IMG/VR virus record: IMGVR_UViG_2737471826_000010
Coordinates: 1 to 35,432 of that record
Strand: one strand, 5' to 3'
Source of the DNA: a virus
Taxonomy: Duplodnaviria > Heunggongvirae > Uroviricota > Caudoviricetes
Length of the DNA stretch: 35,432 bases
In this document: piece after piece, positions 1 to 35,432 of the stretch
How positions within the stretch are numbered: the first letter of the stretch is position 1
How the letters are laid out: each line of letters begins with the position of its first letter
Translations under genes and position numbers: made by a program
The notes under the pieces: generated by a model
The model's database searches: none
Seen by the model: only the letters and a program-made list of their open reading frames with translations
Told to the model about the DNA's origin: nothing

Positions 1-348
1 AGGAAACCCGGGGTGGTTCAACTCGTAGTTGATGCGATCTTTTGTTGGCGACATCGTTGAGATAACTGCGTTTACTAATTGGGCTTCATAACCTAGCGTG
101 CCGTTCACAACATGGGTTTTCTGAGCCACGGCAAACGGGTTCATTCCCCACTGCGCAGCCTGCATTGCCACGGCCATGCAATCAGCTGGTTTCCCGGCGA
201 GGTGCGCCGGTACCGTTACGCGGCTTTGCGCCATTACCTCGGCGAATTTCATCAGTTGGTTCAAGCCGTCTGGGCTGAAAATAGTTGCAGCAGTTCCAGC
301 GATTGCTGTGTCTACTGGTGCGTTGATGTTTGCGATGTCGTTGCTCAT
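1..348 (-). CDS. recT: RecT-family single-strand annealing protein (3' end cut by window edge)
   Basis: ATG at 348 on minus strand, open to position 1; N-terminus MSNDIANINAPVD...KFAEVMAQSRVTVPAHLAGKPADCMAVAMQAAQWGMNPFAVAQKTHVVNG resembles RecT-type annealases; start overlaps stop of the upstream exonuclease gene (ATGA). Confidence 0.55.
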   Translation of the reverse strand, partial: MSNDIANINAPVDTAIAGTAATIFSPDGLNQLMKFAEVMAQSRVTVPAHLAGKPADCMAVAMQAAQWGMNPFAVAQKTHVVNGTLGYEAQLVNAVISTMSPTKDRINYELNHPGFP

Positions 349-1166
349 ATGTACATATCCTGTTTGCGTGCCCACTCAGGGCGTTTAATGATTTCCACAC
401 CGCCCCATTCATCATTGATGCGGCATTCGTGATAGGTATTCAGATCCCTGCGGAACAGAGCGTGCCCGGCATCGACATCCTGCGCATCCAGCTCGAACAC
501 GCGTACCGGATACCGACCACAATCAATGCTTTCGCTCACGGCAAGAAAGAAAAAACCATGCGGCTGACCAGTAACCCTCATTGCGCCTTCGCGGTACATT
601 GCGTCCTGCACGTGGTAGCGGAATTCCTCGATGTGGCGTGCAAAACGGTCCATATCTGCAACCTTTTTCACGTCGACGATCACGTTGTGCTCGTTCAGCC
701 ATTTGTCTGGACGAATTCGGCACAACTCACCCGTCTCTTCATCGTTCCAGTACATTGACGCTTCGCAGTAACCAGGTGCTTCCAACATCCAGCGTGCAGC
801 CGGGTGAGCCATTGTGCTATCACGCATCAGCTCCAGTTTTCGCCACTGCTCGACATCAAGTACCGTAATACCCATATCCGCCACATCACGAAGAAATGCT
901 TCTTCGTCAGCTTTACCTTGTTTTGTCCGACGATCGAATTTCGGTGAAACGATGAAGCGTTTGTCGAATTCTCCAGGTTCCAGAAGCAGACAGTGCAATG
1001 CGGTTCCCATATCCAGTGCAGACTTTTTCTCTTCGTCTTCTGGTGCTGCCTGAACCCATTTAAGAAGCGCCGGATTCTTGGCAACCATGTCAAGTTGCGA
1101 CTTACTCACGCCGTCACCGGCGTGGTAGTCTTCGTTGCTGATGCCGAAATAAATTCCCGGTTTCAT
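345..1166 (-). CDS. RecE-like exonuclease, PD-(D/E)XK fold (exonuclease VIII catalytic-domain type)
   Basis: 273-aa ORF; N-terminal GIYFGISNEDYHAGDGVSKSQL and IVDVKKVADM motif typical of PD-(D/E)XK phage exonucleases; translationally coupled to recT. Confidence 0.55.
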   Translation of the reverse strand: MKPGIYFGISNEDYHAGDGVSKSQLDMVAKNPALLKWVQAAPEDEEKKSALDMGTALHCLLLEPGEFDKRFIVSPKFDRRTKQGKADEEAFLRDVADMGITVLDVEQWRKLELMRDSTMAHPAARWMLEAPGYCEASMYWNDEETGELCRIRPDKWLNEHNVIVDVKKVADMDRFARHIEEFRYHVQDAMYREGAMRVTGQPHGFFFLAVSESIDCGRYPVRVFELDAQDVDAGHALFRRDLNTYHECRINDEWGGVEIIKRPEWARKQDMYI

Positions 1167-1462
1167 GCCGCGTCCTTCTGTCCATCAAGCTGATCCGCCA
1201 GATCCCAGCGGGCGATAATTGCCATTGCCTCTCGCCGGTAGGCATCCATTAGTTCTTCGAACTCAGGGCTGTCTTTAGCGGCCTCCAGCACTTCCTGACG
1301 AACGCCTTTGCCTGTTACAACGTCAAAAGTTGAGGCCAGTTGATGAAGCCGGATACTCTCAATCAGTTCGACTTGTCGGTCATATAGCTGTTCTGACAGA
1401 CGGTAGTCCTTGTCGAATGCCAGCATGATTTTTTGAAGATTTTTCTGCTGATTAACGTTCAT
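1163..1462 (-). CDS. hypothetical early protein (99 aa)
   Basis: ORF in leftward operon; start assigned to ATG at 1462 preceded by GGGAGGG 8 nt upstream, not the track start at 1477. Confidence 0.5.
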   Translation of the reverse strand: MNVNQQKNLQKIMLAFDKDYRLSEQLYDRQVELIESIRLHQLASTFDVVTGKGVRQEVLEAAKDSPEFEELMDAYRREAMAIIARWDLADQLDGQKDAA

Positions 1463-1464
1463 TA

Positions 1465-1617
1465 TCAGCCCTCCCATATCTCGTTATCGTTGGCCACATC
1501 GCGAGCTTCTTTGCTGACGAAAGCCCACTTAATGCCTTCCTGTAAGGTGCGGAACTTCCAGCTCATGAATCCGCATGCAGTAACGCAGTACCAACCGTTG
1601 ATGATTTTCCACTGCAT
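1465..1617 (-). CDS. hypothetical small Cys/Trp-rich protein (50 aa)
   Basis: Below ORF-track size cutoff; ATG at 1617 with GAGGT RBS; first gene after PL-like promoter; stop TGA 2 nt before next start. Confidence 0.35.
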   Translation of the reverse strand: MQWKIINGWYCVTACGFMSWKFRTLQEGIKWAFVSKEARDVANDNEIWEG

Positions 1618-1636
1618 AACTTGTTACCTCGGTCTG

Positions 1637-1651
1637 TTACCGTTGAGGTAA
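1637..1651. promoter_or_regulatory. operator site TTACC-GTTGA-GGTAA (OL-proximal)
   Basis: Perfect copy of the recurring 15-bp palindrome; sits just downstream of the PL-like -10 and 20 bp upstream of the first leftward gene. Confidence 0.6.
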
Positions 1652-1679
1652 TAATTATGCGTATATGGTTTGATGTCAA
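1652..1679 (-). promoter_or_regulatory. PL-like leftward early promoter
   Basis: Minus-strand perfect -35 TTGACA (plus 1674..1679) and AT-rich -10 (plus 1652..1658) with 16-17 bp spacing, flanked by two operator copies. Confidence 0.4.
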
Positions 1680-1698
1680 TAGATATGAGTTAAAAAAA

Positions 1699-1713
1699 TT
1701 ACCCGTTAGGTAA
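1699..1713. promoter_or_regulatory. operator site TTACC-CGTTA-GGTAA (OL-distal)
   Basis: Perfect palindrome copy upstream of the PL-like -35. Confidence 0.6.
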
Positions 1714-1724
1714 TCGAATAGGCA

Positions 1725-1748
1725 ATAAAAAAGCCGCCATAAGGCGGC
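1725..1748 (-). terminator. rho-independent terminator after repressor gene
   Basis: Stem GCCGCC/GGCGGC with 4-nt loop followed on the minus strand by TTTTTTAT. Confidence 0.6.
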
Positions 1749-1770
1749 TTACTTACTGAAAAATATGGTT

Positions 1771-2355
1771 TTATTGTTTGTTTTTTTCGTTCTGGTTGAT
1801 GACAAATTCAATGTAACTTTCGATCTTTGCTTTCTCGGTTTCGGGTAACAATGCGTAGCGCGAGCGATCATAGTTGATGGTCGCAGGGTCATGCGGATGA
1901 ATCAGTAGTTCATATCCGTGACGCCCGAATGCAGATGCAACATTCTCCAGGGTGGAAATGGAAACGCTGACCTCATTGTTTAACAGGCGGCTTATTGTCA
2001 CCTGGGCGACGCCGGATGCGCGGTGAAGTTTTCCCTGAGTTGAAAGGTCGCGGCTTTCACTCATCCAGCGTTCCAGGTTGTGAGCCGCCAGCTGACCTAT
2101 ATCACTCGGGCCGACAGGCTGAAAACCCTCCTGAGAAAGCGAGCGATCAATATCAAGCCAGTTACGGGGTTTATTGGCGGCAGCTTCAATTTTTCGTGCA
2201 ACCTGGTCGCCGATAACCTTCTTGCCAAGAGCCCAGCGGTTTACCAGATTTGCCTGAGTTCCAAGTTTTTCTGCCATCCGCGTCTGAACACCATTGAATT
2301 CACGGTCGATCAAGTCGTTGAGATTTTGCCTGCGGACGTCCTGGATACTTTTCAT
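1771..2355 (-). CDS. CI-like prophage repressor with two helix-turn-helix regions; no peptidase motif seen
   Basis: 194 aa; N-terminal HTH (QTRMAEKLGTQANLVNRWALGKKVIG) and second HTH-like segment (ASGVAQVTISRLLNNE); divergent from cro across the operator; no GDSM or Ser/Lys autocleavage signature by eye. Confidence 0.65.
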   Translation of the reverse strand: MKSIQDVRRQNLNDLIDREFNGVQTRMAEKLGTQANLVNRWALGKKVIGDQVARKIEAAANKPRNWLDIDRSLSQEGFQPVGPSDIGQLAAHNLERWMSESRDLSTQGKLHRASGVAQVTISRLLNNEVSVSISTLENVASAFGRHGYELLIHPHDPATINYDRSRYALLPETEKAKIESYIEFVINQNEKNKQ

Positions 2356-2410
2356 TTTCTGGAAAATCGCCTCATATATGAATCAGTAGATGATTCAATT
2401 TAAAGCAATA

Positions 2411-2425
2411 TTACCCAACAGGTAA
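2411..2425. promoter_or_regulatory. operator site TTACC-CAACA-GGTAA (OR, perfect copy)
   Basis: Perfect palindrome in the repressor-cro intergenic region. Confidence 0.65.
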
Positions 2426-2427
2426 AT

Positions 2428-2473
2428 GCACCTCATAGGTAACTATCCTTGATTTTTGTTACCTTATGGGTGA
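2428..2473. promoter_or_regulatory. two degenerate operator sites plus PR-like promoter
   Basis: GCACC-TCATA-GGTAA (2428..2442) and TTACC-TTATG-GGTGA (2459..2473); candidate -35 TTGATT at 2449..2454 and -10 near 2472..2477; three-site layout like OR1-3. Confidence 0.45.
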
Positions 2474-2509
2474 ATATTTATTATCTGAAATAAATATCAG
2501 GCAATAGCT

Positions 2510-2740
2510 ATGAGCGATAACGGACATTTCGATTTCAAAAAGCACTGGCTTGCACTTACTCCGGATGAGCGTGAAGCCTTCGCACAGGAAGCCGGAACGA
2601 CGAGTCACTATATCCAGACTCACTTAACAGGTAAGCGCAAAATGCCAGGTAAAGTATTGATGAATGGGCTTTTTAAAGCCTGTAAAACAAGACAATGGCT
2701 GCGCTCAAAAGCAGAACTGGCATACTTCTTCTACTCATGA
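2510..2740 (+). CDS. cro: Cro-like small HTH regulator
   Basis: 76 aa, divergent from repressor; HTH-like REAFAQEAGTTSHYIQTHLTGKRKMP; followed by a terminator. Confidence 0.55.
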   Translation: MSDNGHFDFKKHWLALTPDEREAFAQEAGTTSHYIQTHLTGKRKMPGKVLMNGLFKACKTRQWLRSKAELAYFFYS

Positions 2741-2762
2741 TATCCAGCCACAACCCTCTGTA

Positions 2763-2784
2763 GACCGCCATCCGGCGGTCTTTT
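2763..2784 (+). terminator. rho-independent terminator (tR1-like) after cro
   Basis: Stem GACCGCC/GGCGGTC, loop ATCC, then TTTT; a half-degenerate operator copy GTACC-TCAAA-GGTAA follows at 2796..2810. Confidence 0.6.
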
Positions 2785-2890
2785 CATATCTATTCGTACC
2801 TCAAAGGTAATAAAAAACCAAATATGGTTGATCTTTTTTTTGTGTCAGCACAAAATAACCGTAATCCCAATACTAATAACAGGGCTTACC

Positions 2891-3091
2891 ATGGAAATCA
2901 TTACACGTATTGATGCCGCAAAGCGCGGACTTAAACGCTACTACACCGGAAAAACATGTAAGCACGGACATGACAGTGAACGCTGGGTTTACAACGGACA
3001 CTGTGTTGAGTGCACCATGGAATCAAACCGTCGTATCAGGGCAGAGATTAAGCAGATCATGATTAATTCCTCCCCACAACATTCAAGCTGA
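2891..3091 (+). CDS. small Cys/His-rich protein, possible zinc-binding regulator (cII position)
   Basis: Start assigned to ATG 2891 (MEIITRIDAAKRGLKRYYTGKTCKHGHDSERWVYNGHCVEC...); the track N-terminal extension is hydrophobic read-through of intergenic sequence. Confidence 0.35.
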   Translation: MEIITRIDAAKRGLKRYYTGKTCKHGHDSERWVYNGHCVECTMESNRRIRAEIKQIMINSSPQHSS

Positions 3092-3106
3092 TAGCGGAGA
3101 TTAATC

Positions 3107-3922
3107 ATGAGCAGACATGCAACAGATTGGGCCTGGGAGACAGATCCAGGTAGCTCGTCATTAAAGCTCATACTGCTCTCGATGGCTGACAGAGCCGATG
3201 AATATAACCTCTGCTACCCCAGCATAGAACGCCTCGTTAAAGACACTTGCCTGAATAAAAAAACCGTGCAGGCCGGACTTATATCGCTCATGAAAATGGG
3301 GCTTATTTCAGATACCGGGGAGAGAAAGGGAGCGACAAAAAGAGTGCGGGTTTTCTCTCTTAATATAACCAAAAACGGGAACATTAAAGGCAACCGAGAG
3401 GGGGGTAATGAACCCGAAAGCGGTAATGTTACCGAAAACTGGAATATACCCAAAAACGGGATGTTGAATGATCCCAAAAACGGGATGTTGAATGATCCCA
3501 AAAACGGGATCCAGAACCAGTCATATAACCAGTCATTTAACCAAGAGAGGGAGAGCAGGACAAAAAACGGGGATTCTGTGCATCATGACCCCGGCGCAAA
3601 CAACGCCGTGATGAATAACTTTGTTCCTCCTGGTGGGCCAGGGCAATTAGGCAAATTTGTCATGCATGAACAATGGCAGCCATCAGATGACTTTCTTCGG
3701 AAAAGCTCATTGCAGGGGATCTACCTGGACAGTCTGCCAACGGCACAGGAACTTGCAGAGTTCAGAATTTACTGGATGGCTGAGGGTAAGGCATACCATC
3801 AGGCACAGTGGGAGCAGAAGCTGGCAAGGCGGCTGCAGATTAGCAGACAGAAGCAATCAACATTACCTGATAACAACGTTCCGCACTGGAACAGCCCTGA
3901 AGCATGGGAGGATTTCTTGTGA
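3107..3922 (+). CDS. replication initiator, O-like (HTH N-terminus, Asn-rich repeat linker, lambda-O-like C-terminus)
   Basis: 271 aa; N-terminal HTH (LKLILLSMADRADEYNLCYPSIERLVKDTCLNKKTVQAGLISL); central NG-rich repeats encoded by DNA iterons; C-terminal WQPSDDF...IYWMAEGKAY; overlaps downstream P-like gene. Confidence 0.6.
   Translation: MSRHATDWAWETDPGSSSLKLILLSMADRADEYNLCYPSIERLVKDTCLNKKTVQAGLISLMKMGLISDTGERKGATKRVRVFSLNITKNGNIKGNREGGNEPESGNVTENWNIPKNGMLNDPKNGMLNDPKNGIQNQSYNQSFNQERESRTKNGDSVHHDPGANNAVMNNFVPPGGPGQLGKFVMHEQWQPSDDFLRKSSLQGIYLDSLPTAQELAEFRIYWMAEGKAYHQAQWEQKLARRLQISRQKQSTLPDNNVPHWNSPEAWEDFL
3369..3512. repeat. iteron array inside the O-like gene (candidate replication origin)
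   Basis: CCAAAAACGGGA at 3369..3380; 24-bp unit CCCAAAAACGGGATGTTGAATGAT at 3449..3472 and 3473..3496, partial third copy 3497..3512; degenerate copies near 3431 and 3560. Confidence 0.5.
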
Positions 3923-4704
3923 ACAACGTTTTTACCGCGATACAAAACCGTGACGGAGAAGCCCTTTCTCGCATGTCAGGTTATGAGCATCAGTACGTCA
4001 ACAATGACAATGTGGTGAACATGTCAGCAGAGAGGCTTGTTGATGCCCTTTTTAAACAGCTGAAACAACTGTTTCCGGCGGCAGTGGTAACCAACCTGAA
4101 GACGCCAGAGCAGGAAGTTGCTGCAAAACAGCAGTGGATTGCTGCGTTTGCCGAAGGGGGGATCCGAACCCGTGAACAGGTTTCTGCTGGTATGCGCCAC
4201 GCCCGCGCCAGTGAGTCTCCGTTCTGGCCGTCGCCAGGGCAATTCATCAAGTGGTGTAAAGACAGCAAGATGGTTCTTGGCGTCACCATTGACGATGTGA
4301 TGGCGGAGTTTCACCGGTACAGCAAGGAAAAAAGTTTATATCCTGGTGGTCCCGAAAGATTCCCGTGGCGACATCCGGTTATGTACTGGGTCGTATGTGA
4401 TACCCGCCGTGCAATGTATCAGCGCCAGCTTAGCGAGATTGAGGTTGAGAAACACGCGCGCAGGCTGCTCGATGATTGGGCGAAAAAGGTGGCTTCCGGA
4501 CAGCAGATACCCGATCCGGTGATCAGCATACAGGCAAAGCCAGAACCCATGAGTACGCCTCCGGACACAGGGAGAGACGTTTACCATCCACCAGGGCGAA
4601 GTTTCGGGTGCATGCCTAACGCCGCCACCCTTGGGGGAATAACACCGGCGCAGTGGCTGATGGAGGAATACAGGCGGGGAAAGGCGTCAGGATTTATCAA
4701 GTAA
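3904..4704 (+). CDS. replication protein P-like helicase loader
   Basis: Strong resemblance to lambda P central region (FPAAVVTNL...EQVSAGMRHARASESPFWPSPGQFIKWCKDSK versus lambda FPASLANR...EQVNAGMRVARRQNRPFLPSPGQFVAWCREEAS, recalled from memory); true start may be in-frame GTG 3919 with GGGAGGA RBS. Confidence 0.75.
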   Translation: MGGFLVNNVFTAIQNRDGEALSRMSGYEHQYVNNDNVVNMSAERLVDALFKQLKQLFPAAVVTNLKTPEQEVAAKQQWIAAFAEGGIRTREQVSAGMRHARASESPFWPSPGQFIKWCKDSKMVLGVTIDDVMAEFHRYSKEKSLYPGGPERFPWRHPVMYWVVCDTRRAMYQRQLSEIEVEKHARRLLDDWAKKVASGQQIPDPVISIQAKPEPMSTPPDTGRDVYHPPGRSFGCMPNAATLGGITPAQWLMEEYRRGKASGFIK

Positions 4705-4741
4705 TACCAGCGCGATAGCGCATTTTTTTACGTCTCGATAA

Positions 4742-4756
4742 TTACCTTAGAGGTAA
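4742..4756. promoter_or_regulatory. operator site TTACC-TTAGA-GGTAA
   Basis: Perfect palindrome copy upstream of a candidate promoter (-35 TTGATT, -10 TTTAAT) for the 4822 gene. Confidence 0.55.
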
Positions 4757-4803
4757 TAAAATATTCTAAAATCTATTGATTTCGTGTCTTATGTGGTTTT
4801 TAA

Positions 4804-4818
4804 TTACCTAAGGGGTAA
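4804..4818. promoter_or_regulatory. operator site TTACC-TAAGG-GGTAA
   Basis: Perfect palindrome copy 4 bp upstream of ATG 4822, overlapping its RBS and predicted +1. Confidence 0.55.
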
Positions 4819-4821
4819 ATC

Positions 4822-5169
4822 ATGAGAAAACAGATGCAGGCTCTTGGTCGACTCAAAACAGGCCAGATGAACAAAACAGAATCTGCGTATTGCCAGCACC
4901 TTGAGCTGCGTAAACGTGCAGGAGAAATCGTCTGGTATCGATTTGAGGGTATCAAGCTGCGGTTAGCTGACAACACGTTCTATACGCCAGATTTTGCTGT
5001 GATGCTCGCCACCGGCGAGATGGAACTGCACGAAGTGAAAGGGGGATTCTGGACCGATGACGCCAGAGTGAAAACCAAAGTCGCCGCAGATCAGTATCCG
5101 TTCCGAATCATCGGGGTAACGGTTAAGCCAAAGAAAGCAGGTGGTGGCTGGAACATCGAAGAGTTCTGA
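4822..5169 (+). CDS. DUF1064-type phage protein (PD-(D/E)XK-like)
   Basis: 115 aa; YTPDFAV...ELHEVKGGFW core resembles DUF1064 proteins of lambdoid prophages. Confidence 0.5.
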   Translation: MRKQMQALGRLKTGQMNKTESAYCQHLELRKRAGEIVWYRFEGIKLRLADNTFYTPDFAVMLATGEMELHEVKGGFWTDDARVKTKVAADQYPFRIIGVTVKPKKAGGGWNIEEF

Positions 5170-5230
5170 ATCGACGATCTTTTTAGTTATCAATGTAATC
5201 AATAAGTTATGTGGATAAGCGAGGGTAAAG

Positions 5231-5494
5231 ATGGAAAGTAATATCAAAGGGTTAGTTGCCGCCGGGCATGAGATGGCTTCGGAACTGAAAGCAGAATGTG
5301 GTGCCGTTGATATGCGCAGTGTGGCAAAGCTGATCAGCGATTTGGCAACGCAACTGGAAGTGCAACTGGTGCGTGCTAATGCGCTGGCAGCGGAGAATGC
5401 GGTAATGCTCGAAACTATTGAAGCCGTTCGCAGTGTTGCGGATAACTCCAGTGGAATTGCCGGATGGCATTTGAATGGCGATATCGCTACGTGA
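5231..5494 (+). CDS. hypothetical protein (87 aa)
   Basis: ORF with GAGGG RBS; predicted helical; no recognisable motif. Confidence 0.45.
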   Translation: MESNIKGLVAAGHEMASELKAECGAVDMRSVAKLISDLATQLEVQLVRANALAAENAVMLETIEAVRSVADNSSGIAGWHLNGDIAT

Positions 5495-5775
5495 AAAAAG
5501 GCATTACGGACTCACAGGGGGAGCCGTGGGTTGGTGACTGGAAATATGTACCGACAAAAGAGGATTGCAACGACAGACCGAACTATGAAATTCAGGCGTT
5601 ATTCACTGCCCCGCCTGTGCCACTGACACCAGAAGGATTGATTAAAGCAGTGCGTTTCTATGAACAGGTTAAGCGTGAGAATCCGCCAGTCGAAACCGGA
5701 GCATGGAAAGACGCTGTTGACTGGGTGCTCAAAGAGGCTTGCCAGGCTGTAAACATTGGTACCAAAGGAGAGTGA
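5464..5775 (+). CDS. hypothetical protein (103 aa)
   Basis: ORF overlapping the previous gene by 31 nt in another frame; start uncertain. Confidence 0.35.
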   Translation: MAFEWRYRYVKKGITDSQGEPWVGDWKYVPTKEDCNDRPNYEIQALFTAPPVPLTPEGLIKAVRFYEQVKRENPPVETGAWKDAVDWVLKEACQAVNIGTKGE

Positions 5776-5776
5776 G

Positions 5777-5968
5777 ATGAACGGACAAATATCAATTGTT
5801 CGACCGGGAGCATGTGACGATTGCGAGATACGAATGATTATTCGTCTGGCGAGGGGGAAAACAATAACTGCTCTCATTACTCCAGAAAATCTCGCATTAG
5901 CATTAACAGGAAAGTCAGACCTGCCAGTAGAGCTAAAGCTTCGAAATGTTGAGATTAAGGTGAAATAG
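5777..5968 (+). CDS. hypothetical small protein (63 aa)
   Basis: Start assigned to ATG 5777 preceded by AAAGGAGAG; contains CDDCE motif. Confidence 0.4.
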   Translation: MNGQISIVRPGACDDCEIRMIIRLARGKTITALITPENLALALTGKSDLPVELKLRNVEIKVK

Positions 5969-5970
5969 CT

Positions 5971-6516
5971 ATGACCACTATAACCTATAAGAAACAGTAT
6001 CCCAGCGATCAATATCTTAATGAGCTGATCACCAACATGGAGTTTGCTGCAAGGGCACCAGTTGAAGTCGTGAGAGTGATGGCAGCAGAGCTACAGAAGC
6101 GGCGCGAAGCTGATAGTACAGAACCTGTAAGTAATCATGAAGAGTTGCCGCTTGATTATCTCCAAGGTCAAAAAGATGGTCTTGAATGGGCTGCGCAGCT
6201 TGCAGAAGCAAATCACCCACAAACTGGCGACTGGCTTTACGATGACCCGCTGGAGCTGGCTAAAGCTATCAGAAAAGGTCCTGACATGCCTGAATTCGAT
6301 GGACCAACTCCGGTAACTCCGGATGGTTGGATAAGCTGTAGTGATCTAATGCCGGAAGAGCTTGTGGATGTGCTTGTTACTGATGGCGAGCATGTTGAGG
6401 TTAAATGGTGGAATGGTCATATTTGGGATTGTTGGGCACCTCGCAATTCAGATATTAGTTACAAAGATGTAACTCACTGGATGCCATTACCAGAGCCGCC
6501 GCAGGAGGTGAAGTGA
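5971..6516 (+). CDS. DUF551-domain phage protein
   Basis: C-terminal [11 protein letters not shown]...[11 protein letters not shown] matches the DUF551 signature as I recall it. Confidence 0.5.
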
Positions 6517-6857
6517 TGGACTATTCACAGTTAAGTGATTTTGAAATTAACAGAATGGTAGGAGACATAATTTTTAAAGGCCTTTGGGCATGTAAACCGG
6601 AAACATCAGGGAATAACACCAACAAATGGTATTACGGAAATACTGATACAACTTTTGAGCCATTAAACCATTTACCTGACTACTGCAATGATCCTAGCGC
6701 CTCATGGCCGATTATTGAGAAACACAGGATTTCTATCTTAGACCAGTTAACTGAATGGTGTGTTGATGCAAAAGGCGTAAGACCAATATTTGATACCAGA
6801 CCTCTCCGCGCCGCCATGATTGTATTTCTCATGATGCAGGAAAATCAGAATGGCTAA
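6513..6857 (+). CDS. hypothetical phage protein (114 aa; possibly DUF2591-type)
   Basis: ORF translationally coupled to both neighbours; family assignment from memory only. Confidence 0.4.
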
Positions 6858-7188
6858 ATCAGCAGCAGAGCGCAAAGCCGCTCAGAGAGCCAGACAAGCT
6901 GCATCTGGTGTGCGTAAGCTGGAAATTGTGCTTGATGCTCAGGAAATTGAAATGCTGGAGCGTAACTGTGCCACGCGTCGCCCCGGGCGTGCGCCTTACG
7001 AATTTGGTGAGTATATAGCGTTACTGATCCGCCAGGATGATGCACGCGTGCGCGGGCGTATAAAATCGATCAGCAGAAAACGTTGCGGTAAGTGCGGCGA
7101 GAGAGTTCCAGTTAATTCATGCCCGTGTAATGGTGACTCGCAATGCTGGGTGACTAAAGGCTGGCATGAAACGAAATTAATAGTGTGA
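6850..7188 (+). CDS. putative DNA-binding regulator: ribbon-helix-helix-like N-terminus plus Cys4 zinc ribbon
   Basis: 112 aa; basic N-terminus, [18 protein letters not shown], then [21 protein letters not shown]; last early gene before terminator and terS; stop codon lies inside the GTGACATGTCAC palindrome. Confidence 0.45.
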
Positions 7189-7196
7189 CATGTCAC
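7185..7196. repeat. 12-bp perfect palindrome GTGACATGTCAC (copy 1)
   Basis: Exact palindrome containing the stop codon of gene 6850..7188; terminator 42 bp downstream. Confidence 0.8.
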
Positions 7197-7237
7197 GAGT
7201 AGATTATGCATGATGAATTTGATGGGTTTTGAATACT

Positions 7238-7263
7238 GCCGCCAACTATGGCGGCTTTATTTT
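7238..7263 (+). terminator. rho-independent terminator between early genes and terS
   Basis: Stem GCCGCC/GGCGGC with 6-nt loop, then TTTATTTT. Confidence 0.6.
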
Positions 7264-7274
7264 GCATGGTATTA

Positions 7275-7289
7275 TTACCACAACGGTAA
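7275..7289. promoter_or_regulatory. operator site TTACC-ACAAC-GGTAA upstream of terS
   Basis: Perfect palindrome copy; a degenerate copy TTACC-ACGGT-GGTTA at 7293..7307 abuts the terS start. Confidence 0.55.
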
Positions 7290-7306
7290 CAATTACCACG
7301 GTGGTT

Positions 7307-7903
7307 ATGATGCCTGCTGAACCTAAAACCTATAAACGCAAATCAACGCAATTTAAGCCGCTCACAGCAATGCAGGAGGCTTATTGCCAGTCATACATCA
7401 AAACGCCTGAAAACCAGACTCAGGCTGCGATTAACGCAGGATTCTCCCCAAATACAGCGGCAGTTAAAGCCAGCGTCATGATGCGCGATGAACGCATTCA
7501 AAAACGGATTGCCGAGTTGATGGAGGAGCGCAACAAACGAATGCGCGTCAGTGCTGATTACGTTCTTATGCGCCTGGTGGAGATCGACCAGATGGACGTG
7601 ATTGATATCCTCAACGACGATGGGAGCCTTAAGCCAATCCGCGAGTGGCCGAAAATCTGGCGCACTACGCTTAGTGGCTTTGATCTGTCATCGACCATCA
7701 TGAACATGAACGAGGATTCGATAGAGACAATCCTCAAAAAAATTAAATGGCCTGACAAGGTGAAGAACCTCGAACTGATTGGTAAGCACGTCGACGTCAA
7801 CGCATTCAAAGAACGCCTGGATGTTAATGTGAATGTGACAATTGCTGATCGCATAGCGGCAGCCAGGAAGCGACTCAAAGAACGTCAGGATGGTAATCAG
7901 TGA
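7307..7903 (+). CDS. terS: terminase small subunit
   Basis: AMQEAYCQSYIKTPENQTQAAINAGFSPNTAAVKAS resembles small-terminase family; start set to ATG 7307 because the track start at 7229 would translate through terminator and operator. Confidence 0.7.
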   Translation: MMPAEPKTYKRKSTQFKPLTAMQEAYCQSYIKTPENQTQAAINAGFSPNTAAVKASVMMRDERIQKRIAELMEERNKRMRVSADYVLMRLVEIDQMDVIDILNDDGSLKPIREWPKIWRTTLSGFDLSSTIMNMNEDSIETILKKIKWPDKVKNLELIGKHVDVNAFKERLDVNVNVTIADRIAAARKRLKERQDGNQ

Positions 7904-9375
7904 CAGATACAGCGTTATCTCCTGAAGAGCAGTTGATCGAGGATATTGCAGGGTTCACTCACGATCCGCTTGGCTATGCCCTCTATGCGTTCCCGTGGGG
8001 GGAAGAGGGGACTGAACTGGCACATGCTACCGGCCCACGTCAGTGGCAGGCTGATGCGTTCCGAGAGATACGTGATCACCTGCAGAATCCAGAGACGCGC
8101 TATCAGCCGCTTATGCTGGCACGCGCTTCGGGTCACGGTATTGGTAAATCCGCATTCATCTCAATGCTGATCAACTGGGGCATGTCCACTTGCGAGGATT
8201 GTAAGGTCGTGGTGACCGCCAACACCGACAACCAGCTACGAACGAAGACCTGGCCGGAAATTATCAAGTGGTCGAACCTTGCTATCACGAAAGACTGGTT
8301 TACCTGTACCGCTACCGCGATGTACAGCAATGACCCTGGGCACGACAAGCGGTGGCGAGCTGACGCAATCCCCTGGTCTGAGCACAACACTGAGGCATTC
8401 GCCGGACTACACAACGAGCGCAAACGCATCATCGTGGTATTCGACGAAGCATCCAACATTGCCGATCTGGTGTGGGAGGTAGCAGAGGGTGCGCTGACGG
8501 ACGAAGACACTGAGATTATCTGGGTGGCATTCGGAAACCCTACACGTAACACCGGGCGTTTCCGCGAATGTTTCCGCAAATATAAACACCGCTGGAAAAC
8601 TGCGCAGATTGACAGCCGGACGGTGGAAGGCACTAACAAACAGCAGTTGCAGAAATGGGTTGATGACTACGGGGAAGACAGCGACTTCGTTAAAATCCGT
8701 GTGCGCGGCATATTCCCTGATGCATCTGAATTGCAGTTTATCCCTACCGGTCTTACTGATGAGGCAATGAAACGGGTGGTAACCGCTGCGCAGGTGGCGC
8801 ATGCTCCGGTGATAATCGGTGTTGACCCGGCATACTCAGGCGTTGATGACGCTGTGATATACCTGCGGCAGGGGTTGCACAGTAAGGTGCTATGGACTGG
8901 CAACAAGACAACCGACGATCTGATTATGGCGAAGCGTATCGCTGACTTTGAAGACCAGTATCAGGCTGACGCGGTGTTCATCGACTTCGGTTACGGAACC
9001 GGTTTGAAGTCAATCGGTGATGGCTGGGGACGTACATGGCAACTTGTTCCGTTCGGCGGTGCGTCCACTGACCCGCAGATGCTTAACAAGCGTGGGGAGA
9101 TGTTCAACTCATGTAAGACATGGCTGAGGCTGGGCGGCATGCTGGATGACCAGGAAACAGCGGACGACCTGTCTGCGGCAGAGTACAAAGTTCGAGTGGA
9201 CGGTAAAATCGTTATCGAACCGAAGGAAGATATCAAGGAGCGGCTTGGGCGTTCTCCTGGTAAAGGCGATGCGCTACTGCTGACGTTTGCGTTCCCTGTG
9301 TCGAAGCGTCTGCGAATTCCCGGGCAGCAGAACCAGCAAGGCAAGGCCATCACAGATTACGATCCATATGCTTAA
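7900..9375 (+). CDS. terL: terminase large subunit
   Basis: 491 aa; P-loop ASGHGIGKS, Walker B-like IVVFDEA, nuclease-type VIIGVDPAYSGVDDAV; GTG start overlapping terS stop. Confidence 0.8.
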   Translation: MTDTALSPEEQLIEDIAGFTHDPLGYALYAFPWGEEGTELAHATGPRQWQADAFREIRDHLQNPETRYQPLMLARASGHGIGKSAFISMLINWGMSTCEDCKVVVTANTDNQLRTKTWPEIIKWSNLAITKDWFTCTATAMYSNDPGHDKRWRADAIPWSEHNTEAFAGLHNERKRIIVVFDEASNIADLVWEVAEGALTDEDTEIIWVAFGNPTRNTGRFRECFRKYKHRWKTAQIDSRTVEGTNKQQLQKWVDDYGEDSDFVKIRVRGIFPDASELQFIPTGLTDEAMKRVVTAAQVAHAPVIIGVDPAYSGVDDAVIYLRQGLHSKVLWTGNKTTDDLIMAKRIADFEDQYQADAVFIDFGYGTGLKSIGDGWGRTWQLVPFGGASTDPQMLNKRGEMFNSCKTWLRLGGMLDDQETADDLSAAEYKVRVDGKIVIEPKEDIKERLGRSPGKGDALLLTFAFPVSKRLRIPGQQNQQGKAITDYDPYA

Positions 9376-9425
9376 TCCGCTGGTGGGGATAATGTCGTTG
9401 ATATCCTCTGATGAGGATAAAACAA

Positions 9426-9446
9426 AGCCAGCTCATCGGCTGGCTG
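9426..9446 (-). terminator. terminator hairpin after moron gene
   Basis: Stem AGCCAGC/GCTGGCT; on the minus strand followed by TTGTTTT; palindrome copy 2 lies between it and the gene stop. Confidence 0.5.
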
Positions 9447-9449
9447 TTT

Positions 9450-9461
9450 GTGACATGTCAC
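9450..9461. repeat. 12-bp perfect palindrome GTGACATGTCAC (copy 2)
   Basis: Exact copy between stop of 9466..9840 and its terminator. Confidence 0.8.
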
Positions 9462-9465
9462 GGTG

Positions 9466-9840
9466 TTATTGCTCGCTTAGCTTCTGCTTCAGCAAGTAAC
9501 CTTCGAGCATCCAGATTTTGTTTACAGCATTCTGCCGGGCAATCTTCCGACCAATTTCTGCATCAAAGTTTTCCGGGCTTGCACAGGCACTCTCTCCGGT
9601 GACGGTGAAGCCATTCTTCAGCACCAGTACGCAGAAAGTGAGAAGGTGCAGAGCATCAGGGGTGGCTTCGACATAAGGCTCCGGATTATAAATAAGGTCA
9701 TCTTCTTTAGCCTGGTGATCACCCTGCGCAGCAGTGAAAAAATGCTCACTGCAAATGAGGCCTTCAATTTTCTCAGGTGTTACACGCGTTGCCGTTTTGC
9801 CTTTCTCAACGATTTCTTTTTCGATTTGCTGGTCGTTCAT
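9466..9840 (-). CDS. hypothetical moron protein (124 aa), co-oriented with tRNA-Arg
   Basis: ATG at 9840 with AAGGTGA RBS; inserted opposite to flanking terL and portal genes. Confidence 0.5.
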   Translation of the reverse strand: MNDQQIEKEIVEKGKTATRVTPEKIEGLICSEHFFTAAQGDHQAKEDDLIYNPEPYVEATPDALHLLTFCVLVLKNGFTVTGESACASPENFDAEIGRKIARQNAVNKIWMLEGYLLKQKLSEQ

Positions 9841-9851
9841 AATCTCACCTT

Positions 9852-9875
9852 AAAAAAATGCCCGGCGAACCGGGC
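9852..9875 (-). terminator. terminator/attenuator between tRNA-Arg and the moron gene
   Basis: Stem GCCCGG/CCGGGC, loop CGAA, minus-strand T7 tract ending 11 nt before the ORF start codon. Confidence 0.5.
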
Positions 9876-10038
9876 GAACTGGAAGCAATGAGTTATGCCT
9901 TCCGTGGCTGTACGGGTTTACAGCATGAAGTCATCGCAATGGCGTCCTGCTGTAAAAAGGGCGGTGATAGTCCTTCAAGTGAAACCATCACCGCCAAGCA
10001 CCTGGAACTTCTGGTATCACGGTCCTTAGGCGTGATTC

Positions 10039-10115
10039 TGGCGTGGCATGCAGGATTCGAACCTGCGACCAACCGCTTAGAAGGCGGTTGCTCTGTCCAA
10101 CTGAGCTAATGCCAC
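10039..10115 (-). tRNA. tRNA-Arg (anticodon UCU), argU-like
   Basis: 77 nt; acceptor GTGGCAT/ATGCCAC, D-arm GCTC...GAGC, anticodon stem ACCGC/GCGGT with loop CTTCTAA, T-arm GCAGG-TTCGAAT-CCTGC, encoded CCA; close to E. coli argU with compensatory stem changes. Confidence 0.9.
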
Positions 10116-10437
10116 AACGCTGAGAGCACTTAGCCTGTTAAGGCGCCACACTTTGTCGCGGCTCCATAAATGCTCTCATCGTTGTACCCTCGTCTCTTCC
10201 GAGGCGTCACACCGAATCGCCGGGATGGTGAATCCCCGTGCGCGGAATAAAACCGCTCGACTTGCACATTCCGGCTACCTGGTTCGTTTGCCCGAGCAAG
10301 GGAGGGTGCCCCTTAAACGTATCCAGACCGCTATCGTCGCATGTGCCATACGCCGTACTGCTCAAAATAAAAGCTCACTCCACCTGTTCAATTTAACGAC
10401 AGGCCAGTCAGGTTAGTAACCGGAATGAACTCTTTAG

Positions 10438-10452
10438 TTACCTGAAAGGTAA
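10438..10452. promoter_or_regulatory. operator site TTACC-TGAAA-GGTAA upstream of morphogenesis genes
   Basis: Perfect palindrome copy about 90 bp upstream of gene 10543. Confidence 0.55.
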
Positions 10453-10542
10453 TAATTCGCGCGTTAAATGTCAACTATCTACGATAAATAAATCATATAT
10501 GGTTAAATTGGTAATAATTTAATTGCGTACGGAGTCATTGAT

Positions 10543-10749
10543 ATGTGCATGGGTAGCTCACCATCAGTGCCTGCAACACCAGAAGTTCAGGCAGCACCAC
10601 AGGAGCAGGATGCCGCCGTTGTTGATGCCCGCGACGAAGAAACTCGTCGCCGTCGCGCTGCTGCTGGTCGTAGTTCTACGCTGCTTACCGGTTCTCAGGG
10701 CGACACATCAACCGCTAATACCAGCGGTAAAACGCTGCTTGGTCAGTAA
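10543..10749 (+). CDS. hypothetical small protein (68 aa), first gene of head block
   Basis: ATG with GGAG RBS; low-complexity Ala/Arg/Thr-rich product. Confidence 0.4.
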   Translation: MCMGSSPSVPATPEVQAAPQEQDAAVVDARDEETRRRRAAAGRSSTLLTGSQGDTSTANTSGKTLLGQ

Positions 10750-10763
10750 CCGGAGTCATTGAA

Positions 10764-12443
10764 ATGGCGGAAACAACTAAAGAGCGATTGAACAAACAGT
10801 TCGCACAACTTGAAAGCGAGCGTCAATCGTTCGAGCCGCACTGGCGCGAGTTGAGTGATTACATCAACCCGCGTGGTTCCCGCTTTCTGACTTCTGAGGT
10901 CAACCGTAACGATCGACGCAATACACGTATTATTGATTCGACCGGGACTATGGCGGCGCGCACTCTCGCCAGCGGCATGATGTCAGGCATCACAAGCCCC
11001 GCGCGTCCGTGGTTTCGCCTGGCTACGCCAGATCCTGAAATGATGGATTATGGCCCTGTTAAGTTGTGGCTTGAGGCGGTGCAGAACCGCATGAACGATA
11101 TGTTCAATAAGTCGAATCTCTACCAGTCTCTTCCGCAGTTATACGGAAGCCTCGGCACATACAGCACTGGTGCAATGGCGGTGCTGGAGGATGACGAGGA
11201 CATCATTCGCACAATGCCATTCCCGATAGGCAGTTACTACCTGGCTAACTCACCTCGTGGCAGTGTGGACACCTGTTTTCGCAAGTTCTCTATGACTGTT
11301 CGTCAGCTTGTTCAGGAGTTCGGGCTAAATAACGTCAGCGAATCCGTAAAAAGCATGTGGGAAAGCGGCACCTACGAGAAGTGGATTGAAGTGATGCATT
11401 CGGTTTACCCGAACATTGACCGCGATACATCGAAGCTGGATAGCAAGAACAAGCCATTCAAATCGGTTTATTACGAGGTTGGTGGCGATAACGACAAGTT
11501 GTTGCGTGAGTCCGGATTCGATGAGTTTCCAATTATGGCTCCGCGCTGGGAAGTTAACGGCGAAGATGTTTATGGATCATCATGCCCGGGTATGCTGGCG
11601 CTTGGACCTGTTAAGGCATTGCAGCTTCTCCAGAAGCGCAAGTCGCAGTTGATTGATAAAGCCACCAATCCGCCGATGGTTGCTCCGACTTCCCTCAAGA
11701 ATCAGCGCGCCTCCCTTCTTCCTGGCGACATCACGTATATCGATCAGATTACTGGTCAGGATGGTTTCAGGCCTGCTTATCTGGTTAACCCCAGTACAGC
11801 AGATCTGGTAGCAGACATTCAGGACACCCGCCAAATCATTAACAGCGCCTACTTTGTCGATCTGTTCATGATGTTGCAGAACATCAATACCCGCTCGATG
11901 CCTGTTGAAGCGGTGATCGAAATGAAAGAAGAAAAACTTCTGATGTTGGGGCCGGTTCTGGAGCGTCTGAACGACGAATGTCTTAATCCTCTCATTGACC
12001 GCGCTTTCTCGATGATGGTGCGTAAAAACATGCTGCCGCCACCGCCTGACGCGATGGAAGGTATGCCCCTGAAGGTCGAATACATTTCTGTCATGGCTCA
12101 GGCGCAGAAGTCTATCGGCCTGTCCAGTCTGGCGTCTACGGTCAACTTCATTGGTCAACTTGCGCAAGCGAAACCAGAAGCTCTCGACAAACTCAATGTT
12201 GATCAGGCGATCGATGCATTCGCTGATATGTCCGGAGTGTCTCCAACCGTCATTGTTCCGCAGGAACAGGTTGAGCAGGCTCGCCAGCAACGGGCACAGC
12301 AGCAACAGCAGCAACAAATGATGGCGATGGGAATGGCGGCGGCACAGGGCGCCAAGACGCTAAGCGAAGCTAAAACTTCGGATCCGAGTGTTTTGTCAGC
12401 TATGGCGAATGCAGTTAGTGGTCAGGGTGGGCAATCACAATGA
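10764..12443 (+). CDS. portal (head-to-tail connector) protein, T7 gp8-like
   Basis: 559 aa; size, position after terL and Gln-rich C-terminal tail (QARQQRAQQQQQQQMMAMGMAAAQGAK) resemble podovirus connector proteins. Confidence 0.7.
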   Translation: MAETTKERLNKQFAQLESERQSFEPHWRELSDYINPRGSRFLTSEVNRNDRRNTRIIDSTGTMAARTLASGMMSGITSPARPWFRLATPDPEMMDYGPVKLWLEAVQNRMNDMFNKSNLYQSLPQLYGSLGTYSTGAMAVLEDDEDIIRTMPFPIGSYYLANSPRGSVDTCFRKFSMTVRQLVQEFGLNNVSESVKSMWESGTYEKWIEVMHSVYPNIDRDTSKLDSKNKPFKSVYYEVGGDNDKLLRESGFDEFPIMAPRWEVNGEDVYGSSCPGMLALGPVKALQLLQKRKSQLIDKATNPPMVAPTSLKNQRASLLPGDITYIDQITGQDGFRPAYLVNPSTADLVADIQDTRQIINSAYFVDLFMMLQNINTRSMPVEAVIEMKEEKLLMLGPVLERLNDECLNPLIDRAFSMMVRKNMLPPPPDAMEGMPLKVEYISVMAQAQKSIGLSSLASTVNFIGQLAQAKPEALDKLNVDQAIDAFADMSGVSPTVIVPQEQVEQARQQRAQQQQQQQMMAMGMAAAQGAKTLSEAKTSDPSVLSAMANAVSGQGGQSQ

Positions 12444-12736
12444 CAGATTACGAAGATGATCAACTGAAAGAAGAAAACGCCAGTAAGCAACGTGACATGG
12501 CACAGCGTGAAATTGATGACATTCGCTTTGTCATGAGCAGTGAACAGGGGCGTCGCGTTGTCTGGTCTGTGCTGGAGAAAGGCCGGGTGTTTTCCGCTAT
12601 CTCACCGATGGACGCTATGGCAATGGCATTTAATGAGGGGCAACGCAATCTGGCGCTGGAACTGTTTCAGCGCGTTATGGCGCATTGCCCTGAACAGTAT
12701 TTGAAGATGGCCAAAGAGGCCAGTGAACAGGAGTGA
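12440..12736 (+). CDS. hypothetical head-assembly protein (98 aa)
   Basis: ORF overlapping portal stop (ATGA). Confidence 0.45.
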   Translation: MTDYEDDQLKEENASKQRDMAQREIDDIRFVMSSEQGRRVVWSVLEKGRVFSAISPMDAMAMAFNEGQRNLALELFQRVMAHCPEQYLKMAKEASEQE

Positions 12737-12738
12737 TC

Positions 12739-13434
12739 ATGAATTTATTTGAGCGTTTGCTGTATCGCCGTCTTTGCAATGAGCAACCAGTCGATGGTGG
12801 AGCAGCTCCGGCTGCGTCAGAACCGTCAGCGCCTGCAGGTGATAACCCTGCTCCAGTTGGTGATCCATCACAACAGGAAGGTGATAAGCCACAACCTGTT
12901 GCTGATGGCGATAAACCTGCTGATGACAAAAAGCCTGAAAACGATAAGCAGGATGAAAAAAAGGACGGCGATAAACCAGAGGGTGCGCCTGAGAAGTACG
13001 AGTTTCAGGCTGCCGAAGGCGTAGAGCTGGATACAGAAGCGTTGAAGGAGTTCGAGCCGGTGGCGCGAGAACTTAACCTGACCAACGAGCAAGCGCAAAA
13101 GCTGGTTGATGCTTATCCGAAGATTCTGGCAGGTGTGCAGCAGCGCCAGGCAGAAGCCTGGCAGAAAACAACCGAGCAGTGGGCTGCTGATGTAAAAGCT
13201 GACAAAGAAATCGGTGGCGACAAGTTGATTTCTAACCTTAGCGCCGCACAGCGTGCGCTTGACCAGTTCGGGACACCTGAACTCAAAGAATATCTGAACA
13301 CCACCGGGCTGGGTAATCACCCTGATCTGGTCAAAACGTTCGTGAAAATCGGAAAGGCGATGTCTGAAGATGGCATGGTCACCGGTGGTAATGAAGGCCA
13401 GCGTAGTGCGGCCGAAGTGCTCTATGGCAACTAA
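12739..13434 (+). CDS. scaffolding protein (putative)
   Basis: Pro/Asp/Glu/Lys-rich low-complexity N-terminus then helical segment; between portal and capsid; start ATG 12739 with AGGAG RBS; C-terminus SAAEVLYGN. Confidence 0.5.
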   Translation: MNLFERLLYRRLCNEQPVDGGAAPAASEPSAPAGDNPAPVGDPSQQEGDKPQPVADGDKPADDKKPENDKQDEKKDGDKPEGAPEKYEFQAAEGVELDTEALKEFEPVARELNLTNEQAQKLVDAYPKILAGVQQRQAEAWQKTTEQWAADVKADKEIGGDKLISNLSAAQRALDQFGTPELKEYLNTTGLGNHPDLVKTFVKIGKAMSEDGMVTGGNEGQRSAAEVLYGN

Positions 13435-13442
13435 GAGAGGAA

Positions 13443-14435
13443 ATGACAATGGCTGTTAAAGGCTTAACTGCGCTAACGCTGGCTGACTGGGGTAAGCGCG
13501 TCGATCCAAACGGGAAAGTCGATAAGATTATCGAGCTTCTCGGTCAAACTAACCCGATCCTTCAGGATATGCCTTTTGTCGAAGGGAACCTTCCTACCGG
13601 ACACCGAACCACCATTCGTTCTGGTTTACCTTCAGCTACCTGGCGTTTGCTGAACTATGGCGTACAGCCAAGCAAATCAACCACAGTGCAGGTAACCGAT
13701 TCCGTTGGCATGCTGGAAACCTATGCTGAAGTCGATAAGTCACTGGCTGATCTGAACGGCAATACCGCCGAATTCCGCCTGTCTGAAGACCGCGCATTTA
13801 TTGAAGCGATGAATCAGCAGATGGCGCAGACGCTGTTTTATGGTGATTCCAGCGTTAACCCTCAGCAGTTTATGGGACTGTCCTCCCGCTATTCCAGCCT
13901 GTCTGCAGGTAATGCTCAGAACATCATTGATGCTGGTGGCACGGGTACAGATAACACCTCAATCTGGTTAGTGGTGTGGGGCGAAAACACCGTGCATGGC
14001 ATCTTCCCGAAAGGGCAGAAGGCTGGCATTCAGATGGAAGATAAAGGCCAGGTGACACTGGAAGATGCTAATGGCGGCAAGTACGAAGGCTACCGTACCC
14101 ATTACAAATGGGACAACGGACTTGCTCTGCGTGACTGGCGTTATGTTGTTCGCATTGCAAACATCGATGTCAGCAATCTTTCAGAACCTTCCTCTGCCGC
14201 AAATATTGCGAAGTTGATGGTTAAAGCACTGCATCGCATTCCAAACCGTGGCATGGGTCGCCCGGTGTTCTACATGAACCGCACTGTAGGCCAGGCTCTT
14301 GATCTGCAGTCTCTGGAGAAAACATCTCTGGCTATCAGCGTAAAAGAGACAGAAGGCGAGTGGTGGACTTCATTCCGTGGTGTACCAATCCGTGAAACTG
14401 ATGCGCTTCTGGAAACAGAAGCCCGCGTGGTGTAA
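13443..14435 (+). CDS. major capsid protein (putative)
   Basis: 330 aa ORF after scaffold; alternative start ATG 13449 has better RBS spacing. Confidence 0.55.
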   Translation: MTMAVKGLTALTLADWGKRVDPNGKVDKIIELLGQTNPILQDMPFVEGNLPTGHRTTIRSGLPSATWRLLNYGVQPSKSTTVQVTDSVGMLETYAEVDKSLADLNGNTAEFRLSEDRAFIEAMNQQMAQTLFYGDSSVNPQQFMGLSSRYSSLSAGNAQNIIDAGGTGTDNTSIWLVVWGENTVHGIFPKGQKAGIQMEDKGQVTLEDANGGKYEGYRTHYKWDNGLALRDWRYVVRIANIDVSNLSEPSSAANIAKLMVKALHRIPNRGMGRPVFYMNRTVGQALDLQSLEKTSLAISVKETEGEWWTSFRGVPIRETDALLETEARVV

Positions 14436-14451
14436 CGCCTGTTATTAACCT

Positions 14452-14471
14452 GTGGGTCGTAACAGACCCAC
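14452..14471 (+). other. stem-loop downstream of capsid gene
   Basis: GTGGGTC/GACCCAC stem, 6-nt loop, no T-tract; possible RNA processing or stability element. Confidence 0.3.
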
Positions 14472-14486
14472 TAATGGAGAAAGAAG

Positions 14487-14924
14487 ATGATCACCGACAA
14501 ACTGTTGATGTTCTCCGAAGCACAGGCGGTAACTGATACCGCGGCTTCTACTGACGTAATCGATCTCGGTCCAATTGACGGAAAACGTCGTGATATCGGC
14601 GTGGGTTACCCGCTTGAGTTTTGGGTGCTGGTTAACGCAGCCGCCGCAGCAAGCGGTGATGCAACTGTAAACATCCAGTTGCAGACGAGTGAGAATAACA
14701 GCTCATGGACCACTATTTATGATAGTGGCGCACTGGCAAAGACCGCCCTGACAGCAGGTAAACGAGTTGTTTCTGCAAAGGTGCCTGCCGGTGTTCAGCG
14801 ATATCTGCGTGTTAACTACTCCGTCGCAACTGGACCACTTACGGCTGGCGAATTCACTGCTGGTATCAGTCTTGATGTTGATGCCAATACGCCGTATCCG
14901 ATCCGCTCAAAAGTAACTGGTTAA
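14487..14924 (+). CDS. hypothetical virion protein (145 aa)
   Basis: ORF with GGAGAAAG RBS in head gene block; Ala/Thr/Val-rich. Confidence 0.45.
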   Translation: MITDKLLMFSEAQAVTDTAASTDVIDLGPIDGKRRDIGVGYPLEFWVLVNAAAAASGDATVNIQLQTSENNSSWTTIYDSGALAKTALTAGKRVVSAKVPAGVQRYLRVNYSVATGPLTAGEFTAGISLDVDANTPYPIRSKVTG

Positions 14925-14934
14925 GGTGATATCG

Positions 14935-15270
14935 ATGTCAGGTGAGAAACCAAGATACCGCGTTCTGCGCCTCTCTCATATCCATAACACTCTGTGGCCG
15001 GAGGGGGCAGAAATCGAATACGAAGGTGAGCCTGGTAGCGCACTGGAACCTGTTAACGATGCAGCCAGACAGGCAAAAGCAAAAGTTGCAGGAAAGGTGT
15101 CAATGGCAGCAACCAGCACCAAAATCATCAACGATGTGTCAGATGATGGTGAACTGGATAAGCTCCGTGAAGAGTACGAATTGCTCTTTAACGAGAAGCC
15201 ACACCATAACGCTAAAGCCGAAACGCTCCGCGAGAAGATCGCAGATAAGCGTAAAGAACTAGGCGTGTAA
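14935..15270 (+). CDS. hypothetical virion-associated protein (111 aa)
   Basis: Start set to ATG 14935 after AAGGTGA; followed by terminator. Confidence 0.45.
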   Translation: MSGEKPRYRVLRLSHIHNTLWPEGAEIEYEGEPGSALEPVNDAARQAKAKVAGKVSMAATSTKIINDVSDDGELDKLREEYELLFNEKPHHNAKAETLREKIADKRKELGV

Positions 15271-15286
15271 GCCTCGCGAATCCGAC

Positions 15287-15308
15287 AAGGGGCTTCGGCC
15301 CCTTTATT
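15287..15308 (+). terminator. internal terminator between head and tail genes
   Basis: Stem AAGGGGC/GCCCCTT with TTCG tetraloop, then TTTATT. Confidence 0.5.
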
Positions 15309-15320
15309 GCAGGAGTGTAT

Positions 15321-15644
15321 ATGGAACTCGTAAACCTCAAAACCGGCACTGACAGCTACCAGGATGAGAGCGGAGAAACCAGAACTCGCGATGAATACCC
15401 GTGGGGGCTGTGCATCACTCTTAATAACGACACATTGAATAAGCTGAAGGCGCAACCTAAGGGCGTCGGAACAGAAGTGATGATAACTGCAAAAGCTGTT
15501 ATTCGAGGCCTGTCTGCCAGAGAAACTGACGATGGTGTTAATCGCAGCGCCGATCTGCAGATCACTGATATGGCGATCGCTCCTGTTTCCGGGGATGTAG
15601 AAAAATCAGCGGCTGAAACCCTGTACGGCAATGGGGGTGAGTAA
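15321..15644 (+). CDS. hypothetical virion protein sharing the scaffold C-terminal motif
   Basis: Start ATG 15321 with CAGGAG RBS; C-terminus SAAETLYGNGGE matches scaffold C-terminus SAAEVLYGN. Confidence 0.45.
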   Translation: MELVNLKTGTDSYQDESGETRTRDEYPWGLCITLNNDTLNKLKAQPKGVGTEVMITAKAVIRGLSARETDDGVNRSADLQITDMAIAPVSGDVEKSAAETLYGNGGE

Positions 15645-16249
15645 TGGCCTCTGTAGTAGAGATCTGCAATCGTGCGCTGTCCAATATTGGCAATAGCCAC
15701 AGCATTAACAGCCTGACGGAAGCCAGCAAGGAAGCGGGGGAATGTTCGCTGCACTTTGAGGCCTGTCGTGATGCTGTGCTTTCTGATTTTGACTGGAACT
15801 TTGCTACCAAACGCGTGGCGCTTGCAGATACGAGCAATCCACCGCCTGACTGGGAATATGCGTACCAGTACCCGTCAGATTGTCTGCGCATTACTGAAAT
15901 TATGCTTCCTGGTGTACGCAATCCAACAGCAGCAATGCGCGTTCAGTACGAAGTTGGTGCAGACACCAACGGAACAGGAAAGTTGATCTACACAGACCAG
16001 CCTCAGGCATGGCTCAAGTATGTCTCTCGCGTTTCAGATGTGAACATGTTTGATGCCATTTTTATGGAGGCGTTGGCCTGGCGTCTTGCGGCAGCTATTA
16101 ACATGGCGCTGACTGGGAATGCAGACCTCGGTACGTTTGCCCTCAATATGTACAATCGCGTGATTCTTAGTGCTGGCTCGCATAGCCAGAATGAATCACA
16201 GGAACCACTGCCACCGGTTGACGAGTTTACCATTGCGAGGTTGTCCTGA
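15644..16249 (+). CDS. tail tubular protein A-like (T7 gp11 position)
   Basis: 201 aa, directly upstream of an 823-aa gene, matching the gp11/gp12 size pattern; coupled TAATG start. Confidence 0.45.
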   Translation: MASVVEICNRALSNIGNSHSINSLTEASKEAGECSLHFEACRDAVLSDFDWNFATKRVALADTSNPPPDWEYAYQYPSDCLRITEIMLPGVRNPTAAMRVQYEVGADTNGTGKLIYTDQPQAWLKYVSRVSDVNMFDAIFMEALAWRLAAAINMALTGNADLGTFALNMYNRVILSAGSHSQNESQEPLPPVDEFTIARLS

Positions 16250-18720
16250 TGGCTATCAGTTGGATCCAGCCCAGCTTTGCCGGTGGTGAGATTGGACCGT
16301 CGTTGTACGGTCGTATCGACATGGCGAAGTACCAGGTGGCATTGCGCAAGTGCGATAACTTTATCGTGCGGCAGTATGGCGGAGTTGAGAATCGACCTGG
16401 TACGCGTTTTGTCGGTGCCGCCAAATACCCAAATCGGAAATGCCGCCTGATCCCGTTCCAGTTCTCGACGGTTCAGACTTATGCTCTGGAGTTCGGACAC
16501 CAGTACATGCGCGTTATCAAAGATGGTGCGTTGGTGCTGAACAGCAGCAATGTTATTTATGAAATTTCCACGCCATATACTGAAACCGATCTGTTCCGAA
16601 TTAAATTCACGCAAAGCGCAGACGTGCTTACGCTGGTTCATCCGGCATACCCGCCGAAAGAGTTGCGCCGCTATGCGCATGACAACTGGCAACTGGTTGA
16701 TGTGGTAACGAAGAACGGGCCATTTGAAGATATCAATATTGACGAGTCAGTGACGGTTTATGCCAGCGCCAGCACCGGGACAATTACGCTAACGGCAAGC
16801 GCCTCTATTTTTGGCGCGGAGCAGGTAGGCAAATTGTTCTATCTGGAACAGCCTGCAGTGGATTCTGTGCCGGTATGGGAAACCAGTAAGAGTACGTCGA
16901 TTGGCGATATTCGCCGTGCAGACAGTAACTACTATCGCGCCGTTACAGCAGGCAAAACAGGTACTTTGCGCCCTTCGCATACAGAAGGCACATCATGGGA
17001 TGGCTGGGGCGGATCCGGTGATGATGATACTGGCATTGAGTGGGAATATCTGCACAGTGGTTTTGGCATTGCCCGTATCACTGCTGCAAATGGAACTACT
17101 GCAACTGCCGAGGTGATTTCCTATATCCCTTCGCAGGTCGTGGGCGAGGATAATGCCAGCTATAAATGGGCTAAATATGCCTGGAACAGTGTTAATGGTT
17201 ATCCTGGCACTGTTGTTTATTATCAACAACGTCTTTACTTCGCCGCATCGACTGCGTTTCCTCAGACTATCTGGGCCAGCCGTACCGGGGATTATAAGGA
17301 TTTTGGCAAAAGCAATCCTACGCAGGATGACGACAGAATTATCTACACCTATGCCGGACGTCAGGTTAATGAGATCCGCCACCTGATTGATGTTGGTTCT
17401 CTGGTGGCGCTGACTTCCGGAGGTGAGTACGTCATCACCGGCGACCAGAACAAAGTGTTAACCCCATCATCATTTGCATTCAGCTCTCAGGGATCAAATG
17501 GCTCAAGCAACGTCCCGCCAATTGCCGTGGCGAATATTGCTCTGTTCGTCCAGGAGAAAGGCAGCGTTGTCCGTGATCTGGCCTACTCATTCGATGTTGA
17601 CGGCTATCAGGGGAACGACCTGACCATCCTTGCCAATCATCTTTTTCAGAAGCACAGCATTGTTGACTGGTGCTTCTCGATAGTCCCTTACTCCAGCGCC
17701 TTCTGCATTCGTGATGACGGTAAATTACTGGTGATGACCTATTTGCGTGATCAACAGGTTTTTGCATGGGCACCACAGTCCAGTACCGGAAAATATGAAA
17801 GCACATGCAGTATCAGCGAAGGCAATGAAGATGCGGTGTATTTCGTCATTAACCGAACCGTTAACGGGCAAACAGTGAGATACATCGAGCGACTGTCCAG
17901 CCGTTTATTTACCAGCGATGAAGATGCTTTCTTTGTTGATTCTGGCCTTAGCTATGATGGAAGAAATACGTCTGACAGAACGATGACCATCACTGGTGGT
18001 TCTGGCGAATGGGATTACCGCGCGGAATATACAATCAGTGTTTCTGGTGGTGCGTACTTCACCAGTAGTGATGTCGGCGCGCAACTACAGTTCCCTTATA
18101 CCGGAACTGATCCTAATACTGGCGATGAGGTGTCAAAAGAATTACGTTGCGACATTATTTCTGTAACCAGCAATACCGCTGTAGTGGTTCGTGCTAACAG
18201 GAACGTCCCGCCATCCCTCAGGAATGTGGCCACCACGAACTGGCAGATGGCGCGCCGGACATTTGGAGGCCTGTCTCATCTTGAAGGCCAGACCGTAAAC
18301 ATTCTCTCTGATGCGAACGTGGAACCACAGAAAGTGGTTTCCGGAGGTGCCGTCACGCTGGAATCTCCGGGGGCTGTAGTGCACATCGGCCTGCCAATAA
18401 CTGCTGAATTCGAAACACTGGATATCAACATTAACGGACAGGAAACGCTGCTGGACAAAAAACAGGTGATCCCCTCCGTTACTCTGGTTGTGAATGCCAG
18501 TCGCGGCATCTGGGCGACTACGCCCGGCGGTAAATGGTACGAATATCCACAGCGTGAATTCGAGTTCTACGATGATCCTGTTGATGATGCTACCGGAAAA
18601 GTAGAAGTGAAACTGGACAGTAACTGGGGCAAAAACGGACGTGTAAAAATCCGTCAGCTTGATCCGTTGCCGCTGTCTGTTCTTGCCGTTATTCCTCGCC
18701 TTACTGTTGGGGGATTCTGA
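16249..18720 (+). CDS. tail tubular protein B-like (T7 gp12 position)
   Basis: 823 aa; position and size; coupled to neighbours. Confidence 0.45.
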   Translation: MAISWIQPSFAGGEIGPSLYGRIDMAKYQVALRKCDNFIVRQYGGVENRPGTRFVGAAKYPNRKCRLIPFQFSTVQTYALEFGHQYMRVIKDGALVLNSSNVIYEISTPYTETDLFRIKFTQSADVLTLVHPAYPPKELRRYAHDNWQLVDVVTKNGPFEDINIDESVTVYASASTGTITLTASASIFGAEQVGKLFYLEQPAVDSVPVWETSKSTSIGDIRRADSNYYRAVTAGKTGTLRPSHTEGTSWDGWGGSGDDDTGIEWEYLHSGFGIARITAANGTTATAEVISYIPSQVVGEDNASYKWAKYAWNSVNGYPGTVVYYQQRLYFAASTAFPQTIWASRTGDYKDFGKSNPTQDDDRIIYTYAGRQVNEIRHLIDVGSLVALTSGGEYVITGDQNKVLTPSSFAFSSQGSNGSSNVPPIAVANIALFVQEKGSVVRDLAYSFDVDGYQGNDLTILANHLFQKHSIVDWCFSIVPYSSAFCIRDDGKLLVMTYLRDQQVFAWAPQSSTGKYESTCSISEGNEDAVYFVINRTVNGQTVRYIERLSSRLFTSDEDAFFVDSGLSYDGRNTSDRTMTITGGSGEWDYRAEYTISVSGGAYFTSSDVGAQLQFPYTGTDPNTGDEVSKELRCDIISVTSNTAVVVRANRNVPPSLRNVATTNWQMARRTFGGLSHLEGQTVNILSDANVEPQKVVSGGAVTLESPGAVVHIGLPITAEFETLDININGQETLLDKKQVIPSVTLVVNASRGIWATTPGGKWYEYPQREFEFYDDPVDDATGKVEVKLDSNWGKNGRVKIRQLDPLPLSVLAVIPRLTVGGF

Positions 18721-19184
18721 TGATCGATGTTCAAATTATTCCCGCAACCGAAGAGCATCTTCAGATGATTTTGCCGGATGTTCGTCAGGCTGATATTGAC
18801 GAACTGTATGCGGTATCACTGATGACTACCGAAGATGCGCTGCGTGTTGGTCTGCGTACTGCGACTATGGCCTGGTCAGGATTTGCGAACGGAGAACTGG
18901 TAACCATGTTTGGCGTATCTCCGGCGTCAATGATCGGTGGCAATGGTACGCCCTGGCTGGTCGGAACCAGCCGTATCGAAAAATATCAGAAGACATTTCT
19001 TCGCCACTGCCGCCCTGTATTGCAGCAGATGCTGGCAGTTTATCCGCGCCTGGAAAACTACGTCGACGAGCGAAACCATGTTGCCAAAGCATGGCTGCAC
19101 TGGCTTGGATTCAGGCTTGAAGAAGCCGCGCCTTATGGTGCTCTTGGTCTTAATTTCCACAGATTTCACATGGAGAGAAAATAA
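18720..19184 (+). CDS. hypothetical internal virion/assembly protein (154 aa)
   Basis: ORF coupled to tail tubular B stop. Confidence 0.4.
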   Translation: MIDVQIIPATEEHLQMILPDVRQADIDELYAVSLMTTEDALRVGLRTATMAWSGFANGELVTMFGVSPASMIGGNGTPWLVGTSRIEKYQKTFLRHCRPVLQQMLAVYPRLENYVDERNHVAKAWLHWLGFRLEEAAPYGALGLNFHRFHMERK

Positions 19185-19729
19185 TGTGCGATCCGGTTAT
19201 TGCTGGTGGCGCAATGCTCGCCATGAGTGGCATTCAGGCATACACCCAGTACCAACAGGGAAAGTATGCCTCGAAGGTTGCAGAAGCGAACGCAGATATA
19301 GCCACAGCTCAGGCAAATGATGCAATAAACAGAGGTAACGCTGAAGCTGAGCAACGGCGCAGAGAGACCCGACAGCGGCTTGGTACACAGGCGGCGACAA
19401 TGGGGGCTACCGGCGCTGATTTATCTACAGGTAACGCGCTGGATATATTTGGCGACACTGCCCAGTTTGGCGCTCTTGATTCTCTGACGACGGTGAATAA
19501 CGCGCAACGCGAGGCTTACGGTTATCAGGTTCAGGCTGCCAACTATAAAGCAGAAGCCAGTTCAGCCCGTAAACAGGGGAATGTGGGAGCAGCAACAACA
19601 TTGCTCACTGCGCCTCTGAAGGCATACGGTGCGTACCAGATGTTTGGTGGGACGTGGAGTCCGTTTACTCAAAGCACCCCTGCGCCAATCGGAGCAGCAG
19701 CAGGAACCAGATTACCCGGAGGATTATAA
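19184..19729 (+). CDS. internal virion protein (gp14-like)
   Basis: 181 aa starting MC followed by hydrophobic segment, Ala/Gln-rich; position matches podovirus internal core protein. Confidence 0.4.
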   Translation: MCDPVIAGGAMLAMSGIQAYTQYQQGKYASKVAEANADIATAQANDAINRGNAEAEQRRRETRQRLGTQAATMGATGADLSTGNALDIFGDTAQFGALDSLTTVNNAQREAYGYQVQAANYKAEASSARKQGNVGAATTLLTAPLKAYGAYQMFGGTWSPFTQSTPAPIGAAAGTRLPGGL

Positions 19730-22242
19730 TGCCAGTCGTACCAACAGTATCCGGACGTCAGGTTGAGAGCCGTGGAGTTCAGTCAGCAGGCTTGCAGACG
19801 TTTTCTCAGCCAGGTATTGGTGATGCTTTTGTTCGGGCAGGGGCAGAGGCAATTGATGTTTTGGGGCAGGCAAAACAGCGTGCCAATATTGCCTTGGCTC
19901 AGGAGGCATCTCTTAACCTCAGTCAGATAAGCAGTGATTTGCTGAATAATCCTGAAACAGGATTGCTGAACCTGAAAGGGAAAAATGCTATTGGAAAAGG
20001 CCATGAGTATACGCAGCAGTTTGATGCTCAGGTCGAACAATTGGCTATGTCGCTGCCGGATGAACAGGCTCGTAATGCTTTCATGCAGCAGGCGCAGCAG
20101 CAGCGCATTCAGTTCACTACGCAGGCCGGGCGGCACGAGATAGGGCAAATAAATGCCTACGAAGAAGGCCAGTTTCAGGCTACGCTGCTGAACAATGGTA
20201 AAAATGCCGCAGCATTGTATGGCGACAACGCCGCATACGTATTGGCTAATAAGCAAACTTTCCAGCAAATTGAGGATTACGGCATTGCACATGGCTGGAG
20301 TGACGAGCAAATCCAGGCCAAGAAAATCGAGTTTAAAGAAGCAACAGCAAAAGCAACTGCTCAAAATGCTATTGGAGCAAACTATCTTCAGGTAAGACGG
20401 CAAAACGGCGAGTTAAGCGATACTGCTGCTGGATCTCGCCGTGCTGTAGCAGATAGTGGCTCTTCCGATCGTACCCGCGGTATACGCAACAATAACCCCG
20501 GCAATCTTGAATACAGCAAAACTAATCCGTGGGTTGGGCAGACTGGTGATGATGGTCGCTTTGCCAAATTCGAAACCCCTGAACACGGTATTCGTGCATT
20601 AGGGCGGAACCTGATGTCGTATCAGCGGCAGGGTATTGATACCGTCAGCGAGATAATTAATCGCTGGGCACCGCCTACTGATAAAAATGACACTATGTCG
20701 TATATCAAAGCAGTGTGCGAACAACTTGGCGTTTCTGCTGATGAGCCTCTCGATGCATCAAATCCTGATACCCTGAAGGCGCTTTGTGCAGCCATTATCC
20801 ATCATGAAAACGGTAGCCAGCCATACAGTGATCAGCAGTTAACTGCAGGTGTTAGTGCTGCGCTGGGGCTTTCTCAGCTACCGACAAAAAATAAACGTTA
20901 TACCGGTGTAGCCTGGTTCGATGCTTTAAGTGAATCAGATCAGGCCAGCGTGTTGCGACAGACTGATGCACTAGCCAGACAACAGCAGGCTGAATATAAA
21001 ACGATGCTCGACAGCCGGGTTCGCGATGCGACGGCTGCGTATATGCGTGGCGTTGAATTTCCTAACCCACCTGGTGAGGATGATTTTATTGCAGCTTATG
21101 GAGTCAGAGAAGGAAACCTGCGATATACCGAGTTTAAGAATACGCAGATCGCCGGACAGTATATAGGCTCTTTCCGCAACATGCCGACAAGCAGCATTAC
21201 AGCATATGTTGAGCAATTACGCCCGGATACTGGTGATACAGGGGAGGGGTATGCGGCACGCGCAGCTCTTTATGACAACGTTGTTTCGGCTGCAAATCAG
21301 GTGATAAAGCAGCGGCAGTCGGATCCTGTGCAGTTCTCTCTTGCCTCCGGACAGGCAAAGCCTATCGACATGAGCAATAAGGATAACTTTGGACAGAGCG
21401 TTGCCTTGCGTGCCGCTCAGGTCAGTGACCTTGCTAAGTCATATGGCACTCCACTGACGTTCTTTTCCAAAGACGAGGCCAATCAGATCGGTGTTTTCTT
21501 TCGTGATGCGCCAGTTTCCCAACAGGCAGCATATCTCGATACCATCAGGCAGAGCACTGGTGGTGGGCAGGTGTATATGTCAGCACTACAGCAGATCAGT
21601 GCCAACGCTCCATCTGCTGCCGTTGCCGGGATACTGATGGATAAGCCTGGTGGTATTTTGGCAGAAAAAAACTGGTTTAATCCTGATGTTTCCGTGTCTC
21701 CTGAAACCGCAGCGCAGACAATTCTTGCTGGTGCGGCGGCTCGTAAAGGTACTGATGACGCGAAAGGTATTCCGATGCCTAAAGATGCTGATCTCCGCCT
21801 TGAGTTTTCTGACATGGTGAAGGATGCATTTGCTGGTGATGCTCAGGGGGCATCAATGGCATACGAGATCGCAAAGGACTATTACGCTGGTGTGATGGCG
21901 AAAAAAGGCGTGGTATCAGGCGAAATTGACAATGATATCTGGAAACAGGCTGTTAACGTAGCTACAGGTGGTGTGCATGACTATAACGGAATGGGGAATG
22001 TTCTTTTGCCGTGGGGAATGTCTGCAGAGCAATTCGATAAGCAGGTTAATCAGGCTTGGAATGAACAAGTTGTCGGCACAGGGATAAAAACACCGCTTGG
22101 TCAGTATGGTTTGCAAAGTTACGGCGATAGTCAGTACCTGGTGAAACTTGGTACTGGTTATCTGCTAAAAGATGATGGTTCTCCCGTTGTTCTTGATCTG
22201 ACACAGAAGCGTCAGAGATTCTCCGGAGATATTCCGCAATGA
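19729..22242 (+). CDS. internal virion/ejection protein (838 aa)
   Basis: Start ATG 19729 (TAATG overlap, GGAGG RBS) rather than the track start at 19654. Confidence 0.5.
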   Translation: MPVVPTVSGRQVESRGVQSAGLQTFSQPGIGDAFVRAGAEAIDVLGQAKQRANIALAQEASLNLSQISSDLLNNPETGLLNLKGKNAIGKGHEYTQQFDAQVEQLAMSLPDEQARNAFMQQAQQQRIQFTTQAGRHEIGQINAYEEGQFQATLLNNGKNAAALYGDNAAYVLANKQTFQQIEDYGIAHGWSDEQIQAKKIEFKEATAKATAQNAIGANYLQVRRQNGELSDTAAGSRRAVADSGSSDRTRGIRNNNPGNLEYSKTNPWVGQTGDDGRFAKFETPEHGIRALGRNLMSYQRQGIDTVSEIINRWAPPTDKNDTMSYIKAVCEQLGVSADEPLDASNPDTLKALCAAIIHHENGSQPYSDQQLTAGVSAALGLSQLPTKNKRYTGVAWFDALSESDQASVLRQTDALARQQQAEYKTMLDSRVRDATAAYMRGVEFPNPPGEDDFIAAYGVREGNLRYTEFKNTQIAGQYIGSFRNMPTSSITAYVEQLRPDTGDTGEGYAARAALYDNVVSAANQVIKQRQSDPVQFSLASGQAKPIDMSNKDNFGQSVALRAAQVSDLAKSYGTPLTFFSKDEANQIGVFFRDAPVSQQAAYLDTIRQSTGGGQVYMSALQQISANAPSAAVAGILMDKPGGILAEKNWFNPDVSVSPETAAQTILAGAAARKGTDDAKGIPMPKDADLRLEFSDMVKDAFAGDAQGASMAYEIAKDYYAGVMAKKGVVSGEIDNDIWKQAVNVATGGVHDYNGMGNVLLPWGMSAEQFDKQVNQAWNEQVVGTGIKTPLGQYGLQSYGDSQYLVKLGTGYLLKDDGSPVVLDLTQKRQRFSGDIPQ

Positions 22243-24041
22243 GTTACTTTGGCCTTAATCCAGTAAACCAGAATCAGCAGCTTGACGAAGCAGCATCAAA
22301 TCCAGCTGGCTTTAACAGCGATGTTGGTTTTTTCGACAATGCTGTAGGAGCGGCATTGTCTGGTTTGTACTCCGGGCTGGTGGCAAAGCCAGATCAGTTG
22401 CTCTGGGCAGGGATGGATAAAATCGTATCCCCGATTGCTCAGTTTGTTAACGAAAACACCTCGCTCAATGACACTTCAGTTTCATACATTGCCGAGCAGA
22501 GAAAACTAGCAGAGCAGCAGGTTAAGCGGCTGACGCCTGATGCCGCGACAACCGGAACCGCCGGGCAGGTTCTTTATGGGTTGTTCGATATGGGCGGGCA
22601 GGCTGTTGTCGGTACAACGCTCGGTGGTCCGGTCGGAGGTGCAGCGGCGGTAACTTCGCTACAGGGTTTTTCTGAGTTTGAACGGCTGACAGCACAGGGT
22701 GTTGATTTTAGGACGGCGCAGGAAGCAGGATTAGTGCAGGGTATTACTGCTGGTGCCGGAACACTGATCCCTATGAGCCTCGGGTTACGTGCTGGTGGTG
22801 CACTGGCGGAAGGTGTGGCGGCCCAGCTTGCGCGGACGGGTGAAAGTTCAGTGCGACGCGCCGCAGCAACAGCAGTACGTGCAACGCCAGATATTGCCTA
22901 TGCCGCAGGTACAAATATTGCGTTCGGTATGGCACAGCGTGGGCTTACTGCAAAAACGCTTCGTGATGGTGGCTATAGCGAAATGGCTAACCAGTATGAT
23001 GTGTTGGATCGACAGGCAATTGCTATTGATGCTGTTCTTGGGGTGGCGTTTGGTGGTGTCGGCAGATTTATTAACTCTCGCGGCGAGTCTACAAGCGCAC
23101 CAAATTTTTCACCAGTTGATGTTGATGCTGCACTGGCGGCGAATGCCGCTCATCATGCTGAAATTGATATTGCGCCCGGCGTGCCGATCAACGTGCTTTC
23201 GCGCAATTCTCACATTCAGGCTCTGCGAAAAGCTATGTCTGATGTTAGCCAGGGGAGACCTGTAGATGTTGCCAGCATTGTTGAGTCTGCATCTTTCAGT
23301 GAAATTCCTGGGCGCAAGAGTCTGCTGTCTCAGGCAGTTAATGAGGCTCTGTCATCTGTAGATGATGGAGTAACGGCGCGCGCTATAGAAAATCGGTTGC
23401 TTGAAGAACAGGCCGCGCAGCTTTTGCCGCGTGGCGATAGACAGGTTTACCAGTCTGAAATCGCTAATAGCCAACGAATTATTGAAAATCTCACTGAACA
23501 GCGCGCACAAATTCTTGCAGAAGATCCAACCGGTAGCGGTAAATCTTTGTCTCGTGCTCGATCAGATAAACAGGTCAGACTTCGCGATATTGACCAACGA
23601 ATCCGGCAGGCACAAGAACGCCTGGAATTTTCCCGTAACGCGTTGGCACCGCATGAGCCTGGCGGTCAGTTTTTTGAAGCTCGAGCAGAACTGGCACGGA
23701 GACAGCAGGCTGAAAGTGAACTTAATGCTCAGGCTGTTTCATTCTATAAAACAGCAGAGGTCAGGACGCCAGACGAAGTAGCTCCTTTTGAGCCTGATAA
23801 AATATTGCAACAGGCAGAACAAAAAATGATGGCGGATCAGGCAGGAGATATTGATCTGCGCATAGCTGAAGACTCGCTGCTTGAATCACCTGACATGATA
23901 ATCACCGTGCTGGATGATGATGGTAATCCACAATCGCGCAGCGCGCGTGAAGTACTGGATGAAGCGAACAGGGAAAGTGAGCAGGCAATACAGGATTCCA
24001 GCCTGTTTGATGTCGCTGTGGCGTGTTTCTTGAGAGGTTAA
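22239..24041 (+). CDS. internal virion/ejection protein (600 aa)
   Basis: Large Ala/Gly-rich ORF coupled to previous gene. Confidence 0.5.
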   Translation: MSYFGLNPVNQNQQLDEAASNPAGFNSDVGFFDNAVGAALSGLYSGLVAKPDQLLWAGMDKIVSPIAQFVNENTSLNDTSVSYIAEQRKLAEQQVKRLTPDAATTGTAGQVLYGLFDMGGQAVVGTTLGGPVGGAAAVTSLQGFSEFERLTAQGVDFRTAQEAGLVQGITAGAGTLIPMSLGLRAGGALAEGVAAQLARTGESSVRRAAATAVRATPDIAYAAGTNIAFGMAQRGLTAKTLRDGGYSEMANQYDVLDRQAIAIDAVLGVAFGGVGRFINSRGESTSAPNFSPVDVDAALAANAAHHAEIDIAPGVPINVLSRNSHIQALRKAMSDVSQGRPVDVASIVESASFSEIPGRKSLLSQAVNEALSSVDDGVTARAIENRLLEEQAAQLLPRGDRQVYQSEIANSQRIIENLTEQRAQILAEDPTGSGKSLSRARSDKQVRLRDIDQRIRQAQERLEFSRNALAPHEPGGQFFEARAELARRQQAESELNAQAVSFYKTAEVRTPDEVAPFEPDKILQQAEQKMMADQAGDIDLRIAEDSLLESPDMIITVLDDDGNPQSRSAREVLDEANRESEQAIQDSSLFDVAVACFLRG

Positions 24042-24046
24042 ATTAA

Positions 24047-26521
24047 ATGAGACAGGAATGTATACAAGCGGTCCAGCAGGCGGCGCAGCGCACGTTAACG
24101 GCGCGAGAAATACAGAACATTGAAGACCGCATTTATCGAAATATGCGCTCCATTGCTCGTGATGACCCGATGTCGTGGCGACAACTTTCCGAATCAGAGC
24201 GGCTGTATCGTGCAGCACAATTGGCATCTGAAGAATTACAGCGAGAAGCGGCATTAAAGAAACGTCGTGTGGCCCTCACTATAGCCGCACGTCAGAGATT
24301 GGATAAATTTATCAATAGCTATCAAGGGGCTGATGGGAAACTTGGCGCTCTTAACCGTACTATTGCTTTTAATGCAGACGGTAAATCGAATTTCCTCTCT
24401 GTTGAATCCAGAACAAAAGCCACCCGTGATTATGCATTGAGTCAATTGCAGGAGGCATTCGAAGCAGTTGATCCTCGCTTTTTTGGTCTGTTTGAAGATG
24501 AAGCTGGCGTACGTGACCTGGTATATGAAATGCGGGGGCAAAATACTGGCAATGCTAAAGCAAGAAAAGGTGCTAAGGCGTGGAGAGAAGTGACAGAGCT
24601 ACTGCGCCGCCGGTTTAATGATGCTGGTGGGGACATTGGCTATCTCGAAAACTGGGGGATCCCTCAACATCATTCTATGGAAAAGGTTGGGGCGGTATCA
24701 AAGGATAAGTGGGTTAGCGATGTTATAGGTAAGCTGGATCGCAAATATTATACCCGAGCCGATGGACAACTGATGAACGATGCCGAGTTGTCTGAATTTC
24801 TTGGAGAGGCTTATAACACGATCGCTACTGGTGGGCTGAATAAGCTTACTGATACCGGAATGCGAATTTCCGGCGCACGTGCTAACCGTGGTAATGCATC
24901 ACGACAGATACATTTCAAAGATGCAGATTCCTATCTGCAATATCAGCAACTTTATGGCGATCGCTCTCTATGGGAAATCATGGTCGGTCACCTGGAAGGT
25001 ATCAGTAAAGATATTGCACTGGTGGAAACATATGGCCCAAACCCCGATCATGTTTTCCGCTCCCTTCTTGATCAGGTTAAGGCAGAAACGGCAACAGCTA
25101 ACCCGAGTAAAACCGGTAGCGTCGAGCGTCTGGCGAACAAAACAGAGAACTTGTACAACTTTATTTCCGGAAAAACACAGCCTGTAGCGAATCCGCACAT
25201 CGCGCGATGGTCTGACAATATCCGCAACTGGCTGGTTGCCAGCAGACTCGGATCCGCGTTGCTGTCATCGTTCTCTGATCTTGGAACCATGTATCTGTCT
25301 GCGAAGGTTACCAACCTTCCAATGAACCAGTTATTTCGCAACCAGCTTGAAGCTATGGACCCAACGAACCGTACAGAACTTGCGCGGGCGCGCCGCGCTG
25401 GCCTGGCGATGGAATCTCTACTTGGCAGCGTTAACCGCTGGGCGATGGATAATATGGGGCCGTCTGTGTCTCGTTGGGCGGCAACGGCGGTAATGCGTGC
25501 CAGTGGGCTTACAGCATGGTCAGATGCGCACAAGCGCGCCTATGGCGTAACCATGATGGGAAGCCTGGGAGAAGTAGTGTCACGGACACCAGACCTTCGT
25601 AGCCTCGATGACTCTGATTTTCGTATCCTGAAAAGCAAAGGGATTACTGACACAGACTGGAGCGTATGGAAGCTGGCGCAACAGGAGGACTGGGGGAACG
25701 GTAATAATACGATGCTGACACCGGAAAGCATTATGCGTATCCCTGATTCAGCAGTTAAACATCTTGGTGAGCCTGAGCGCGTGAAATTTGAGGCAATGCG
25801 TAAACTGCTCGGTGCCGTAACTGAAGAAGTTGATATGGCTGTTATTACACCGGGCGCACGTGAACAGATGTTCGTAGGGTCTGGTCTTCAGCGTGGAACA
25901 TGGAAAGGTGAATTAACGAGAAGTGTTTTCCTGTTTAAATCGTTCCCTATCTCGGTAGTTATGCGTCACTGGCATAGAGCTATGGGGATGCCGTCTGCTG
26001 GTGGGCGTGCAGCATATATAGCAACGTTTTTAGCAAGCACAACCATGCTTGGTGCTCTTTCCATGCAGATTACTGATCTTATTAATGGGAGAAATCCAAA
26101 AGAAATGACCGGTGACAACATGGTTAAATTCTGGATAAATGCATTTTTAAAAGGTGGTGGTGCAGGGTTGTATGGTGATTTTCTTTTCTCTGACCACACC
26201 AGGTACGGAAGCGGCGCGTTGGCGTCGATGCTTGGCCCGGTAGCTGGTCTGGTTGATGACGTAGTGAAGATTGCTCAGGGCATACCGTTAAATGCTGTGG
26301 AAGGGAAGAATGAGCAGACTGGTGGTGATCTGGTTAAGCTGGGGAAAGGTCTGATGCCAGGTGCGAATCTCTGGTACTTAAAGGCGGCTCTCGATCACAT
26401 GATCTTTAACCAGATGCAGGAGTATTTTTCACCAGGCTATTTGCGTAAAATGGAGCAACGTTCAAAGAAAGAGTTTAACCAGACATACTGGTGGCGACCT
26501 CAGGATGTCACTCCGCAATAA
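24047..26521 (+). CDS. internal virion/ejection protein (824 aa)
   Basis: Large ORF with GAGAGG RBS; last gene of the morphogenesis run. Confidence 0.5.
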   Translation: MRQECIQAVQQAAQRTLTAREIQNIEDRIYRNMRSIARDDPMSWRQLSESERLYRAAQLASEELQREAALKKRRVALTIAARQRLDKFINSYQGADGKLGALNRTIAFNADGKSNFLSVESRTKATRDYALSQLQEAFEAVDPRFFGLFEDEAGVRDLVYEMRGQNTGNAKARKGAKAWREVTELLRRRFNDAGGDIGYLENWGIPQHHSMEKVGAVSKDKWVSDVIGKLDRKYYTRADGQLMNDAELSEFLGEAYNTIATGGLNKLTDTGMRISGARANRGNASRQIHFKDADSYLQYQQLYGDRSLWEIMVGHLEGISKDIALVETYGPNPDHVFRSLLDQVKAETATANPSKTGSVERLANKTENLYNFISGKTQPVANPHIARWSDNIRNWLVASRLGSALLSSFSDLGTMYLSAKVTNLPMNQLFRNQLEAMDPTNRTELARARRAGLAMESLLGSVNRWAMDNMGPSVSRWAATAVMRASGLTAWSDAHKRAYGVTMMGSLGEVVSRTPDLRSLDDSDFRILKSKGITDTDWSVWKLAQQEDWGNGNNTMLTPESIMRIPDSAVKHLGEPERVKFEAMRKLLGAVTEEVDMAVITPGAREQMFVGSGLQRGTWKGELTRSVFLFKSFPISVVMRHWHRAMGMPSAGGRAAYIATFLASTTMLGALSMQITDLINGRNPKEMTGDNMVKFWINAFLKGGGAGLYGDFLFSDHTRYGSGALASMLGPVAGLVDDVVKIAQGIPLNAVEGKNEQTGGDLVKLGKGLMPGANLWYLKAALDHMIFNQMQEYFSPGYLRKMEQRSKKEFNQTYWWRPQDVTPQ

Positions 26522-26530
26522 GGAACAACA

Positions 26531-26944
26531 ATGAAGGAATTATTGCTGTTATCGGTATTTTTGATATCAGCTTGCTCGACATCCTATGATGTTTATGACG
26601 GTGTTGATAAGGCATATTGCGACAAAGTTAAAATGGATTTTTCTCTTGCCAAGACGGCGAAGGATAGTTGTATTGATCACTACGTCAAGACTTATACCAA
26701 GCCAGCCTCATCGGCATCTGATATTGCTGAAGGTGCTGTGTTTGAGTGTAACAAGGTGATATCCATCGCAGCGAGTTCTTCATACGATGCTGCTGTATGT
26801 GCAATGGCTGAAAGAAACGGCATGTCAGTGCAAAAAATTAATAGCATGATAAGCAGTAATGACGAAGCCAAAATAAGAACTGATATCAGCTCGGTGAAAA
26901 AAGATGCCATGAACAGAGTTGTAAAATATCAGTCATCTTTATAA
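26531..26944 (+). CDS. lipoprotein moron (possible superinfection exclusion)
   Basis: Signal peptide with lipobox LISAC; visibly AT-rich; followed by palindrome copy 3 and a terminator. Confidence 0.55.
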   Translation: MKELLLLSVFLISACSTSYDVYDGVDKAYCDKVKMDFSLAKTAKDSCIDHYVKTYTKPASSASDIAEGAVFECNKVISIAASSSYDAAVCAMAERNGMSVQKINSMISSNDEAKIRTDISSVKKDAMNRVVKYQSSL

Positions 26945-26947
26945 GTC

Positions 26948-26959
26948 GTGACATGTCAC
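26948..26959. repeat. 12-bp perfect palindrome GTGACATGTCAC (copy 3)
   Basis: Exact copy 3 bp after the lipoprotein stop and 1 bp before the terminator stem. Confidence 0.8.
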
Positions 26960-26960
26960 A

Positions 26961-26984
26961 GGCCGCTTTCGCGGCCTTGTTTTT
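26961..26984. terminator. terminator between convergent genes
   Basis: Stem GGCCGC/GCGGCC, loop TTTC, then TTGTTTTT on plus strand. Confidence 0.6.
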
Positions 26985-27144
26985 AACGAATGCCACCGCC
27001 GCCTGGGCGGGAATCCGCAGAACGCCCACCGCAGCGGGAGCCGTCAGCAGCAGTGTCGCTGTCGTGCTGACAACGACCAGCAAAGGCCTGAGTTGAAGCT
27101 ACCAGAGACAATAAAACGAACAGTGCAGCAAATGCTTTTTTCAT
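26983..27144 (-). CDS. small secreted peptide (53 aa)
   Basis: Internal ATG at 27144 gives MKKAFAALFVLLSLVASTQAFA signal peptide followed by a 31-aa Gly/Arg-rich mature region with two Cys; weak RBS. Confidence 0.3.
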   Translation of the reverse strand: MKKAFAALFVLLSLVASTQAFAGRCQHDSDTAADGSRCGGRSADSRPGGGGIR

Positions 27145-27225
27145 TGTGAAATTTCCATCTATAAGCCACCTCAATGTGGCGTCAATGAGTGTAGCACTGA
27201 CTTTTGTTTCGTCCATAAAAAACTA

Positions 27226-27738
27226 CTATGCAGGCTTTTTGGATTTGTACGAATAATCCCACGGATAAACATTTCTACTAAGTGGAGCTGTATTCGTTCG
27301 TTCATGAAATAATTTTGTGAAATTCAATACGGAATCCATCCAAACTTTTGCGTTAGCTTTGGTGTGTGCGGGCGGGTCCCAATAAGCTAGTAAGGCTGCA
27401 TCTCTTATTTCATTGACTGCATATATGAGATATGCGTTACTGGTTGGTTTTGGCCTGTAATTTCCTTGTTCATCAATCAATCCGTATGACCACTCATCCC
27501 AACACTGTTCAGTACATGAGTATGAATATGATGCATATTCACCAATATTGACATGAACCTTTCTGAGATGGAAACCTAATACTTCGTCTGGTCTTTCAAA
27601 AAGAGTATCTTTTCCCAGATCAGGATGATGACCATGACGCCAGTGTTGTTTAAAAGCATCTTTTAGCGAAATCAGAAAGTCATCAGTTTTAAACTCACCA
27701 GTAGGTATAACCTTCCCGCTATACTCACTCAAAAACAT
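27226..27738 (-). CDS. YafO-like toxin (putative ribosome-dependent mRNA interferase)
   Basis: 170 aa; PDLGKDTLFE, FHLRKVHVNIG and AYLIYAV...ALLAYWDPPAHTKA align with remembered E. coli YafO blocks (PDTFGRDALYD, ERVAHIHLANE, AHLVYCQ...WLLIAILKPEPHKLA); strong RBS AAGGAAGAGGAA; AT-rich. Confidence 0.45.
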   Translation of the reverse strand: MFLSEYSGKVIPTGEFKTDDFLISLKDAFKQHWRHGHHPDLGKDTLFERPDEVLGFHLRKVHVNIGEYASYSYSCTEQCWDEWSYGLIDEQGNYRPKPTSNAYLIYAVNEIRDAALLAYWDPPAHTKANAKVWMDSVLNFTKLFHERTNTAPLSRNVYPWDYSYKSKKPA

Positions 27739-28051
27739 CGAATTCCTCTTCCTTCATATGCGTTTCTAATGAGTTAAGCTGGCGGAAAGATATCTCTTTT
27801 GATTCTGCAGATGAGAGCTTTTTTATCCGCTTTATATTCTTTGTGATAGGAATAGACATTGTATGCACATCAGCGGATGCTCTTGGCTTTGTGCTGATAA
27901 AAATATGGCGCAATGCCGCATTTTCACTATTGAACGAGCCAATAGCTGATTTACGTGCTACAACCTTACCAGTAAAAATACGACTCTTGCTACGCTTTGC
28001 ATGAGTTCCGCTTCTTACCGGACCTCTCATCACGAATCCAAGTTTTGTCAT
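27725..28051 (-). CDS. putative antitoxin/partner of the YafO-like toxin
   Basis: 108 aa, basic N-terminus, acidic C-terminus EEEFDVFE; GGAGA RBS; overlaps the toxin gene by 14 nt; not obviously YafN/Phd-like. Confidence 0.4.
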   Translation of the reverse strand: MTKLGFVMRGPVRSGTHAKRSKSRIFTGKVVARKSAIGSFNSENAALRHIFISTKPRASADVHTMSIPITKNIKRIKKLSSAESKEISFRQLNSLETHMKEEEFDVFE

Positions 28052-28093
28052 CTTTAATCTCCGGTAAGTTACAGGTATAAAATAAAAACAGGT

Positions 28094-28108
28094 TTACCTT
28101 TAAGGTAA
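28094..28108. promoter_or_regulatory. operator site TTACC-TTTAA-GGTAA upstream of toxin-antitoxin-like operon
   Basis: Perfect palindrome copy 43 bp upstream of start codon at 28051. Confidence 0.55.
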
Positions 28109-28180
28109 TAGTACGCTATTCACCCCCAGTCTGCAATCTGTACAGAATTATTTAAAGGCACATCCCTGTGCCGCCGCCAG

Positions 28181-28891
28181 TCAGAAGAACCCTGCCTTGT
28201 CGTTGATGTATTCCGCGTGTGTCTGGATATCACGCAGGCATTTGCTCACACCGACGATGTAGCAGAACATGGTGGTCAGTTCCGCCGCCGCGCCCGATAC
28301 GTCGTGCCCGTCGTCCTGTAACTGGTTCAGCAGATTCATCAGCAGTGAGTTCTCCGTCAGGCCGAGAACACCAGACGGCGAGTGAATCAGGCTGCGGTAG
28401 CCGGGCTTCAGTGGGGCGCTGTAGGTTTTGTTCTCTATCTTCATTGCCTGCATCACTGCTGATGCTGTGGCGTTGGCTACCTGGTCGGCAACCATCTTTA
28501 TGCGTTCTTCCTGCGGGAGCGAGTTTTTAATGTAACTTCCGGTGCGGCGGATCTGAGGAAGTACTTCGCCTGTAACCCATTTGCGAAAGCGGTAGGGGAT
28601 AGTGCCTGGTGTCACCGCATCGCGGCAGCGGAGGATCAGTGTGTAGAGGCCTGACTCGGAGATGATGTTGATCTCTTTTACTCGGCTGTCAAAAATTGCA
28701 CGATGTTCATGCCCTATGTTGAACATAGACCTTTCATCATCATCCAGTTTTTCAAGTGCTTGGGTGACGTTTTGGATACGCAGCGCACTACAAACGTCTT
28801 GGGCTACAAACCATGGTTGGCCATCGATAATGATGGAACGGATAGGGTTAACAGATTCAAATTTGAAGATGGCAGTTTGAGCATTAGCCAT
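28181..28891 (-). CDS. antirepressor with Bro-N domain
   Basis: N-terminal WFVAQDVCSAL...SGLYTLILRCRD...FRKWVTGEVLPQIRRTG is a Bro-N-type signature; start set to ATG 28891 with GGAGA RBS; C-terminal domain paralogous to gene 29207..29464. Confidence 0.65.
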   Translation of the reverse strand: MANAQTAIFKFESVNPIRSIIIDGQPWFVAQDVCSALRIQNVTQALEKLDDDERSMFNIGHEHRAIFDSRVKEINIISESGLYTLILRCRDAVTPGTIPYRFRKWVTGEVLPQIRRTGSYIKNSLPQEERIKMVADQVANATASAVMQAMKIENKTYSAPLKPGYRSLIHSPSGVLGLTENSLLMNLLNQLQDDGHDVSGAAAELTTMFCYIVGVSKCLRDIQTHAEYINDKAGFF

Positions 28892-29048
28892 GGTGGTTAT
28901 CTCCACTTAGTGATTTTAATCACCACCGCAACGCCAATTACTGGTGGTGAACTGGACAAGGTTGGCGTACCGGCCTAAGTGGTACCGGCGTCCTTTCGGA
29001 CCCCTGCCCAGCCCACCATAATTCGGATATAGCTGTGCTTAACGCATA

Positions 29049-29071
29049 AAAAAACCACGTCTGGCGTGGTA
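29049..29071 (-). terminator. rho-independent terminator between the two antirepressor genes
   Basis: Stem ACCACG/CGTGGT, loop TCTGG, minus-strand T7 tract. Confidence 0.6.
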
Positions 29072-29160
29072 TGCGCCACTTAGTAACCCGGGACGCCAAT
29101 CCCGGCACTGGATTTTGCCAGTGCCTGATTACTATGGCACAAGAGGAGTGCGATGTAAAT

Positions 29161-29175
29161 TTACCGCAAAGGTAA
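29161..29175. promoter_or_regulatory. operator site TTACC-GCAAA-GGTAA
   Basis: Perfect palindrome copy between the small and large antirepressor genes. Confidence 0.55.
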
Positions 29176-29206
29176 ATATAAGCACTCCACTTGGTAATTG
29201 CAAACC

Positions 29207-29464
29207 TTATCTGGTTTGTTTTCGTAATTGTTCGGCACAATAGTCGAGATGTGTTTGCAGATCCTGCATAGACATCTGTGAGCTGGTGACGTAGTTAATC
29301 AGTGCAGTCAGTTCGGCAAGTGGGCCATCGACATTAAATCCATCCTTATCGAGATCCCGGAGTAATTTCATCAAGTGCGATCCCTCCACCAGTGACCTGA
29401 CGCCTCCCGGCGTGTGAATCCTTTCGGTAAATCCGTCTTCCAGTGGATAGTGATACCGCTGCAT
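29207..29464 (-). CDS. small antirepressor-domain protein (paralog of Ant C-terminal domain), candidate SOS-induced antirepressor
   Basis: 85 aa from ATG 29464 (GGAGA RBS); IHTPGGVRSLVEGSHLMKLLRDLDKDGFNVDGPLAELT...LQTH aligns with Ant C-terminus IHSPSGVLGLTENSLLMNLLNQLQDDGHDVSGAAAELT...IQTH; LexA box 20 bp upstream. Confidence 0.55.
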   Translation of the reverse strand: MQRYHYPLEDGFTERIHTPGGVRSLVEGSHLMKLLRDLDKDGFNVDGPLAELTALINYVTSSQMSMQDLQTHLDYCAEQLRKQTR

Positions 29465-29483
29465 CTTATCTTCTCCATGCAAT

Positions 29484-29503
29484 AACTGTATAAATATACA
29501 GTA
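29484..29503. promoter_or_regulatory. LexA (SOS) box
   Basis: AACTGTATAAATATACAGTA matches consensus TACTGTATATATATACAGTA at 18 of 20 positions with intact CTGT-N8-ACAG. Confidence 0.7.
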
Positions 29504-29540
29504 TCAAATAATTTGTTTGCTATCCAGCACGTTTTGCAAA

Positions 29541-29555
29541 TTACCCGAAAGGTAA
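29541..29555. promoter_or_regulatory. operator site TTACC-CGAAA-GGTAA
   Basis: Perfect palindrome copy in the divergent region between small antirepressor gene and tailspike gene. Confidence 0.55.
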
Positions 29556-29659
29556 TATCTATTCGTATTTACAGTCTTTCTATCCATATGTGGTTTTTCA
29601 GGTAATAGAATAACCAGATATGCGGCGCAACGGGTGCTGCGACTATCTGGAGATTTAAC

Positions 29660-31849
29660 ATGACGGTCTCAACCGAAGTTGACCACAACGAATACACCGG
29701 TAACGGCGTTACGACATCATTTCCGTATACCTTCCGTATTTTCAAAAAAACCGACCTGGTTGTTCAGGTGTCTGACCTGAACGGGAACGTAACAGAATTG
29801 GTTCTGGATACCGGTTATAAGGTAACTGGAGCGGGCACTTATAGTGGCGGTGAAGTGGTTCTCCCGTCGCCGCTTGCTGCTGGCTGGCGAATTACGATAG
29901 AGCGTGTGCTTGATGTGGTGCAGGAGACTGATCTTCGCAATCAGGGAAAATTTTTCCCCGAAGTTCATGAAGATGCATTTGACTACCTGACGATGCTGAT
30001 CCAGCGATGTTTTGGGTGGTTCAGACGTGCATTGATGAAACCATCTTTGCTTGCAAAATATTACGATGCAAAGCAAAACAAAATTTCTAACCTTGCAGAT
30101 CCATCATTTGAGCAGGACGCTGTAAATAATCGCTCAATGCGTAATTATGTCGATGCTGCAATCGCCGGGGTTGTTGGTGGTTTTGGTTGGTTTATACCGT
30201 CAGGAAGCGAGGCAAGACAACGAACATTTCAAAGCAAAATGAGGGATATAATTTCTCCTTGTGATTACGAAGATAATATTTTTATGATTAAGGAGTTGAT
30301 ATCCAAAGGCAAAAATGCCGCTGTTTTTAACTCATATTATACTTTTGTTATTACTGTTGGCGAATGGGGTGATTACCCTACACTCAAAGATGCAATCATT
30401 GCAGCCCAGTCAATGAGACCTATGTGGGATGGTGGTAATGCTTTCTGCGAAATAAGAATTAAGACCGGGCATATTATCAACTATCAAATTGAATTCAGTT
30501 CAGGTGTTGATTTGTCTTGGATTAAAATAACATCAGAAGACTCAGTGGTTTTCTCTGACACTCGTTTGTTTACTAAAATCGTTAGAACGTATTACGAATA
30601 CAAGTATTTATTTTACATTTGCGATGCAGCAAAAAGTCCTGTATTTGCTATTCAGATCGAAGAAAATAGAGATGATAGCGATGTTTGTGCATTTATTGTA
30701 ACTCAAAAAGCTGAACTTAATTTCTATCCGTATTCAGGTGCTCGAAAGTTCTACGTTGGAATTCATGGTAGTTTTGGTGCAAAAATTAGTGCATATCATA
30801 CCGGATGTGCTCCTGATGAGGAAAGTGTTGCTGCATATATGCCAGAAGGGTATTACGTATGTGATTTTTCTTATAGCAGATACTCTTCCCTGCAACTGGT
30901 AAATAATGTCAAGGCATCAATGCCTGTAAGCAAGTTTGAACGGTGCACAGAGAGTACGGTTGCGTCAGTTAATTGTATTTATAATGTTAAAGCAGATTTT
31001 CAGGGGTCAAGTGCAAGCTATTGTTATATAGGATGGAATGTAAGAGATGGTTCAAATGTTAATATACGCGACCATAAAACTATACATTGCTCATATCGTG
31101 GATTAACCTGCATTCATACAGCATATGTTGATGCAAGACGACATGACGTTGAAGAAAGTGATGCAGAAACAAGTGGTAAAGTCCTTGAACCAAATATTGA
31201 AAAAGGTTTTTATGGATGTGCACTTGGTGTGCGTATTGATGGTGCGGGTTGCGTTGATGTTGCTGGTAATGATATGCGCAATTGTGGAACAGCCGTTAAT
31301 GCAGACACTGGTGCTGTTATTTCAGGAAAGGCTGTAGATATCTCAGGGGCTGAGCTGGGATTTGATTGCCATGCAGGAGCATCTGTTAATTTTCCAAGGC
31401 TATGGGGTACAGATATAAAAAAATTAATGCACCTCCAAGATGGTGTAAGGTTTAACTCTAATATTTGTCATGTATTTGGTGCAAATCCCACAAAAGATAT
31501 TAGATGGATTGATGTAGAGAGATCTGAAGCTTCTTTTATGAATGCAACGCTGGATGCAGATTCAGGATTTATTGCCGACTGTGGTAGTAGGATAACCATT
31601 GAAGGAAGTAAAGTTAAAAACCAAACAATAAGAAGTTTTTTTGGATCATATGTGGCTATAAATAATACTGTTGCTGACAGAACTTATTCAGATATAGCCG
31701 ATGTTCCGCAGTTGACTATTAGTGGAGGATCTTTTATTTCTGCTACAGGATATTCTAATTCTGACTCCAGCCCTCTGAGGTTGAGCACAACACGAAATAC
31801 ACTTGGCGTTGGAGGAGCCATATTTTCAACCAATGGGGAAGTTTCATGA
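29660..31849 (+). CDS. tailspike / tail fiber with T7-type N-terminal adaptor and divergent receptor-binding domain
   Basis: N-terminus EYTGNGVTTSFPYTFRIF...GWRITIERV resembles podovirus tail-fiber head-binding domain; C-terminal ~550 aa Cys/Gly/Asn-rich; DNA becomes AT-rich after ~30200. Confidence 0.7.
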   Translation: MTVSTEVDHNEYTGNGVTTSFPYTFRIFKKTDLVVQVSDLNGNVTELVLDTGYKVTGAGTYSGGEVVLPSPLAAGWRITIERVLDVVQETDLRNQGKFFPEVHEDAFDYLTMLIQRCFGWFRRALMKPSLLAKYYDAKQNKISNLADPSFEQDAVNNRSMRNYVDAAIAGVVGGFGWFIPSGSEARQRTFQSKMRDIISPCDYEDNIFMIKELISKGKNAAVFNSYYTFVITVGEWGDYPTLKDAIIAAQSMRPMWDGGNAFCEIRIKTGHIINYQIEFSSGVDLSWIKITSEDSVVFSDTRLFTKIVRTYYEYKYLFYICDAAKSPVFAIQIEENRDDSDVCAFIVTQKAELNFYPYSGARKFYVGIHGSFGAKISAYHTGCAPDEESVAAYMPEGYYVCDFSYSRYSSLQLVNNVKASMPVSKFERCTESTVASVNCIYNVKADFQGSSASYCYIGWNVRDGSNVNIRDHKTIHCSYRGLTCIHTAYVDARRHDVEESDAETSGKVLEPNIEKGFYGCALGVRIDGAGCVDVAGNDMRNCGTAVNADTGAVISGKAVDISGAELGFDCHAGASVNFPRLWGTDIKKLMHLQDGVRFNSNICHVFGANPTKDIRWIDVERSEASFMNATLDADSGFIADCGSRITIEGSKVKNQTIRSFFGSYVAINNTVADRTYSDIADVPQLTISGGSFISATGYSNSDSSPLRLSTTRNTLGVGGAIFSTNGEVS

Positions 31850-32142
31850 TTAAGAGCATTGATGTCACTCCATTTCTTCACTCGCTTTGCGCTTTTGTGG
31901 CTCAGGTACTGGTTGGTATTTTTACCGGAAACTGGGCTTACGGTGCGATAGCCGGTTGTACGTTCTTCATTGCGCGTGAACACACCCAGGCAGAATATCG
32001 CTGGATAGAAAAGTTTGGGAAAGGGAAACGTATCAACATGCCGTGGTGGGGAGGTTTTGATCCACGCGTGTGGGATGTGGGAAGTCTGTTGGATTTTGCT
32101 GTTCCTGTTGTTTTTTGTTTTTGTGTTTATTTCTCTATTTGA
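31846..32142 (+). CDS. small membrane protein (98 aa), function unknown
   Basis: Two or more hydrophobic segments; ATGA overlap with tailspike stop. Confidence 0.45.
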   Translation: MIKSIDVTPFLHSLCAFVAQVLVGIFTGNWAYGAIAGCTFFIAREHTQAEYRWIEKFGKGKRINMPWWGGFDPRVWDVGSLLDFAVPVVFCFCVYFSI

Positions 32143-32344
32143 CTGCTACCGCGCCATTAAATGGTGCGGTATTCAACCTGCTCTTCACTGTTTGTTTCTT
32201 CAGAGTCATGTAAAAGGTGAGCTTTATTCTCGGCATGAAAAACAGGGAATTGACGATGTTAAAGTAACAAAAAACCATAAATGGTTTATTATGCGTAATG
32301 CTTTACTGTTCAGGAGGTTGTTATGCATATAAACGGTGGAAAAC

Positions 32345-32749
32345 ATGTCAGCTCAACTAACCAGTGAAACTTTAAATCAGTGGCTTAGCATGAGTTCTCT
32401 GGCGGCGGTGATAGCAGGAGTTCCTCCTGAGGTTGCTTTGGGTGCTTTGGCTGGAGCGGTAATTTTTGTTACCTCTGCAGTAGAGTACCCCATCCGTCGC
32501 CGGGTGCTCCTGTCGATGCTCAGCTTTCTTTGCGGCCTTCTCTTTTACAAACCAGCAGCATCAATTCTTATCGGCATAGCCAGCCTGATCCCTACCATCA
32601 CGCAGGACTCTTTTGAAAAAGGGATTGTTTTCTCTGCAGGCGCATTCGTGTCAGCAATTGTCGCTGTGCGTATTGGTATATGGCTCTATCACCGTTCCGA
32701 TAATCCACGCGAGTTAATTCCGGGGAGAAAAGACGATGGTAACGCATGA
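32345..32749 (+). CDS. holin-like membrane protein
   Basis: Multiple hydrophobic helices; directly upstream of endolysin; start set to ATG 32345. Confidence 0.4.
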   Translation: MSAQLTSETLNQWLSMSSLAAVIAGVPPEVALGALAGAVIFVTSAVEYPIRRRVLLSMLSFLCGLLFYKPAASILIGIASLIPTITQDSFEKGIVFSAGAFVSAIVAVRIGIWLYHRSDNPRELIPGRKDDGNA

Positions 32750-33044
32750 GTTTTTTTTGCTTATCACCAATGCAGTTATTTGCACTGGCATAGCAATTCG
32801 CGTTGTCACATTCCGGCGTAACGGCTCTCAACACCGAAGGTGGGGAGGATGGCTTGCTTATTTCCTGATTGTTGCTGCGGCCAGTATTCCTGTTCGTGTC
32901 GCCTATGCAATCTGGTTACGTACGCCAATGGCTGTGGATTTATCTGAGGTCATTATCAACGCTGTCATGCTAGCTGCGGTTATTAAAACGCGCGGTAACG
33001 TCGTTCAAATTTTCAAAGTATCGAGGTCTAAACATGGAGATTAA
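32736..33044 (+). CDS. holin/antiholin-like membrane protein
   Basis: 102 aa with hydrophobic helices; overlaps previous gene and endolysin start. Confidence 0.4.
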
Positions 33045-33663
33045 ACAATTCCAGCGAGCTGCTGGTATCAGCGAGGCACTGGCCGCACGCTGGTTCTCGC
33101 ATATAACTTCTGCGATGAAAGAGTTTGGTATCAGCAAACCAGAAGATCAGGCTATGTTTATTGCTCAGGTCGGGCATGAGTCTGGAGGCTTCACCCGGTT
33201 GCAGGAGAATTTCAACTACAGCGTCAGCGGACTGGCTAACTTTGTTCGGGCTGGGCGTCTCACTCAGGGACAGGCCAACGCATTGGGGCGACGTGCAGGC
33301 GAACCACCATTGCCACTTGAGCGCCAGAGAGCGATTGCCAATCTGGTGTACAGCAAACGCATGGGGAACAATGCCCCTGGTGATGGCTGGAACTACCGTG
33401 GGCGCGGGCTTATCCAGGTTACCGGTTTGAATAACTATCGTGACTGTGGAAACGGTCTTAAGGTTGACCTGCTGGAGAGTCCTGAACTGCTGGCGCAGGA
33501 CGAATACGCGGCTCGTAGCGCGGCGTGGTTCTTTGCCAGCAAAGGATGCATGAAGTATACCGGCGATATTGCACGTGTAACTCTGATTATCAATGGTGGC
33601 CGGAACGGCATCGACGACCGGCGCGCGCGATACATCAATGCCAGTAAGGTGCTGGCGGTATGA
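33034..33663 (+). CDS. endolysin, glycoside hydrolase family 19 type
   Basis: [12 protein letters not shown] and [15 protein letters not shown] motifs characteristic of GH19 lysozymes. Confidence 0.8.
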
Positions 33664-34142
33664 TCTGGGCATTCGTAAAAGCATACCGGAAACAGTTGAT
33701 TATCATGGCGGTGCTTGCTGTTCTGGTCATATCAGGAGTTGTTGCCTGGAGTGTACACGGCAGTCGTCAGTACGACGCCGGGTATGCGCAGGCGAAAGAA
33801 GACCGCAAAACCGAAGATGAGAGAATTCGTCAGCACTACGAACAGGAGAAAGCGATCAATGAACGTGAAGCGCAGCAGAGGATCGACCAGGCGCGCAATG
33901 ATGCTCTTGATGCTGCCGCTCGCGCTGGCCGGTTGCAGCAACAGCTCGTTGCCATCCGTGAGCAGCTCAGGCAGTATAACGCCATTGTCGGCGCTGGGAC
34001 GTCAGCCGCAGACACCGGAGTTTTGCTTGCCGACGTGCTCAGTAAATCTCTCGAGAGAAACAGACAACTGGCAGAGTATGCTGACCGGGCAGCCGAAGCC
34101 GGAAGAGTCTGTGAAAAACAGTACGACACCCTGACCAGATAG
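33660..34142 (+). CDS. Rz: i-spanin (Rz-like)
   Basis: N-terminal transmembrane segment then coiled-coil periplasmic domain; follows endolysin with ATGA overlap; contains embedded +1-frame lipoprotein ORF. Confidence 0.7.
33859..34134 (+). CDS. Rz1: o-spanin (Rz1-like), embedded in Rz
   Basis: +1-frame ORF entirely within Rz; [26 protein letters not shown] lipoprotein signal (lipobox LAGC), Pro-rich mature region. Confidence 0.6.
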   Translation: MNVKRSRGSTRRAMMLLMLPLALAGCSNSSLPSVSSSGSITPLSALGRQPQTPEFCLPTCSVNLSRETDNWQSMLTGQPKPEESVKNSTTP

Positions 34143-34293
34143 CATGGCATTTTTCATGGTACTGATTTCCGGTGACGGTATATAAAACGGTACGATAAAA
34201 ATTGAGATTTGGAAAAATGTTATCACTCAATTGGTTATGGTTATCGTAAATAATTGAGTGGGAATGATTTTGATCCCTGCACTATGAATGAAC

Positions 34294-34321
34294 AAAACCC
34301 TCTGTTACTACAGAGGGTTTT
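34294..34321. terminator. bidirectional rho-independent terminator at prophage right end
   Basis: Stem CCCTCTG/CAGAGGG, loop TTACTA, flanked by AAAA upstream and TTTTTT downstream, between convergent units. Confidence 0.6.
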
Positions 34322-34361
34322 TTATCTTCAAGAATTATAGGCTTGAAGTTACTTACATCGA

Positions 34362-34901
34362 TTAATTAAACCAGCTGTCCGATTTGTTCTCTTCTGCTTT
34401 GCCCACGCTTTTCATCAGATCTCGACCGCCCTCAGTCATATTCCTGTTTGCGTCAGCTTCAGATTGCACCACATCGGTTTGCGCAGCTTTGTGCTTCAGT
34501 TCCTGATCGATAAATTCGTTTTCTCGCTTAACGCGGGCTTCTTCTTTCGCCAGCGCCAGTTTTTGTTTCTGAATCTCTAAGCTGCGTAGCTCATCTTGAT
34601 AACTTTGATCGCGTTTTTTGTCCGCAGAGGCTTCGGCGTCCAGTTTATCCTGACGAGCTTTCTTATTTGCCGCTGCCGTTGCCGCTCTTTTGTTAGCGGC
34701 GGCCTGGGCGTTTGCGCGACGTTGCTTCTCTTGCTGGATTTCCCTGTTGCGCTCCGCGACCCATTCGTCATGCTGCCTTTGCTCTTCATTTTTACCTTGC
34801 TGTTCCGCTTCTGCGACAGCAGAGAGTTGATCCTGCAATGATGAGGCGATAGCCGGATAGCTTAAGGAAGCTAAGATGGCGCAAAGAAAAACTTTCTTCA
34901 T
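34362..34901 (-). CDS. secreted coiled-coil protein (probable host flank or terminal moron)
   Basis: 179 aa with signal peptide MKKVFLCAILASLSYPAIA and Lys/Glu/Ala/Gln-rich helical body. Confidence 0.55.
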   Translation of the reverse strand: MKKVFLCAILASLSYPAIASSLQDQLSAVAEAEQQGKNEEQRQHDEWVAERNREIQQEKQRRANAQAAANKRAATAAANKKARQDKLDAEASADKKRDQSYQDELRSLEIQKQKLALAKEEARVKRENEFIDQELKHKAAQTDVVQSEADANRNMTEGGRDLMKSVGKAEENKSDSWFN

Positions 34902-34916
34902 GACTCCTCCTGATTA

Positions 34917-35432
34917 TTAGCTCTTTTCAGGACATTTGGTATTTGGCTGAATACGCGTTTCGTTATACGTCGTGGTAATAACAACGGCTAAACCTGTCGT
35001 AAACTGGCACTCTTTACCCACCTGGGTGGAGGTATACACTTTGGTGCCTTCCTTATACGTTAGAGAAACACCTTCCACTAAGGTTTTATCATTCACCATA
35101 GAACCCGCTGCCGCGCCAACAGCTCCGCCGCCAACTGCACCTGCCGTCGTTCCGGAATTGCTGCCAGACCCGACGTTGTGGCCAATAACACCGCCAGCGA
35201 CTGCACCAATAAGCGCGCCGAAGGCTTGTGCGTTTCGTTTATTTTGGGAGTTGTCTACGGCAACTTTTGCGGGAAGAATGGAAATAATATTAACGGTTTT
35301 AGTTTCTTGTTTGGTATTCAGTTGATCGGTTTGATAAACATCGGCGGCATGATCATCAGCATTTGACTGGCATCCTGCCAGAGTGAATGACGCTAACATT
35401 ACCACAGGCAGAAGACATTTTTTAAATTTCAT
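34917..35432 (-). CDS. glycine-zipper lipoprotein (YcfJ-like family), probable host flank
   Basis: Lipobox LAGC in signal peptide; glycine-zipper GALIGAVAGGVIGHNVGSGSNSGTTAGAVGGGAVGAAAG; start codon is the last triplet of the window. Confidence 0.6.
   Translation of the reverse strand: MKFKKCLLPVVMLASFTLAGCQSNADDHAADVYQTDQLNTKQETKTVNIISILPAKVAVDNSQNKRNAQAFGALIGAVAGGVIGHNVGSGSNSGTTAGAVGGGAVGAAAGSMVNDKTLVEGVSLTYKEGTKVYTSTQVGKECQFTTGLAVVITTTYNETRIQPNTKCPEKS

Follow-up and report, generated by a model that had tools for sequence, protein, structure and literature searches.

Salmonella phage epsilon15 is the type species of the genus Uetakevirus, which also includes phiV10 and SPC32H, and its virion has been studied by cryo-EM. 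Whole-genome comparison with known temperate podoviruses, as suggested in an initial annotation, was carried out for the stretch of viral DNA analysed here (35,432 nucleotides, called the window). The window is approximately 97% identical at the nucleotide level to the phiV10 group (O157 typing phages 9 and 10, PAS61, phiv142-3, ZX5 and HEMP4) and is collinear with it over most of its length. It shares with this group the gene order, the attP core at guaA, the repressor type, a tRNA-Arg and the pair of isrK and C4 RNAs. It differs in a nin-like block (5403–6849), in a cargo segment (26525–28169) and in a replaced segment (30095–32272) that covers the receptor-binding part of the tailspike and the next gene. 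Unlike phiV10, it lacks the oac O-acetyltransferase. Epsilon15 is more distant, with approximately 76% identity in the structural genes only. It nevertheless has the same overall order, portal, gp7 capsid, gp10 staple, adaptor, nozzle, core proteins, lysis cassette, integrase site and gp49-like gene, and dispersed repressor sites of the same consensus. Epsilon15 has no Bro-N antirepressor, isrK or C4 RNA and carries O-antigen polymerase conversion genes instead.

Identity and extent of the prophage

The window is almost certainly most of one phiV10/epsilon15-type prophage (genus Uetakevirus), inserted in E. coli at the guaA 3' end. Positions 21–26524 are approximately 97% identical to phiV10, and the collinear blocks are 21–5402, 6850–26524, 28170–30094 and 32273–34269. 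The three segments that differ, given above, are mosaicism normal in the group. Similarity to phiV10 stops at 34269, the end of the attR core, which is the only att core in the window. The prophage sits between guaA and yfgI, and in E. coli MS 198-1 it likewise borders on yfgI. On the left, the window edge cuts the prophage inside recT, a gene that is complete in MS 198-1. By comparison with that strain, the rest of recT, xis, a methylase, int and attL lie outside the window. Of 5426 complete E. coli genomes, 279 contain at least 80% of positions 1–25000. The initial annotation had placed the ORFs correctly (Table 1).

Table 1. Positions of features in the window, with the supporting matches.
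Feature	Position	Strand	Match or remark
recT N-terminus, 116 codons	1–348	-	truncated by left window edge; PF03837 RecT, 1.5e-16; begins MSNDIANINAP at 348
PD-(D/E)XK (RecE-like) recombination exonuclease	345–1166	-	PF12684 DUF3799, 4.1e-22; PGAP name
Two small early-left ORFs like epsilon15 gp36, gp37	1163–1617 (~1163–1462, ~1465–1617)	-	phrog_856, phrog_898
Putative PL-like promoter TTGACA-17-AATTAT, 1679–1651	1637–1713 region	-	between Rep operator-like sites 1637–1651, 1699–1713
Intrinsic terminator after repressor gene	1731–1750	-	
Prophage repressor Rep, two HTH domains	1771–2355	-	PF01381; SPC32H Rep, PDB 5D50_A, 4e-42
Divergent Rep/Cro control region	2411–2484		operator-like sites 2411–2425, 2459–2473; PR-like promoter 2456–2484
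Cro-like small repressor, divergent from Rep gene	2510–2740	+	phrog_35 transcriptional repressor, 5.6e-13
Terminator downstream of Cro-like gene	2762–2781		followed by operator-like site 2796–2810
Replication initiator (HTH_36 + DnaT domain)	3107–3922	+	
Lambda P-family helicase loader	3904–4704	+	PF06992, 1.5e-56
Nin-like block	4742–6857	+	operator-like sites 4742, 4804; DUF1064, small ORFs, DUF551, NinX
112-aa Cys-rich protein, epsilon15 gp49/N15 gp46 family	6850–7188	+	phrog_536; last early gene; candidate regulator
Junction before terS	7185–7307	+	palindrome GTGACATGTCAC 7185–7196; intrinsic terminator 7238–7255; Rep operator-like sites 7275–7289, 7293–7307
terS	7229–7903	+	PF03592, 1.4e-29; true start may be ATG 7266
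terL	7900–9375	+	phrog_2 terL, 9.9e-53
N4 gp49/Sf6 gp66-family ORF	9466–9840	-	insert between terL and portal gene
tRNA-Arg(TCT)	10039–10115	-	same insert; annotated too in ZX5, MS 198-1
Portal, T7 gp8-type head-to-tail connector, 559 aa	10764–12443	+	PF12236, 1.6e-187; Carin-1 portal 8CK0, 5.7e-179
Bbp19-like protein	12440–12736	+	PF25181
233-aa ORF, T7 gp9 position	within 12440–13434	+	phrog_458
Major capsid protein, epsilon15 gp7 family, 330 aa	13443–14435	+	PF20911, 2.1e-149
Bbp16 cement protein	14487–14924	+	PF21190, 4.1e-47
114-aa ORF between cement and staple genes	within 13443–15644	+	
gp10-like capsid staple protein	15315–15644	+	PF21628, 7.3e-52
Tail adaptor, T7 gp11 (tail tubular A) fold, 201 aa	15644–16249	+	Carin-1 connector 8CK1_E, 1.5e-26
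Tail nozzle, T7 gp12 position, 823 aa	16249–18720	+	Carin-1 'Tail Nozzle' 8CK1_A, 1.2e-217
Five internal/ejection protein ORFs	18720–26521	+	154, 181, 837 (transglycosylase-like), 600, 824 aa
Variable cargo	26531–28108		predicted lipoprotein 26531–26944 (+), then minus-strand ORFs of 77, 170, 108 aa
Second antirepressor, Bro-N domain fused to Ant-like C-terminus	28181–28891	-	PF02498, 1e-19
C4 antisense RNA, leader of Bro-N/Ant gene	28940–29023	-	Rfam RF01695, 66 bits (gathering score 45)
isrK Hfq-binding RNA + terminator, leader of Bro-N/Ant gene	29048–29124	-	Rfam RF01394, 67.7 bits (gathering score 50)
Ant, 85 aa, putatively SOS-controlled	29207–29464	-	5D50_E antirepressor, 9.9e-47
Rep operator-like site ahead of tailspike	29541–29555		
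Tailspike, 729 aa	29660–31849	+	first 165–205 residues common to many PHROG tailspike families
98-aa hydrophobic protein	31846–32142	+	phrog_1443
Holin-like protein	32336–32749	+	lysis cassette as a whole: PF16931, PF05449, PF00182, PF10721; phiV10 annotation
Holin	32736–33044	+	cassette matches as above
GH19 endolysin	33034–33663	+	PF00182
Rz-like spanin	33660–34142	+	embedded Rz1 frame ends at 34134
attR core ATTGAGTGGGAATGATT	34253–34269	+	exact match to published attP/attB core; right prophage end
Host chromosome, no phage: yfgI (DUF5384), glycine-zipper lipoprotein (yfgH by position)	34362–35432	-	PF17358, PF05433

The initial annotation had described a hybrid architecture of lambdoid control genes and a T7-like virion module. 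A recent joining of a lambdoid early region to a T7-like lytic virion module would fit two observations: some early genes (lambda P, NinX, DUF551 and Ea22-like neighbours) have relatives among lambdoid and P22-like phages, and T7-type portal, adaptor and gp14 homologues occur among the virion genes. However, both halves occur together and in the same order at approximately 97% identity in phiV10 and in many isolates and prophages, and the order is the same in epsilon15; direct pairwise comparison with T7 gives no significant similarity. Thus, the joint is old and genus-defining. A new recombinant is extremely improbable and is refuted by complete phage genomes that match the window collinearly. 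The elements of the hybrid are real, but its novelty did not survive the comparison: the joint between a lambda-like control region and T7-like virion genes is genuine but already known in a well-studied group of temperate short-tailed E. coli phages, and the annotated gene layout is the standard architecture of Uetakevirus.

The initial annotation had also raised two adjacent unrelated prophages, and the window might equally hold prophage remnants, as could be suggested by the strand switches at 9466–10115 and 26983–29501 and by the drop in GC over 30001–32000. This reading has practically no likelihood. The entire stretch can be aligned in order to single phage genomes of 39 kb, for example that of phiV10, and it has one att core only. 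Of the minus-strand blocks, one is the tRNA insert and the other the ant module, and phiV10 has both. Neither a second att site nor a second integrase was found inside the window. The single prophage could still be a defective or cryptic copy that makes no virions, given that its left int/attL end lies outside the window. We consider this unlikely, as every large ORF for structure, replication or lysis is intact and full-length compared with phiV10, and the close relatives ZX5 and PAS61 were isolated as plaque-forming phages.

Virion, tailspike and lysis genes

Homology and structure searches for the portal, capsid and tail tubular proteins returned PF12236, PF20911, the gp11 fold and the Carin-1 nozzle. 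The T7-like pattern given in the initial annotation stands at the level of profiles and folds, including the T7-type connector and the adaptor of the tail tubular-like pair, but not in pairwise comparison, where BLASTP against T7 gp8, gp12, gp16 and gp17 gave no significant match. As shown by homology, the virion is an epsilon15-type capsid (gp7, gp10 staple, Bbp16 cement) on a T7-type portal, and its short tail consists of a gp11-fold adaptor and a nozzle.

The tail of the Cobetia marina phage Carin-1 has been solved (8CK0/8CK1). Its host, unlike that of the window, is a marine bacterium, and the comparison concerns the virion proteins. The portal, nozzle, adaptor and tailspike N-terminus are homologous, and this homology assigns structural roles to the four counterparts in the window. 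The AF2 model of the adaptor (pLDDT 81.5) matches 8ck1_E with a TM of 0.81 and T7 gp11 (7box_M) with an E of 1.4e-6 and a TM of 0.56. The RefSeq record of epsilon15 already ties gp11 to T7 tail tubular protein A.

The order and sizes resemble T7 gp8–gp17 for the portal, the gene in the scaffold position, the capsid, the adaptor of approximately 200 aa and the nozzle of approximately 800 aa. Further along, small core proteins come before large ejection proteins, and a holin comes after the fibre or spike, again as in T7. The portal family, the adaptor fold and the gp14 family (the 181-aa ORF; PF24072, 2.5e-7) are common to both. Unlike T7, the window has its terminase genes first, as annotated, carries an epsilon15-type capsid with staple and cement, and is temperate. 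Scans of the window ORFs against Pfam and PHROG gave no RNA polymerase family. Five genes follow the nozzle, compared with four in T7, and the annotated count of four internal proteins is corrected accordingly. Their matches in PHROG are to families of internal virion, head, transglycosylase and structural proteins.

The 233-aa ORF probably encodes a scaffold, as the initial annotation had it. The gene is indeed in the T7 gp9 position, but the role is unproven, and RefSeq names its homologues 'protease'. The ORF matches no peptidase family and no PDB entry. Its N-terminal half is acidic, Pro/Ala-rich and of low complexity, with one His and one Cys.

In the tailspike, a conserved N-terminal anchor is followed by a swapped, low-GC C-terminal receptor-binding part. 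Residues 1–202 match Carin-1 Dpo31 (2.7e-31), similarity to phiV10 ends at 30094, and GC is 0.38–0.41 in the C-terminal part. The 98-aa protein that follows occupies the location of the phiV10 oac gene and the epsilon15 O-antigen conversion genes, which lie on the opposite strand. The lysis genes (32336–34142), placed at the far right in the initial annotation also, close the late region and adjoin attR.

Early region and the repressor switch

The early functions had been called lambdoid. The layout, the lambda P-type loader (PF06992) and NinX agree with this; the repressor and the initiator do not. Rep has no S24 peptidase domain, and the initiator is outside the lambda O family, with HTH_36 and DnaT found by profile search. 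Replication would depend on this initiator, whose gene contains four iteron-like repeats CCCAAAAACGGGA at 3361–3513, and on the helicase loader. As the initial annotation had noted, no early ORF matches an N or Q family, and neither early-left ORF resembles N. In phiV10, a terminator is annotated at the place matching that after the repressor gene.

The switch proper is of the SPC32H Rep/Ant type (PDB 5D50). Both Rep (4e-42) and Ant (9.9e-47) are shared, and ant stands behind a LexA box in both. Unlike SPC32H, the window has an additional, longer Bro-N/Ant protein with RNA elements. Thirteen Rep operator-like sites were found over the genome, against 0.49 expected by chance, and they fit the consensus of those sites that the epsilon15 RefSeq record labels as bound by 'repressor'.

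The components are homologous to those of described switches, and the mechanism is inferred from work on SPC32H and ZX5. Overexpression in ZX5 showed that its repressor and anti-repressor each affect the lytic-lysogenic cycle (PMC9782041). The ZX5 repressor is identical in sequence to that of phiV10; its anti-repressor, of the Bro family, shares only 39% identity with that of phiV10. By analogy, the two-HTH Rep would bind TTACC-N5-GGTAA operators at the 13 sites. Such operators are present where the Rep and Cro promoters diverge and at the start of almost all transcription units, those of terS, portal and tailspike among them, so that Rep would shut down the entire genome directly and no N/Q antitermination cascade would be involved. 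Upon DNA damage, LexA would leave the box ahead of ant. Ant would then bind Rep and strip it off the DNA, and lytic growth would begin. LexA-controlled Ant is attributed to Kim and Ryu 2013 in the passage of a review that cites them (PMC7380047).

Alternatively, loss of Rep may be insufficient, and late expression may require the 112-aa gp49-like protein as a dedicated regulator that acts on the palindrome and terminator ahead of terS. Its gene is the last early gene, and the perfect 12-bp palindrome and strong terminator that follow are both kept in epsilon15 despite the diverged sequence between them. The protein has conserved Cys 79, 82, 91 and 93 (CxxC...CxC), and in varied temperate phages the genes for its homologues are usually the last, or nearly the last, of early operons. 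However, it matches no Q, N, Ogr/Delta or other Pfam or NCBIfam family and no PDB sequence; its AF2 model has no fold match, which is weak evidence given the low confidence of the model (pLDDT 67). Neither terminase nor other late genes adjoin the gene in ZF40, a Yersinia phage and N15. A dedicated regulator is doubtful, though it retains some weight, and direct silencing by Rep is the reading that we prefer.

The antirepressor island

A mostly minus-strand island (26531–29501) lies between the ejection-protein genes and the tailspike. The initial annotation had likened its place to the immI region of P22, and the comparison was apt. With a LexA-boxed Ant and a Bro-N/Ant gene led by isrK and C4, the island holds an immI-like antirepressor module, in the same location as in P22. 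The perfect LexA box CTGTATAAATATACAG (29486–29501) is 22 nt upstream of the ant start. Mnt, Arc and icd, unlike in immI regions, were not found in the window, and control, unlike in P22 and P1 immI, appears to involve LexA and Rep operators.

The variable cargo is missing from phiV10 and gave no match in PADLOC; a Rep operator-like site is present in it at 28094–28108. In the second antirepressor, residues 160–236 match SPC32H Ant (5D50_E, 2.3e-13). Upstream of the isrK/C4 pair are a promoter-like site (29203–29175) and a Rep operator-like site (29161–29175). In P1 immI, too, a C4 antisense RNA precedes the ant gene, and in Gifsy-1 isrK-anrP the antirepressor gene is likewise preceded by an isrK RNA and a terminator (PMC4825925). 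Judged by these homologues, both RNAs would be expressed here and may act in the same way, and the Bro-N/Ant gene behind them probably adds RNA-level control of the Gifsy-1 or P1 immI kind.

Genus assignment and prophage boundaries

When window positions 1–25000 were compared with phage records by megablast, phiV10 matched with 97.5% identity over 93% of the query. A close group made up of phiV10, the O157 typing phages 9 and 10, PAS61, phiv142-3, ZX5 and HEMP4 showed approximately 97% identity with a query cover of 89–93%. More distant members of the group were Tyrion (81%) and 65FD, PAT1 and epsilon15 (approximately 76%). Beyond position 25000, the window matched the same set of phages piecewise. 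Direct comparison with phiV10 gave four collinear blocks (21–5402, 6850–26524, 28170–30094 and 32273–34269). The window is a single phage, and the possibility that it spans two adjacent unrelated prophages fails.

In RefSeq, phiV10 and epsilon15 are placed in the genus Uetakevirus. The ICTV genus cut-off is approximately 70% nucleotide identity, and the identity to phiV10 extends over most of the genome. The ORF map agrees with the phiV10 and epsilon15 annotations in gene order (terS-terL-portal-capsid-adaptor-nozzle-core proteins-tailspike-lysis-att-int-early genes), with the int end lying outside the window. The capsid hallmarks of the genus are present, namely the gp7 major capsid protein (PF20911, 2.1e-149) and the gp10 staple (PF21628, 7.3e-52). 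Judging from homology to the solved tail of the Cobetia marina phage Carin-1, the virion would be short-tailed. The window is a common, already described type of prophage; at least 80% of positions 1–25000 is present in 279 of 5426 complete E. coli genomes.

ZX5, phiV10 and epsilon15 have a published attP/attB core in common, ATTGAGTGGGAATGATT, which lies at the 3′ end of guaA (PMC9782041). The window contains one exact copy of this core, and the phiV10 similarity ends precisely there. E. coli MS 198-1 carries the same prophage between guaA and yfgI, and the host genes beyond the core are listed in the table. The right-hand boundary of the prophage is thereby fixed. A strong terminator hairpin lies immediately past attR, ahead of yfgI, and the record of phage TL-2011b also matches the host flank. 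The left edge of the window falls inside recT, of which 116 codons (PF03837) remain; therefore approximately 3.4 kb of the prophage is absent from the window. By comparison with MS 198-1, the absent segment carries what remains of recT together with genes for an AlpA-like regulator, PerC, a methylase, DUF1382 and int, and also attL; xis is also named for relatives.

Coordinates of features in the window
Feature	Position (strand)	Remark
Repressor gene (rep)	1771–2355 (−)	
Iteron-like repeats	3361–3513	four copies of CCCAAAAACGGGA, three spaced 24 nt
Rep operator-like sites (starts)	1637, 1699, 2411, 2459, 2796, 4742, 4804, 7275, 7293, 10438, 28094, 29161, 29541	
112-aa protein gene	6850–7188	last early gene
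phiV10p04-like ORF	9858–10109 (+)	overlaps tRNA-Arg(TCT); may not be a real gene
tRNA-Arg(TCT)	10039–10115 (−)	between terL and the portal gene
Portal gene	10764–12443	
Variable cargo ORFs	26531–28051	
Predicted lipoprotein gene	26531–26944 (+)	137 aa; follows last ejection-protein gene
Overlapping 108-aa and 170-aa ORFs	27226–28108 (−)	behind an operator-like site
Bro-N/Ant gene	28181–28891	starts at 28891, downstream of ant
ORF not accepted as a gene	28938–29240 (−)	overlaps isrK and C4 RNAs
C4 antisense RNA	28940–29023 (−)	
isrK RNA	29048–29124 (−)	
85-aa Ant gene (ant)	29207–29464 (−)	
LexA box	29486–29501	CTGTATAAATATACAG
Tailspike gene	29660–31849	
Segment unrelated to phiV10	30095–32272	GC 0.38–0.41
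Core ATTGAGTGGGAATGATT	34253–34269	
Terminator hairpin	34294–34321	
yfgI (DUF5384)	34362–34901	host gene
Glycine-zipper lipoprotein gene	34917–35432	host gene; window stops exactly at its start codon

Virion module and its relation to T7

The portal protein matches the T7 gp8 family over its full length (PF12236, 1.6e-187) and the solved Carin-1 portal (5.7e-179). The capsid protein belongs to the epsilon15 gp7 family, and the adjoining genes encode homologues of a Bbp19-like protein, the Bbp16 cement protein and the gp10 staple. The 201-aa protein is homologous to the Carin-1 'connector'. Its AlphaFold (AF2) model (pLDDT 81.5) was compared with known structures using Foldseek; the best match was Carin-1 (TM 0.81), followed by phage LME-1. 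T7 gp11 was also matched (7box_M, E 1.4e-6, TM 0.56), and after it P-SCSP1u, PhiM1, HRP29 and the KP32 tail tubular protein A (5mu4). On the strength of the predicted fold, we assign the 201-aa protein as a T7 gp11-type adaptor (tail tubular protein A), a link that the epsilon15 RefSeq record already carries for its own adaptor. The 823-aa protein has a homologue in the 'Tail Nozzle' of Carin-1 (1.2e-217). A 181-aa protein falls into the T7 gp14 family (PF24072, 31.2 bits against a Pfam cut-off of 27), and the NCBI pipeline gives its homologue the same T7 gp14 naming. The PHROG matches of the 837-aa protein are virion families of the transglycosylase and endolysin type; those of the larger internal proteins are limited to PHROG head, transglycosylase and structural families.

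The gene order and sizes run parallel to T7 gp8–gp17. Pairwise BLASTP of the portal, nozzle, 837-aa protein and tailspike against T7 gp8, gp12, gp16 and gp17 gave nothing significant, so it is profiles and fold alone that link the module to T7. T7-like phages (Autographiviridae) encode a single-subunit RNA polymerase of their own. Pfam and PHROG scans, made on the large ORFs and the majority of small ORFs in a window that lacks approximately 3.4 kb of the prophage, found no RNA polymerase family. The phage lies outside the T7 family, and the two have an ancient virion module in common. The T7-type virion parts proposed in the initial annotation are borne out by the portal, the gp11-fold adaptor and the gp14 family member; the Carin-1-matching nozzle is a candidate gp12-type protein (tail tubular protein B). 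Its count of four ORFs after the nozzle was wrong; there are five.

A 233-aa ORF occupies the position of T7 gp9. RefSeq and PHROGs label it 'protease', a label that we did not accept; no peptidase-family match was found, and a PDB search gave no match. The N-terminal half is acidic, rich in Pro and Ala and of low complexity, and the whole protein contains only one His. A candidate role as scaffold is more likely. Ten structural or regulatory proteins were also run against NCBIfam, which yielded no informative names. Two overlapping features, a tRNA gene and an ORF of uncertain status, precede the portal gene (see table).

The combination noted in the initial annotation, lambdoid control circuitry with a T7-connector-type virion module, is confirmed as an observation, and its interpretation holds up in outline. 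This architecture was already known: it belongs to a genus that has a name, sequenced type phages, cryo-EM structures and a solved repressor-antirepressor complex, and as a discovery it carries little weight. The value lies in annotation. Structural roles can be given to proteins (for example, the adaptor and the nozzle) that RefSeq still lists as 'hypothetical protein' in a near-identical prophage of E. coli.

Early region, repressor and antirepressors

The repressor gene is transcribed leftward and is followed by a terminator, then by a PL-like promoter and the recombination genes. Divergent from the repressor gene is a Cro-like gene, and the rightward order is initiator, lambda P homologue, DUF1064, DUF551 and NinX. 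The lambda P-type helicase loader (PF06992, 1.5e-56) and NinX (PF10765, 1.1e-16) were identified. The initiator belongs to the HTH_36 plus DnaT family and not to Phage_rep_O, the lambda O family. Iteron-like repeats lie within its gene; in lambda, the origin likewise lies inside the initiator gene (O). The repressor has HTH domains only and does not contain the RecA-stimulated, self-cleaving S24 domain of CI-type repressors. Classically, a lambdoid phage is one that can give viable recombinants with lambda. The lambdoid early functions proposed in the initial annotation therefore hold for the layout, lambda P and NinX, but not for a CI-type repressor or a lambda O-family initiator. No N-like or Q-like antiterminator had been recognized there, and none of the early ORFs that we scanned matched such a family in Pfam or PHROG.

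The repressor (Rep) instead resembles that of phage SPC32H, whose complex with its antirepressor has been solved (PDB ID: 5D50). Rep matches the SPC32H repressor chain (5D50_A, 4e-42), and an 85-aa ORF matches the antirepressor chain Ant (5D50_E, 9.9e-47). Homologues of both partners of an SPC32H-type switch are thus present. The 85-aa ORF carries a 'hypothetical' annotation in relatives. A search for TTACC-N5-GGTAA with at most one mismatch found 13 sites in the window, against 0.49 expected by chance. The N5 spacing is the correct one; a search with N6 spacing found none. The consensus is that of seven annotated 'repressor' binding sites in epsilon15. Early-region sites are found at the PL-like promoter, in the Rep/Cro intergenic region, past the cro terminator and before DUF1064. 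The others lie before terS, the portal operon and the tailspike gene and within the mostly minus-strand island between the ejection-protein genes and the tailspike gene. Predicted Rep operators are therefore found at lytic promoters. Terminators separate the transcription units. We infer that Rep may silence each unit directly. The 13 dispersed sites are probably the 'dispersed-operator' finding that was recorded separately in the initial annotation. Overexpression of the ZX5 repressor and of its Bro-family anti-repressor affected the lytic-lysogenic cycle (PMC9782041). The ZX5 repressor sequence is identical to that of phiV10.

A perfect match to the LexA box, a predicted LexA site as in SPC32H-type switches, is located immediately upstream of ant. 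Relaxing the search by one mismatch gave matches at chance level only. A review (PMC7380047) cites Kim and Ryu 2013 (SPC32H) among the studies of an antirepressor that is made after LexA self-cleavage and inactivates the repressor. Downstream of ant, a longer gene encodes a protein in which a Bro-N domain is joined to an Ant-like C-terminus, so the prophage has two antirepressor-type genes. The leader of this Bro-N/Ant gene contains two adjoining predicted RNAs, both full-length Rfam matches, as upstream of P1-type immI and Gifsy-1 antirepressor genes: the Hfq-binding isrK RNA (RF01394, 67.7 bits against a gathering score of 50) and the C4 antisense RNA (RF01695, 66 bits against 45). The Rfam name of C4 ties it to the immI region of P1/P7. 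Transcription from the isrK promoter of Gifsy-1 yields an isrK-orf45-anrP transcript, the translation of which needs the short IsrK RNA (PMC4825925). Coupling ORFs in the compared systems are icd in P1 and orf45 in Gifsy-1; in the leader here, reading by eye found a 14-codon ORF only. The same RNA pair is present, unannotated, in the phiV10 record, and epsilon15 is without isrK, C4 and the Bro-N gene. The block that had been called an accessory island thus holds an antirepressor module and is not mere cargo; part of it is variable cargo (see table). Because the island holds the antirepressor genes and the predicted isrK/C4 RNAs, the parallel drawn with the P22 immI region is a good one for function and not only for position.

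The 112-aa protein has conserved Cys residues at 79, 82, 91 and 93 (CxxC...CxC), and its homologues, among them epsilon15 gp49 and N15 gp46, are usually encoded at or near the ends of early operons in a variety of temperate phages. A perfect 12-bp palindrome, GTGACATGTCAC, overlaps the stop codon of its gene and is followed by a strong terminator and then by two operator-like sites before terS. The palindrome and the terminator are kept in epsilon15 despite diverged sequence in between. The true start of terS is likelier to be the ATG at 7266 than the database TTG at 7229, because the latter would place the terminator within the coding sequence. The protein gave no family match and an empty PDB profile search, and its low-confidence AF2 model (pLDDT 67) had no Foldseek match below E = 4. 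That it is a late regulator is a tentative and rather doubtful suggestion.

Taken jointly, these features allow a speculative scheme, which we consider unlikely to hold as stated. A single repressor would act at operators before all transcription units, including the late ones. Its release would depend on two antirepressors, each with its own input: LexA for Ant, and the isrK and C4 RNAs for Bro-N/Ant. This logic would stand in place of an N/Q cascade, and as a whole it has not been described for Uetakeviruses. The 112-aa protein would be a new kind of late regulator, with the palindrome and terminator ahead of terS as its site of action.

Tailspike, cargo and lysis genes

The first 165–205 residues of the tailspike are common to many PHROG tailspike families and to Carin-1 Dpo31. 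Since this N-terminus is shared and the phiV10 similarity stops at 30094, where the GC content falls, the sequence fits a conserved anchor joined to an exchangeable receptor-binding part. No match to PF03906, the gp17-type anchor, was found in the tailspike at E ≤ 0.01, and in BLASTP against T7 gp17 the similarity was limited to a short motif in the corresponding position (E 0.19). The ZX5 tail protein ORF7 is reported to have a T7-like N-terminal tail-fibre domain (PMC9782041). The low-GC segment unrelated to phiV10 comprises the receptor-binding part and the 98-aa hydrophobic protein that follows. An O-antigen acetyltransferase is absent. Given this absence and the unrelated spike part, a different host range and different serotype conversion are probable.

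Among the cargo ORFs, PADLOC found no defence system. The predicted lipoprotein has a signal peptide ending in LISAC and a terminator behind its gene, and it is absent from phiV10; sieA of P22 is at a roughly equivalent position. Together, the overlapping ORFs of 108 and 170 aa may form a small cargo pair that resembles a toxin-antitoxin module. A YafO-toxin match of the 170-aa ORF (E 9.5e-4) is under Pfam's cut-off and was set aside.

The lysis genes close the late region beside attR. They encode two proteins of holin families, a GH19 endolysin and an Rz-like spanin, in whose gene an Rz1 frame is embedded, and phiV10 and epsilon15 have the same arrangement.

Follow-up and report, generated by a model that had tools for sequence, protein, structure and literature searches.

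TTACC-N5-GGTAA as the very probable operator of the Rep repressor across a phiV10/epsilon15-like prophage

The window analyzed here, a stretch of 35,432 nucleotides, is a phiV10/epsilon15-like (Uetakevirus) prophage in which one 15-bp palindrome, TTACC-N5-GGTAA, recurs between genes, and the question is which regulator reads it. A first-pass annotation had proposed that a single dimeric repressor acts through these copies directly at many promoters, in the manner of phage P1 C1 operators or mycobacteriophage stoperators. Judged from sequence, the palindrome is very probably the operator of the prophage's own repressor, Rep, at the promoter of nearly every transcription unit; comparative evidence and the annotation of epsilon15 supported this core of the proposal, but not the dimer or the stoperator analogy.

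Number and placement of the palindrome

The results showed that all ten perfect copies reported earlier are present (starting at 1637, 1699, 2411, 4742, 4804, 7275, 10438, 28094, 29161 and 29541), in comparison to 0.03 expected from 100 dinucleotide-preserving shuffles of the window, among which the largest count was 1. The four degenerate copies were also recovered, with two mismatches at 2428 and one each at 2459, 2796 and 7293. In an unbiased scan for all 5-mer palindromes with spacers of 0 to 9 bp, TTACC-N5 came out on top in six Uetakeviruses, whose hosts belong to Escherichia, Salmonella, Klebsiella and Enterobacter. The motif is not equally common in unrelated host DNA, as 100 kb of E. 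coli K-12 contained no perfect copy, 7 copies with one mismatch and 48 with two; coding DNA of the window has 21 two-mismatch sites, a density equal to that in K-12, and these are thus regarded as background.

On a curated gene map, in which non-coding sequence makes up 7.7% of the window, all ten perfect and all three one-mismatch sites are intergenic as had been claimed (P of about 8e-12 for the ten perfect sites under random placement), with two caveats. Sites 7275 and 7293 fall within the long TTG-start form of terS (7229-7903) annotated in phiV10, and lie upstream of the ATG at 7310, which gives terS the length it has in TL-2011b, epsilon15 and Tyrion; site 29161 falls within a mechanical TTG open reading frame (28938-29240) that is without annotation in relatives and overlaps two Rfam RNA genes. 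The proposed extension of the symmetry to flanking A...T was reduced to a tendency, seen in 12 of the window's 20 half-sites and in 62% over 210 distinct site contexts.

A terminator precedes each module of the window, and family scans of the window found no N- or Q-like antiterminator, in agreement with the first-pass annotation. The genome would consist of short, terminator-separated transcription units with an operator in the promoter of nearly every one. Around rep these are PL and PR, the latter counted with the rep promoter; beyond the replication genes comes the post-replication (nin-like) operon, then terS and the head block, and further on the accessory-gene slot, the operon for C4 RNA and the Bro-N antirepressor, and the ant/tailspike region. 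Relatives have further sites before the lysis cassette and int.

Rep and its predicted operators

The features around rep are as follows, with operators given without strand.

1771-2355, minus strand: rep, 194-aa repressor with N-terminal helix-turn-helix DNA-binding, middle HTH_3-like dimerization and C-terminal tetramerization/Ant-binding domains
2510-2740, plus strand: cro-like gene for a 76-aa small regulator, leading the rightward operon opposite rep
1637-1651: OL1 operator, perfect, adjoining the -10 of PL, the leftward early promoter, and centered near +1
1699-1713: OL2 operator, perfect, on the upstream side of the PL -35 and 62 bp away from OL1
2411-2425: OR-cluster operator, perfect, overlapping the -35 of the putative leftward rep promoter
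2428-2442: OR-cluster operator, two mismatches, 17 bp from 2411
2459-2473: OR-cluster operator, one mismatch, within the core of the rightward promoter PR
2796-2810: weak operator (GTACC, one mismatch), just 3' of the cro-like gene terminator, before gp40-like and replication genes

Rep and phiV10 p40 are 100% identical, and SPC32H Rep is a homologue (PDB 5D50_A, E 4e-42 over the full length; 5D4Z, E 4e-20); its N-terminal domain contains 24 of the 30 invariant columns of the repressor alignment, and a family scan of Rep found no S24 autocleavage domain. Papers citing the SPC32H work describe its Rep as a tetramer, in the crystal and on DNA, that is dismantled by its antirepressor, which argues against the simple dimer proposed earlier. 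Overexpression in phage ZX5 of a protein identical to Rep lowered the transcripts of holin and endolysin by over 99.9%.

That the copies flank the repressor gene like OL and OR was supported by comparative evidence and by the epsilon15 annotation. PL (TTGACA at 1679, 17-bp spacer, AATTAT at 1656..1651; score 11.9) shares the last T of its -10 with the first T of OL1, which is conserved in five phages, and the 62/63-bp operator spacing is kept in all six Uetakeviruses. The putative rep promoter (TTACCT at 2425, 17-bp spacer, TAAATT at 2402..2397; score 8.6) has a -10 conserved in the alignment. Epsilon15, SPC32H and the Klebsiella phage each have a perfect orthologue of site 2428, and 17-bp site spacing recurs 44 times. 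PR can be read as TTGTTA(2456)-17-TATTAT, with a score of 11.6, or as the conserved TTGATT(2449)-18-AATATT; site 2459 within it is weak, with a position conserved across relatives. Site 2796, which follows the terminator at 2762-2781, has one-mismatch orthologues in phiV10, Tyrion and the Klebsiella phage, and is the only site for which the claim that copies precede replication-region genes holds, since the 4742/4804 pair follows those genes and precedes the DUF1064/nin-like operon.

The dispersed sites are the following.

4742-4756: post-replication upstream operator, perfect, 62 bp from 4804
4776-4818, plus strand: post-replication promoter TTGATT-17-TTTAAT (score 11.5) with perfect operator 4804-4818
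7267-7307, plus strand: terS control region, with extended -10 TGgTATTAT (7267-7275; score 7.7 with TG) and operators 7275-7289 and 7293-7307
10438-10452: head-block operator, perfect; epsilon15 orthologue 2931-2947 annotated as repressor site
10500-10514: hybrid half-operator TGGTT-AAATT-GGTAA, exactly 62 bp from 10438
28094-28108: accessory-slot operator, perfect, adjoining the -10 of a leftward promoter
29161-29203, minus strand: C4/Bro promoter TTGCAA-17-TATATT (score 12.5) with perfect operator 29161-29175 adjoining its -10
29541-29555: ant/tailspike operator, perfect, in a divergent control region; epsilon15 orthologue 19895-19911 annotated as repressor site
29591-29605: hybrid half-site TGGTT-N5-GGTAA, 50 bp from 29541, immediately preceding a conserved TAGAAT

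The post-replication module is conserved in five phages, and its operator 4804-4818 adjoins the -10 and extends to the ribosome binding site of the DUF1064 gene (ATG 4822). In the terS region, downstream of a terminator at 7238-7255, the perfect operator is followed 18 bp on by the one-mismatch operator, which overlaps the terS ribosome binding site; the epsilon15 terS site (12-27) is annotated as repressor. Inside the 10438 operator lies TACCTT, 17 bp from a conserved leftward TTGACA (minus strand, score 11.0), which may constitute a divergent promoter for the tRNA and a gp49/66-family gene, and site 10500 falls within an invariant 22-bp block before the head genes that is identical in all six phages. 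The accessory-slot promoter (TTGCAG at 28136, 17-bp spacer, TACTAT at 28113..28108; score 7.3) serves a variable slot (genes 27226-28051), and TL-2011b retains promoter and operator with different cargo. The C4/Bro promoter drives an isrK-like RNA (Rfam match 29048-29124), the C4 antisense RNA (28940-29023) and the Bro-N antirepressor. Operator 29541 precedes the core of the ant promoter, and likewise that of the best tailspike promoter, by about 30-50 bp, and would serve as spacer of a possible promoter TTGCAA-18-TCTATT (score 7.8); xGGTT-N5-GGTAA occupies the 29591 position in six of six phages.

Sigma-70 scores at PL, PR, post-replication and C4/Bro promoters were 11.5 to 12.5, in comparison to 8.1 for the 90th percentile in coding DNA, and an operator lies on each core. 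At five window promoters the operator starts at the last -10 base, and it fills the PR core, suggesting promoter occlusion as the likely mechanism: two N-terminal helix-turn-helix domains would pair to read each palindrome, and Rep bound at a unit would directly obstruct RNA polymerase there, without any N/Q-type cascade. Occlusion is less certain at the terS, head-block, tailspike and accessory-slot promoters, where consensus scores are weak or ambiguous (7 to 8). The Rep homologues are tetramers with two DNA-reading pairs, which would be consistent with the strict spacing of 17 or 62-63 bp. The sequences themselves show enrichment, placement, conservation, homology and covariation, from which we infer binding, occlusion and looping by Rep.

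Conservation, covariation and alternative readings

The epsilon15 record (AY150271.2) holds seven 'protein_bind / repressor / lysogeny' features, all ATTACC-N5-GGTAAT, dispersed and at orthologous places, including sites ahead of two promoters, PL and the post-replication one, and ahead of terS, the head block and the tailspike, and the window operators are therefore known biology; phiV10-type records, unlike epsilon15, are without operator annotation. Possibly new are the strict site spacing and the covariation of N5 and N4 sites with repressor type. Site positions and spacings are conserved across Uetakeviruses, with half-sites invariant and spacers and flanks varying in phylogenetic footprints. 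Across 160 loci with 21 N-terminal-domain variants, Rep-type proteins pair with N5 sites, and Pseudomonas cI proteins (related N-terminal domain plus S24 peptidase) with TTACC-N4-GGTAA at fixed OR/OL positions only around cI; half-site identity follows the repressor N-terminal domain.

This covariation cannot separate Rep from the Cro-like protein, since both genes travel together in the Uetakevirus and Pseudomonas lineages. The dispersed copies could be bound mainly by the Cro-like protein, which matches PHROG 35 'transcriptional repressor' (E 5.6e-13), or by the conserved PHROG-536 gene product (6850-7188, just before terS), which carries a 'transcriptional regulator' annotation, for lytic timing or late activation, with Rep acting only near rep. 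The head and tailspike promoters, which are poor sigma-70 matches with a conserved hybrid ATRTGGTT-N5-GGTAA that could be an activator site, agree with such a role. We consider it unlikely, as the dispersed sites are as perfect as the rep-adjacent ones or better, OL and the distant post-replication promoter use the same 62-bp pair geometry, the Pseudomonas phages have the half-site only around cI and are without the PHROG-536 context, and the epsilon15 authors attributed these sites to the repressor. The Cro-like protein probably shares Rep's operators; its binding would add to the Rep explanation rather than replace it, as shared Rep/Cro operators are the norm.

Stoperators of cluster A mycobacteriophages are asymmetric and orientation-biased, number 20-35 per genome and lie mostly away from promoters. 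The window resembles them in carrying many repressor-site copies across the genome in short intergenic gaps, and sites 2796, 4742 and 7275 are located 15-20 bp downstream of terminators, where read-through polymerase would arrive and could be halted, with 2796 and 29541 off any convincing promoter core. Such roadblocking as the main role is still less probable, because the window sites are palindromic and thus without orientation information, seven or more overlap predicted promoter elements (-35, spacer or -10), they number 10-14 (only 8-11 per genome), and none lies within the long 16-kb structural operon. The stoperator analogy fails on the palindromy and the promoter cores, and sites that follow a terminator may show roadblocking as a secondary effect. 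It is least probable that the palindromes are RNA hairpins for processing or termination, DNA cruciforms, host-factor sites or chance sequences: although every site can form a 6-7 bp hairpin (-4.2 to -7.2 kcal/mol) and some of these intergenic regions carry RNase III sites in the epsilon15 record, orthologues keep TTACC/GGTAA exactly while loops vary, conserved degenerate sites (GCACC..GGTAA, TTACC..GGTGA, TTACC..GGTTA) break the stem without compensation, no T-runs lie 3' of sites, the upstream member of each 62-bp pair precedes the predicted start site, host DNA lacks perfect copies in the 100 kb scanned, and the half-site tracks a phage-encoded helix-turn-helix domain across host genera.

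Known systems and induction

With Rep as the reader of the palindrome, the closest comparison is the epsilon15/SPC32H Rep-operator-Ant system, which is like the window in motif, site positions, spacings, genome layout and the LexA box at ant. Epsilon15 is without the accessory-slot (28094) and C4/isrK-Bro-N (29161) sites, and the second and third OR sites are weaker in the window. The Reps are homologous and the Ants 88% identical, but Rep identity is only 42%. That Reps so divergent use one operator is unusual for immunity determinants and counts against the assignment of the operator to Rep.

In P1, C1 acts directly at many scattered promoters with no N/Q cascade, and Op51 lies at the c4-icd-ant (immI) operon; in the window, likewise, one controlled unit combines C4 RNA with an antirepressor. 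P1 operators are asymmetric 17-bp sites for a different kind of repressor, in comparison to a 15-bp palindrome that would be read by the helix-turn-helix pair of a tetramer, and the protein families are unrelated by family scans. The P1 likeness is thus a fair functional analogy without relatedness. As with lambda CI/Cro, operator clusters flank the repressor gene, the rep and cro-like promoters diverge and three OR sites are graded; unlike lambda, OL consists of two sites 62 bp apart instead of a tandem triplet, operators reach late, lysis and accessory units, and Rep without S24 would be induced through an antirepressor. The Pseudomonas relatives have classical cI-S24 repressors with OR/OL sites only.

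According to a published account (PMC9986798), Rco of Bacillus plasmid pLS20 is a tetramer with a TetDloop domain that loops DNA between two operators and is countered by the antirepressor Rap, and SPC32H Rep resembles it in domain order (DNA-binding domain ... TetDloop), in having a homologous DNA-binding domain and in the antirepressor logic; the structural mechanism of Rep repression is there called not well characterized. Rep has an extra middle dimerization domain, unlike Rco. The 62-63 bp operator pairs are by analogy a natural substrate for putative looping by Rep.

The features relevant to induction are these.

28181-28891, minus strand: Bro-N domain antirepressor-like gene (Bro-N E 1e-19), downstream of the C4/isrK leader
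29207-29464, minus strand: ant, 85-aa antirepressor, 88% identical to SPC32H Ant (PDB 5D50_E, E 1e-46)
29486-29501: perfect LexA box CTGTATAAATATACAG, read from sequence, in the spacer of the ant promoter

The ant promoter is TTGATA-17-TATTGC on the minus strand (score 7.2). Rep homologues are described in citing papers as inactivated by a LexA-controlled antirepressor, and induction of this prophage would be sequestration of Rep rather than cleavage. Upon DNA damage, LexA would leave the ant promoter and the 85-aa Ant would be made, which would dismantle the Rep tetramers, and all operator-bearing units would be freed together.

Operator copies in the window and across the genus

The first-pass annotation had reported ten perfect copies of a palindromic operator, TTACC-N5-GGTAA, and a pattern search of the window recovered exactly those ten, compared with 0.03 expected and a largest value of 1 in 100 dinucleotide-preserving shuffles. 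The four degenerate copies it had listed were also recovered when mismatches were allowed, with two mismatches at 2428 and one each at 2459, 2796 and 7293.

Operators of the window and the repressor region
1637 and 1699: pair left of the repressor gene rep
1771-2355, minus strand: rep, for the 194-aa repressor Rep
2411, 2428 and 2459: cluster between rep and the cro-like gene
2510-2740, plus strand: cro-like gene
2796: degenerate site
4742 and 4804: post-replication pair
7275 and 7293: before terS
10438: head block
28094: accessory slot
29161: C4/Bro-N operon
29541: ant/tailspike region

With a gene map curated from the ORF list and annotated relatives, 7.7% of the window is non-coding, and this fraction contains each of the ten perfect and the three one-mismatch sites, so that for them the intergenic placement claimed earlier holds. 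Equal frequency of the motif in host DNA had been named as a result that would refute the earlier claim, and this was not the outcome: in 100 kb of E. coli K-12 there were 0 perfect sites, 7 with one mismatch and 48 with two. Sites with two mismatches in coding DNA of the window have the same density as this host background and were therefore rejected as functional sites.

Identity of the window to Escherichia phages PAS61, phiv142-3, ZX5 and TL-2011b is 97-98%. Its structural genes are shared with phiV10 and, at a greater distance, with epsilon15 of Salmonella; all these phages belong to the genus Uetakevirus. The right prophage end is marked by the att core that was described for ZX5:

34253-34269: att core, ATTGAGTGGGAATGATT

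The window therefore holds the right-hand part of an integrated prophage (exonuclease gene to attR) and, beyond it, 1.2 kb of host DNA; in the flank within 34253-35432 are genes for a DUF5384 protein and for a glycine-zipper/TraT-like lipoprotein.

All 5-mer palindromes were counted in each genome, with the spacer allowed to range from 0 to 9 bp. TTACC-N5 ranked first in the window (10 copies) and in five relatives, namely epsilon15 (11), SPC32H (10), phiV10 (8), a Klebsiella phage (9) and Enterobacter phage Tyrion (9), and was absent from an unrelated Pseudomonas siphophage in the same scan. The layout is also kept. Left of rep is a pair of sites with a spacing of 62 bp (63 bp once), and the interval between rep and the cro-like gene holds tandem sites spaced by 17 bp and a third, weaker one. 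A weak site follows the terminator of the cro-like gene, and a second 62-bp pair is downstream of the replication genes. Two sites, one strong and the other weak, precede terS; the head block is preceded by a single site, and another is in the ant/tailspike region. In the relatives, the lysis cassette also has a site in front of it, and int has one with a single mismatch. When five orthologous regions were aligned, the half-sites were invariant, the spacers variable and the flanks diverged.

The GenBank record of epsilon15 contains seven features labelled 'protein_bind, repressor, lysogeny', all seven of which read (A)TTACC-N5-GGTAAT and match the window motif in half-sites and A/T-rich spacer, the flanking positions being 62% A/T over 210 distinct site contexts. 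Three are left of the repressor gene, and the others are located after a replication gene, before terS, before the head block, and between gp19 (the homologue of the antirepressor Ant) and the tailspike gene. Epsilon15 has eleven perfect copies in total; the four without annotation (24704, 33341, 33358 and 35969) include both copies between the repressor and cro-like genes and one before the lysis cassette. The records of phiV10 and SPC32H contain no repressor-site features, and literature text searches covering phiV10, epsilon15, Uetakevirus and SPC32H turned up no paper with the operator sequence. The epsilon15 paper reportedly gives a 17-bp consensus. The operator finding is real and well explained, and its central point had been deposited earlier for epsilon15.

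Repressor, induction module and half-site covariation

Rep, an HTH_3/Cro-type protein whose gene lies between operator clusters, shares 100% identity with two proteins, phiV10 p40 and the ZX5 repressor; identity falls to 78% for the repressor of Tyrion, 45% for the Klebsiella phage repressors and 42% for those of epsilon15 and SPC32H. It is a homologue of SPC32H Rep, the crystal structure of which (5D50_A) aligns over the full length of window Rep (residues 1-190, E 4e-42), and the tetrameric C-terminal fragment 5D4Z also aligns (E 4e-20), giving an HTH N-terminal domain, a middle domain and a C-terminal domain for tetramerisation and Ant binding. A family scan found no Peptidase_S24 domain in window Rep, which differs in this from lambda-type CI with its S24 peptidase domain and RecA-stimulated self-cleavage. 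According to papers citing the SPC32H structure, Rep binds DNA as a tetramer, the dimer being a weak binder; the two N-terminal domains on one palindrome belong to different dimers; Ant, itself tetrameric, splits the Rep tetramer; and the Rep C-terminal domain is similar to a looping tetramerisation domain known from Rco and p53. These papers state that the structural mechanism of Rep repression 'has not been extensively characterized'. For ZX5, overexpression of the identical repressor was reported to remove free phage and to lower holin transcripts by 99.97% and endolysin transcripts by 99.99%, which supports indirectly that Rep binds the motif and represses the neighbouring promoters.

Induction module and C4/Bro-N operon
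28181-28891, minus strand: second antirepressor gene, Bro-N type, after the two RNAs below
28940-29023, minus strand: C4 antisense RNA in its leader (Rfam RF01695, 66 bits)
29048-29124, minus strand: isrK-like sRNA in its leader (Rfam, 67.7 bits)
29207-29464, minus strand: ant, for the 85-aa antirepressor Ant
29486-29501: perfect LexA box in the spacer of the ant promoter

Ant matches chain E of 5D50 (E 1e-46) and is 88% identical to SPC32H Ant, yet the C-terminal parts of the two Rep proteins are only about 39% identical, which leads one to expect either an interface that is small and conserved or cross-induction from one prophage to another. Since the operator is invariant across Reps of 42% identity and Ant is conserved at 88%, immunity and induction specificity in the genus may lie wholly outside operator recognition. 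The regulon features found in the window are the operator sequence, a cognate Rep between operator clusters, orthologous positions and spacings, and Ant under a LexA box; by sequence comparison, we assign the system to the epsilon15/SPC32H Rep-operator-Ant system.

A possible but unsupported alternative is that a different regulator acts at the dispersed sites. The invariant columns of the repressor alignment are mostly within residues 1-68 (24 of 30, including the helix ANLVNRW), and the N-terminal domain of the window is 54-56% identical to those of Klebsiella and Salmonella phages, compared with 39-44% for the C-terminal part. A word-indexed protein search with the N-terminal domain matched only near-identical or truncated proteins, and in the first viral-contig scan all of the best 80 matches carried a repressor domain identical to that of the window. 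Since that scan gave identical-domain loci only, the viral-contig loci were re-ranked on the Pseudomonas domain. The cI of Pseudomonas phage PseuP_224 has an N-terminal domain 42% identical to that of window Rep and, alone among the aligned repressors, an S24 peptidase motif in its C-terminal part; its genome carries TTACC-N4-GGTAA at four places only (one with one mismatch), all directly up- or downstream of cI, the half-site being identical and the spacer one base shorter. Nineteen further viral contigs of the cI-S24 type have N4 sites near fixed positions, two of them upstream of the start codon (by about 73 and 34 bp) and, in most contigs, another about 90 bp after the cI stop. A Pseudomonas siphophage cI-S24 family that shares the Rep N-terminal domain and has N4 operators at fixed OR/OL positions is thus observed (L007 10906-11820 and L090-L108). 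In a set of 160 loci with 21 domain variants, N5 sites invariably accompany the Rep type and N4 sites the S24 type, and the half-site therefore tracks the N-terminal domain through differing phage types, hosts and oligomerisation modules. As a cro-like gene is beside the repressor gene in both lineages, this covariation cannot tell Rep from the Cro-like protein; operators shared by repressor and Cro are the usual arrangement.

Promoter geometry and modules next to operators

Promoters were searched by a consensus scan and our own weight matrix, for which scores of coding DNA had a 90th percentile of 8.1 and a maximum of 11.7. Strong sigma-70 matches were found at four places, namely the early promoters PL and PR, the post-replication promoter and the C4/Bro-N operon promoter; the promoters of the head block and the tailspike match the consensus only weakly.

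Predicted promoters and scores
PL: TTGACA-17-AATTAT, 11.9
PR: TTGTTA-17-TATTAT, 11.6
Post-replication: TTGATT-17-TTTAAT, 11.5
C4/Bro-N operon: TTGCAA-17-TATATT, 12.5
Accessory slot: TTGCAG-17-TACTAT, 7.3
Before terS: extended -10 TGgTATTAT, 7.7
10446-10474, minus strand: candidate leftward promoter TTGACA-17-TACCTT, hexamer TACCTT inside the head-block operator, 11.0

At the PL, post-replication, C4/Bro-N, accessory-slot and terS promoters, the final T of the -10 is also the first T of the operator, which is therefore centred near +1; operator 29161 thereby abuts the -10 and covers the predicted promoter of the Bro-N gene. The weak operator 2459 sits in the PR core, and the perfect operator 2411 overlaps the -35 of the likely rep promoter. 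At least seven of the 14 sites are on predicted promoter cores, and this geometry argues for direct promoter occlusion. The earlier view that there is no antitermination cascade was upheld, in that an N- or Q-like protein was not found and a terminator precedes each module of the window.

The proposed likeness to mycobacteriophage stoperators, which are asymmetric, orientation-biased, mostly off promoters and block elongation, had to be given up: roadblocks of this type do not fit palindromic sites that lie largely on promoter cores and never inside the long operons. Action of the palindromes as hairpins or terminators is unlikely and was rejected, as the folds are modest, compensatory change is lacking, the sequence rather than the pairing is conserved, and conserved weak sites break the stem.

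Among consecutive perfect sites up to 120 bp apart in 124 non-redundant viral-contig loci, 275 of 278 spacings were 17 bp (n=44), 62 bp (n=185) or 63 bp (n=46), with three exceptions, and the head-block site has a half-operator exactly 62 bp away in six phages. This strict phasing suggests that the operators are not independent and that one Rep tetramer spans two sites, the promoter being clamped in a six-turn micro-loop. The combined proposal, of Rep tetramers bridging phased sites to clamp promoters and of operator recognition shared genus-wide with specificity elsewhere, is put forward only tentatively, as we consider it rather doubtful; if true, it predicts cross-repression and cross-induction among epsilon15-, SPC32H- and phiV10-type prophages.

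In each of the six phages, a hybrid TGGTT-N5-GGTAA was found at an exact distance from the full operator, 62 bp at the head block and 50 bp at the tailspike. The related ATRTGGTT occurs six times, always intergenic and near an operator:

1663, 1763, 2822, 4791, 10497 and 29588, all plus strand: ATRTGGTT

By count alone it is unconvincing as a second motif (2.4 expected; six reached in 5 of 100 shuffles), and it was kept solely for its conservation within three promoter modules (head, tailspike and post-replication), where ATRTGGTT-N5-(GGTAA or TTACC) is conserved genus-wide. It could be a promoter element or a late-activator site, for example for the PHROG-536 protein at 6850-7188. The candidate leftward promoter, with its -35 conserved in five phages, may be a divergent promoter, sharing the operator, for a tRNA and the N4 gp49/Sf6 gp66-family gene at 9466-9840.

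10042-10115, minus strand: tRNA gene, anticodon loop UCU, 73.3 bits

By its anticodon loop this tRNA is probably tRNA-Arg. SPC32H has a tRNA-Arg at the same place, and the ORF that the window tRNA overlaps (9858-10109, annotated p04 in phiV10) is probably spurious.

For the genes under operator 28094, a DNA search of the phage collection matched flanks only, with no close match to the genes. The same slot in TL-2011b (L170 1790-2564) holds other cargo, a YafO-family toxin and a small ORF; the promoter is retained there, as is a perfect operator whose spacer differs. Operator 28094 belongs to a conserved slot with exchanged cargo; homology between the two phages ends exactly at the slot operator, and operators may be markers of module exchange points. 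The 'toxin' label for 27226-27738 was dropped because its only support, a YafO match with E 9.5e-4, scored 19.7 bits and so fell below the cutoff of 25. Another small ORF, whose counterpart in relatives is annotated 'transmembrane anchored protein', was found beside the slot:

26983-27216, minus strand: small ORF between the slot and a bidirectional terminator, signal-peptide-like start MKKAFAALFVLLSLVASTQAFA

Relation to phage P1 and significance

The comparison with P1 C1 stands in part. Direct action at many scattered promoters is common to both, but the systems are unrelated: P1 C1 operators are asymmetric, 17-bp and read by a C1-type repressor, whereas the window has a perfect 5-N5-5 palindrome and an HTH_3/Cro-type homologue of SPC32H Rep. 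Like P1, the window has a predicted repressor-controlled operon of C4 antisense RNA and antirepressor, and 28940-29124 resembles the immI module of P1/P7, here under a Rep operator in a podophage, which points to a shared module rather than membership.

In general, the gain is mainly confirmation, the basic fact having been deposited for epsilon15. The analysis nevertheless indicates that a purely sequence-based reading can recover a real phage regulon, and its outcome is a complete map of the operators in a prophage type that is very common in E. coli. Testable refinements are the 17 or 62-63 bp spacing rule, the covariation of N5 versus N4 with the type of C-terminal domain, and Rep control of a swappable accessory-gene slot and of the C4-RNA/Bro-N module. 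As an alternative to the lambda cascade, one antirepressor-sensitive tetrameric repressor would directly silence every transcription unit.

What the first reader, a model, noticed from the sequence alone, without database searches (positions are those of the whole stretch)
3369..3575. Iteron array inside the O-like initiator gene marks a probable origin
Four to six copies of CCAAAAACGGGA, including two perfect tandem 24-bp units, lie in the middle of the initiator gene and encode its Asn/Gly-rich linker (PKNGMLND repeats). This is the lambda arrangement where ori sits inside gene O and the initiator binds its own coding sequence. Here the N-terminal DNA-binding domain is a different HTH type from lambda O, joined to a lambda-O-like C-terminus and a clearly lambda-P-like loader.
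Basis: partly seen in the sequence, partly recalled or inferred. Interest (0 to 1): 0.5.

Follow-up and report, generated by a model that had tools for sequence, protein, structure and literature searches.

The report
Replication origin inside a prophage initiator gene
A run of short DNA repeats in the middle of a phiV10-like E. coli prophage's replication-initiator gene is very probably that phage's replication origin, arranged as in phage lambda, so it is an ordinary feature that had simply not been annotated.

Summary
CCAAAAACGGGA occurs exactly four times (3369, 3450, 3474, 3498), with degenerate copies at 3414, 3432 and 3561. All lie in the linker-coding middle of a 271-aa initiator gene (3107-3922), which is followed by a lambda-P-type loader gene.

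The window is a phiV10-like (Uetakevirus) E. coli prophage. The origin reading is well supported by comparison, though untested experimentally:
- I retrieved 76 diverse relatives using the N-terminal domain alone. They carry a mean of 5.1 similar repeats at the same place, against 2.1 in codon-shuffled controls.
- In 61 of the 76 the copies fall in two or three reading frames, so this is a DNA-level element, not a peptide repeat.
- The repeats have dyad symmetry, and the two arms change together between relatives.
- They closely resemble the annotated lambda and phi80 iterons.

- The C-terminus is not lambda-O-like. It is a DnaT C-terminal ssDNA-binding domain (E 7e-21), with all six DnaT ssDNA-contact residues conserved or conservatively replaced.
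- The N-domain is a different Pfam family from lambda O (HTH_36), but it appears distantly related to it.

One new detail: a conserved triple 12/13-nt GAAYC box and an A/purine-rich tract follow the last iteron. This is a candidate unwinding element. There is no strongly AT-rich tract in this window.

Verdict: a new member of a known kind.

The parts
3107..3922 (+). Replication initiator gene (271 aa): N-terminal HTH_36 domain, repeat-encoded linker, DnaT-CTD-like C-terminal domain
   Evidence: ORF. Pfam HTH_36 (aa 18-67, E 1.8e-10) plus DnaT (aa 184-252, E 1.1e-15). PHROG 1032 'replication initiation protein', E 1.5e-107. 99.4% identical DNA in phage phiv142-3 and 98% in phiV10.
3107..3364 (+). 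Coding region of the N-terminal DNA-binding (winged-helix-type HTH) domain, aa 1-86
   Evidence: HTH_36 match. This segment alone was used to retrieve relatives (A3). All 77 aligned relatives match HTH_36.
3369..3380 (+). Iteron 1: exact core CCAAAAACGGGA with weak dyad symmetry
   Evidence: Only one variable core position among 44 distinct population alleles.
3414..3425 (+). Iteron 2, degenerate here (CCGAAAGCGGTA). The window carries a private A>G change at 3420; 43 of 44 alleles read CCGAAAACGGTA
3432..3443 (+). Iteron 3 (CCGAAAACTGGA). The window carries a private G>T change at 3440; 43 of 44 alleles read CCGAAAACGGGA
3450..3461 (+). Iteron 4: exact core, first of three copies spaced 24 bp apart
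   Evidence: Core invariant in 44 distinct alleles.
3471..3486 (+). Iteron 5 with 5-bp dyad arms, ATCCC-AAAAAC-GGGAT (core 3474-3485)
   Evidence: Core invariant in the population.
3494..3511 (+). Iteron 6 with perfect 6-bp dyad arms, GATCCC-AAAAAC-GGGATC (core 3498-3509)
   Evidence: Core invariant in the population.
3513..3543 (+). Three (G/T)AACC boxes at 12-nt steps (GAACCAGTCATAT AACCAGTCATTT AACC). This is the window's version of a conserved triple 12/13-nt box that follows the last iteron in relatives. Candidate unwinding or helicase-loading element.
   Evidence: TRF 12-bp x2.4. At least three RAAYC boxes at 11-14-nt steps start 4-13 nt after the last iteron in 40 of 68 diverse loci (45 of 68 have such a chain within 420 nt of the N-domain), against 0.6% of codon-shuffled controls. 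Steps of 12 and 13 nt are mixed in 41 of 45. Alignment and unit matrix. No variable third-codon positions in the population.
3544..3572 (+). Purine-rich tract (AGAGAGGGAGAGCAGGACAAAAAACGGGG), in the position of the A-rich tract of relatives and of lambda's AT-rich tract. It contains the doubtful 7th repeat at 3561-3572.
   Evidence: 78% purine in 3535-3574, among the most purine-rich 40-mers of 2300-5300. Relatives have TAAAAATAAAAA here. 3561-3572 is polymorphic.
3644..3901 (+). Coding region of the DnaT C-terminal-domain-like ssDNA-binding domain (aa 180-265)
   Evidence: phmmer against PDB: E. coli DnaT chains 9zbt_D, 6aep, 4ou6, E 7e-21 to 2e-19. The six ssDNA-binding residues of DnaT (Y127, W128, K133, F135, K143, R146; PMC4132743) align with Y222, W223, K228, Y230, K238 and R241.
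3919..4704 (+). Lambda-P-type helicase loader gene. The GTG start overlaps the initiator stop (GTGA), as annotated in phiV10; an in-frame ATG lies at 3904.
   Evidence: PF06992 E 1.5e-56. PHROG 109 'P-like helicase loader' E 7e-92. 31% identity to lambda P, E 2e-35. phiV10 annotation.

Best explanation
The repeats are iterons, and with the sequence on their right they form the vegetative replication origin of this phiV10-like prophage, lying inside the initiator gene as in lambda.

Proposed mechanism:
1. Dimers of the initiator's N-terminal winged-helix HTH domain bind the five or six dyad-symmetric sites (consensus (G)ATCCCAAAAACGGGAT(C), spaced 18-24 bp) and build a nucleoprotein complex.
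2. This complex destabilises the adjacent right-hand segment: three GAAYC 12-mers plus the purine-rich tract, 3513-3572.
3. The C-terminal DnaT-like domains, tethered by the flexible linker that the iterons themselves encode, bind the exposed single strand.
4. The lambda-P-type loader, encoded immediately downstream, delivers host DnaB.

Shown here: the repeat array, its position, its DNA-level conservation and dyad symmetry across relatives, the domain identities, and the partner gene.

Inferred: binding of the N-domain to the repeats, the site of unwinding, the role of the DnaT-like domain, and the contact with P-DnaB.
For: 1. Statistics. There are four exact 12-mers and two or three degenerate ones within 204 bp, and this is the top tandem repeat in the window.

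2. Gene context. The array lies in an initiator gene (PHROG 1032, E 1.5e-107) followed by a P-type loader gene. It is in the early-right operon, downstream of the repressor/cro pair.

3. Unbiased comparison. Relatives were fetched using aa 1-86 only, which excludes the repeats. In the 76 full-length relatives, from Vibrio, Acinetobacter, Pseudoalteromonas, Marinomonas, Providencia, Edwardsiella, Desulfovibrionaceae and others, the best 12-mer family just 3' of the N-domain has a mean of 5.1 copies. Codon-shuffled controls give 2.1 and a control region gives 1.9. In 61 of 76 the copies occupy two or three reading frames, with spacings of 17, 22, 23 and 25 bp. The repeat is therefore selected as DNA, as in lambda.

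4. Dyad symmetry with concerted arm changes. Arm pairs seen are TCCC/GGGA, TACC/GGTA, TTCC/GGAA and CCCCC/GGGGG. The mean arm length is 4.05 against 3.08 when shuffled.

5. Resemblance to experimentally defined iterons annotated in the reference records. Lambda has TCCCTCAAAACGAGGGA, spaced 20-24 bp. Phi80 gp15 sites read TTCCCGAAAACGGGAA.

6. The array follows the N-domain, not the C-domain or the partner gene. All 77 relatives have HTH_36. C-domains vary: DnaT-like in 8, Phg_2220_C in 5, DnaA_N in 2, and a lambda-O type in phage GF-2. Downstream genes also vary: lambda-P type 17, DnaB 3, AAA_25 4, IstB 2.

7. Population data. The three copies spaced 24 bp apart are invariant in 44 distinct alleles. 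Copy number varies from 2 to 8 units in frame-preserving steps. Stx phages likewise have six iterons against lambda's four (PMC7466680).

8. Codon choice. Pro is CCC in 4 of 4 codons in the array, against 8 of 71 elsewhere. Gly is GGG in 6 of 9, against 24 of 89.

9. The DnaT C-terminal domain forms ssDNA filaments that mark a helicase-loading site (PMC13377028), and its ssDNA-contact residues are conserved here.
Against: - There is no experimental test, and I found no paper on the origin of phiV10/epsilon15-type phages.
- The window has no strongly AT-rich tract beside the iterons. AT is 60-62% at 3500-3545, against a regional mean of 53% and about 80% in lambda. The least stable 40-mers of the region are all intergenic: 4738-4777, 2459-2498 and 2374-2413.
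- In this window all copies are in one reading frame, so the window alone cannot separate a DNA repeat from a peptide repeat.
- Population diversity in the iteron cores is only modestly lower than elsewhere: 3 of 60 sites vary in the five best cores, against roughly 8% gene-wide.
- Two iterons carry private mutations in this window.
- Homology of the N-domain to lambda O is weak.
- The AlphaFold single-sequence model was unusable, with mean pLDDT 37.
Confidence: 0.78

Rival explanations
1. The repeats are initiator-binding sites, but they serve autoregulation, copy control or exclusion rather than marking where replication starts. Strand opening and DnaB loading would occur elsewhere, for example in one of the AT-rich intergenic regions.
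For: The least stable DNA of the region is intergenic: 4738-4777 is 82% AT and 2459-2498 is 78% AT. The tract next to the iterons is only about 60% AT.
Against: - The intergenic AT-rich segments carry the dispersed TTACCTnnnnGGTAA palindromes and promoter-like hexamers, so they look like operator/promoter regions.
- A conserved triple 12/13-nt box plus an A-rich tract directly abuts the last iteron in relatives, with the same polarity as lambda's unwinding tract.
- In lambda and phi80 the homologous arrangement is the origin itself (PMC7466680).
Confidence: 0.1
2. The array is a peptide-level repeat: a slippage-prone Asn/Gly/Pro-rich flexible linker (PKNGMLND)n with no function as DNA.
For: - In this window and its close relatives all copies are in one frame.
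- Copy number changes in frame-preserving steps of 18 and 24 bp, giving 2-8 units.
- The linker is compositionally simple.
Against: - In 61 of 76 diverse relatives the same DNA motif recurs in two or three frames, at spacings of 17, 22, 23 or 25 bp.
- Copy 1 encodes TKNG rather than PKNG, yet keeps the DNA core.
- The repeats show dyad symmetry with concerted arm changes.
- The rare codons CCC and GGG are used throughout the array.
- The repeats are near-identical to the annotated phi80 and lambda iterons.
Confidence: 0.05
3. The repeats are bound by some other factor, such as the prophage repressor or a host protein (for example SeqA at the clustered GATC sites), and are unrelated to the initiator's N-domain.
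For: Three GATC sites lie within 3470-3511, one of only two such clusters in the window.
Against: - The repressor's likely operators are a different palindrome, TTACCTnnnnGGTAA.
- GATC is absent from the repeats of many relatives, such as Vibrio phage Her and the Acinetobacter prophages.
- The repeats co-occur with the HTH_36 N-domain across hosts and whatever the partner genes.
Confidence: 0.04

Closest known systems
Phage lambda ori-lambda with the O initiator and P loader
   Same: - Iterons lie inside the initiator gene, at the boundary between the N- and C-domains.
- Spacing is 18-24 bp.
- Sites are dyad-symmetric with the same TCCC..AAAAC..GGGA grammar.
- A purine/A-rich asymmetric tract lies on the promoter-distal side.
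- A P-type loader gene follows immediately downstream (31% identity).

   Different: - The iteron is 3 bp shorter (14-16 bp against 17-19 bp).
- The N-domain is Pfam HTH_36, not Phage_rep_O, and BLASTP against lambda O is not significant.
- The C-domain is DnaT-like, not the lambda-O P-binding domain.
- The flanking tract is only about 60% AT, against about 80% in lambda.
- A triple GAAYC 12/13-mer lies between the iterons and the A-rich tract.
Phage phi80 origin within gene 15 (gp15 initiator, gp14 loader)
   Same: - The annotated gp15-binding sites, TTCCCGAAAACGGGAA, have almost the same core as the window's ATCCCAAAAACGGGAT and the population's CCGAAAACGGGA.
- They lie mid-gene and are followed by a P-type loader gene. 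Database records even name the window's loader 'replication protein 14'.

   Different: - gp15 is a lambda-O-type protein with no detectable BLASTP similarity to the window's initiator.
- It has four sites at 20-21 bp spacing.
Stx phage (933W, P27) origins with six iterons
   Same: Iteron number varies naturally within one origin type. Here there are 2-8 of the 24-bp units, and the extra copies lie distal to the unwinding side (PMC7466680).
   Different: The Stx phages use lambda-O-type initiators and a classic AT-rich tract.
E. coli DnaT (primosomal protein I), the name most databases give this gene
   Same: The C-terminal 86 residues are homologous (E 7e-21). All six ssDNA-binding residues are conserved or conservatively replaced.
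   Different: - The DnaT N-terminal domain and its acidic PriB-binding linker are absent. They are replaced by an HTH_36 DNA-binding domain and an iteron-encoded linker.
- The gene sits in a phage replication module beside a P-type loader.
- It is not a DnaT orthologue.
P22 gene 18 and phage L gene 18 origins
   Same: These initiator genes carry their own, different iterons mid-gene. Annotators routinely infer the origin from such repeats (PMC8022706).
   Different: They pair with a DnaB-type helicase (gp12) rather than a P-type loader, and their repeat sequences differ (for example TGTCCAACGGA in phage L).

Membership tests
Lambda-type origin-in-initiator-gene replication module (O/P type) | Initiator gene immediately followed by a P-type helicase loader gene | tested here: met
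   PF06992 E 1.5e-56; PHROG 109 E 7e-92; 31% identity to lambda P with E 2e-35; start and stop overlap as GTGA.
Lambda-type origin-in-initiator-gene replication module (O/P type) | Four or more direct repeats, spaced about 18-24 bp, inside the initiator gene between its N- and C-domains | tested here: met
   Six copies at 3369-3509 with spacings 45, 18, 18, 24 and 24 bp, encoding aa 88-135, between HTH_36 (aa 18-67) and the DnaT-like domain (aa 180-265).
Lambda-type origin-in-initiator-gene replication module (O/P type) | Repeats are conserved as DNA (read in different frames), not as peptide | tested here: met
   Not decidable from the window, where all copies share one frame. In 61 of 76 diverse relatives the copies occupy two or three frames.
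Lambda-type origin-in-initiator-gene replication module (O/P type) | Each iteron has internal dyad symmetry (a dimer-binding site) | tested here: met
   Arms of 3, 5 and 6 bp in iterons 4-6, weaker in iterons 1-3. Across relatives the arms change together.
Lambda-type origin-in-initiator-gene replication module (O/P type) | Strongly AT-rich unwinding tract adjoining the iterons on the promoter-distal side | tested here: inconclusive
   The window is 60-62% AT at 3500-3545 and purine-rich (78% R) at 3535-3574, against 80% AT in lambda. Relatives have an A-rich TAAAAATAAAAA tract and about +10% AT excess at 30-60 nt to the right of the array.
Lambda-type origin-in-initiator-gene replication module (O/P type) | Initiator N-domain belongs to Phage_rep_O (PF04492) | tested here: not met
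   The window protein matches HTH_36 only, while lambda O matches PF04492 at 5.7e-36. Remote relatedness is suggested by shared hits to PHROG 678 and 345 and a weak hhalign match (probability 29%).
Lambda-type origin-in-initiator-gene replication module (O/P type) | Lambda-O-type C-terminal (P-binding) domain | tested here: not met
   No BLASTP similarity to lambda O. The C-domain is DnaT-like. The lambda-O-type C-domain is found joined to this N-domain in phage GF-2 and in PHROG 391.
Lambda-type origin-in-initiator-gene replication module (O/P type) | Initiator binds the repeats, and the fragment supports initiator- and loader-dependent replication | not testable with these tools
   This needs gel-shift or footprint assays and a trans-complementation replication assay.
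HTH_36-type phage replication initiators (PHROG 1032 and relatives) | N-terminal HTH_36 domain and a full-length match to the family profile | tested here: met
   PHROG 1032 E 1.5e-107 over aa 1-269. HTH_36 is present in 77 of 77 aligned relatives.
DnaT / primosomal protein I (the database name for this gene) | DnaT C-terminal ssDNA-binding three-helix domain with its ssDNA-contact residues | tested here: met
   E 7e-21 to E. coli DnaT residues 85-170. Y127, W128, K133, F135, K143 and R146 align with Y222, W223, K228, Y230, K238 and R241.
DnaT / primosomal protein I (the database name for this gene) | DnaT N-terminal oligomerisation domain and acidic PriB-binding linker, acting in the PriA-PriB restart pathway | tested here: not met
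   The match to DnaT starts at DnaT residue 85. The N-terminal 179 residues are HTH_36 plus the repeat-encoded linker, and the gene lies in a phage replication module.
Iteron-plasmid Rep proteins (RepA, pi, TrfA type) | Tandem winged-helix Rep fold (Rep_3 and related families) with iterons outside the rep gene | tested here: not met
   No Rep_3-type Pfam hit. Only one of 77 relatives has a weak RP-C N-terminal hit (3.7e-4). The iterons here are intragenic.

The most novel reading that the evidence does not exclude
This initiator could be an origin-targeted DnaT. A sequence-specific winged-helix domain would park several DnaT-type C-terminal domains next to a dedicated, sequence-conserved unwinding element. 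That element is three GAAYC 12/13-mers plus an A/purine-rich tract, conserved as DNA from E. coli to Acinetobacter and Desulfovibrionaceae prophages. The DnaT-type domains would form an ssDNA filament there that holds the origin open and marks the site where P-DnaB is loaded.

The triple box would then be a previously undescribed, family-wide origin element, analogous to the 13-mers of oriC. It would give a simple system for testing the DnaA-like model recently proposed for DnaT.
Probability: 0.3. Interest if true: 0.55.

Novelty: new member of a known kind. Interest (0 to 1): 0.3.

Why it matters
- **Annotation.** It supplies a missing annotation for a common prophage group. The gene is present in 424 of 5,426 complete E. 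coli genomes. Public records call it 'primosomal protein', 'DnaT-like ssDNA-binding domain-containing protein' or 'helix-turn-helix domain-containing protein', and do not mark an origin.
- **Practical use.** Knowing the origin and its iteron type helps with engineering phiV10-type reporter phages, predicting replication-based incompatibility or exclusion between prophages, and interpreting the frequent length polymorphism of this gene.
- **Broader picture.** One N-domain-plus-iteron module recombines with several helicase-recruitment modules: a DnaT-like C-domain, a lambda-O C-domain, DnaA_N, a P-type loader, DnaB, and DnaC/IstB-like ATPases.
- **Possible new element.** A conserved triple 12/13-nt box beside the iterons may be the family's unwinding element.

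Tried and rejected
1. AlphaFold2 on the single initiator sequence gave mean pLDDT 37 and was unusable, so no fold search was run.
2. The search for homologous proteins returned only near-identical E. coli alleles among its 120 listed hits. These were useful for names and length variants but not for a deep alignment.
3. A viral-contig scan with the lambda O and phi80 gp15 N-domains returned only lambda-identical loci. A deep Phage_rep_O profile could not be built.
4. Profile comparison therefore stayed weak: hhalign probability 7% with 5 sequences and 29% with 77.
5. Population diversity was tested for extra constraint on the iteron cores. The direction is as expected, but the numbers are too small to be decisive. 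One out-of-register allele had to be removed first.
6. I searched for a lambda-like AT-rich tract and for DnaA boxes. There is no strong AT-rich tract next to the array, and the only TTATCCACA in 2000-5500 is at 5210.
7. Terminator-like hits on the minus strand at 3457-3500 were rejected. They are by-products of neighbouring iteron arms followed by the T-run of the complementary A-tract.
8. Literature searches for an origin in phiV10/epsilon15-type phages or for 'DnaT-like' phage initiators found nothing relevant.
9. GC skew was not used, because transcription direction switches about 1 kb upstream at the divergent repressor/cro promoters and would dominate any signal.
Full report
**What the window is**

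The region matches the early-right operon of phiV10-type (Uetakevirus, epsilon15-like) temperate E. coli phages. The segment 3107-4704 is 99.4% identical to phage phiv142-3 and 98% identical to phiV10. The gene order is also the same: repressor, cro-like gene, small ORF, 'putative primosomal protein', 'replication protein P', DUF1064. The initiator gene is found in 424 of 5,426 complete E. coli genomes.

**Checking the observation**

CCAAAAACGGGA is exact at 3369, 3450, 3474 and 3498. It has two mismatches at 3432 and 3561. That gives 8 hits in the window against 2.7 expected, and none of 100 shuffles reached 8. The 24-bp unit at 3449-3510 (x2.6, 100% matches) is the best tandem repeat in the whole window.

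Comparison with 80 near-identical IMG/VR loci shows a further copy at 3414. It also shows that the window carries private mutations in two copies: 3420 A>G and 3440 G>T. In 43 of 44 distinct alleles these copies read CCGAAAACGGTA and CCGAAAACGGGA. The copy at 3561-3572 is highly polymorphic and is probably not a true repeat. The array encodes residues 88-155 of the 271-aa product.

**The proteins**

The initiator has three parts:
- an N-terminal HTH_36 domain (aa 18-67);
- the repeat-encoded Asn/Gly/Pro-rich linker;
- a C-terminal domain homologous to E. coli DnaT residues 85-170 (E 7e-21 against PDB chains 9zbt, 6aep and 4ou6; PF17948).

The six DnaT residues shown by mutagenesis to bind ssDNA are Y127, W128, K133, F135, K143 and R146 (PMC4132743). 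They align with Y222, W223, K228, Y230, K238 and R241.

The protein has no BLASTP similarity to lambda O or to phi80 gp15. Lambda O has no DnaT-domain hit.

The N-domains are in different Pfam families. Even so, both proteins hit PHROG 678 and PHROG 345 over the same profile region. PHROG 391 joins this N-domain type to the lambda-O C-domain. Phage GF-2 has exactly that combination. hhalign aligns the HTH helices colinearly but weakly.

The downstream gene is a clear lambda-P homologue.

**Is the repeat DNA-level or peptide-level?**

In this window every copy is in the same frame, so the window cannot answer this. I therefore retrieved relatives using only residues 1-86, which excludes the repeats (A3).

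In the 76 full-length diverse relatives, from many Gammaproteobacteria and some Desulfovibrionaceae, the best 12-mer family in the 360 nt after the N-domain has a mean of 5.1 copies. Codon-shuffled controls give 2.1 and a control region gives 1.9. In 61 of the 76 the copies occupy two or three reading frames, with spacings such as 17, 22, 23 and 25 bp. This is the lambda situation, where the four iterons are also read in different frames, and it rules out a purely peptide repeat.

The motif is CC[C/A/G]AAAACGG[G/T/A] in most relatives. Clade-specific variants include Acinetobacter TCCCAACAATGG and Desulfovibrionaceae CCCCCGCCGGAA.

The sites are dyad-symmetric, and the two arms change together: TCCC/GGGA, TACC/GGTA, TTCC/GGAA and CCCCC/GGGGG. 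Within the window, iterons 5 and 6 have perfect 5- and 6-bp arms.

Codon choice in the array is skewed to the rare CCC (4 of 4, against 8 of 71 elsewhere) and GGG.

**Resemblance to proven origins**

| Origin | Iteron sequence | Source |
|---|---|---|
| Lambda (annotated iterons) | TCCCTCAAAACGAGGGA and variants, 20-24 bp apart | |
| Phi80 (annotated gp15 sites) | TTCCCGAAAACGGGAA | |
| This window | ATCCCAAAAACGGGAT | |

The window's iteron shares the outer TCCC/GGGA arms and the AAAAC centre. The first lambda iteron and the window's copies are even read in the same frame, as I-P-Q/K-N.

The array also occupies the same relative place in the protein: aa 88-135 of 271 here, about 117-145 of 299 in lambda, and about 122-147 of 302 in phi80.

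**Modularity**

The N-domain-plus-iteron module is combined with different partners.

| Component | Variants seen (number of relatives) |
|---|---|
| C-domain | DnaT-like (8), Phg_2220_C (5), DnaA_N (2), lambda-O type (GF-2) |
| Downstream gene | lambda-P type (17), DnaB-type helicase (3), AAA_25 (4), IstB/DnaC-like (2) |

The repeats therefore track the DNA-binding domain, as iterons should.

**The flank**

Unlike lambda, which reaches 80% AT, the window has no strongly AT-rich tract next to the array. AT is 60-62% at 3500-3545, and the least stable DNA nearby is intergenic.

There is, however, a conserved element directly after the last iteron. It consists of three boxes, aGAAYC(T)nyCAaw, at 12- and 13-nt steps, followed in most relatives by TAAAAATAAAAA.
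- Forty-five of 68 diverse loci have at least three such boxes, against 0.6% of codon-shuffled controls.
- The chain starts 4-13 nt after the last iteron in 40 of those 45.
- The 12/13-nt alternation puts the boxes in different frames in 41 of the 45.

The window's version is GAACCAGTCATAT AACCAGTCATTT AACC (3513-3543), followed by a 78%-purine tract. PhiV10 has one more 12-mer.

The polarity matches lambda: the A/purine-rich strand is the coding strand, and the tract lies on the promoter-distal side of the iterons. I take this to be the likely unwinding or helicase-loading segment, but that is inference.

**Mechanism proposed**

1. N-domain dimers occupy the five or six iterons.
2. The complex strains the adjacent 3513-3572 segment.
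3. The DnaT-like C-domains are held at high local concentration by the flexible linker and bind the exposed strand. The DnaT C-terminal domain forms ssDNA filaments that mark a helicase-loading site (PMC13377028).
4. The P-type loader brings DnaB.

PHROG 15931 matches both the DnaT-like domain and the P domain in one profile. This hints that the two work together.

Transcription of the operon passes through the origin, as in lambda. An operator-like palindrome at 2796-2810 suggests direct repressor control.

**Population variation**

The 24-bp unit occurs 2, 3 (modal), 4 or 6 times in the IMG/VR loci, and up to 8 times in protein databases. Products range from 263 to 311 aa. The 18-bp units also vary in number. 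The three copies spaced 24 bp apart are invariant in 44 distinct alleles. This parallels the difference between four and six iterons in lambda and the Stx phages (PMC7466680).

**Rivals**

- A peptide-only repeat is excluded by the frame analysis.
- Binding sites used only for autoregulation or copy control, with opening elsewhere, cannot be excluded without experiments. This is disfavoured by the conserved flank and by the lambda and phi80 precedents.
- Binding by another factor is unlikely, because the repeats track the HTH_36 domain across hosts.

**Verdict**

It is the well-known lambdoid arrangement, and annotators routinely infer origins this way (for example PMC8022706). That makes it a new member of a known kind.

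The corrections are the DnaT-type C-domain and the probable remote kinship of the N-domain and iterons with lambda and phi80. The additions are the triple-box element and the modular picture. These raise the interest modestly.

Noticed in passing
window 1637, 1699, 2411, 2428, 2459, 2620, 2796, 4742, 4804, 7275, 10438, 28094, 29161, 29541 (15-bp sites): A dispersed palindrome, TTACCTnnnnGGTAA. It gives 39 strand-matches at <=2 mismatches against 5.5 expected. The sites cluster between the repressor and the cro-like gene, just upstream of the replication genes (2796-2810), and between the P-like and DUF1064 genes (4742, 4804). They are probably operators of the prophage repressor at several promoters.
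   Followed up: partly
window 3513-3543, and relatives such as L113, L131, L096 and L006 directly after their last iteron: A conserved triple box, aGAAYC(T)nyCAaw, at alternating 12- and 13-nt steps, followed by TAAAAATAAAAA. It is seen in 45 of 68 diverse relatives against 0.6% of shuffled controls, and it is conserved as DNA across reading frames. I found no description of it in the literature searched.
   Followed up: partly
window 3470-3511: Three GATC (Dam) sites lie inside iterons 5 and 6, within 42 bp. This is one of only two such clusters in the window. Enterobacterial relatives (GF-2, L089, L092, L141) also carry GATC in their iterons. The Vibrio and Acinetobacter relatives do not.
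   Followed up: partly
window 3420 and 3440: The window carries two private substitutions in iterons 2 and 3 that 43 of 44 other alleles lack. This prophage's origin may be slightly weakened.
   Followed up: partly
window 10039-10115 (-): A tRNA-Arg gene (anticodon TCT) within the prophage (ARAGORN; Rfam tRNA, 73 bits).
   Followed up: no
window 28940-29023 (-) and 29048-29124 (-): Rfam matches above gathering score to C4 antisense RNA (66 bits) and to the isrK Hfq-binding RNA (68 bits), lying next to each other. This suggests a P1/P7-type antisense immunity element.
   Followed up: no
window 2891-3091 (+): A small conserved ORF (66 aa, PHROG 1081, function unknown) with two Cys/His pairs (CKHGH...CVEC). 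It lies between a terminator-like hairpin (2762-2781) plus an operator-like palindrome and the initiator gene. It is the homologue of phiV10 p42 and epsilon15 p40.
   Followed up: no
L002 (PP488543.1, Escherichia phage BP9, 131937-138295): A 138-kb record classified as a Vequintavirus carries a phiV10-type early and replication region at its right end, with one 24-bp iteron unit fewer. It looks like a chimeric assembly or a co-assembled prophage. PH444 (PP350014, 115 kb) also contains the region.
   Followed up: no
alignment A4, two unidentified members among L089-L168: Two relatives with the same HTH_36 N-domain match the DnaA N-terminal domain (PF11638, best E 5e-9). This suggests yet another helicase-recruitment module fused to this iteron-binding domain.
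   Followed up: no
window 3107-3922; public records: Databases name this initiator 'primosomal protein', 'DnaT', 'DnaT-like ssDNA-binding domain-containing protein', 'helix-turn-helix domain-containing protein' or even 'pyocin large subunit'. Only PHROGs and the RefSeq phiV10 record call it a replication initiation protein. No origin or iterons are annotated in the relatives' records I fetched.
   Followed up: yes

Follow-up and report, generated by a model that had tools for sequence, protein, structure and literature searches.

An early-gene product of epsilon15-like phages that looks like a boundary-type regulator, and the 12-bp palindrome that travels with its gene

RESULTS

The regulator gene is the last early gene upstream of terS

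The window, i.e., the whole stretch of 35,432 nucleotides that was analyzed (IMG/VR record IMGVR_UViG_2737471826_000010), is 94-98% identical to TL-2011b, ZX5, and phiV10, which are E. coli epsilon15-like, Uetakevirus-type temperate podophages. We focused on the ORF at 6850..7188 (from here on, the regulator), which lies in the gene order DUF551, NinX, ORF 6850..7188, terS, terL and is the final gene of the rightward early operon. Its homologue is the last early gene, immediately 5' of terS, in all epsilon15-like phages examined, and counterparts are annotated in TL-2011b, phiV10, and epsilon15 (gp49). A preliminary description of this DNA had treated 6850-7308 as a single feature containing the last early gene before terS; the gene order bears out that position, and the span resolves into the CDS itself at 6850..7188 and an intergenic region. 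The palindrome, terminator, and two operators described 5' of terS were recovered at 7185-7196, 7238-7263, 7274-7290, and 7292-7308. The features of this region are as follows.

6850 to 7188, plus strand: regulator CDS, ATG start, 112 aa; PHROG 536 = epsilon15 gp49 = N15 gp46
7185 to 7196, no strand: palindrome copy 1, GTGACATGTCAC, a perfect 12-bp palindrome overlapping the TGA stop of 6850..7188; putative cognate operator
7208 to 7234, plus strand: decayed small-ORF remnant, ATG CAT GAT GAA TTT GAT GGG TTT TGA, from comparison with L066-type loci
7238 to 7263, plus strand: intrinsic terminator t1, GCCGCC-aactat-GGCGGC then TTTATTTT, about -16 kcal/mol
7267 to 7275, plus strand: candidate extended -10 for terS, TGgTATTAT, conserved in related loci
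7274 to 7290, no strand: prophage-repressor (Rep) operator ATTACCACAACGGTAAC, a match to ATTACC-N5-GGTAAT
7292 to 7308, no strand: second Rep operator ATTACCACGGTGGTTAT, which overlaps both the start codon (ATG at 7307) and the ribosome site of terS
7307 to 7903, plus strand: terS (Terminase_2, E 1e-29)

The sole match of an Rfam scan over 6800-7400 was to rseX, below the threshold (27.8 versus 50 bits), and we treated it as chance.

The regulator is predicted to combine a ribbon-helix-helix domain with a Cys-rich module

Counted from the sequence, the regulator is basic, with 23 K/R versus 13 D/E residues. It matched the PHROG 536 "transcriptional regulator" profile over its full length (E 1.6e-54, residues 1-111), and a tblastn search with the regulator recovered gene 46 of N15; the epsilon15 record itself notes that gp49 is similar to N15 gp46. 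A Pfam profile search of the regulator gave no family match. Searching 1.8 billion cluster representatives, we obtained 154 relatives. PHROG 536 homologues are carried by epsilon15-like, P2-like, N15-like, ZF40-like, Vibrio, and Aeromonas phages. Of 5426 complete E. coli genomes, 637 contain the gene segment, and RefSeq names the homologues mostly as hypothetical. We found no experimental work on the PHROG 536 family in the literature searched, including a full-text query with the 12-mer, and nothing relevant in a literature search on RHH plus TraR in prophages and on Uetakevirus late genes; the ZX5 paper covers the repressor, antirepressor, and integrase only.

In an alignment of 63 diverse full-length members of the PHROG 536 family, R13, C79, C82, and C99 are invariant, and R8, E54, L59, P87, and G95 are nearly so. 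The regulator has five Cys residues (C79, C82, C91, C93, and C99), and the fourth conserved Cys of the family falls within a variable "GC" loop of this alignment. AlphaFold2, supplied with the 63-member alignment, returned a model of the regulator with a pLDDT of 92, in which a basic helix (residues 5-19) is followed by an extended segment (20-29), two helices (30-42 and 52-74), and, in the C-terminal part, a Cys loop and a short helix (100-107). Accordingly divided, the model has an N-terminal basic helix plus ribbon-helix-helix (RHH) at residues ~5-74 and then a Cys-rich metal module (C79, C82, C91/C93, and C99), and it contains the strand-helix-helix arrangement of the RHH superfamily. The fold class computed in this way firmly supports the prediction that the regulator is an RHH-type DNA-binding protein with a Cys-rich metal module. 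The small basic RHH-type protein of the preliminary description is thus confirmed by its length, its charge, its PHROG 536 assignment, and the predicted structure. The Cys4 zinc ribbon claimed for it stands as a Cys-rich metal module with invariant C79, C82, and C99, but not as a CxxC...CxxC ribbon, with the fourth Cys lying in the variable loop.

Similarity to characterized proteins was sought for each part. The NCBIfam RHH model for YbfE was matched by 21 of the 63 family members (best E 1.5e-5), while the regulator itself scored 14 bits (E 0.052) against this model (NF008671), for which the curated cut-off is 62 bits. For the C-terminal module, the family profile matched only YbiI and TraR among PDB sequences (E 0.015-0.03), and hhalign aligned the family with a TraR alignment over 58 columns (probability 61%, E 8e-5), placing C79/C82/C99 of the regulator on C37/C40/C58 of TraR. 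Two of the 63 members matched DksA/TraR NCBIfam models (best E 3.2e-4). The regulator did not reach the Pfam threshold for PF01258 (DksA/TraR), and its single sequence had no match among PDB sequences. With Foldseek, the regulator model gave nothing significant against the PDB, and its sole match in BFVD was a 46-aa fragment of the PHROG 536 family itself. We regard the apparent likeness of the C-terminal module to the DksA/TraR zinc finger as weak but recurrent, i.e., as a lead and not as membership.

A GTGAC-N2-GTCAC palindrome travels with the regulator gene

The exact 12-mer that overlaps the regulator stop codon occurs in three copies in the 35.4-kb window, compared to ~0.002 expected by chance. 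Copy 1 corresponds to the cognate-looking site that the preliminary description had seen between the regulator gene and terS. The remaining copies and their adjoining terminators are as follows.

9426 to 9449, no strand: terL-end hairpin terminator of bidirectional form, flanked by an A-tract (left) and a short T-tract (right)
9450 to 9461, no strand: palindrome copy 2, exact, flanked by the terL terminator and, on the other side, by the stop codon of cargo gene 9466..9840 (reverse strand)
12492 to 12503, no strand: one-mismatch copy GTGACATGGCAC within ORF 12440..12736, a variant that is also found as the first site of P2-like arrays
26948 to 26959, no strand: palindrome copy 3, exact, at the end of the head-tail operon, facing a reverse block begun at a LexA-box promoter near 29486
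26960 to 26984, plus strand: intrinsic terminator t3, directly after palindrome copy 3

The one-mismatch copy at 12492..12503 is not present in epsilon15 and may be due to chance.

In epsilon15, the exact 12-mer is found at all three corresponding positions, and the flanks have diverged. Both internal positions are kept in phiV10, the record of which ends at the regulator stop codon so that the third position is unscorable. Similar arrangements were observed for more distant homologues. In N15, CGTGACTGGTCACG overlaps the stop codon of gene 46 (35% identity to the regulator), and a second identical copy is located elsewhere in the genome; in myovirus ZF40, 3 nt separate the stop of the homologue from the 12-mer that follows it, of which there are three copies in total; and Vibrio phage K233 (homologue with 31% identity) has GTGAC(A/G)CGTCAC three times in a 23.7-kb stretch.

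To quantify this association, we used 113 distinct family proteins with their surroundings, taken from IMG/VR and GenBank. These loci (2.2 Mb) contain 172 GTGAC-N0-4-GTCAC sites, nearly all with a 2-bp spacer, compared to ~2 expected for N2, corresponding to an ~80-fold over-representation, and a site is located at the gene stop in 69 of the 113 loci; as the loci are phylogenetically clustered, independent events are fewer than these site counts suggest. The association was also computed in the reverse direction. Among 80 IMG/VR fragments picked solely for TGTGACATGTCACA, 20 encode the PHROG 536 family within the fragment. In a further 17, the site is inside a phrog_2479 gene, a conserved early gene with the motif TCDMS that also co-occurs with the PHROG 536 family. 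Finally, the central dinucleotide of the site varies with the predicted β-strand over about five specificity classes: RKLEIVLD goes with AT, LTELRIKLE with GC, and TTRRDWVLE of N15 with TG, while the GTGAC half-sites, the basic helix, and residues R8/R13 are constant across these strand classes. These observations firmly support that the palindrome travels with the regulator gene. From the sequence comparisons, GTGAC-N2-GTCAC is very probably the regulator's own, putative, site, and we infer that the regulator binds to it.

Sites are often located next to terminators and at the ends of transcription units

Every copy in the window has an intrinsic terminator close by: 41 nt separate site 1 from t1, which follows it, site 2 comes immediately behind the terL hairpin, and t3 immediately follows site 3. 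At copies 2 and 3, which mark the 3' ends of the terS-terL and head-tail units, respectively, convergent units meet. The reverse-strand cargo block facing site 2 includes a tRNA-Arg, and the reverse block facing site 3 starts at a perfect LexA box (29486-29501) and is presumably the antirepressor operon, by analogy with SPC32H. Among related phages, the reverse-strand cargo gene that adjoins site 2 on the right is one of at least five unrelated genes, all of which stop 4-5 nt short of the palindrome. With a GC content of 47-57%, the cargo at site 2 is not AT-rich, and a role of the site as an H-NS barrier was rejected on this basis.

In P2-like phages, the sites form arrays in the order terminator, GTGACATGgCAC, 33 bp, GTGACATGTCAC, and, in several variants, a degenerate third element ~30 bp beyond. 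The arrays are located at the early-operon end, beside variable cargo or a convergent portal operon. A packaging site was also rejected, given that there is no P2-type cos motif near these arrays and that the ZF40 and N15 sites are far from the terminase genes.

Of 153 non-redundant sites, 66 have a terminator-like hairpin no more than 60 bp away, compared to 216 of 2000 random positions (11%), a background that consists of random positions and not of intergenic 3' ends. In several lineages, site 1 is 20-41 nt upstream of a terminator, and the terminator sequences are unrelated. Other sites do not fit this pattern: those at 5125 and 7622 in ZF40 are within coding sequence, others are within phrog_2479 "TCDMS" ORFs, and the N15 and L066-type sites are 9-13 nt ahead of the next co-directional gene. 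The palindrome is absent from the early terminators of the window at 2765-2790 and 4712-4730 as well as from the tailspike terminator of epsilon15.

The spacer between site 1 and t1 is 41 nt long because 7208..7234 is the remnant of a small ORF, which is intact in many E. coli relatives and related prophages. Related phages have an insertion between site 1 and terS, either a small ORF or a moron under LexA control. We found no conserved promoter between palindrome copy 1 and t1. With a spacer that is a decayed ORF and has no conserved promoter, a Q-like pR'-tR' arrangement was rejected.

terS has a conserved candidate promoter under prophage-repressor operators

The sequence ATTACC-N5-GGTAAT has 14 matches in the window, compared to 0.9 expected. 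They cluster around the repressor gene (1771..2355) and precede several units, including, in addition to terS, the portal block (10437) and the tailspike (29540); the epsilon15 record annotates this sequence as repressor-binding sites, one of which is directly before terS. The early-right operon is cut by modules composed of a terminator plus operator at 2765-2811, 4712-4819, and 7238-7308.

A sigma-70 scan before terS yielded no good -35/-10 pair and a single weak promoter match (9/12). The preliminary description had noted that no strong sigma-70 promoter was obvious here. This is correct for a -35/-10 pair but overlooks the conserved extended -10, TGgTATTAT, at 7267-7275. Its positions TG-n-TA-n-T(AT) are invariant in all 111 related loci, which represent seven sequence variants, while other positions vary, and the element lies outside the Rep operator consensus. 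In the same 111 of 111 loci, repressor operators overlap the extended -10 of terS. Because of this invariance and overlap, terS-terL is likely to have its own repressor-controlled promoter for which an activator would not be required, and the element resembles a promoter that needs only derepression.

No Q-, N-, or Ogr-like protein was found among the early ORFs of the window, and none is annotated in epsilon15 or phiV10, in line with the earlier assertion that this phage is without a Q-like gene. Other phages have both: N15 carries the Q-like gp40 and ZF40 the Q-like gp25 in addition to their PHROG 536 homologues, and a P2-like Yersinia phage has a homologue together with a regulator at the ogr position. 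Because the family coexists with these regulators, PHROG 536 is not generally "the" late activator.

DISCUSSION

Here, we report that a small early protein of epsilon15-like phages, predicted to be of the RHH type, is accompanied across unrelated phage types by a 12-bp palindrome. The preliminary description had suggested that this protein could be the late activator, acting at 7197..7306. Four observations speak against this suggestion: the other two sites in the window are at convergent 3' ends next to terminators, homologues with the same site motif are present in phages with late regulators of their own (N15, ZF40, and the P2-like Yersinia phage), a small ORF or LexA-controlled moron separates the site from terS in related phages, and terS has its own extended -10 under repressor operators in 111 of 111 loci.

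We tentatively propose a different role, which we consider possible and the best of the readings weighed here, namely, that the regulator is a DNA-bound boundary element that would reinforce termination at the ends of transcription units. We arrived at this suggestion because RHH proteins usually occlude, because the sites adjoin terminators, and because sites are located at convergent junctions. According to this proposal, expression of the most distal gene of the early-right operon would supply the regulator, which would occupy the few GTGAC-N2-GTCAC sites, where the bound protein would be a roadblock that strengthens the adjoining intrinsic terminators. The roadblock would keep transcription of one unit out of the next or convergent unit; for instance, late transcription would not enter the reverse block under SOS control whose end is at site 3. 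In this scheme, terS-terL would not be activated by the regulator but read from its own extended -10 promoter at 7267-7275, and the prophage repressor would shut this promoter through the operators at 7274-7308. Sites inside genes or before co-directional genes count against the boundary model. A single RHH dimer inside a transcribed gene is usually a weak roadblock.

Comparison with known systems

Compared to RHH repressors, such as Arc and Mnt of P22, CopG, and the antitoxins TacA, MazE, and ParD, the regulator differs by its conserved N-terminal basic helix and C-terminal Cys-rich module. These repressors have operator arrays over their own promoters, whereas the putative regulator sites are isolated single palindromes at the ends of genes or operons, and, unlike RHH antitoxins, the regulator has no partner toxin beside it. 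E. coli YbfE ("LexA regulated protein," NF008671) has in common with the regulator an N-terminal "ERK..QR.R - strand - helix" region; YbfE is without the Cys module that the regulator has.

DksA/TraR proteins (F-plasmid TraR and YbiI; PF01258) share with the regulator C-x2-C-G-x2-[ILV]-P ... G ... C after a long helix. They require, however, CxxC-x17-CxxC, while the regulator has C79-x2-C82-x16-C99, is missing the second CxxC pair, and has an alternative Cys in the loop; the position of the fourth TraR Cys is occupied by a non-Cys residue. Entry of the regulator into the secondary channel of RNA polymerase (RNAP) appears unlikely because the helix before the module is helix B of the RHH. TraR is not known to bind DNA.

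MatP of enterobacteria is also an RHH protein, and its matS sites have identical 5-bp half-sites (GTGAC...GTCAC), are few and dispersed, and are not promoter-linked. The four-helix bundle and the coiled coil of MatP are absent from the regulator. The matS consensus is the 13-bp GTGACRNYGTCAC (PMC3603311) with a 3-bp spacer, whereas the regulator site is 12 bp with a 2-bp spacer in all copies. Homology to MatP was rejected based on an hhalign probability of 1%, obtained with an approximate MatP query sequence.

P2 Ogr and P4 Delta are likewise small Cys-containing phage proteins, proposed to switch on late genes, but the regulator has no match to PF04606, and the site and its placement differ, with sites 2 and 3 off promoters. 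With lambda Q, the regulator shares the layout in which the gene closes the early-right operon and a DNA site and then a terminator precede the late genes; it differs in having no homology to Q (no Pfam or PHROG antiterminator match) and no conserved promoter between site and terminator.

Alternative explanations

The arrangement upstream of terS would also be compatible with a positive late regulator, i.e., a palindrome-bound protein that activates the terS promoter or, in a Q-like logic with late units read from early transcripts, loads onto passing RNA polymerase and suppresses adjacent terminators. In all epsilon15-like phages examined, the early genes end with this one and terS follows directly, and no Q-like or other late regulator is recognizable there; site 1 precedes unrelated terminators by 20-41 nt in several lineages and site 3 is directly upstream of t3; the intragenic and junction sites in ZF40, N15, and the Vibrio phage would suit a loading site; and the C-terminal module bears a weak similarity to the zinc finger with which DksA/TraR proteins bind RNAP. 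We nevertheless consider positive late regulation unlikely. Sites 2 and 3 are near no late promoter, and site 2 is, in the rightward sense, downstream of its hairpin. Each late unit has its own repressor operator, to which the conserved extended -10 adds in the case of terS, and the early terminators at 2765-2790 and 4712-4730 and the epsilon15 tailspike terminator have no palindrome. Moreover, the palindrome-terminator spacer is a decayed ORF without a conserved promoter, and the family coexists with Q-like or Ogr-like genes in other phages. A more specific version, in which the regulator is a DNA-tethered DksA/TraR relative that engages the elongation complex via its zinc module at GTGAC-N2-GTCAC and decides between release and read-through, appears very unlikely.

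The small number of sites, just two or three dispersed over each genome and some of them within genes, would fit an architectural protein similar to MatP/matS, dimers of which bridge or mark phage DNA (looping, condensation, or SMC-type interplay) and affect transcription only indirectly. Half-sites identical to those of matS and a C-terminal module that could mediate dimer-dimer contacts would agree with this, but the spacer is 2 and not 3 bp, the protein sequence is not significantly similar to that of MatP, the four-helix bundle and coiled coil are lacking, and the sites have no link to replication or packaging signals, including a P2-type cos motif near the P2-like arrays. An architectural function appears quite unlikely. 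Alternatively, the palindrome might not be the regulator's site at all but a linker for recombination, a junction at which morons insert, or a site for a host factor that happens to be beside the gene. The switch among at least five unrelated cargo genes that end 4-5 nt to the right of site 2 and the P2-like arrays bordering a variable cargo hotspot would suit this alternative. We regard an unrelated palindrome as highly improbable, given that the motif follows the family across unrelated phage types down to 31-35% identity, that it is still enriched ~80-fold in a set in which many loci have the site kilobases from the gene, that its central bases covary with the β-strand, and that the exact 12-mer is kept while its flanks diverge.

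Implications

The PHROG 536 family has already been catalogued. New are the combination of a YbfE-like RHH with a DksA/TraR-like Cys module and the cassette composed of the gene plus a site with matS-like half-sites. Overall, the regulator looks like a boundary-type regulator and not a demonstrated late-gene switch; the sign of its effect and any contact with RNA polymerase are, for now, what we infer. The precise 12-bp putative target makes the regulator directly testable. If the DksA/TraR likeness is real, this would, to our knowledge, be the first case of such a module tethered to specific DNA sites. If such tethering is true, the regulator would represent a new class of site-specific elongation/termination factor that is widespread in enterobacterial and vibrio temperate phages and that could set late-gene timing in Q-less epsilon15-like phages. 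For epsilon15-like podophages, which are without Q-/N-type factors, the data point to a segmented early/late design in which each unit has a terminator and a repressor-controlled promoter and in which there is a separate boundary-binding protein.

Cargo genes at the post-terL palindrome

Immediately to the right of the post-terL copy of the palindrome (GTGAC-N2-GTCAC, the proposed site of the RHH-zinc regulator), at the equivalent of window position 9462 onward, loci L011-L166 of related phages and prophages carry reverse-strand cargo genes that differ between prophages and are of at least five unrelated kinds. Because these unrelated genes all have their stop codons 4-5 nt from the palindrome, we conclude that the post-terL palindrome is the precise marker of a cargo-exchange junction. 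In the window, the reverse-strand cargo block in the interval between terL and the portal operon includes the following tRNA gene:
10039-10115, reverse strand, tRNA-Arg (anticodon TCT)

In Klebsiella and Enterobacter epsilon15-like prophages, an insert separates the regulator gene from terS; after the palindrome come a TTGACT...TATACT sequence with an overlapping LexA box and a umuD-like gene:
8-60 nt past the regulator's stop codon, TTGACT...TATACT/LexA-box insert (L091, L099, L106-L134 and others)

Palindromes within coding sequences and in N15

In phrog_2479, a second conserved early gene family (function unknown), the palindrome lies within the coding sequence, where it encodes the motif T-C-D-M-S:
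L154, 263-508, reverse strand
L102, 316-639, reverse strand
ZF40 (L010), 4919-5407, reverse strand

Such an ORF contained the palindrome in 17 of the 80 IMG/VR fragments picked for containing the site. The window itself has a one-mismatch copy, GTGACATGGCAC, at 12492-12503 within ORF 12440..12736; this copy is retained in TL-2011b and phiV10 but not in epsilon15, and the same variant is also the first site of P2-like arrays. N15 (L004) has a different repeated palindrome, GCGACC-N2-GGTCGC, with four copies (2479, 4930, 10124, and 14561), one of which is located just before the annotated late promoter.

LexA box and repressor operators

A perfect LexA box, CTGTATAAATATACAG, is located at 29486-29501, just upstream of the reverse-strand ORF 29207..29482. 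Its probable target is an SOS-inducible antirepressor operon, which extends leftward as far as palindrome 3. Directly after terminator 3, the intrinsic terminator following this palindrome, we noted a small reverse-strand ORF (27000-27145), the protein start of which, MKKAFAALFVLLSLVASTQA, resembles a signal peptide.

Copies of the prophage-repressor operator, ATTACC-N5-GGTAAT, occur throughout the genome, with 12 good ones within 1636-29556:
1636, 1698, 2410, 2795, 4741, 4803, 7274, 7292, 10437, 28093, 29160, 29540

Modules consisting of a terminator, operator(s), and a promoter divide the early-right operon at 2765-2811, 4712-4819, and 7238-7308. Based on this distribution and these modules, the prophage repressor seems to shut off each unit directly, including the late units.

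Follow-up and report, generated by a model that had tools for sequence, protein, structure and literature searches.

Rare-codon tRNA genes are carried by several phages, including P1 in its ban operon, and argU-like tRNA genes are annotated in the O157 typing phages 9 and 10, SPN9TCW and phiv142-3. Protection against tRNA-cleaving defences has been reported for some phage tRNAs. GOLLD and ROOL are large structured phage RNAs located next to tRNA genes, and both are presumably included in the 4,227 families of Rfam 15. The put element of HK022, a structured RNA of about 70 nt with two stem-loops, and the lambda nut sites lie in the leaders that follow PL and PR, where they bring about processive antitermination. 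Genes against bacterial defences occur in anti-defence hotspots, where one fixed position holds alternative genes in related phages. The PF13876 family was defined as the Acb4 family of anti-CBASS sponges (Chang et al., bioRxiv 2024, PMC11722364). All eight tested Acb4 homologues bind 3'3'-cGAMP, the homologues of phiV10, epsilon15, Sf6 and N4 are listed in Table S3 of that study, and the ligand contacts of SPO1 Acb4 are K36, F48, E49, V56, Y57, F62, N63, I66, T70 and K81 (PMC11722364).

We analysed a 35,432-nt stretch of DNA (IMG/VR record IMGVR_UViG_2737471826_000010), hereafter called the window, which comes from a phiV10/epsilon15-like temperate phage. A tRNA-Arg(UCU) gene and an Acb4-family gene lie together in this DNA. 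Taken alone, the tRNA and the small gene are ordinary, as both rare-codon tRNA-Arg and the Acb4 family are already known. What appears to be new is a conserved, pseudoknotted leader RNA that precedes them.

Results

The locus is inserted between terL (7900-9375, plus strand) and the portal gene (10764-12443, plus strand; PF12236, E=1.6e-187), and the insertion of the tRNA unit at this position is clear from the phiV10 record and Pfam. A sequence-only reading of this DNA had placed the tRNA and a 124-aa ORF on the strand opposite to these flanking genes, and both are indeed encoded on the minus strand. The elements that it listed were found, but it missed a stronger terminator 3' of the tRNA, a bidirectional terminator after the ORF (9445-9426) and the conserved structure of the upstream 320 bp.

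ARAGORN detected a single tRNA in the window, tRNA-Arg(tct), with the anticodon at position 35 (10039..10115, minus strand). The Rfam tRNA model scored it at 73.3 bits (gathering score, 29). Alignment with E. coli K-12 argU showed identity at 64 of 77 positions, and fully compensated changes at five base pairs (2-72, 4-70 and 6-68 in the acceptor stem; 30-42 and 31-41 in the anticodon stem) account for ten of the 13 differences. The anticodon loop CUUCUAA and the encoded CCA are the same as those of host argU. The tRNA is thus complete, argU-like and correctly paired in its compensated stems, as had been read from the sequence, and it is putatively charged by ArgRS and used in translation. The phiV10 reference record misses the tRNA, over which it has a spurious CDS.

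AGA occurred at 5.9-13.2 per 1000 codons in the phage genes versus 1.2 per 1000 in a 42-gene sample of K-12, an enrichment of 5-11 times, and the phage genes are thus rich in the codons that had been proposed for counting (AGA/AGG). The excess was located in early and accessory genes, in tail and injection proteins and in a large ORF (29660-31849). The proposal that the tRNA helps late gene translation agrees with the AGA-rich tail and injection genes but not with terS, terL, portal and the head genes, in which codon counts gave no AGA. The 124-aa ORF contains neither AGA nor AGG; therefore, codon usage provides no functional link between the two.

A terminator scan identified two terminators downstream of the tRNA. 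The first, t1 (9950..9995, minus strand), lies directly 3' of the tRNA and has a 14-bp stem followed by CUUUUU. Its hairpin (9995-9960, -22.0 kcal/mol) is stronger than that of the second, t2, and is kept in relatives. The t2 terminator (9852..9875, minus strand; scan and folding) has the sequence GCCCGG-UUCG-CCGGGC followed by A and U7, with the hairpin at 9875-9860 and T7 at 9858-9852. This hairpin has a folding energy of -11.2 kcal/mol and forms with a probability of about 1.0 in its context. Exactly 11 nt (AAGGTGAGATT), with the Shine-Dalgarno sequence inside, separate the T-tract from the ATG of the ORF at 9840; this spacer occupies 9841..9851 of the minus strand (AAGGUGAGAUU). The earlier observation of a T7 hairpin ending 11 nt before the start codon was therefore correct. 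A bidirectional terminator (9416..9445; terminator scan) is common to terL on the plus strand and the gene behind t2 on the minus strand, and a rho-independent terminator is annotated at the equivalent position in phiV10.

A sigma-70 scan of 9300-10800 found nothing resembling a promoter in the interval from the tRNA to the ORF. As the ORF has no recognisable promoter and lies behind two terminators, it would be reached by transcription through the tRNA unit. It had been argued that the ORF could be expressed only by readthrough from the tRNA promoter or by regulated attenuation. The former is consistent with the lack of a recognisable promoter of its own, but attenuation by a competing hairpin was rejected, because t2 forms with near certainty and no alternative fold was seen. 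As both terminators are strong, little read-through is expected unless the polymerase is modified. No N- or Q-like protein was recognisable in the window, which is a part of the genome.

The 124-aa ORF (9466..9840, minus strand) starts with ATG and was present as described, with its function then given as unknown. Homology searches assigned it to the Acb4 family. It matched PF13876 over all model positions (1-82 of 82) with E=2.3e-34 and 118.2 bits (cut-off 27), phmmer aligned it with the solved SPO1 Acb4 (E=0.0039), and a profile of eight family members had 9e4w (Acb4; E=2.2e-6) as its sole match in PDB. It is 67-77% identical to the homologues of phiV10, Sf6 and epsilon15 (see Table S3 of PMC11722364). 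In the phmmer alignment, the equivalents of SPO1 F48, F62 and I66 are kept, N63 is replaced by D, and K36, E49, V56, Y57 and T70 are not kept. The protein is a putative cyclic-dinucleotide sponge against CBASS, and its ligand may differ from that of SPO1 Acb4, as most of the ligand contacts are not kept.

We compared the genes located behind t2, hereafter called cargo, in 66 phiV10-like loci, with the cargo start taken as the ATG anchored on t2. Acb4-type cargo was found in 28 of the 66 loci, a phrog_4780 protein of 282 aa in 12, a phrog_4846 protein of 140 aa in five, Tad2-like cargo (PF11195, E=3e-24) in four, and a cargo with the Acb2/Tad1 hairpin domain (PF24729, E=4e-17) in one; others, including phrog_11049 and phrog_18493, were present besides. 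The t2 terminator is conserved beside these different genes. Its junction with the cargo is likewise preserved when unrelated genes follow, and the ATG comes 5-16 nt past the T-tract in 40 of 49 loci. The presence of alternative sponge and accessory genes behind one terminator indicates a swap-in counter-defence slot. Most of the non-sponge cargo families are uncharacterised, and searching the remaining cargo proteins with PADLOC and against PDB gave nothing informative. As three known sponge families use the slot, phrog_4780, phrog_4846, phrog_11049 and phrog_18493 are candidates for counter-defence genes. Evolutionarily, the tRNA and the ORF represent distinct modules that meet at the T-tract of t2. 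A 13-codon mini-ORF (MTSCCKPVQPRKA, then a stop codon; 9893..9934, minus strand) begins with an ATG that SPN9TCW has as the annotated start of its cargo and that, in the Klebsiella phage, shares the reading frame of the cargo. The mini-ORF is probably the relic of an older cargo junction.

We identified a candidate promoter upstream of the tRNA unit. The candidate -35 sequence TTGACA (10469..10474, minus strand) is invariant in five relatives from E. coli, Salmonella and Klebsiella, in which the sequence of the 17-nt spacer varies. The candidate -10 sequence TACCTT (10451..10446, minus strand) lies inside an operator-like palindrome, TTACCTGAAAGGTAA (10438..10452), and the TTGACA-17-TACCyT geometry is also present in relatives. 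Motif enrichment showed 13 copies of TTACC-N5-GGTAA in the window against 0.49 expected, and these sites are clustered around a gene for a 193-aa HTH repressor (1771-2352). The sigma-70 consensus scan called no site in 9300-10800, the candidate included, because its -10 sequence is weak. TTGACA-17-TACCTT is thus a candidate promoter of the leader/tRNA unit, and the palindrome over the -10 region is a putative operator. This overlap suggests that the leader, tRNA and cargo form an early, repressor-controlled unit, probably not a constitutive moron. The insertion had been called a moron; the clear terminators and the position between terL and portal agree with that term, but autonomous expression from the prophage is doubtful, with the -10 sequence within an operator-like palindrome.

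The approximately 320 bp upstream of the tRNA had been regarded as non-coding. Covariation in two sequence sets showed that this region holds a conserved, structured and pseudoknotted RNA. The leader is about 325 nt long. Its 5' part (10357..10437, minus strand) is variable, being absent from Salmonella relatives and an insertion relative to SPN9TCW. The core of about 170 nt (10186..10356, minus strand) has five helices and a pseudoknot. It comprises P1 (10355..10335), the P2 domain (10329..10273), the invariant sequence GGAAUGUGCAAG (10272..10261), P4 (10236..10222), with a CACC loop that forms the pseudoknot with GGUG at 10213..10210, and the P5 hairpin (10204..10188), all on the minus strand. 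A further, putative stem with a variable insert, P6 (10122..10177, minus strand), was read from the alignment and ends 6 nt before the tRNA. Its arms, GAGAGCA (10177..10171) and UGCUCUC (10128..10122), are kept, whereas the relatives differ in both the length and the sequence of the insert.

The structure of the core was evaluated in set A4 (34 copies) and in set A5 (21 species-representative genomes and the window), which were collected separately. In A4, 90.6% of cells were paired (slid controls, 32-44%), and both partners had changed in 16 pairs, compared with 9.4+/-1.2 in shuffled and 3-8 in slid controls. The corresponding paired fraction in A5 was 95.8% (31-43% in slid controls), and the covariation score was 0.277, with at most 0.061 in the controls. 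On each of the five measures, none of 500 shuffles reached the value of A5. The pseudoknot pair in A5 was CG in 18 sequences and AU in four, and was never broken. Many unpaired nucleotides of the core are also invariant. By this comparative analysis, the leader core is a conserved structured RNA with compensatory changes beyond those of shuffled and slid controls. A second pseudoknot, between GCACAU in the P1 loop and AUGUGC in block 2, is speculative, as these segments are near-invariant and their few variants show no compensation. A boxA motif was set aside as evidence: the P6 3' arm UGCUCUC, other continuations and TGCTCTTTAACAA of locus L054 resemble the boxA core, but the motif is inconsistent across classes.

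The leader RNA was found in 1,836 of 5,426 complete E. coli genomes, approximately a third, and genome matches restrict it to Enterobacterales. Four matches in Dysgonamonadaceae, Oscillospiraceae, Bacteroides and Azonexus (L139, L143, L149 and L159) lacked the other blocks and were regarded as chance matches. It also occurs in the ban operon of P1/P7 and in many lambdoid prophages. The lambdoid copies follow directly on CI-like repressor genes and open the PL-like early operons; they begin a few nt past the repressor-controlled PL-like promoter and precede genes for RdgC, ParB-like and DUF2303 proteins. The P1 copy lies 2.4 kb inside the C1-controlled ban operon, between a tRNA and ban. The core is modular: at least five different sequences follow it on the 3' side, among them an immediate Shine-Dalgarno sequence with ATG, a tRNA and other RNA-like segments.

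Searches of Rfam 15, at the gathering score and with permissive limits, gave no match to the element, either in the window region (E up to 10) or in P1, mEp460 and four lambdoid loci (E up to 0.5). The leader RNA carried no label in the annotated records examined, and no description was found in the literature. The prophage sRNAs AgvB, AsxR, Esr41 and STnc100 were rejected as its identity, as they are Rfam families without a match to the element, and so were the Pas sRNAs, which are sited near Q and late genes instead.

Discussion

We consider it fairly probable that the whole region is a single early transcription unit on the minus strand, antisense between terL and the portal operon. We infer the use of the candidate promoter, its control by a repressor and the co-transcription of what follows. 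The unit would start with an operator-overlapped sigma-70-type promoter, followed by the leader, the tRNA, t1, t2, the Acb4-family gene and the bidirectional terminator. In a lysogen, the repressor would hold it off; upon infection or induction, it would be transcribed early. The tRNA would be cut out and would decode AGA in AGA-rich phage genes. Polymerases that pass t1 and t2 would transcribe the Acb4 gene, whose product would soak up CBASS cyclic-dinucleotide signals, and the position just after t2 would serve as a recombination slot for other sponge or accessory genes. The leader may give rise to a polymerase that resists terminators or Rho.

A specific form of this role is that the leader is a cis-acting processive antiterminator, comparable with put but not homologous to it, by which the polymerase would resist t1, t2 and Rho. 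We regard this reading as possible but not likely. If it holds, the expression of a gene that lies immediately after a strong terminator would be accounted for. The lambdoid copies occupy the putL/nutL position after a repressor-controlled PL-like promoter, co-directional terminators lie downstream of the leader in 39 of 39 phiV10-like loci, and no N- or Q-like protein is recognisable. The invariant unpaired nucleotides and the pseudoknot suggest a specific macromolecular partner. Long untranslated stretches of a transcript are exposed to Rho, and the transcript proposed here contains such stretches. However, authentic putL, extracted from the HK022 genome via the primers published in PMC9378689, showed no similarity to the leader in sequence or architecture, and homology with put was therefore rejected. 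Only one of 26 lambdoid loci has a co-directional intrinsic terminator in the 1.5 kb that follow the leader, so an antitermination role is unsupported there. The P1 copy also follows a tRNA deep inside the ban operon, not at the operon start.

It is somewhat less likely that the leader is processed into a stable non-coding RNA, made early, that acts in trans, as a decoy for a host factor or a defence sensor, or that it senses a ligand, with the tRNA and cargo merely sharing its promoter. The modular core with its varied 3' continuations, its high prevalence and its position adjoining the counter-defence slot are consistent with such an RNA, and the P1 copy between the tRNA and ban could be released by tRNA processing. 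Past P5, however, there is no terminator or defined 3' end, and no target or ligand can be named. The association with defence cargo is limited to the phiV10-like group, as the lambdoid copies precede RdgC, ParB-like and DUF2303 genes.

The locus is unlikely to consist of two unrelated autonomous morons, in which a separately promoted and terminated tRNA gene happens to stand beside an independently expressed Acb4 gene, which would have an unrecognised promoter, and the upstream conservation reflects only recent common ancestry. The Acb4 ORF does move independently: it is the only part of this region that Sf6, Huey, IME10 and Stx phages share, and the DNA upstream of it in Sf6 and Huey is different and lacks the leader and the terminator. 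In addition, t1 alone would be enough to end the tRNA transcript. Independent expression is nevertheless difficult to reconcile with a gap of only 11 nt between t2 and the ATG, with the absence of a promoter-like site between tRNA and ORF in the sigma-70 scan, and with a t2-to-ATG junction that is kept across unrelated cargo genes. Shared ancestry alone is insufficient to account for compensatory changes in the leader across genera and unrelated phage types.

It is very unlikely that the tRNA serves chiefly in counter-defence by replacing host tRNA-Arg lost to an anticodon nuclease: its place beside sponge genes in an apparently early unit and the phage tRNAs reported to act against tRNA-cleaving defences would fit, but its anticodon loop is identical to that of host argU and thus has no nuclease-evading change, the AGA enrichment alone explains the tRNA, and no defence system directed at tRNA-Arg(UCU) is known to us.

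Returning to the single early unit, the leader RNA could represent a new class of phage regulatory RNA, shared by P1-like, lambdoid and phiV10-like phages, that acts on polymerase or Rho without a protein, or as a sensor or decoy of a host factor, and that gates the cargo. We put this forward only as a speculative possibility. If the leader does act in antitermination, it would solve the same problem as HK022 put by a second and unrelated means, in these three types of temperate phage across Enterobacterales, and in phiV10-like phages it would gate a swappable counter-defence gene directly behind a strong terminator. As the leader stands at the start of early operons, where the antitermination signals of lambda and HK022 are located, it could also bear on the early programmes of lambdoid phages that lack N. 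The gene 11 nt behind a strong terminator offers a simple read-out of any effect of the leader RNA on polymerase, and the slot behind the tRNA module is a compact hunting ground for new counter-defence genes.

Compared with the known systems, the tRNA resembles the argU-like genes of the typing phages 9 and 10, SPN9TCW and phiv142-3 in being a complete tRNA-Arg(UCU), and the tRNAs of the P1 ban operon in being a phage-borne rare-codon tRNA. It differs from other such tRNAs in having the conserved structured leader on one side and the cargo slot on the other. The ORF shares the ENF(D/N)xEIGR core with Acb4; compared with SPO1 Acb4, it has a longer N-terminal part, with a hypervariable middle, and the guanine-specifying contacts K36 and E49 are not kept. 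Like the anti-defence hotspots, the slot provides one fixed position for Acb4, Tad2-like and Acb2/Tad1-like genes in related phages. It is, however, marked by an RNA module of leader, tRNA and terminators instead of a gene for a marker protein, and its cargo lies directly behind a terminator. The leader resembles GOLLD and ROOL as a conserved, phage-borne non-coding RNA with a complex fold that adjoins tRNA genes in two unrelated types of phage, phiV10-like phages and P1; it is much smaller (about 170 nt), is restricted to Enterobacterales and has no Rfam match. With HK022 put and lambda nut, the lambdoid copies share the position in the first nucleotides of a repressor-controlled early-left transcript, and the leader in the window likewise lies just downstream of a candidate early, repressor-controlled promoter; the P1 copy, 2.4 kb within the ban operon, differs in this respect. 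Both put and the leader are conserved structured leaders, but put folds about 70 nt into two stem-loops, whereas the leader core builds five helices and a pseudoknot from more than twice that length.

Setting and predicted early control of the tRNA unit

We compared the region between the terminase and portal genes with other phages by megablast. Relatives of 9376-10542 at approximately 97% identity were phiV10, E. coli O157 typing phages 9 and 10, ZX5, TL-2011b, and other Uetakevirus members, which are epsilon15-like temperate podophages. The region is flanked by terS and terL (7229-9375, + strand) and by the portal gene (10764-12443, + strand; PF12236, E = 1.6e-187). The palindromic sequence TTAAATTGGTAATAATTTAA (10500-10542), approximately 25 nt ahead of the first gene of the portal operon (68 aa; 10543), was unchanged across E. 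coli, Salmonella, and Klebsiella relatives. It is probably a promoter or regulator site that would restart late transcription past the antisense insert.

A candidate promoter, TTGACA (10474-10469) and TACCTT (10451-10446), was unchanged in five relatives, and the 17-nt spacer between the two hexamers varied. The consensus scan did not call it, as TACCTT is too poor a match to the − 10 consensus. This − 10 falls within the palindrome TTACCTGAAAGGTAA. TTACC-N5-GGTAA palindromes occur at 13 sites in the window against 0.49 expected (1637-1713, 2411-2473, 2796-2810, 4742-4818, 7275-7307, 10438-10452, 28094-28108, 29161-29175, and 29541-29555). They cluster around the gene of a 193-aa HTH repressor (1771-2352), of which the palindrome is probably the operator, and also precede further early units, among them the C4/isrK antirepressor operon; two copies lie within the start of terS. 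We infer that the leader, tRNA, and ORF are expressed early as one unit and repressed in the lysogen; such control, if true, fits a counter-defence gene.

Rfam detected C4 antisense RNA and isrK (28940-29124, − strand) upstream of a Bro-N antirepressor-like gene (28181-28903, − strand), which gives this phiV10-like phage an immI module of the P1 type. The same C4/isrK pair occurs in mEp460.

A structured RNA upstream of the tRNA

Alignment of the leader (core 10356-10186, − strand) from five relatives showed invariant blocks separated by variable inserts. RNAalifold predicted three hairpins; of their 17 pairs, 13 showed compensatory changes. We built an explicit model comprising P1, P2/P2a, P4, P5, and a pseudoknot of the P4-loop CACC with a downstream GGUG. 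In A4, an alignment of 34 non-redundant copies gathered via the P5 sequence, 90.6% of cells were paired, against 32-44% when partners were slid. Sixteen pairs were changed on both sides (3-8 slid; 9.4 ± 1.2 shuffled, 0/500), and the covariation score was 0.229 versus at most 0.087 in controls.

Because A4 had been gathered via P5, a second set was gathered via block 2 from one-genome-per-species contigs. This search yielded 23 real copies from Kosakonia, Citrobacter, Klebsiella, Kluyvera, Enterobacter, Phytobacter, Erwinia, Buttiauxella, and other genera. The resulting alignment A5 (the window and 21 distinct copies) gave 95.8% paired cells against 31-43%, 12 pairs changed on both sides against 2-4, and a covariation score of 0.277 against at most 0.061; none of 500 shuffles exceeded it in any of the five measures. 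P5 pairs read UA in 15 copies and CG in 6, and CG in 14 and GC in 6; a pseudoknot pair was CG in 18, AU in 4, and broken in none. The alignments and their covariation show that this stretch of approximately 320 bp, which the sequence-only reading had taken as non-coding, holds a conserved structured RNA.

Distribution of the leader

A scan of viral contigs with the leader block CTCGGAAGAGACGAG returned at least 120 loci, and 117 of 120 among the matches listed carried the element. In phiV10-like phages, it always lies between the portal side and terL. In many lambdoid phages and prophages (mEp460, cdtI, and Stx2c types), it immediately follows a CI-like repressor gene; its start is a few nucleotides past a promoter overlapped by an operator, and the operon it opens includes RdgC, ParB-like, DUF2303, excisionase, and integrase genes. 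In P1 and P7, it lies between tRNA-Ile and ban, within the C1-controlled ban operon. At least five different 3′ continuations are joined to the core, including tRNA-Arg (also in a lambdoid context, locus L073) and a direct SD and ATG. Of 5,426 complete E. coli genomes searched by BLAST, 1,836 contained the leader, with 2,467 occurrences in all, 554 of them on plasmids. No annotated feature lay beneath the match in any of 40 records among the matches listed, and Rfam 15 gave no match at the leader in the window and six other loci, even at permissive thresholds. A limited literature search found no description of it.

Some lambdoid loci (L016, L023, L036, and others) carry a further 300-500 nt of conserved sequence (classes B, C, and D) 20-500 nt past the core, with no convincing ORF. 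A "VNVLNADRPFSQLKAHS..." frame that recurs in this sequence is apparently spurious, and these may be further non-coding RNA modules. STnc100 sRNA was detected at 12252-12457 of locus L041 (56 bits, over the gathering score) and at 1547-1666 of the P1 locus L129, in the ban operon (33 bits, under the gathering score).

The tRNA-Arg(UCU) gene and codon usage

ARAGORN found a single tRNA, tRNA-Arg(tct) at 10039-10115 (− strand; Rfam 73.3 bits). It is identical to K-12 argU at 64 of 77 positions, and 10 of the 13 differences fall in the acceptor and anticodon stems as five compensated pairs, which bears out the earlier description of a complete argU-like tRNA with compensatory stem changes. The CCA end and anticodon loop are the same as in argU; because the loop is the host's, nothing points to nuclease evasion. 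Typing phages 9 and 10, SPN9TCW, and phiv142-3 have the tRNA annotated. The phiV10 reference (NC_007804) has no tRNA feature, and a hypothetical + strand CDS, PhiV10p04 (2672-2923), lies over the gene; this CDS is spurious.

Per 1000 codons, AGA occurred 1.2 times in 42 K-12 genes, 5.9 in the window's structural block, 11.6 in early-left genes, and 13.2 in right-hand genes; the corresponding AGG values were 0.7, 2.3, 6.4, and 6.6. The proposal that the tRNA aids late gene translation holds in part: tail and injection protein genes are AGA-enriched, but terS, terL, portal, and head genes contain no AGA, and the excess also sits in replication and accessory genes and in a 729-aa ORF (29660-31849; 13 AGA). 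The Acb4 ORF contains none. Codon supply would be sufficient to account for the tRNA.

The 124-aa ORF belongs to the Acb4 family

The 124-aa ORF (9466-9840, − strand), previously given no function, matched PF13876 (N4 gp49/Sf6 gene 66; E = 2.3e-34). Its sole PDB relative was 9e4w, "anti-CBASS 4 (Acb4)", at E = 0.0039 with the single sequence and 2.2e-6 with a profile of eight family members. In the work of Chang et al., PF13876 defines the Acb4 family, whose members are tetrameric sponges for cyclic dinucleotides; each of the eight purified homologues bound 3′3′-cGAMP, those of Gram-negative-host phages also bound 3′3′-cAA, and Table S3 includes phiV10, epsilon15, Sf6, and N4 proteins (PMC11722364). 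The ORF keeps the ENFxxEIGR core and equivalents of the SPO1 ligand contacts F48, F62, and I66, with no conserved equivalents of K36, E49, Y57, and T70. By these matches, family membership is established, and sponge activity of the window's own protein is predicted. With the family characterised in 2024 and the tRNA annotated in several relatives, both are of known kinds.

Terminators and a conserved slot junction

As the sequence-only reading stated, a terminator (t2) ends 11 nt ahead of the ORF: the hairpin GCCCGG-UUCG-CCGGGC (9875-9860, − strand) is followed by A, U7 (9858-9852), and 11 nt with AAGGUGAG before the ATG. That reading overlooked a stronger terminator directly after the tRNA (t1; 9995-9960, − strand; − 22 kcal/mol) and a bidirectional one after the ORF (9445-9426). 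Its claim that the ORF is reachable only by readthrough or attenuation fared unevenly: the promoter scan found no promoter-like site between the tRNA and the ORF, but in folding t2 formed with a probability of approximately 1.0 and no competing fold for attenuation was seen. To express the ORF, polymerase therefore has to read through both t1 and t2.

Megablast separated two modules. The ORF alone (9473-9843) was common to Sf6, Huey, IME10, and Stx phages, and the tRNA side alone, from approximately 9845-9852 onward, to SPN1S-type Salmonella phages, Klebsiella phages, and EC.W1-9. The boundary between the modules is the T-tract of t2. We catalogued the gene after t2 in 66 phiV10-like loci of the viral-contig scan that reached the terL end, a set with some redundancy. 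Acb4-type genes filled the slot in 28 loci. Another 12 carried phrog_4780, a 282-aa membrane and coiled-coil protein; 5 carried phrog_4846 (140 aa); 4 had a Tad2-like gene (PF11195, E = 3e-24), and 1 encoded a protein with an Acb2/Tad1 hairpin domain (PF24729, E = 4e-17). Several more uncharacterised proteins also occurred. The Tad2-like cargo is also present in Klebsiella phage ST512-KPC3phi13.3 (E = 4e-26). The cargo ATG lay 5-16 nt past the T-tract in 40 of 49 t2-bearing loci, irrespective of cargo. The abutting terminator thus marks a conserved junction where cargo genes are swapped in, with a preference for sponges of nucleotide signals. In Sf6 and Huey, the Acb4 gene follows a different upstream region with neither leader nor abutting terminator.

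A 13-codon mini-ORF (MTSCCKPVQPRKA and a stop; 9893-9934, − strand) sits in the interval from t1 to t2. SPN9TCW has its cargo gene annotated from this ATG, and in the Klebsiella phage the same ATG is in frame with the Tad2-like cargo; the mini-ORF is thus probably left over from an earlier cargo junction.

In Huey (L003, 382-1497), the gene directly upstream of the Acb4 homologue has a Tad2-like C-terminus (...KFVPWSASQTDVLAEDWQII); both are called "anti-CRISPR protein" in the record, and the two sponge types adjoin after the lysis genes. An 86-aa cargo domain (cluster C4, locus L027 and others; phrog_11049) also matches phrog_9467, whose other half is matched by the window's Acb4 ORF, and a 173-aa Klebsiella Tad2-like protein has a similar motif as its N-terminal part. 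Sponge-like proteins made of two fused domains thus seem to exist.

Possible antitermination and comparison with known systems

Antitermination mediated by the leader RNA could let polymerase through t1 and t2. The idea is attractive because the leader in lambdoid phages takes the position of putL and nutL and the window encodes no recognisable N- or Q-like protein. However, the authentic HK022 putL has no similarity to the leader, a co-directional intrinsic terminator lay within 1.5 kb of the leader in only 1 of 26 lambdoid loci versus 39 of 39 phiV10-like loci, and the P1 leader is internal to its operon. On account of these three results, we regard antitermination as doubtful.

The novelty of the unit is its architecture, a conserved junction forming a counter-defence swap slot, and above all the widespread structured RNA heading early operons in three temperate phage types, for which we found no annotation or description. 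Relative to lambda-type nutL, this leader holds the equivalent position in lambdoid phages, with no N-like protein recognised in the window. It differs in sequence from HK022 putL, whose early-operon position it shares in lambdoid phages.

What the first reader, a model, noticed from the sequence alone, without database searches (positions are those of the whole stretch)
12739..15644. Shared C-terminal motif SAAE(V/T)LYGN on the scaffold and a 107-aa head-region protein
Two otherwise dissimilar proteins end with nearly identical nonapeptides (QRSAAEVLYGN and EKSAAETLYGNGGE). Scaffold C-termini often dock onto coat or portal, so the small protein may use the same site, for example as a late-acting or competing head factor.
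Basis: seen in the sequence. Interest (0 to 1): 0.35.

Follow-up and report, generated by a model that had tools for sequence, protein, structure and literature searches.

The report
Scaffold-like docking tail on phage gp10
A small phage head protein, long mislabelled as a "capsid staple", ends in the same short peptide as the phage's own scaffolding protein, and the two tails change together across many phages, so both most likely plug into one site on the coat protein.

Summary
The window is a phiV10/epsilon15-like E. coli podophage. Its scaffolding protein (12739-13434) ends QRSAAEVLYGN. Its epsilon15-gp10 homologue (15321-15644, Pfam PF21628) ends EKSAAETLYGNGGE. The tail is not a local oddity. 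An A-x-x-[LMF]-[YF]-[G/P/S/D/A] tail ends the scaffold in about 87 of 88 related loci. It also ends 135 of 143 gp10-like cluster representatives.

Within a genome the two tails co-vary: both AFYP in epsilon15, both Y-to-F in Proteus and Providencia, 12 of 14 residues identical in a Burkholderia prophage. Within-genome identity beat every one of 20,000 permutations, even with 9 clade representatives. Codons at shared residues match no more often than codon usage predicts, so selection acts on the protein and gene conversion is not the cause.

The canonical tail was present in every GP7-type coat locus examined and absent from six phages with a homologous portal and scaffold body but another coat family.

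Best reading: a short docking peptide for the scaffold site of the coat, copied by an accessory head protein. A 2022 paper had already shown that the gp10 "staple" assignment was wrong. Binding itself was not tested here. I rate this a new variant of a known principle (80alpha scaffold/CpmB, encapsulin cargo peptides).

The parts
12739..13434 (+). Scaffolding protein gene (homologue of epsilon15 gp6 and BPP-1 Bbp18; databases call it protease or peptidase)
   Evidence: It sits directly upstream of the coat gene. It matches phrog_458 at E=1.8e-111 and has no Pfam hit. The low-confidence AF2 model (pLDDT 43) shows a disordered N-terminal region, a helical core, a 211-223 linker and a short helix at 224-229. 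The tail Tyr (Y231 in the numbering of alignment A5, which starts at 12733) is invariant in 9 diverse homologues.
13405..13431 (+). Scaffold C-terminal tail motif SAAEVLYGN
   Evidence: The same type of tail ends the scaffold in about 87 of 88 related loci. It also ends the divergent upstream-of-coat ORFs in 7 of the 8 loci that the scaffold HMM missed.
13443..14435 (+). Major capsid protein, GP7 family; the inferred docking partner of both tails
   Evidence: PF20911 at E=2e-149; PDB 3J4U_A, 8CJZ_Y and 3J40_A. The canonical tail was seen in every locus with this coat family and not in 6 phages with another coat family. The partner role is inferred and was not shown.
14487..14924 (+). Bbp16-type cement (decoration) protein; the real occupant of the 'staple' position
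   Evidence: PF21190 at E=4e-47; PDB 3J4U_H cementing protein at E=4e-26 and 8CJZ_B decoration protein. PMC9207676 reassigns the epsilon15 staple density to the 130-aa homologue.
15287..15309 (+). Hairpin AAGGGGC-TTCG-GCCCCTT followed by TATTG, between the gp9-like and gp10-like genes; a possible leaky terminator
   Evidence: folding energy not better than shuffles over the 47 nt tested, z=-1.46. The epsilon15 record annotates rho-independent terminators at the equivalent spot. The consensus scan did not list it.
15321..15644 (+). gp10-like protein (PF21628, 107 aa): a folded domain, a flexible linker and a scaffold-like tail
   Evidence: PF21628 at E=7e-52; PDB 3J40_N at E=1e-21. The AF2 model has pLDDT 76, a long beta-hairpin at 53-88, a linker at 92-99 with pLDDT below 50, and a short helix at 97-101. 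Foldseek found no PDB neighbour.
15606..15632 (+). gp10-like C-terminal tail motif SAAETLYGN
   Evidence: The Tyr is invariant in 12 diverse homologues. 135 of 143 representatives at 50% identity carry [LMFIV][YF] in the last 18 residues.
10764..12443 (+). Portal protein; the alternative candidate partner
   Evidence: PF12236 at E=1.6e-187; PDB 8CK0_A. It is disfavoured as partner because phages with a homologous portal but a non-GP7 coat lack the canonical tail.

Best explanation
The last 10 or so residues of both proteins (consensus S-A-A-[D/E]-x-L-Y-G, predicted as a short helix after a flexible linker) are a linear docking peptide. In the scaffold it is the coat-binding end that holds the scaffold to the inner face of the GP7-type major capsid protein during procapsid assembly. 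The gp10-like protein is an accessory head protein that carries a copy of this peptide. It is therefore recruited to the same site on the coat, and so into the procapsid interior. Unlike the scaffold it can stay in the virion. Because both tails must fit one pocket, they evolve in step within each phage. What is shown: both families conserve the tail, the tails co-vary within genomes, selection acts on the protein rather than the DNA, and the canonical tail was seen only with the GP7 coat family. What is inferred: the physical binding, the coat as the partner, the internal location, and what gp10 does once it is inside.
For: 1. Epsilon15 gp6 ends SDLISAFYPKK and gp10 ends KELKDAFYPDGEDD. BPP-1 Bbp18 ends DARRLYAASNMNP and Bbp20 ends SAAQRLYGASSMSA.
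2. Across 31 genomes (27 unique pairs) within-genome tail identity is 5.85 of 15 against 3.93 when permuted (0 of 20,000 permutations reached it). With 9 clade representatives whose coats are under 70% identical it is 6.44 against 3.2 (0 of 20,000).
3. Derived states occur in parallel. Both tails have Y-to-F in Proteus and Providencia (L165, L134). L157 has PEQRAAKFYANTKT and PEQRAAKFYSNTTT. L110 has SAADRMYGK and SAADRLYGK.
4. Codons at residue-identical positions match in 56 of 161 cases against 65.9 expected from codon usage, so there is no gene conversion.
5. The tail is a family hallmark: about 87 of 88 scaffolds and 135 of 143 gp10-like representatives out of 3,535 clusters.
6. The tail is modular. 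A divergent 97-aa gp10-like ORF in L148 matches its own scaffold's tail (RMYPTM against RIYPTM). An unrelated 299-aa protein in L119 does the same (ERRARRFYDRTY against EARARRLYDNTY), both above the 99.9th percentile of the background. A roughly 59-aa basic protein ends ESAAEKLY[G/P].
7. Phages with a homologous portal and scaffold body but a non-GP7 coat (HTVC035P, QH, YeP4, Piluca, ZP6, C22) lack the canonical tail. The GP7-coat phages YA3 and Nostoc Nsp-JY18 keep it.
8. Of the 8 loci where the scaffold HMM fails, 7 have an ORF directly upstream of the coat that keeps the tail. In the 5 of these whose upstream region with the portal was covered, no Bbp19-like gene was found.
9. Both AF2 models put the motif in a short helix after a low-confidence linker.
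10. There is precedent: the last 16 residues of the 80alpha scaffold bind the coat N-arm, and SaPI1 CpmB competes for that site (PMC5644958).
11. The outside 'staple' placement of epsilon15 gp10 has been withdrawn, while proteomics is reported to have putatively identified the protein in virions (PMC9207676).
Against: No binding or structural evidence was obtained for any tail-partner contact; the tools could not model complexes. The Bbp16-type cement protein was detected in as many loci as the GP7 coat (95 each), so phyletic patterns cannot separate the two as partner; only topology argues against the cement, since it sits outside and the scaffold inside. Three of the six non-GP7 phages have a degenerate x-Y-G/P near the scaffold end (KAYG, TYGNEIVG, YAYPSEN), so the switch is not clean. 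Their portals are also only 24-35% identical to the window's. The test for coat or portal columns that change with the tail's Y/F state was inconclusive. No internal density for gp10 has been reported in epsilon15 maps (from my own knowledge). The virion identification of gp10 is described as 'putative'. The gp10-like gene is present in only 33-34 of 97 loci, so its role is dispensable for this capsid type.
Confidence: 0.62

Rival explanations
1. Competitor or release factor. The docking chemistry is the same, but the job of gp10 is to displace the scaffold from the coat, timing scaffold exit or tuning assembly, rather than to be loaded as a resident internal protein.
For: The tails are near-identical, so direct competition is expected. 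CpmB works by exactly this kind of competition. In epsilon15-like genomes gp10 sits after a hairpin or terminator with the tail genes, which would fit later or lower expression.
Against: Epsilon15 gp10 is reported in mature virions, which is not expected for a purely transient factor. In BPP-1-like phages the gene sits between the portal and scaffold genes, not with late tail genes. Unrelated proteins also carry the tail, which fits a loading tag better.
Confidence: 0.17
2. Both tails dock on the portal, or on another head-module protein such as Bbp19, rather than on the coat. This would place gp10 at the portal vertex.
For: gp10-like genes lie next to portal-vertex genes: after the portal in BPP-1, before the portal in CP2, and before tubular protein A in epsilon15. 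The long beta-hairpin model could be a protomer of a ring. Scaffold-portal contacts are known in other phages (from my own knowledge).
Against: Six phages with a homologous portal and scaffold body but another coat family lack the canonical tail. In 5 loci that keep the tail and whose upstream region was covered, no Bbp19-like gene was found. Hundreds of scaffold copies all keep the tail, which suits a coat contact more than a 12-copy portal.
Confidence: 0.1
3. The tails are recognised by a host factor such as a chaperone or protease, and they co-vary because they track the host lineage.
For: Tail types are partly clade- and host-correlated: enterics mostly have SAAExLYG, and Burkholderiales have RRLY.AS.M.
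Against: Salmonella phages epsilon15 (AFYP) and PAT1 (LYG) differ within one host genus. Yersinia phage YeP4, also in an enteric host, lacks the canonical motif. The canonical tail was seen only with the phage's coat family.
Confidence: 0.05
4. There is no shared function. The similarity is a leftover of exon-like shuffling or gene conversion, or is chance, and gp10 is the external capsid staple as annotated.
For: The PDB 3J40 model, Pfam and NCBI names call it a coat or staple protein.
Against: The chance of an 8-of-9 match is below 1 in 1000 shuffles. Codon identity is at or below expectation. The tail is conserved in families down to about 28% identity, with parallel substitutions. The staple assignment has been retracted in favour of the Bbp16 homologue, which this window also encodes. 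gp10 is absent from about two thirds of loci, while the cement protein was detected in 95 of them.
Confidence: 0.03

Closest known systems
Staphylococcal phage 80alpha scaffold gp46 and SaPI1 CpmB (Dearborn et al. 2017, PMC5644958)
   Same: Two otherwise different proteins share a short C-terminal helix-plus-hook that binds one site on an HK97-fold coat protein. Sharing that site constrains evolution of the coat.
   Different: CpmB is encoded by a parasitic satellite and redirects capsid size. Here the mimic is encoded by the phage itself, sits in the head module, is widespread (3,535 clusters) and appears to end up in virions. The motif sequence is unrelated (RIIK hook against A-x-x-L-Y-G). 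Binding is shown for 80alpha and only inferred here.
Encapsulin cargo-loading peptides
   Same: A short C-terminal peptide after a flexible linker, found on unrelated cargo proteins, targets them to the interior of an HK97-fold shell.
   Different: Encapsulins have no scaffold or portal, and the peptide sequences differ. Here the tag is primarily the scaffold's own coat-binding end. Evidence for multiple cargos is limited to gp10-like proteins, a small basic protein and one DUF6973-like protein.
Epsilon15 gp10 'capsid staple' (PDB 3J40 chains H-N; Pfam PF21628; NCBI 'capsid staple protein')
   Same: The window protein is a clear sequence homologue (E=1e-21 to 3J40_N; PF21628 at E=7e-52).
   Different: The structural role implied by the name is probably wrong. 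Hryc and Baker 2022 (PMC9207676) found that the AF2 model of the 111-aa protein does not fit the density, while the 130-aa Bbp16 homologue does. The scaffold-like tail found here points to the inside of the capsid.
P22 and T7 scaffolding proteins; T4 capsid-targeting sequence; HK97 protease C-terminal targeting
   Same: The general principle is shared: a terminal segment of the scaffold, protease or internal proteins mediates procapsid incorporation (from my own knowledge).
   Different: The folds and motifs differ: a helix-turn-helix in P22, an N-terminal targeting sequence bound to the core in T4. None involves an identical tail shared between the scaffold and a small accessory virion protein.

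Membership tests
Pfam PF21628 Gp10-like (epsilon15 gp10 sequence family) | Significant match to the family profile and to epsilon15 gp10 | tested here: met
   PF21628 at E=7.3e-52, covering 98 of 98 profile positions. 3J40_N at E=1.2e-21. Conserved YPWGL and LQITD blocks.
Capsid staple / cement (decoration) protein, as a functional class | Occupies the external dimer density at local two-fold axes of the GP7 capsid | tested here: not met
   PMC9207676 reports that the AF2 model of the 111-aa protein does not fit the density and that the 130-aa protein does. The AF2 model here is a long hairpin plus a helix, not a jellyroll. The window encodes a separate Bbp16-type cement protein matching 3J4U_H and 8CJZ_B.
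Capsid staple / cement (decoration) protein, as a functional class | Co-occurs with the coat protein it cements | tested here: not met
   gp10-like was detected in 33 (34 with L148) of 97 loci with two different HMMs. Bbp16-type cement was detected in 95. Carin1, whose capsid structure is solved, has cement protein gp42 but no gp10-like gene.
Phage scaffolding protein (the 231-aa protein) | Gene directly upstream of the coat gene; helical or disordered, acidic; no enzymatic domain | tested here: met
   Gene order is portal, Bbp19-like, this gene, coat. There is no Pfam hit. AF2 shows a disordered residues 13-98 and helices at 99-210 with pLDDT 43. No PDB relative was found.
Phage scaffolding protein (the 231-aa protein) | C-terminal end binds the coat protein | not testable with these tools
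   Inferred from the invariant tail and from the canonical tail being seen only with the GP7 coat family. No complex modelling or structure was available.
Prohead protease / peptidase (database name of the 231-aa protein) | Recognisable protease fold or catalytic motif | tested here: not met
   No Pfam family at E<=0.01. The profile search against the PDB gave only noise. The name traces to a legacy 'putative endoprotease' similarity note.
Scaffold-mimicking competitor (CpmB-like) | Shares the scaffold's C-terminal coat-binding motif | tested here: met
   8 of 9 identical residues in the window. Within-genome co-variation was reached by 0 of 20,000 permutations.
Scaffold-mimicking competitor (CpmB-like) | Encoded by a satellite and redirects capsid size | tested here: not met
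   The gene sits inside the phage's own head module in every genome examined. An effect on capsid size cannot be tested here.
Cargo-loading / capsid-targeting peptide (encapsulin-like principle) | Short terminal peptide after a flexible linker, present on unrelated proteins of one element | tested here: inconclusive
   The linker and short helix are predicted. Beyond the scaffold and gp10-like proteins, the tail is on a phrog_16028 basic protein in 3 loci and on one 299-aa protein. That is too few cases, and none has evidence of packaging.

The most novel reading that the evidence does not exclude
The S-A-A-x-x-L-Y-G tail is a portable capsid-targeting tag for GP7-type (epsilon15/BPP-1-like) HK97-fold capsids. 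It would be a phage counterpart of encapsulin cargo-loading peptides. The scaffold, the gp10-like family and occasional other proteins (a small basic protein, a DUF6973-like protein) would all use it to enter the procapsid through one pocket on the coat. On this reading epsilon15 gp10 is an internal protein, possibly ejected, rather than a surface staple, and any protein given the tail would be packaged.
Probability: 0.3. Interest if true: 0.7.

Novelty: new variant of a known kind. Interest (0 to 1): 0.55.

Why it matters
It gives the first testable functional clue for a large protein family: 3,535 clusters at 50% identity. That family is still named "capsid staple" or "major coat protein-like" in Pfam, NCBI and the PDB on the strength of an assignment now judged wrong. 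It identifies the probable coat-binding element of a widespread scaffold family that databases call a peptidase. If the tail is a transferable loading tag, it could be used to package cargo into epsilon15/BPP-1-type heads; BPP-1 is already of interest as a display platform. It is also a clean natural case of two proteins co-evolving because they share one binding pocket.

Tried and rejected
- Single-protein scans with Bbp20 and ctQRb9 gp10 returned only 1 and 4 loci. The coat alignment A3 worked instead.
- **Looking for the partner by column association.** I tested whether the tail's Y/F state is associated with any column of the coat, portal, Bbp19 or Bbp16 alignments. The top hits had similar strength in all four proteins and were driven by a few related Morganellaceae, and the anchor was mis-set in three loci. 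The result is inconclusive.
- **Structure search.** Foldseek of the gp10 model against the PDB found nothing below E=0.5. Profile searches for gp10 and the scaffold against PDB sequences found only 3J40_N and noise.
- **8CJZ/8CK0.** These entries turned out to be Cobetia phage Carin1. It has the scaffold tail (RSRAEIMYPDLK) but no gp10-like gene, so it gives no direct structural evidence.
- **Literature.** Searches for 'capsid staple protein', 'Bbp20', '8CJZ' and '8CK0' found nothing relevant. The Kropinski 2007 and Baker 2013 papers are not held.
- **Gene conversion.** Rejected on codon statistics.
- **ClpP link.** The ClpP Pfam hit on P0022 and P0117 comes from chimeric ENA contigs, not a real domain.
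- **Fused coat-tail model.** A fused coat-linker-tail AF2 run was considered and not submitted.
- **Terminator scan.** The consensus scan did not list the 15287-15309 hairpin, and its folding energy is not better than shuffles. It is reported only as a possible terminator.
Full report
**What the window is**

The region is 98-99% identical to Escherichia phages phiV10, TL-2011b and HEMP4, which are epsilon15-like podophages of the genus Uetakevirus. The gene order on the + strand comes:

| Coordinates | Gene | Evidence |
|---|---|---|
| 10764-12443 | Portal | PF12236 |
| 12440-12736 | Bbp19-like protein | PF25181 |
| 12739-13434 | Scaffold | phrog_458, no Pfam hit; databases call it protease or peptidase |
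| 13443-14435 | GP7-type major capsid protein | PF20911 |
| 14487-14924 | Bbp16-type cement protein | PF21190 |
| 14926-15270 | 114-aa gp9-like protein | phrog_590 |
| 15321-15644 | 107-aa homologue of epsilon15 gp10 | PF21628 |
| 15644 onward | Tail tubular proteins A and B | phrog_394, phrog_376 |

**The observation**

- The scaffold ends GQRSAAEVLYGN. The gp10-like protein ends EKSAAETLYGNGGE.
- The nonapeptides lie at 13405-13431 and 15606-15632 and share 8 of 9 residues.
- Their DNA shares only 17 of 27 bases. The differences include AGT versus TCA for Ser and several third-position changes.
- In 1000 composition-preserving shuffles of 47 gene proxies from the window, no two C-terminal 16-mers shared 8 of 9 residues.

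**Conservation in homologues**

- In 12 gp10-like proteins from phages as distant as BPP-1, BcepC6B, Xanthomonas CP2 and Caulobacter BL94 (28-74% identity), the tail Tyr is one of only ten invariant columns.
- A profile search of 1.84 billion cluster representatives found 3,535 family members at E<=0.001.
- Of the 143 newly returned representatives among the best 150, 135 have [LMFIV][YF] within the last 18 residues. The consensus is K-K-S-A-A-[D/E]-x-L-Y-G, followed by 1-6 residues.
- For the scaffold, the Tyr is invariant in 9 diverse homologues.
- A pipeline over 97 loci (the window, 11 phage records, 5 viral contigs and 80 prophages fetched through a coat alignment) found the same kind of tail in about 87 of 88 detected scaffolds.
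- Of the 8 loci where the scaffold HMM failed, 7 have an ORF directly upstream of the coat gene that still ends with the motif, for example ERAMRAMYPTMFKN and NQRHARALYGS.

**Co-variation within genomes**

The two tails in one genome resemble each other more than either resembles its orthologue elsewhere.

| Genome | Scaffold tail | gp10-like tail |
|---|---|---|
| Epsilon15 | ...ISAFYPKK | ...KDAFYPDGEDD |
| BPP-1 | ...DARRLYAASNMNP | ...AAQRLYGASSMSA |
| Providencia and Proteus prophages | SAADVLFG (Tyr replaced by Phe) | SAADVLFD / STADVLFD (Tyr replaced by Phe) |
| Burkholderia prophage L157 | PEQRAAKFYANTKT | PEQRAAKFYSNTTT |
| Herminiimonas prophage L110 | SAADRMYGK | SAADRLYGK |

- Over 27 unique pairs the mean within-genome identity, in a 15-residue window anchored on the aromatic residue, is 5.85. 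Permuted pairings give 3.93 +/- 0.26, and 0 of 20,000 permutations reach the observed value.
- With one representative for each of 9 clades (coats under 70% identical), the values are 6.44 against 3.2 +/- 0.62, again with 0 of 20,000.
- The excess of matches lies at the variable positions -7 to -1, +1 and +2, not only at the conserved Ala, Leu and Tyr.

**Not gene conversion**

At the 161 tail positions where the two proteins of one genome share a residue other than Met or Trp, the codons are identical in 56 cases. Codon usage of the same genes predicts 65.9. Even the 12-residue match in L157 has only 4 identical codons. The similarity is therefore kept by selection on the peptide. That is what is expected if both tails must fit one binding site.

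**Which partner**

The tools could not model complexes, so the evidence is comparative.

- Phages with a homologous portal (24-36% identity to the window's portal) and a scaffold body detectable with the family HMM (E=1e-8 to 1e-19), but a coat that is not of the GP7 family, lack the canonical A-x-x-L-Y-G/P end. Their scaffolds carry a different conserved C-terminal pattern. These are Pelagibacter HTVC035P, Vibrio QH, Yersinia YeP4, Alcaligenes Piluca, Alteromonas ZP6 and Ralstonia C22.
- Pseudomonas YA3 and Nostoc Nsp-JY18 have GP7-type coats and keep the tail (ERSLAERMYPNYPA and PPEERLYGKTT...).
- Five loci that keep the tail, and whose upstream region with the portal was covered, have no detectable Bbp19-like gene. 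This argues against Bbp19 as a universal partner.
- So the canonical tail was seen only with the GP7 coat, which fits the usual role of scaffold C-termini.

There are caveats. The Bbp16 cement protein was detected in as many loci as the coat, so phyletic patterns cannot exclude it; only topology can, since the cement is external and the scaffold internal. Three of the six contrast phages have a degenerate x-Y-G/P near the end of the scaffold. A column-association test between the tail's Y/F state and the coat or portal alignments was inconclusive.

**Architecture**

- AF2 on the gp10-like protein gave pLDDT 76. The model has a short helix at 36-41, a long two-stranded hairpin at 53-88, a linker at 92-99 with pLDDT below 50, and a short helix at 97-101 inside the motif.
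- Foldseek found no PDB neighbour below E=0.5.
- AF2 on the scaffold is low-confidence (pLDDT 43). It shows a disordered Pro/Ala/Asp/Lys-rich region, helices at 99-210, a linker at 211-223 and a short helix at 224-229 in the motif.

In both proteins the motif is thus a short helical element on a flexible tether.

**What is already known about gp10**

The epsilon15 homologue is PDB 3J40 chains H-N, the 'staple'. NCBI names the family 'capsid staple protein'. Hryc and Baker 2022 (PMC9207676) re-examined the map with AlphaFold2 and reached three conclusions:

- The model of the 111-aa protein bears little resemblance to the density.
- A 130-aa protein fits, and the original assignment was 'likely incorrect'.
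- gp10 had been only 'putatively identified' by proteomics of virions.

The 130-aa protein is most likely gp8, the Bbp16 homologue: the epsilon15 gp8 gene encodes 130 residues and the record notes an HHpred match to Bbp16. The window encodes its own Bbp16-type cement protein, which matches the solved cement proteins of BPP-1 and Cobetia phage Carin1. gp10-like genes are present in only 33-34 of 97 loci, with two independent HMMs, whereas the cement protein was detected in 95. gp10 is therefore an accessory protein with no assigned place in the particle. I found no paper that mentions its scaffold-like tail.

**Modularity**

The same tail appears on other proteins.

- L148 has a divergent 97-aa gp10-like ORF ending AAERMYPTMKE. 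The scaffold of that locus ends ERIYPTMF....
- In a Rhodospirillales prophage (L119) an unrelated 299-aa protein with a weak DUF6973 match ends SERRARRFYDRTYRR. Its scaffold ends PEARARRLYDNTYKD. Both cases exceed the 99.9th percentile of the antisense-ORF background.
- In three freshwater phages a roughly 59-aa basic protein (phrog_16028) encoded right after gp10 ends ESAAEKLY[G/P] plus a Lys-rich stretch.
- One gp10-like protein (L085) carries two tandem copies of the tail.

**Interpretation**

The best-supported reading is that the tail is the scaffold's coat-docking peptide and that gp10-like proteins carry a copy. They would then dock at the same site on the inner face of the GP7-type coat and enter the procapsid.

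- The closest precedent is the 80alpha scaffold and SaPI1 CpmB, which compete for one site on the coat N-arm through similar C-termini (PMC5644958).
- The closest general principle is the encapsulin cargo-loading peptide.
- The differences are that the mimic is encoded by the phage itself, is very widespread, and appears to stay in virions.
- It remains open whether gp10 is resident cargo, a possible ejection protein, or a competitor that times scaffold release.
- The hairpin at 15287-15309 lies at the position where the epsilon15 record annotates terminators. It may lower gp10 expression relative to the head genes, but this is weak evidence.

**Verdict**

Binding itself is untested. I rate this a new variant of a known kind and of moderate to good interest, because it gives a concrete, testable function to a mis-named orphan family.

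Noticed in passing
window 15321-15644; window 14487-14924: Pfam ('Major coat protein-like'), NCBI ('capsid staple protein') and PDB 3J40 still label the gp10 family as an outer capsid protein. PMC9207676 reassigns that density to the 130-aa Bbp16 homologue, and the window encodes such a cement protein separately.
   Followed up: yes
window 12739-13434: The scaffold is annotated 'protease', 'peptidase' or 'endoprotease' in RefSeq, PHROG 458 and NCBI. It has no protease domain, and its predicted architecture is helical plus disordered. This is probably a legacy mis-annotation.
   Followed up: partly
window 15287-15309: A stem-loop AAGGGGC-TTCG-GCCCCTT followed by TATTG lies between the gp9-like and gp10-like genes. 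The epsilon15 record annotates rho-independent terminators at the same position. The consensus scan missed it, and its folding energy is not significantly better than shuffles.
   Followed up: partly
L086 8565-8744; L088 9330-9497; L093 396-659: A roughly 59-aa, very basic protein (phrog_16028, MPGKGLWANIHAKRERIK...) is encoded right after the gp10-like gene in freshwater phages. It ends ESAAEKLY[G/P] plus a Lys-rich stretch, making it a third carrier of the tail motif.
   Followed up: partly
L119 16072-16971: A 299-aa protein with a weak DUF6973 match, downstream in a Rhodospirillales prophage, ends SERRARRFYDRTYRR. This closely matches the scaffold tail of the same prophage (PEARARRLYDNTYKD). 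No homologue was found in the other loci.
   Followed up: partly
L085 9007-9375: The gp10-like protein of Podoviridae sp. ctEw122 carries two tandem copies of the tail (…ATALYGAGSEGSRINNLSNALYGGG).
   Followed up: no
proteins P0022 and P0117 (ENA contigs): These are reciprocal chimeras of a Firmicute-type ClpP and the E. coli phage gp10, joined at the shared peptide QITDMAI. They are most likely metagenome assembly artefacts, and they explain the stray ClpP Pfam hit.
   Followed up: partly
L118, L120, L121 (several ORFs each): Rhodospirillales prophages contain several additional ORFs that match the scaffold profile through the 'GLGNHP' region. Some are fused into proteins of 400-800 aa. PHROG 30010 similarly matches both the scaffold and tubular protein B.
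   Followed up: no
L179-L184 (HTVC035P, QH, YeP4, Piluca, ZP6, C22): Scaffolds of podophages with non-GP7 coats share a different conserved C-terminal pattern (…HP[E/D]H…V…). Three end with a degenerate x-Y-G/P. This may be the equivalent coat-docking end for that coat family.
   Followed up: partly
window 10543-10749: A small ORF before the portal gene (MCMGSSPSVP…GKTLLGQ) occupies the position of epsilon15 gp3 and resembles Carin1 gp47 (MCGSTPSVP…GKTLLGQ). It has a conserved N-terminal Cys and C-terminal TLLGQ, and its function is unknown.
   Followed up: no
window 19654-22242: The large internal-virion-protein ORF contains an internal NAAALYGDN that resembles the tail motif but lies about 670 residues from the C-terminus. 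It is probably chance.
   Followed up: no
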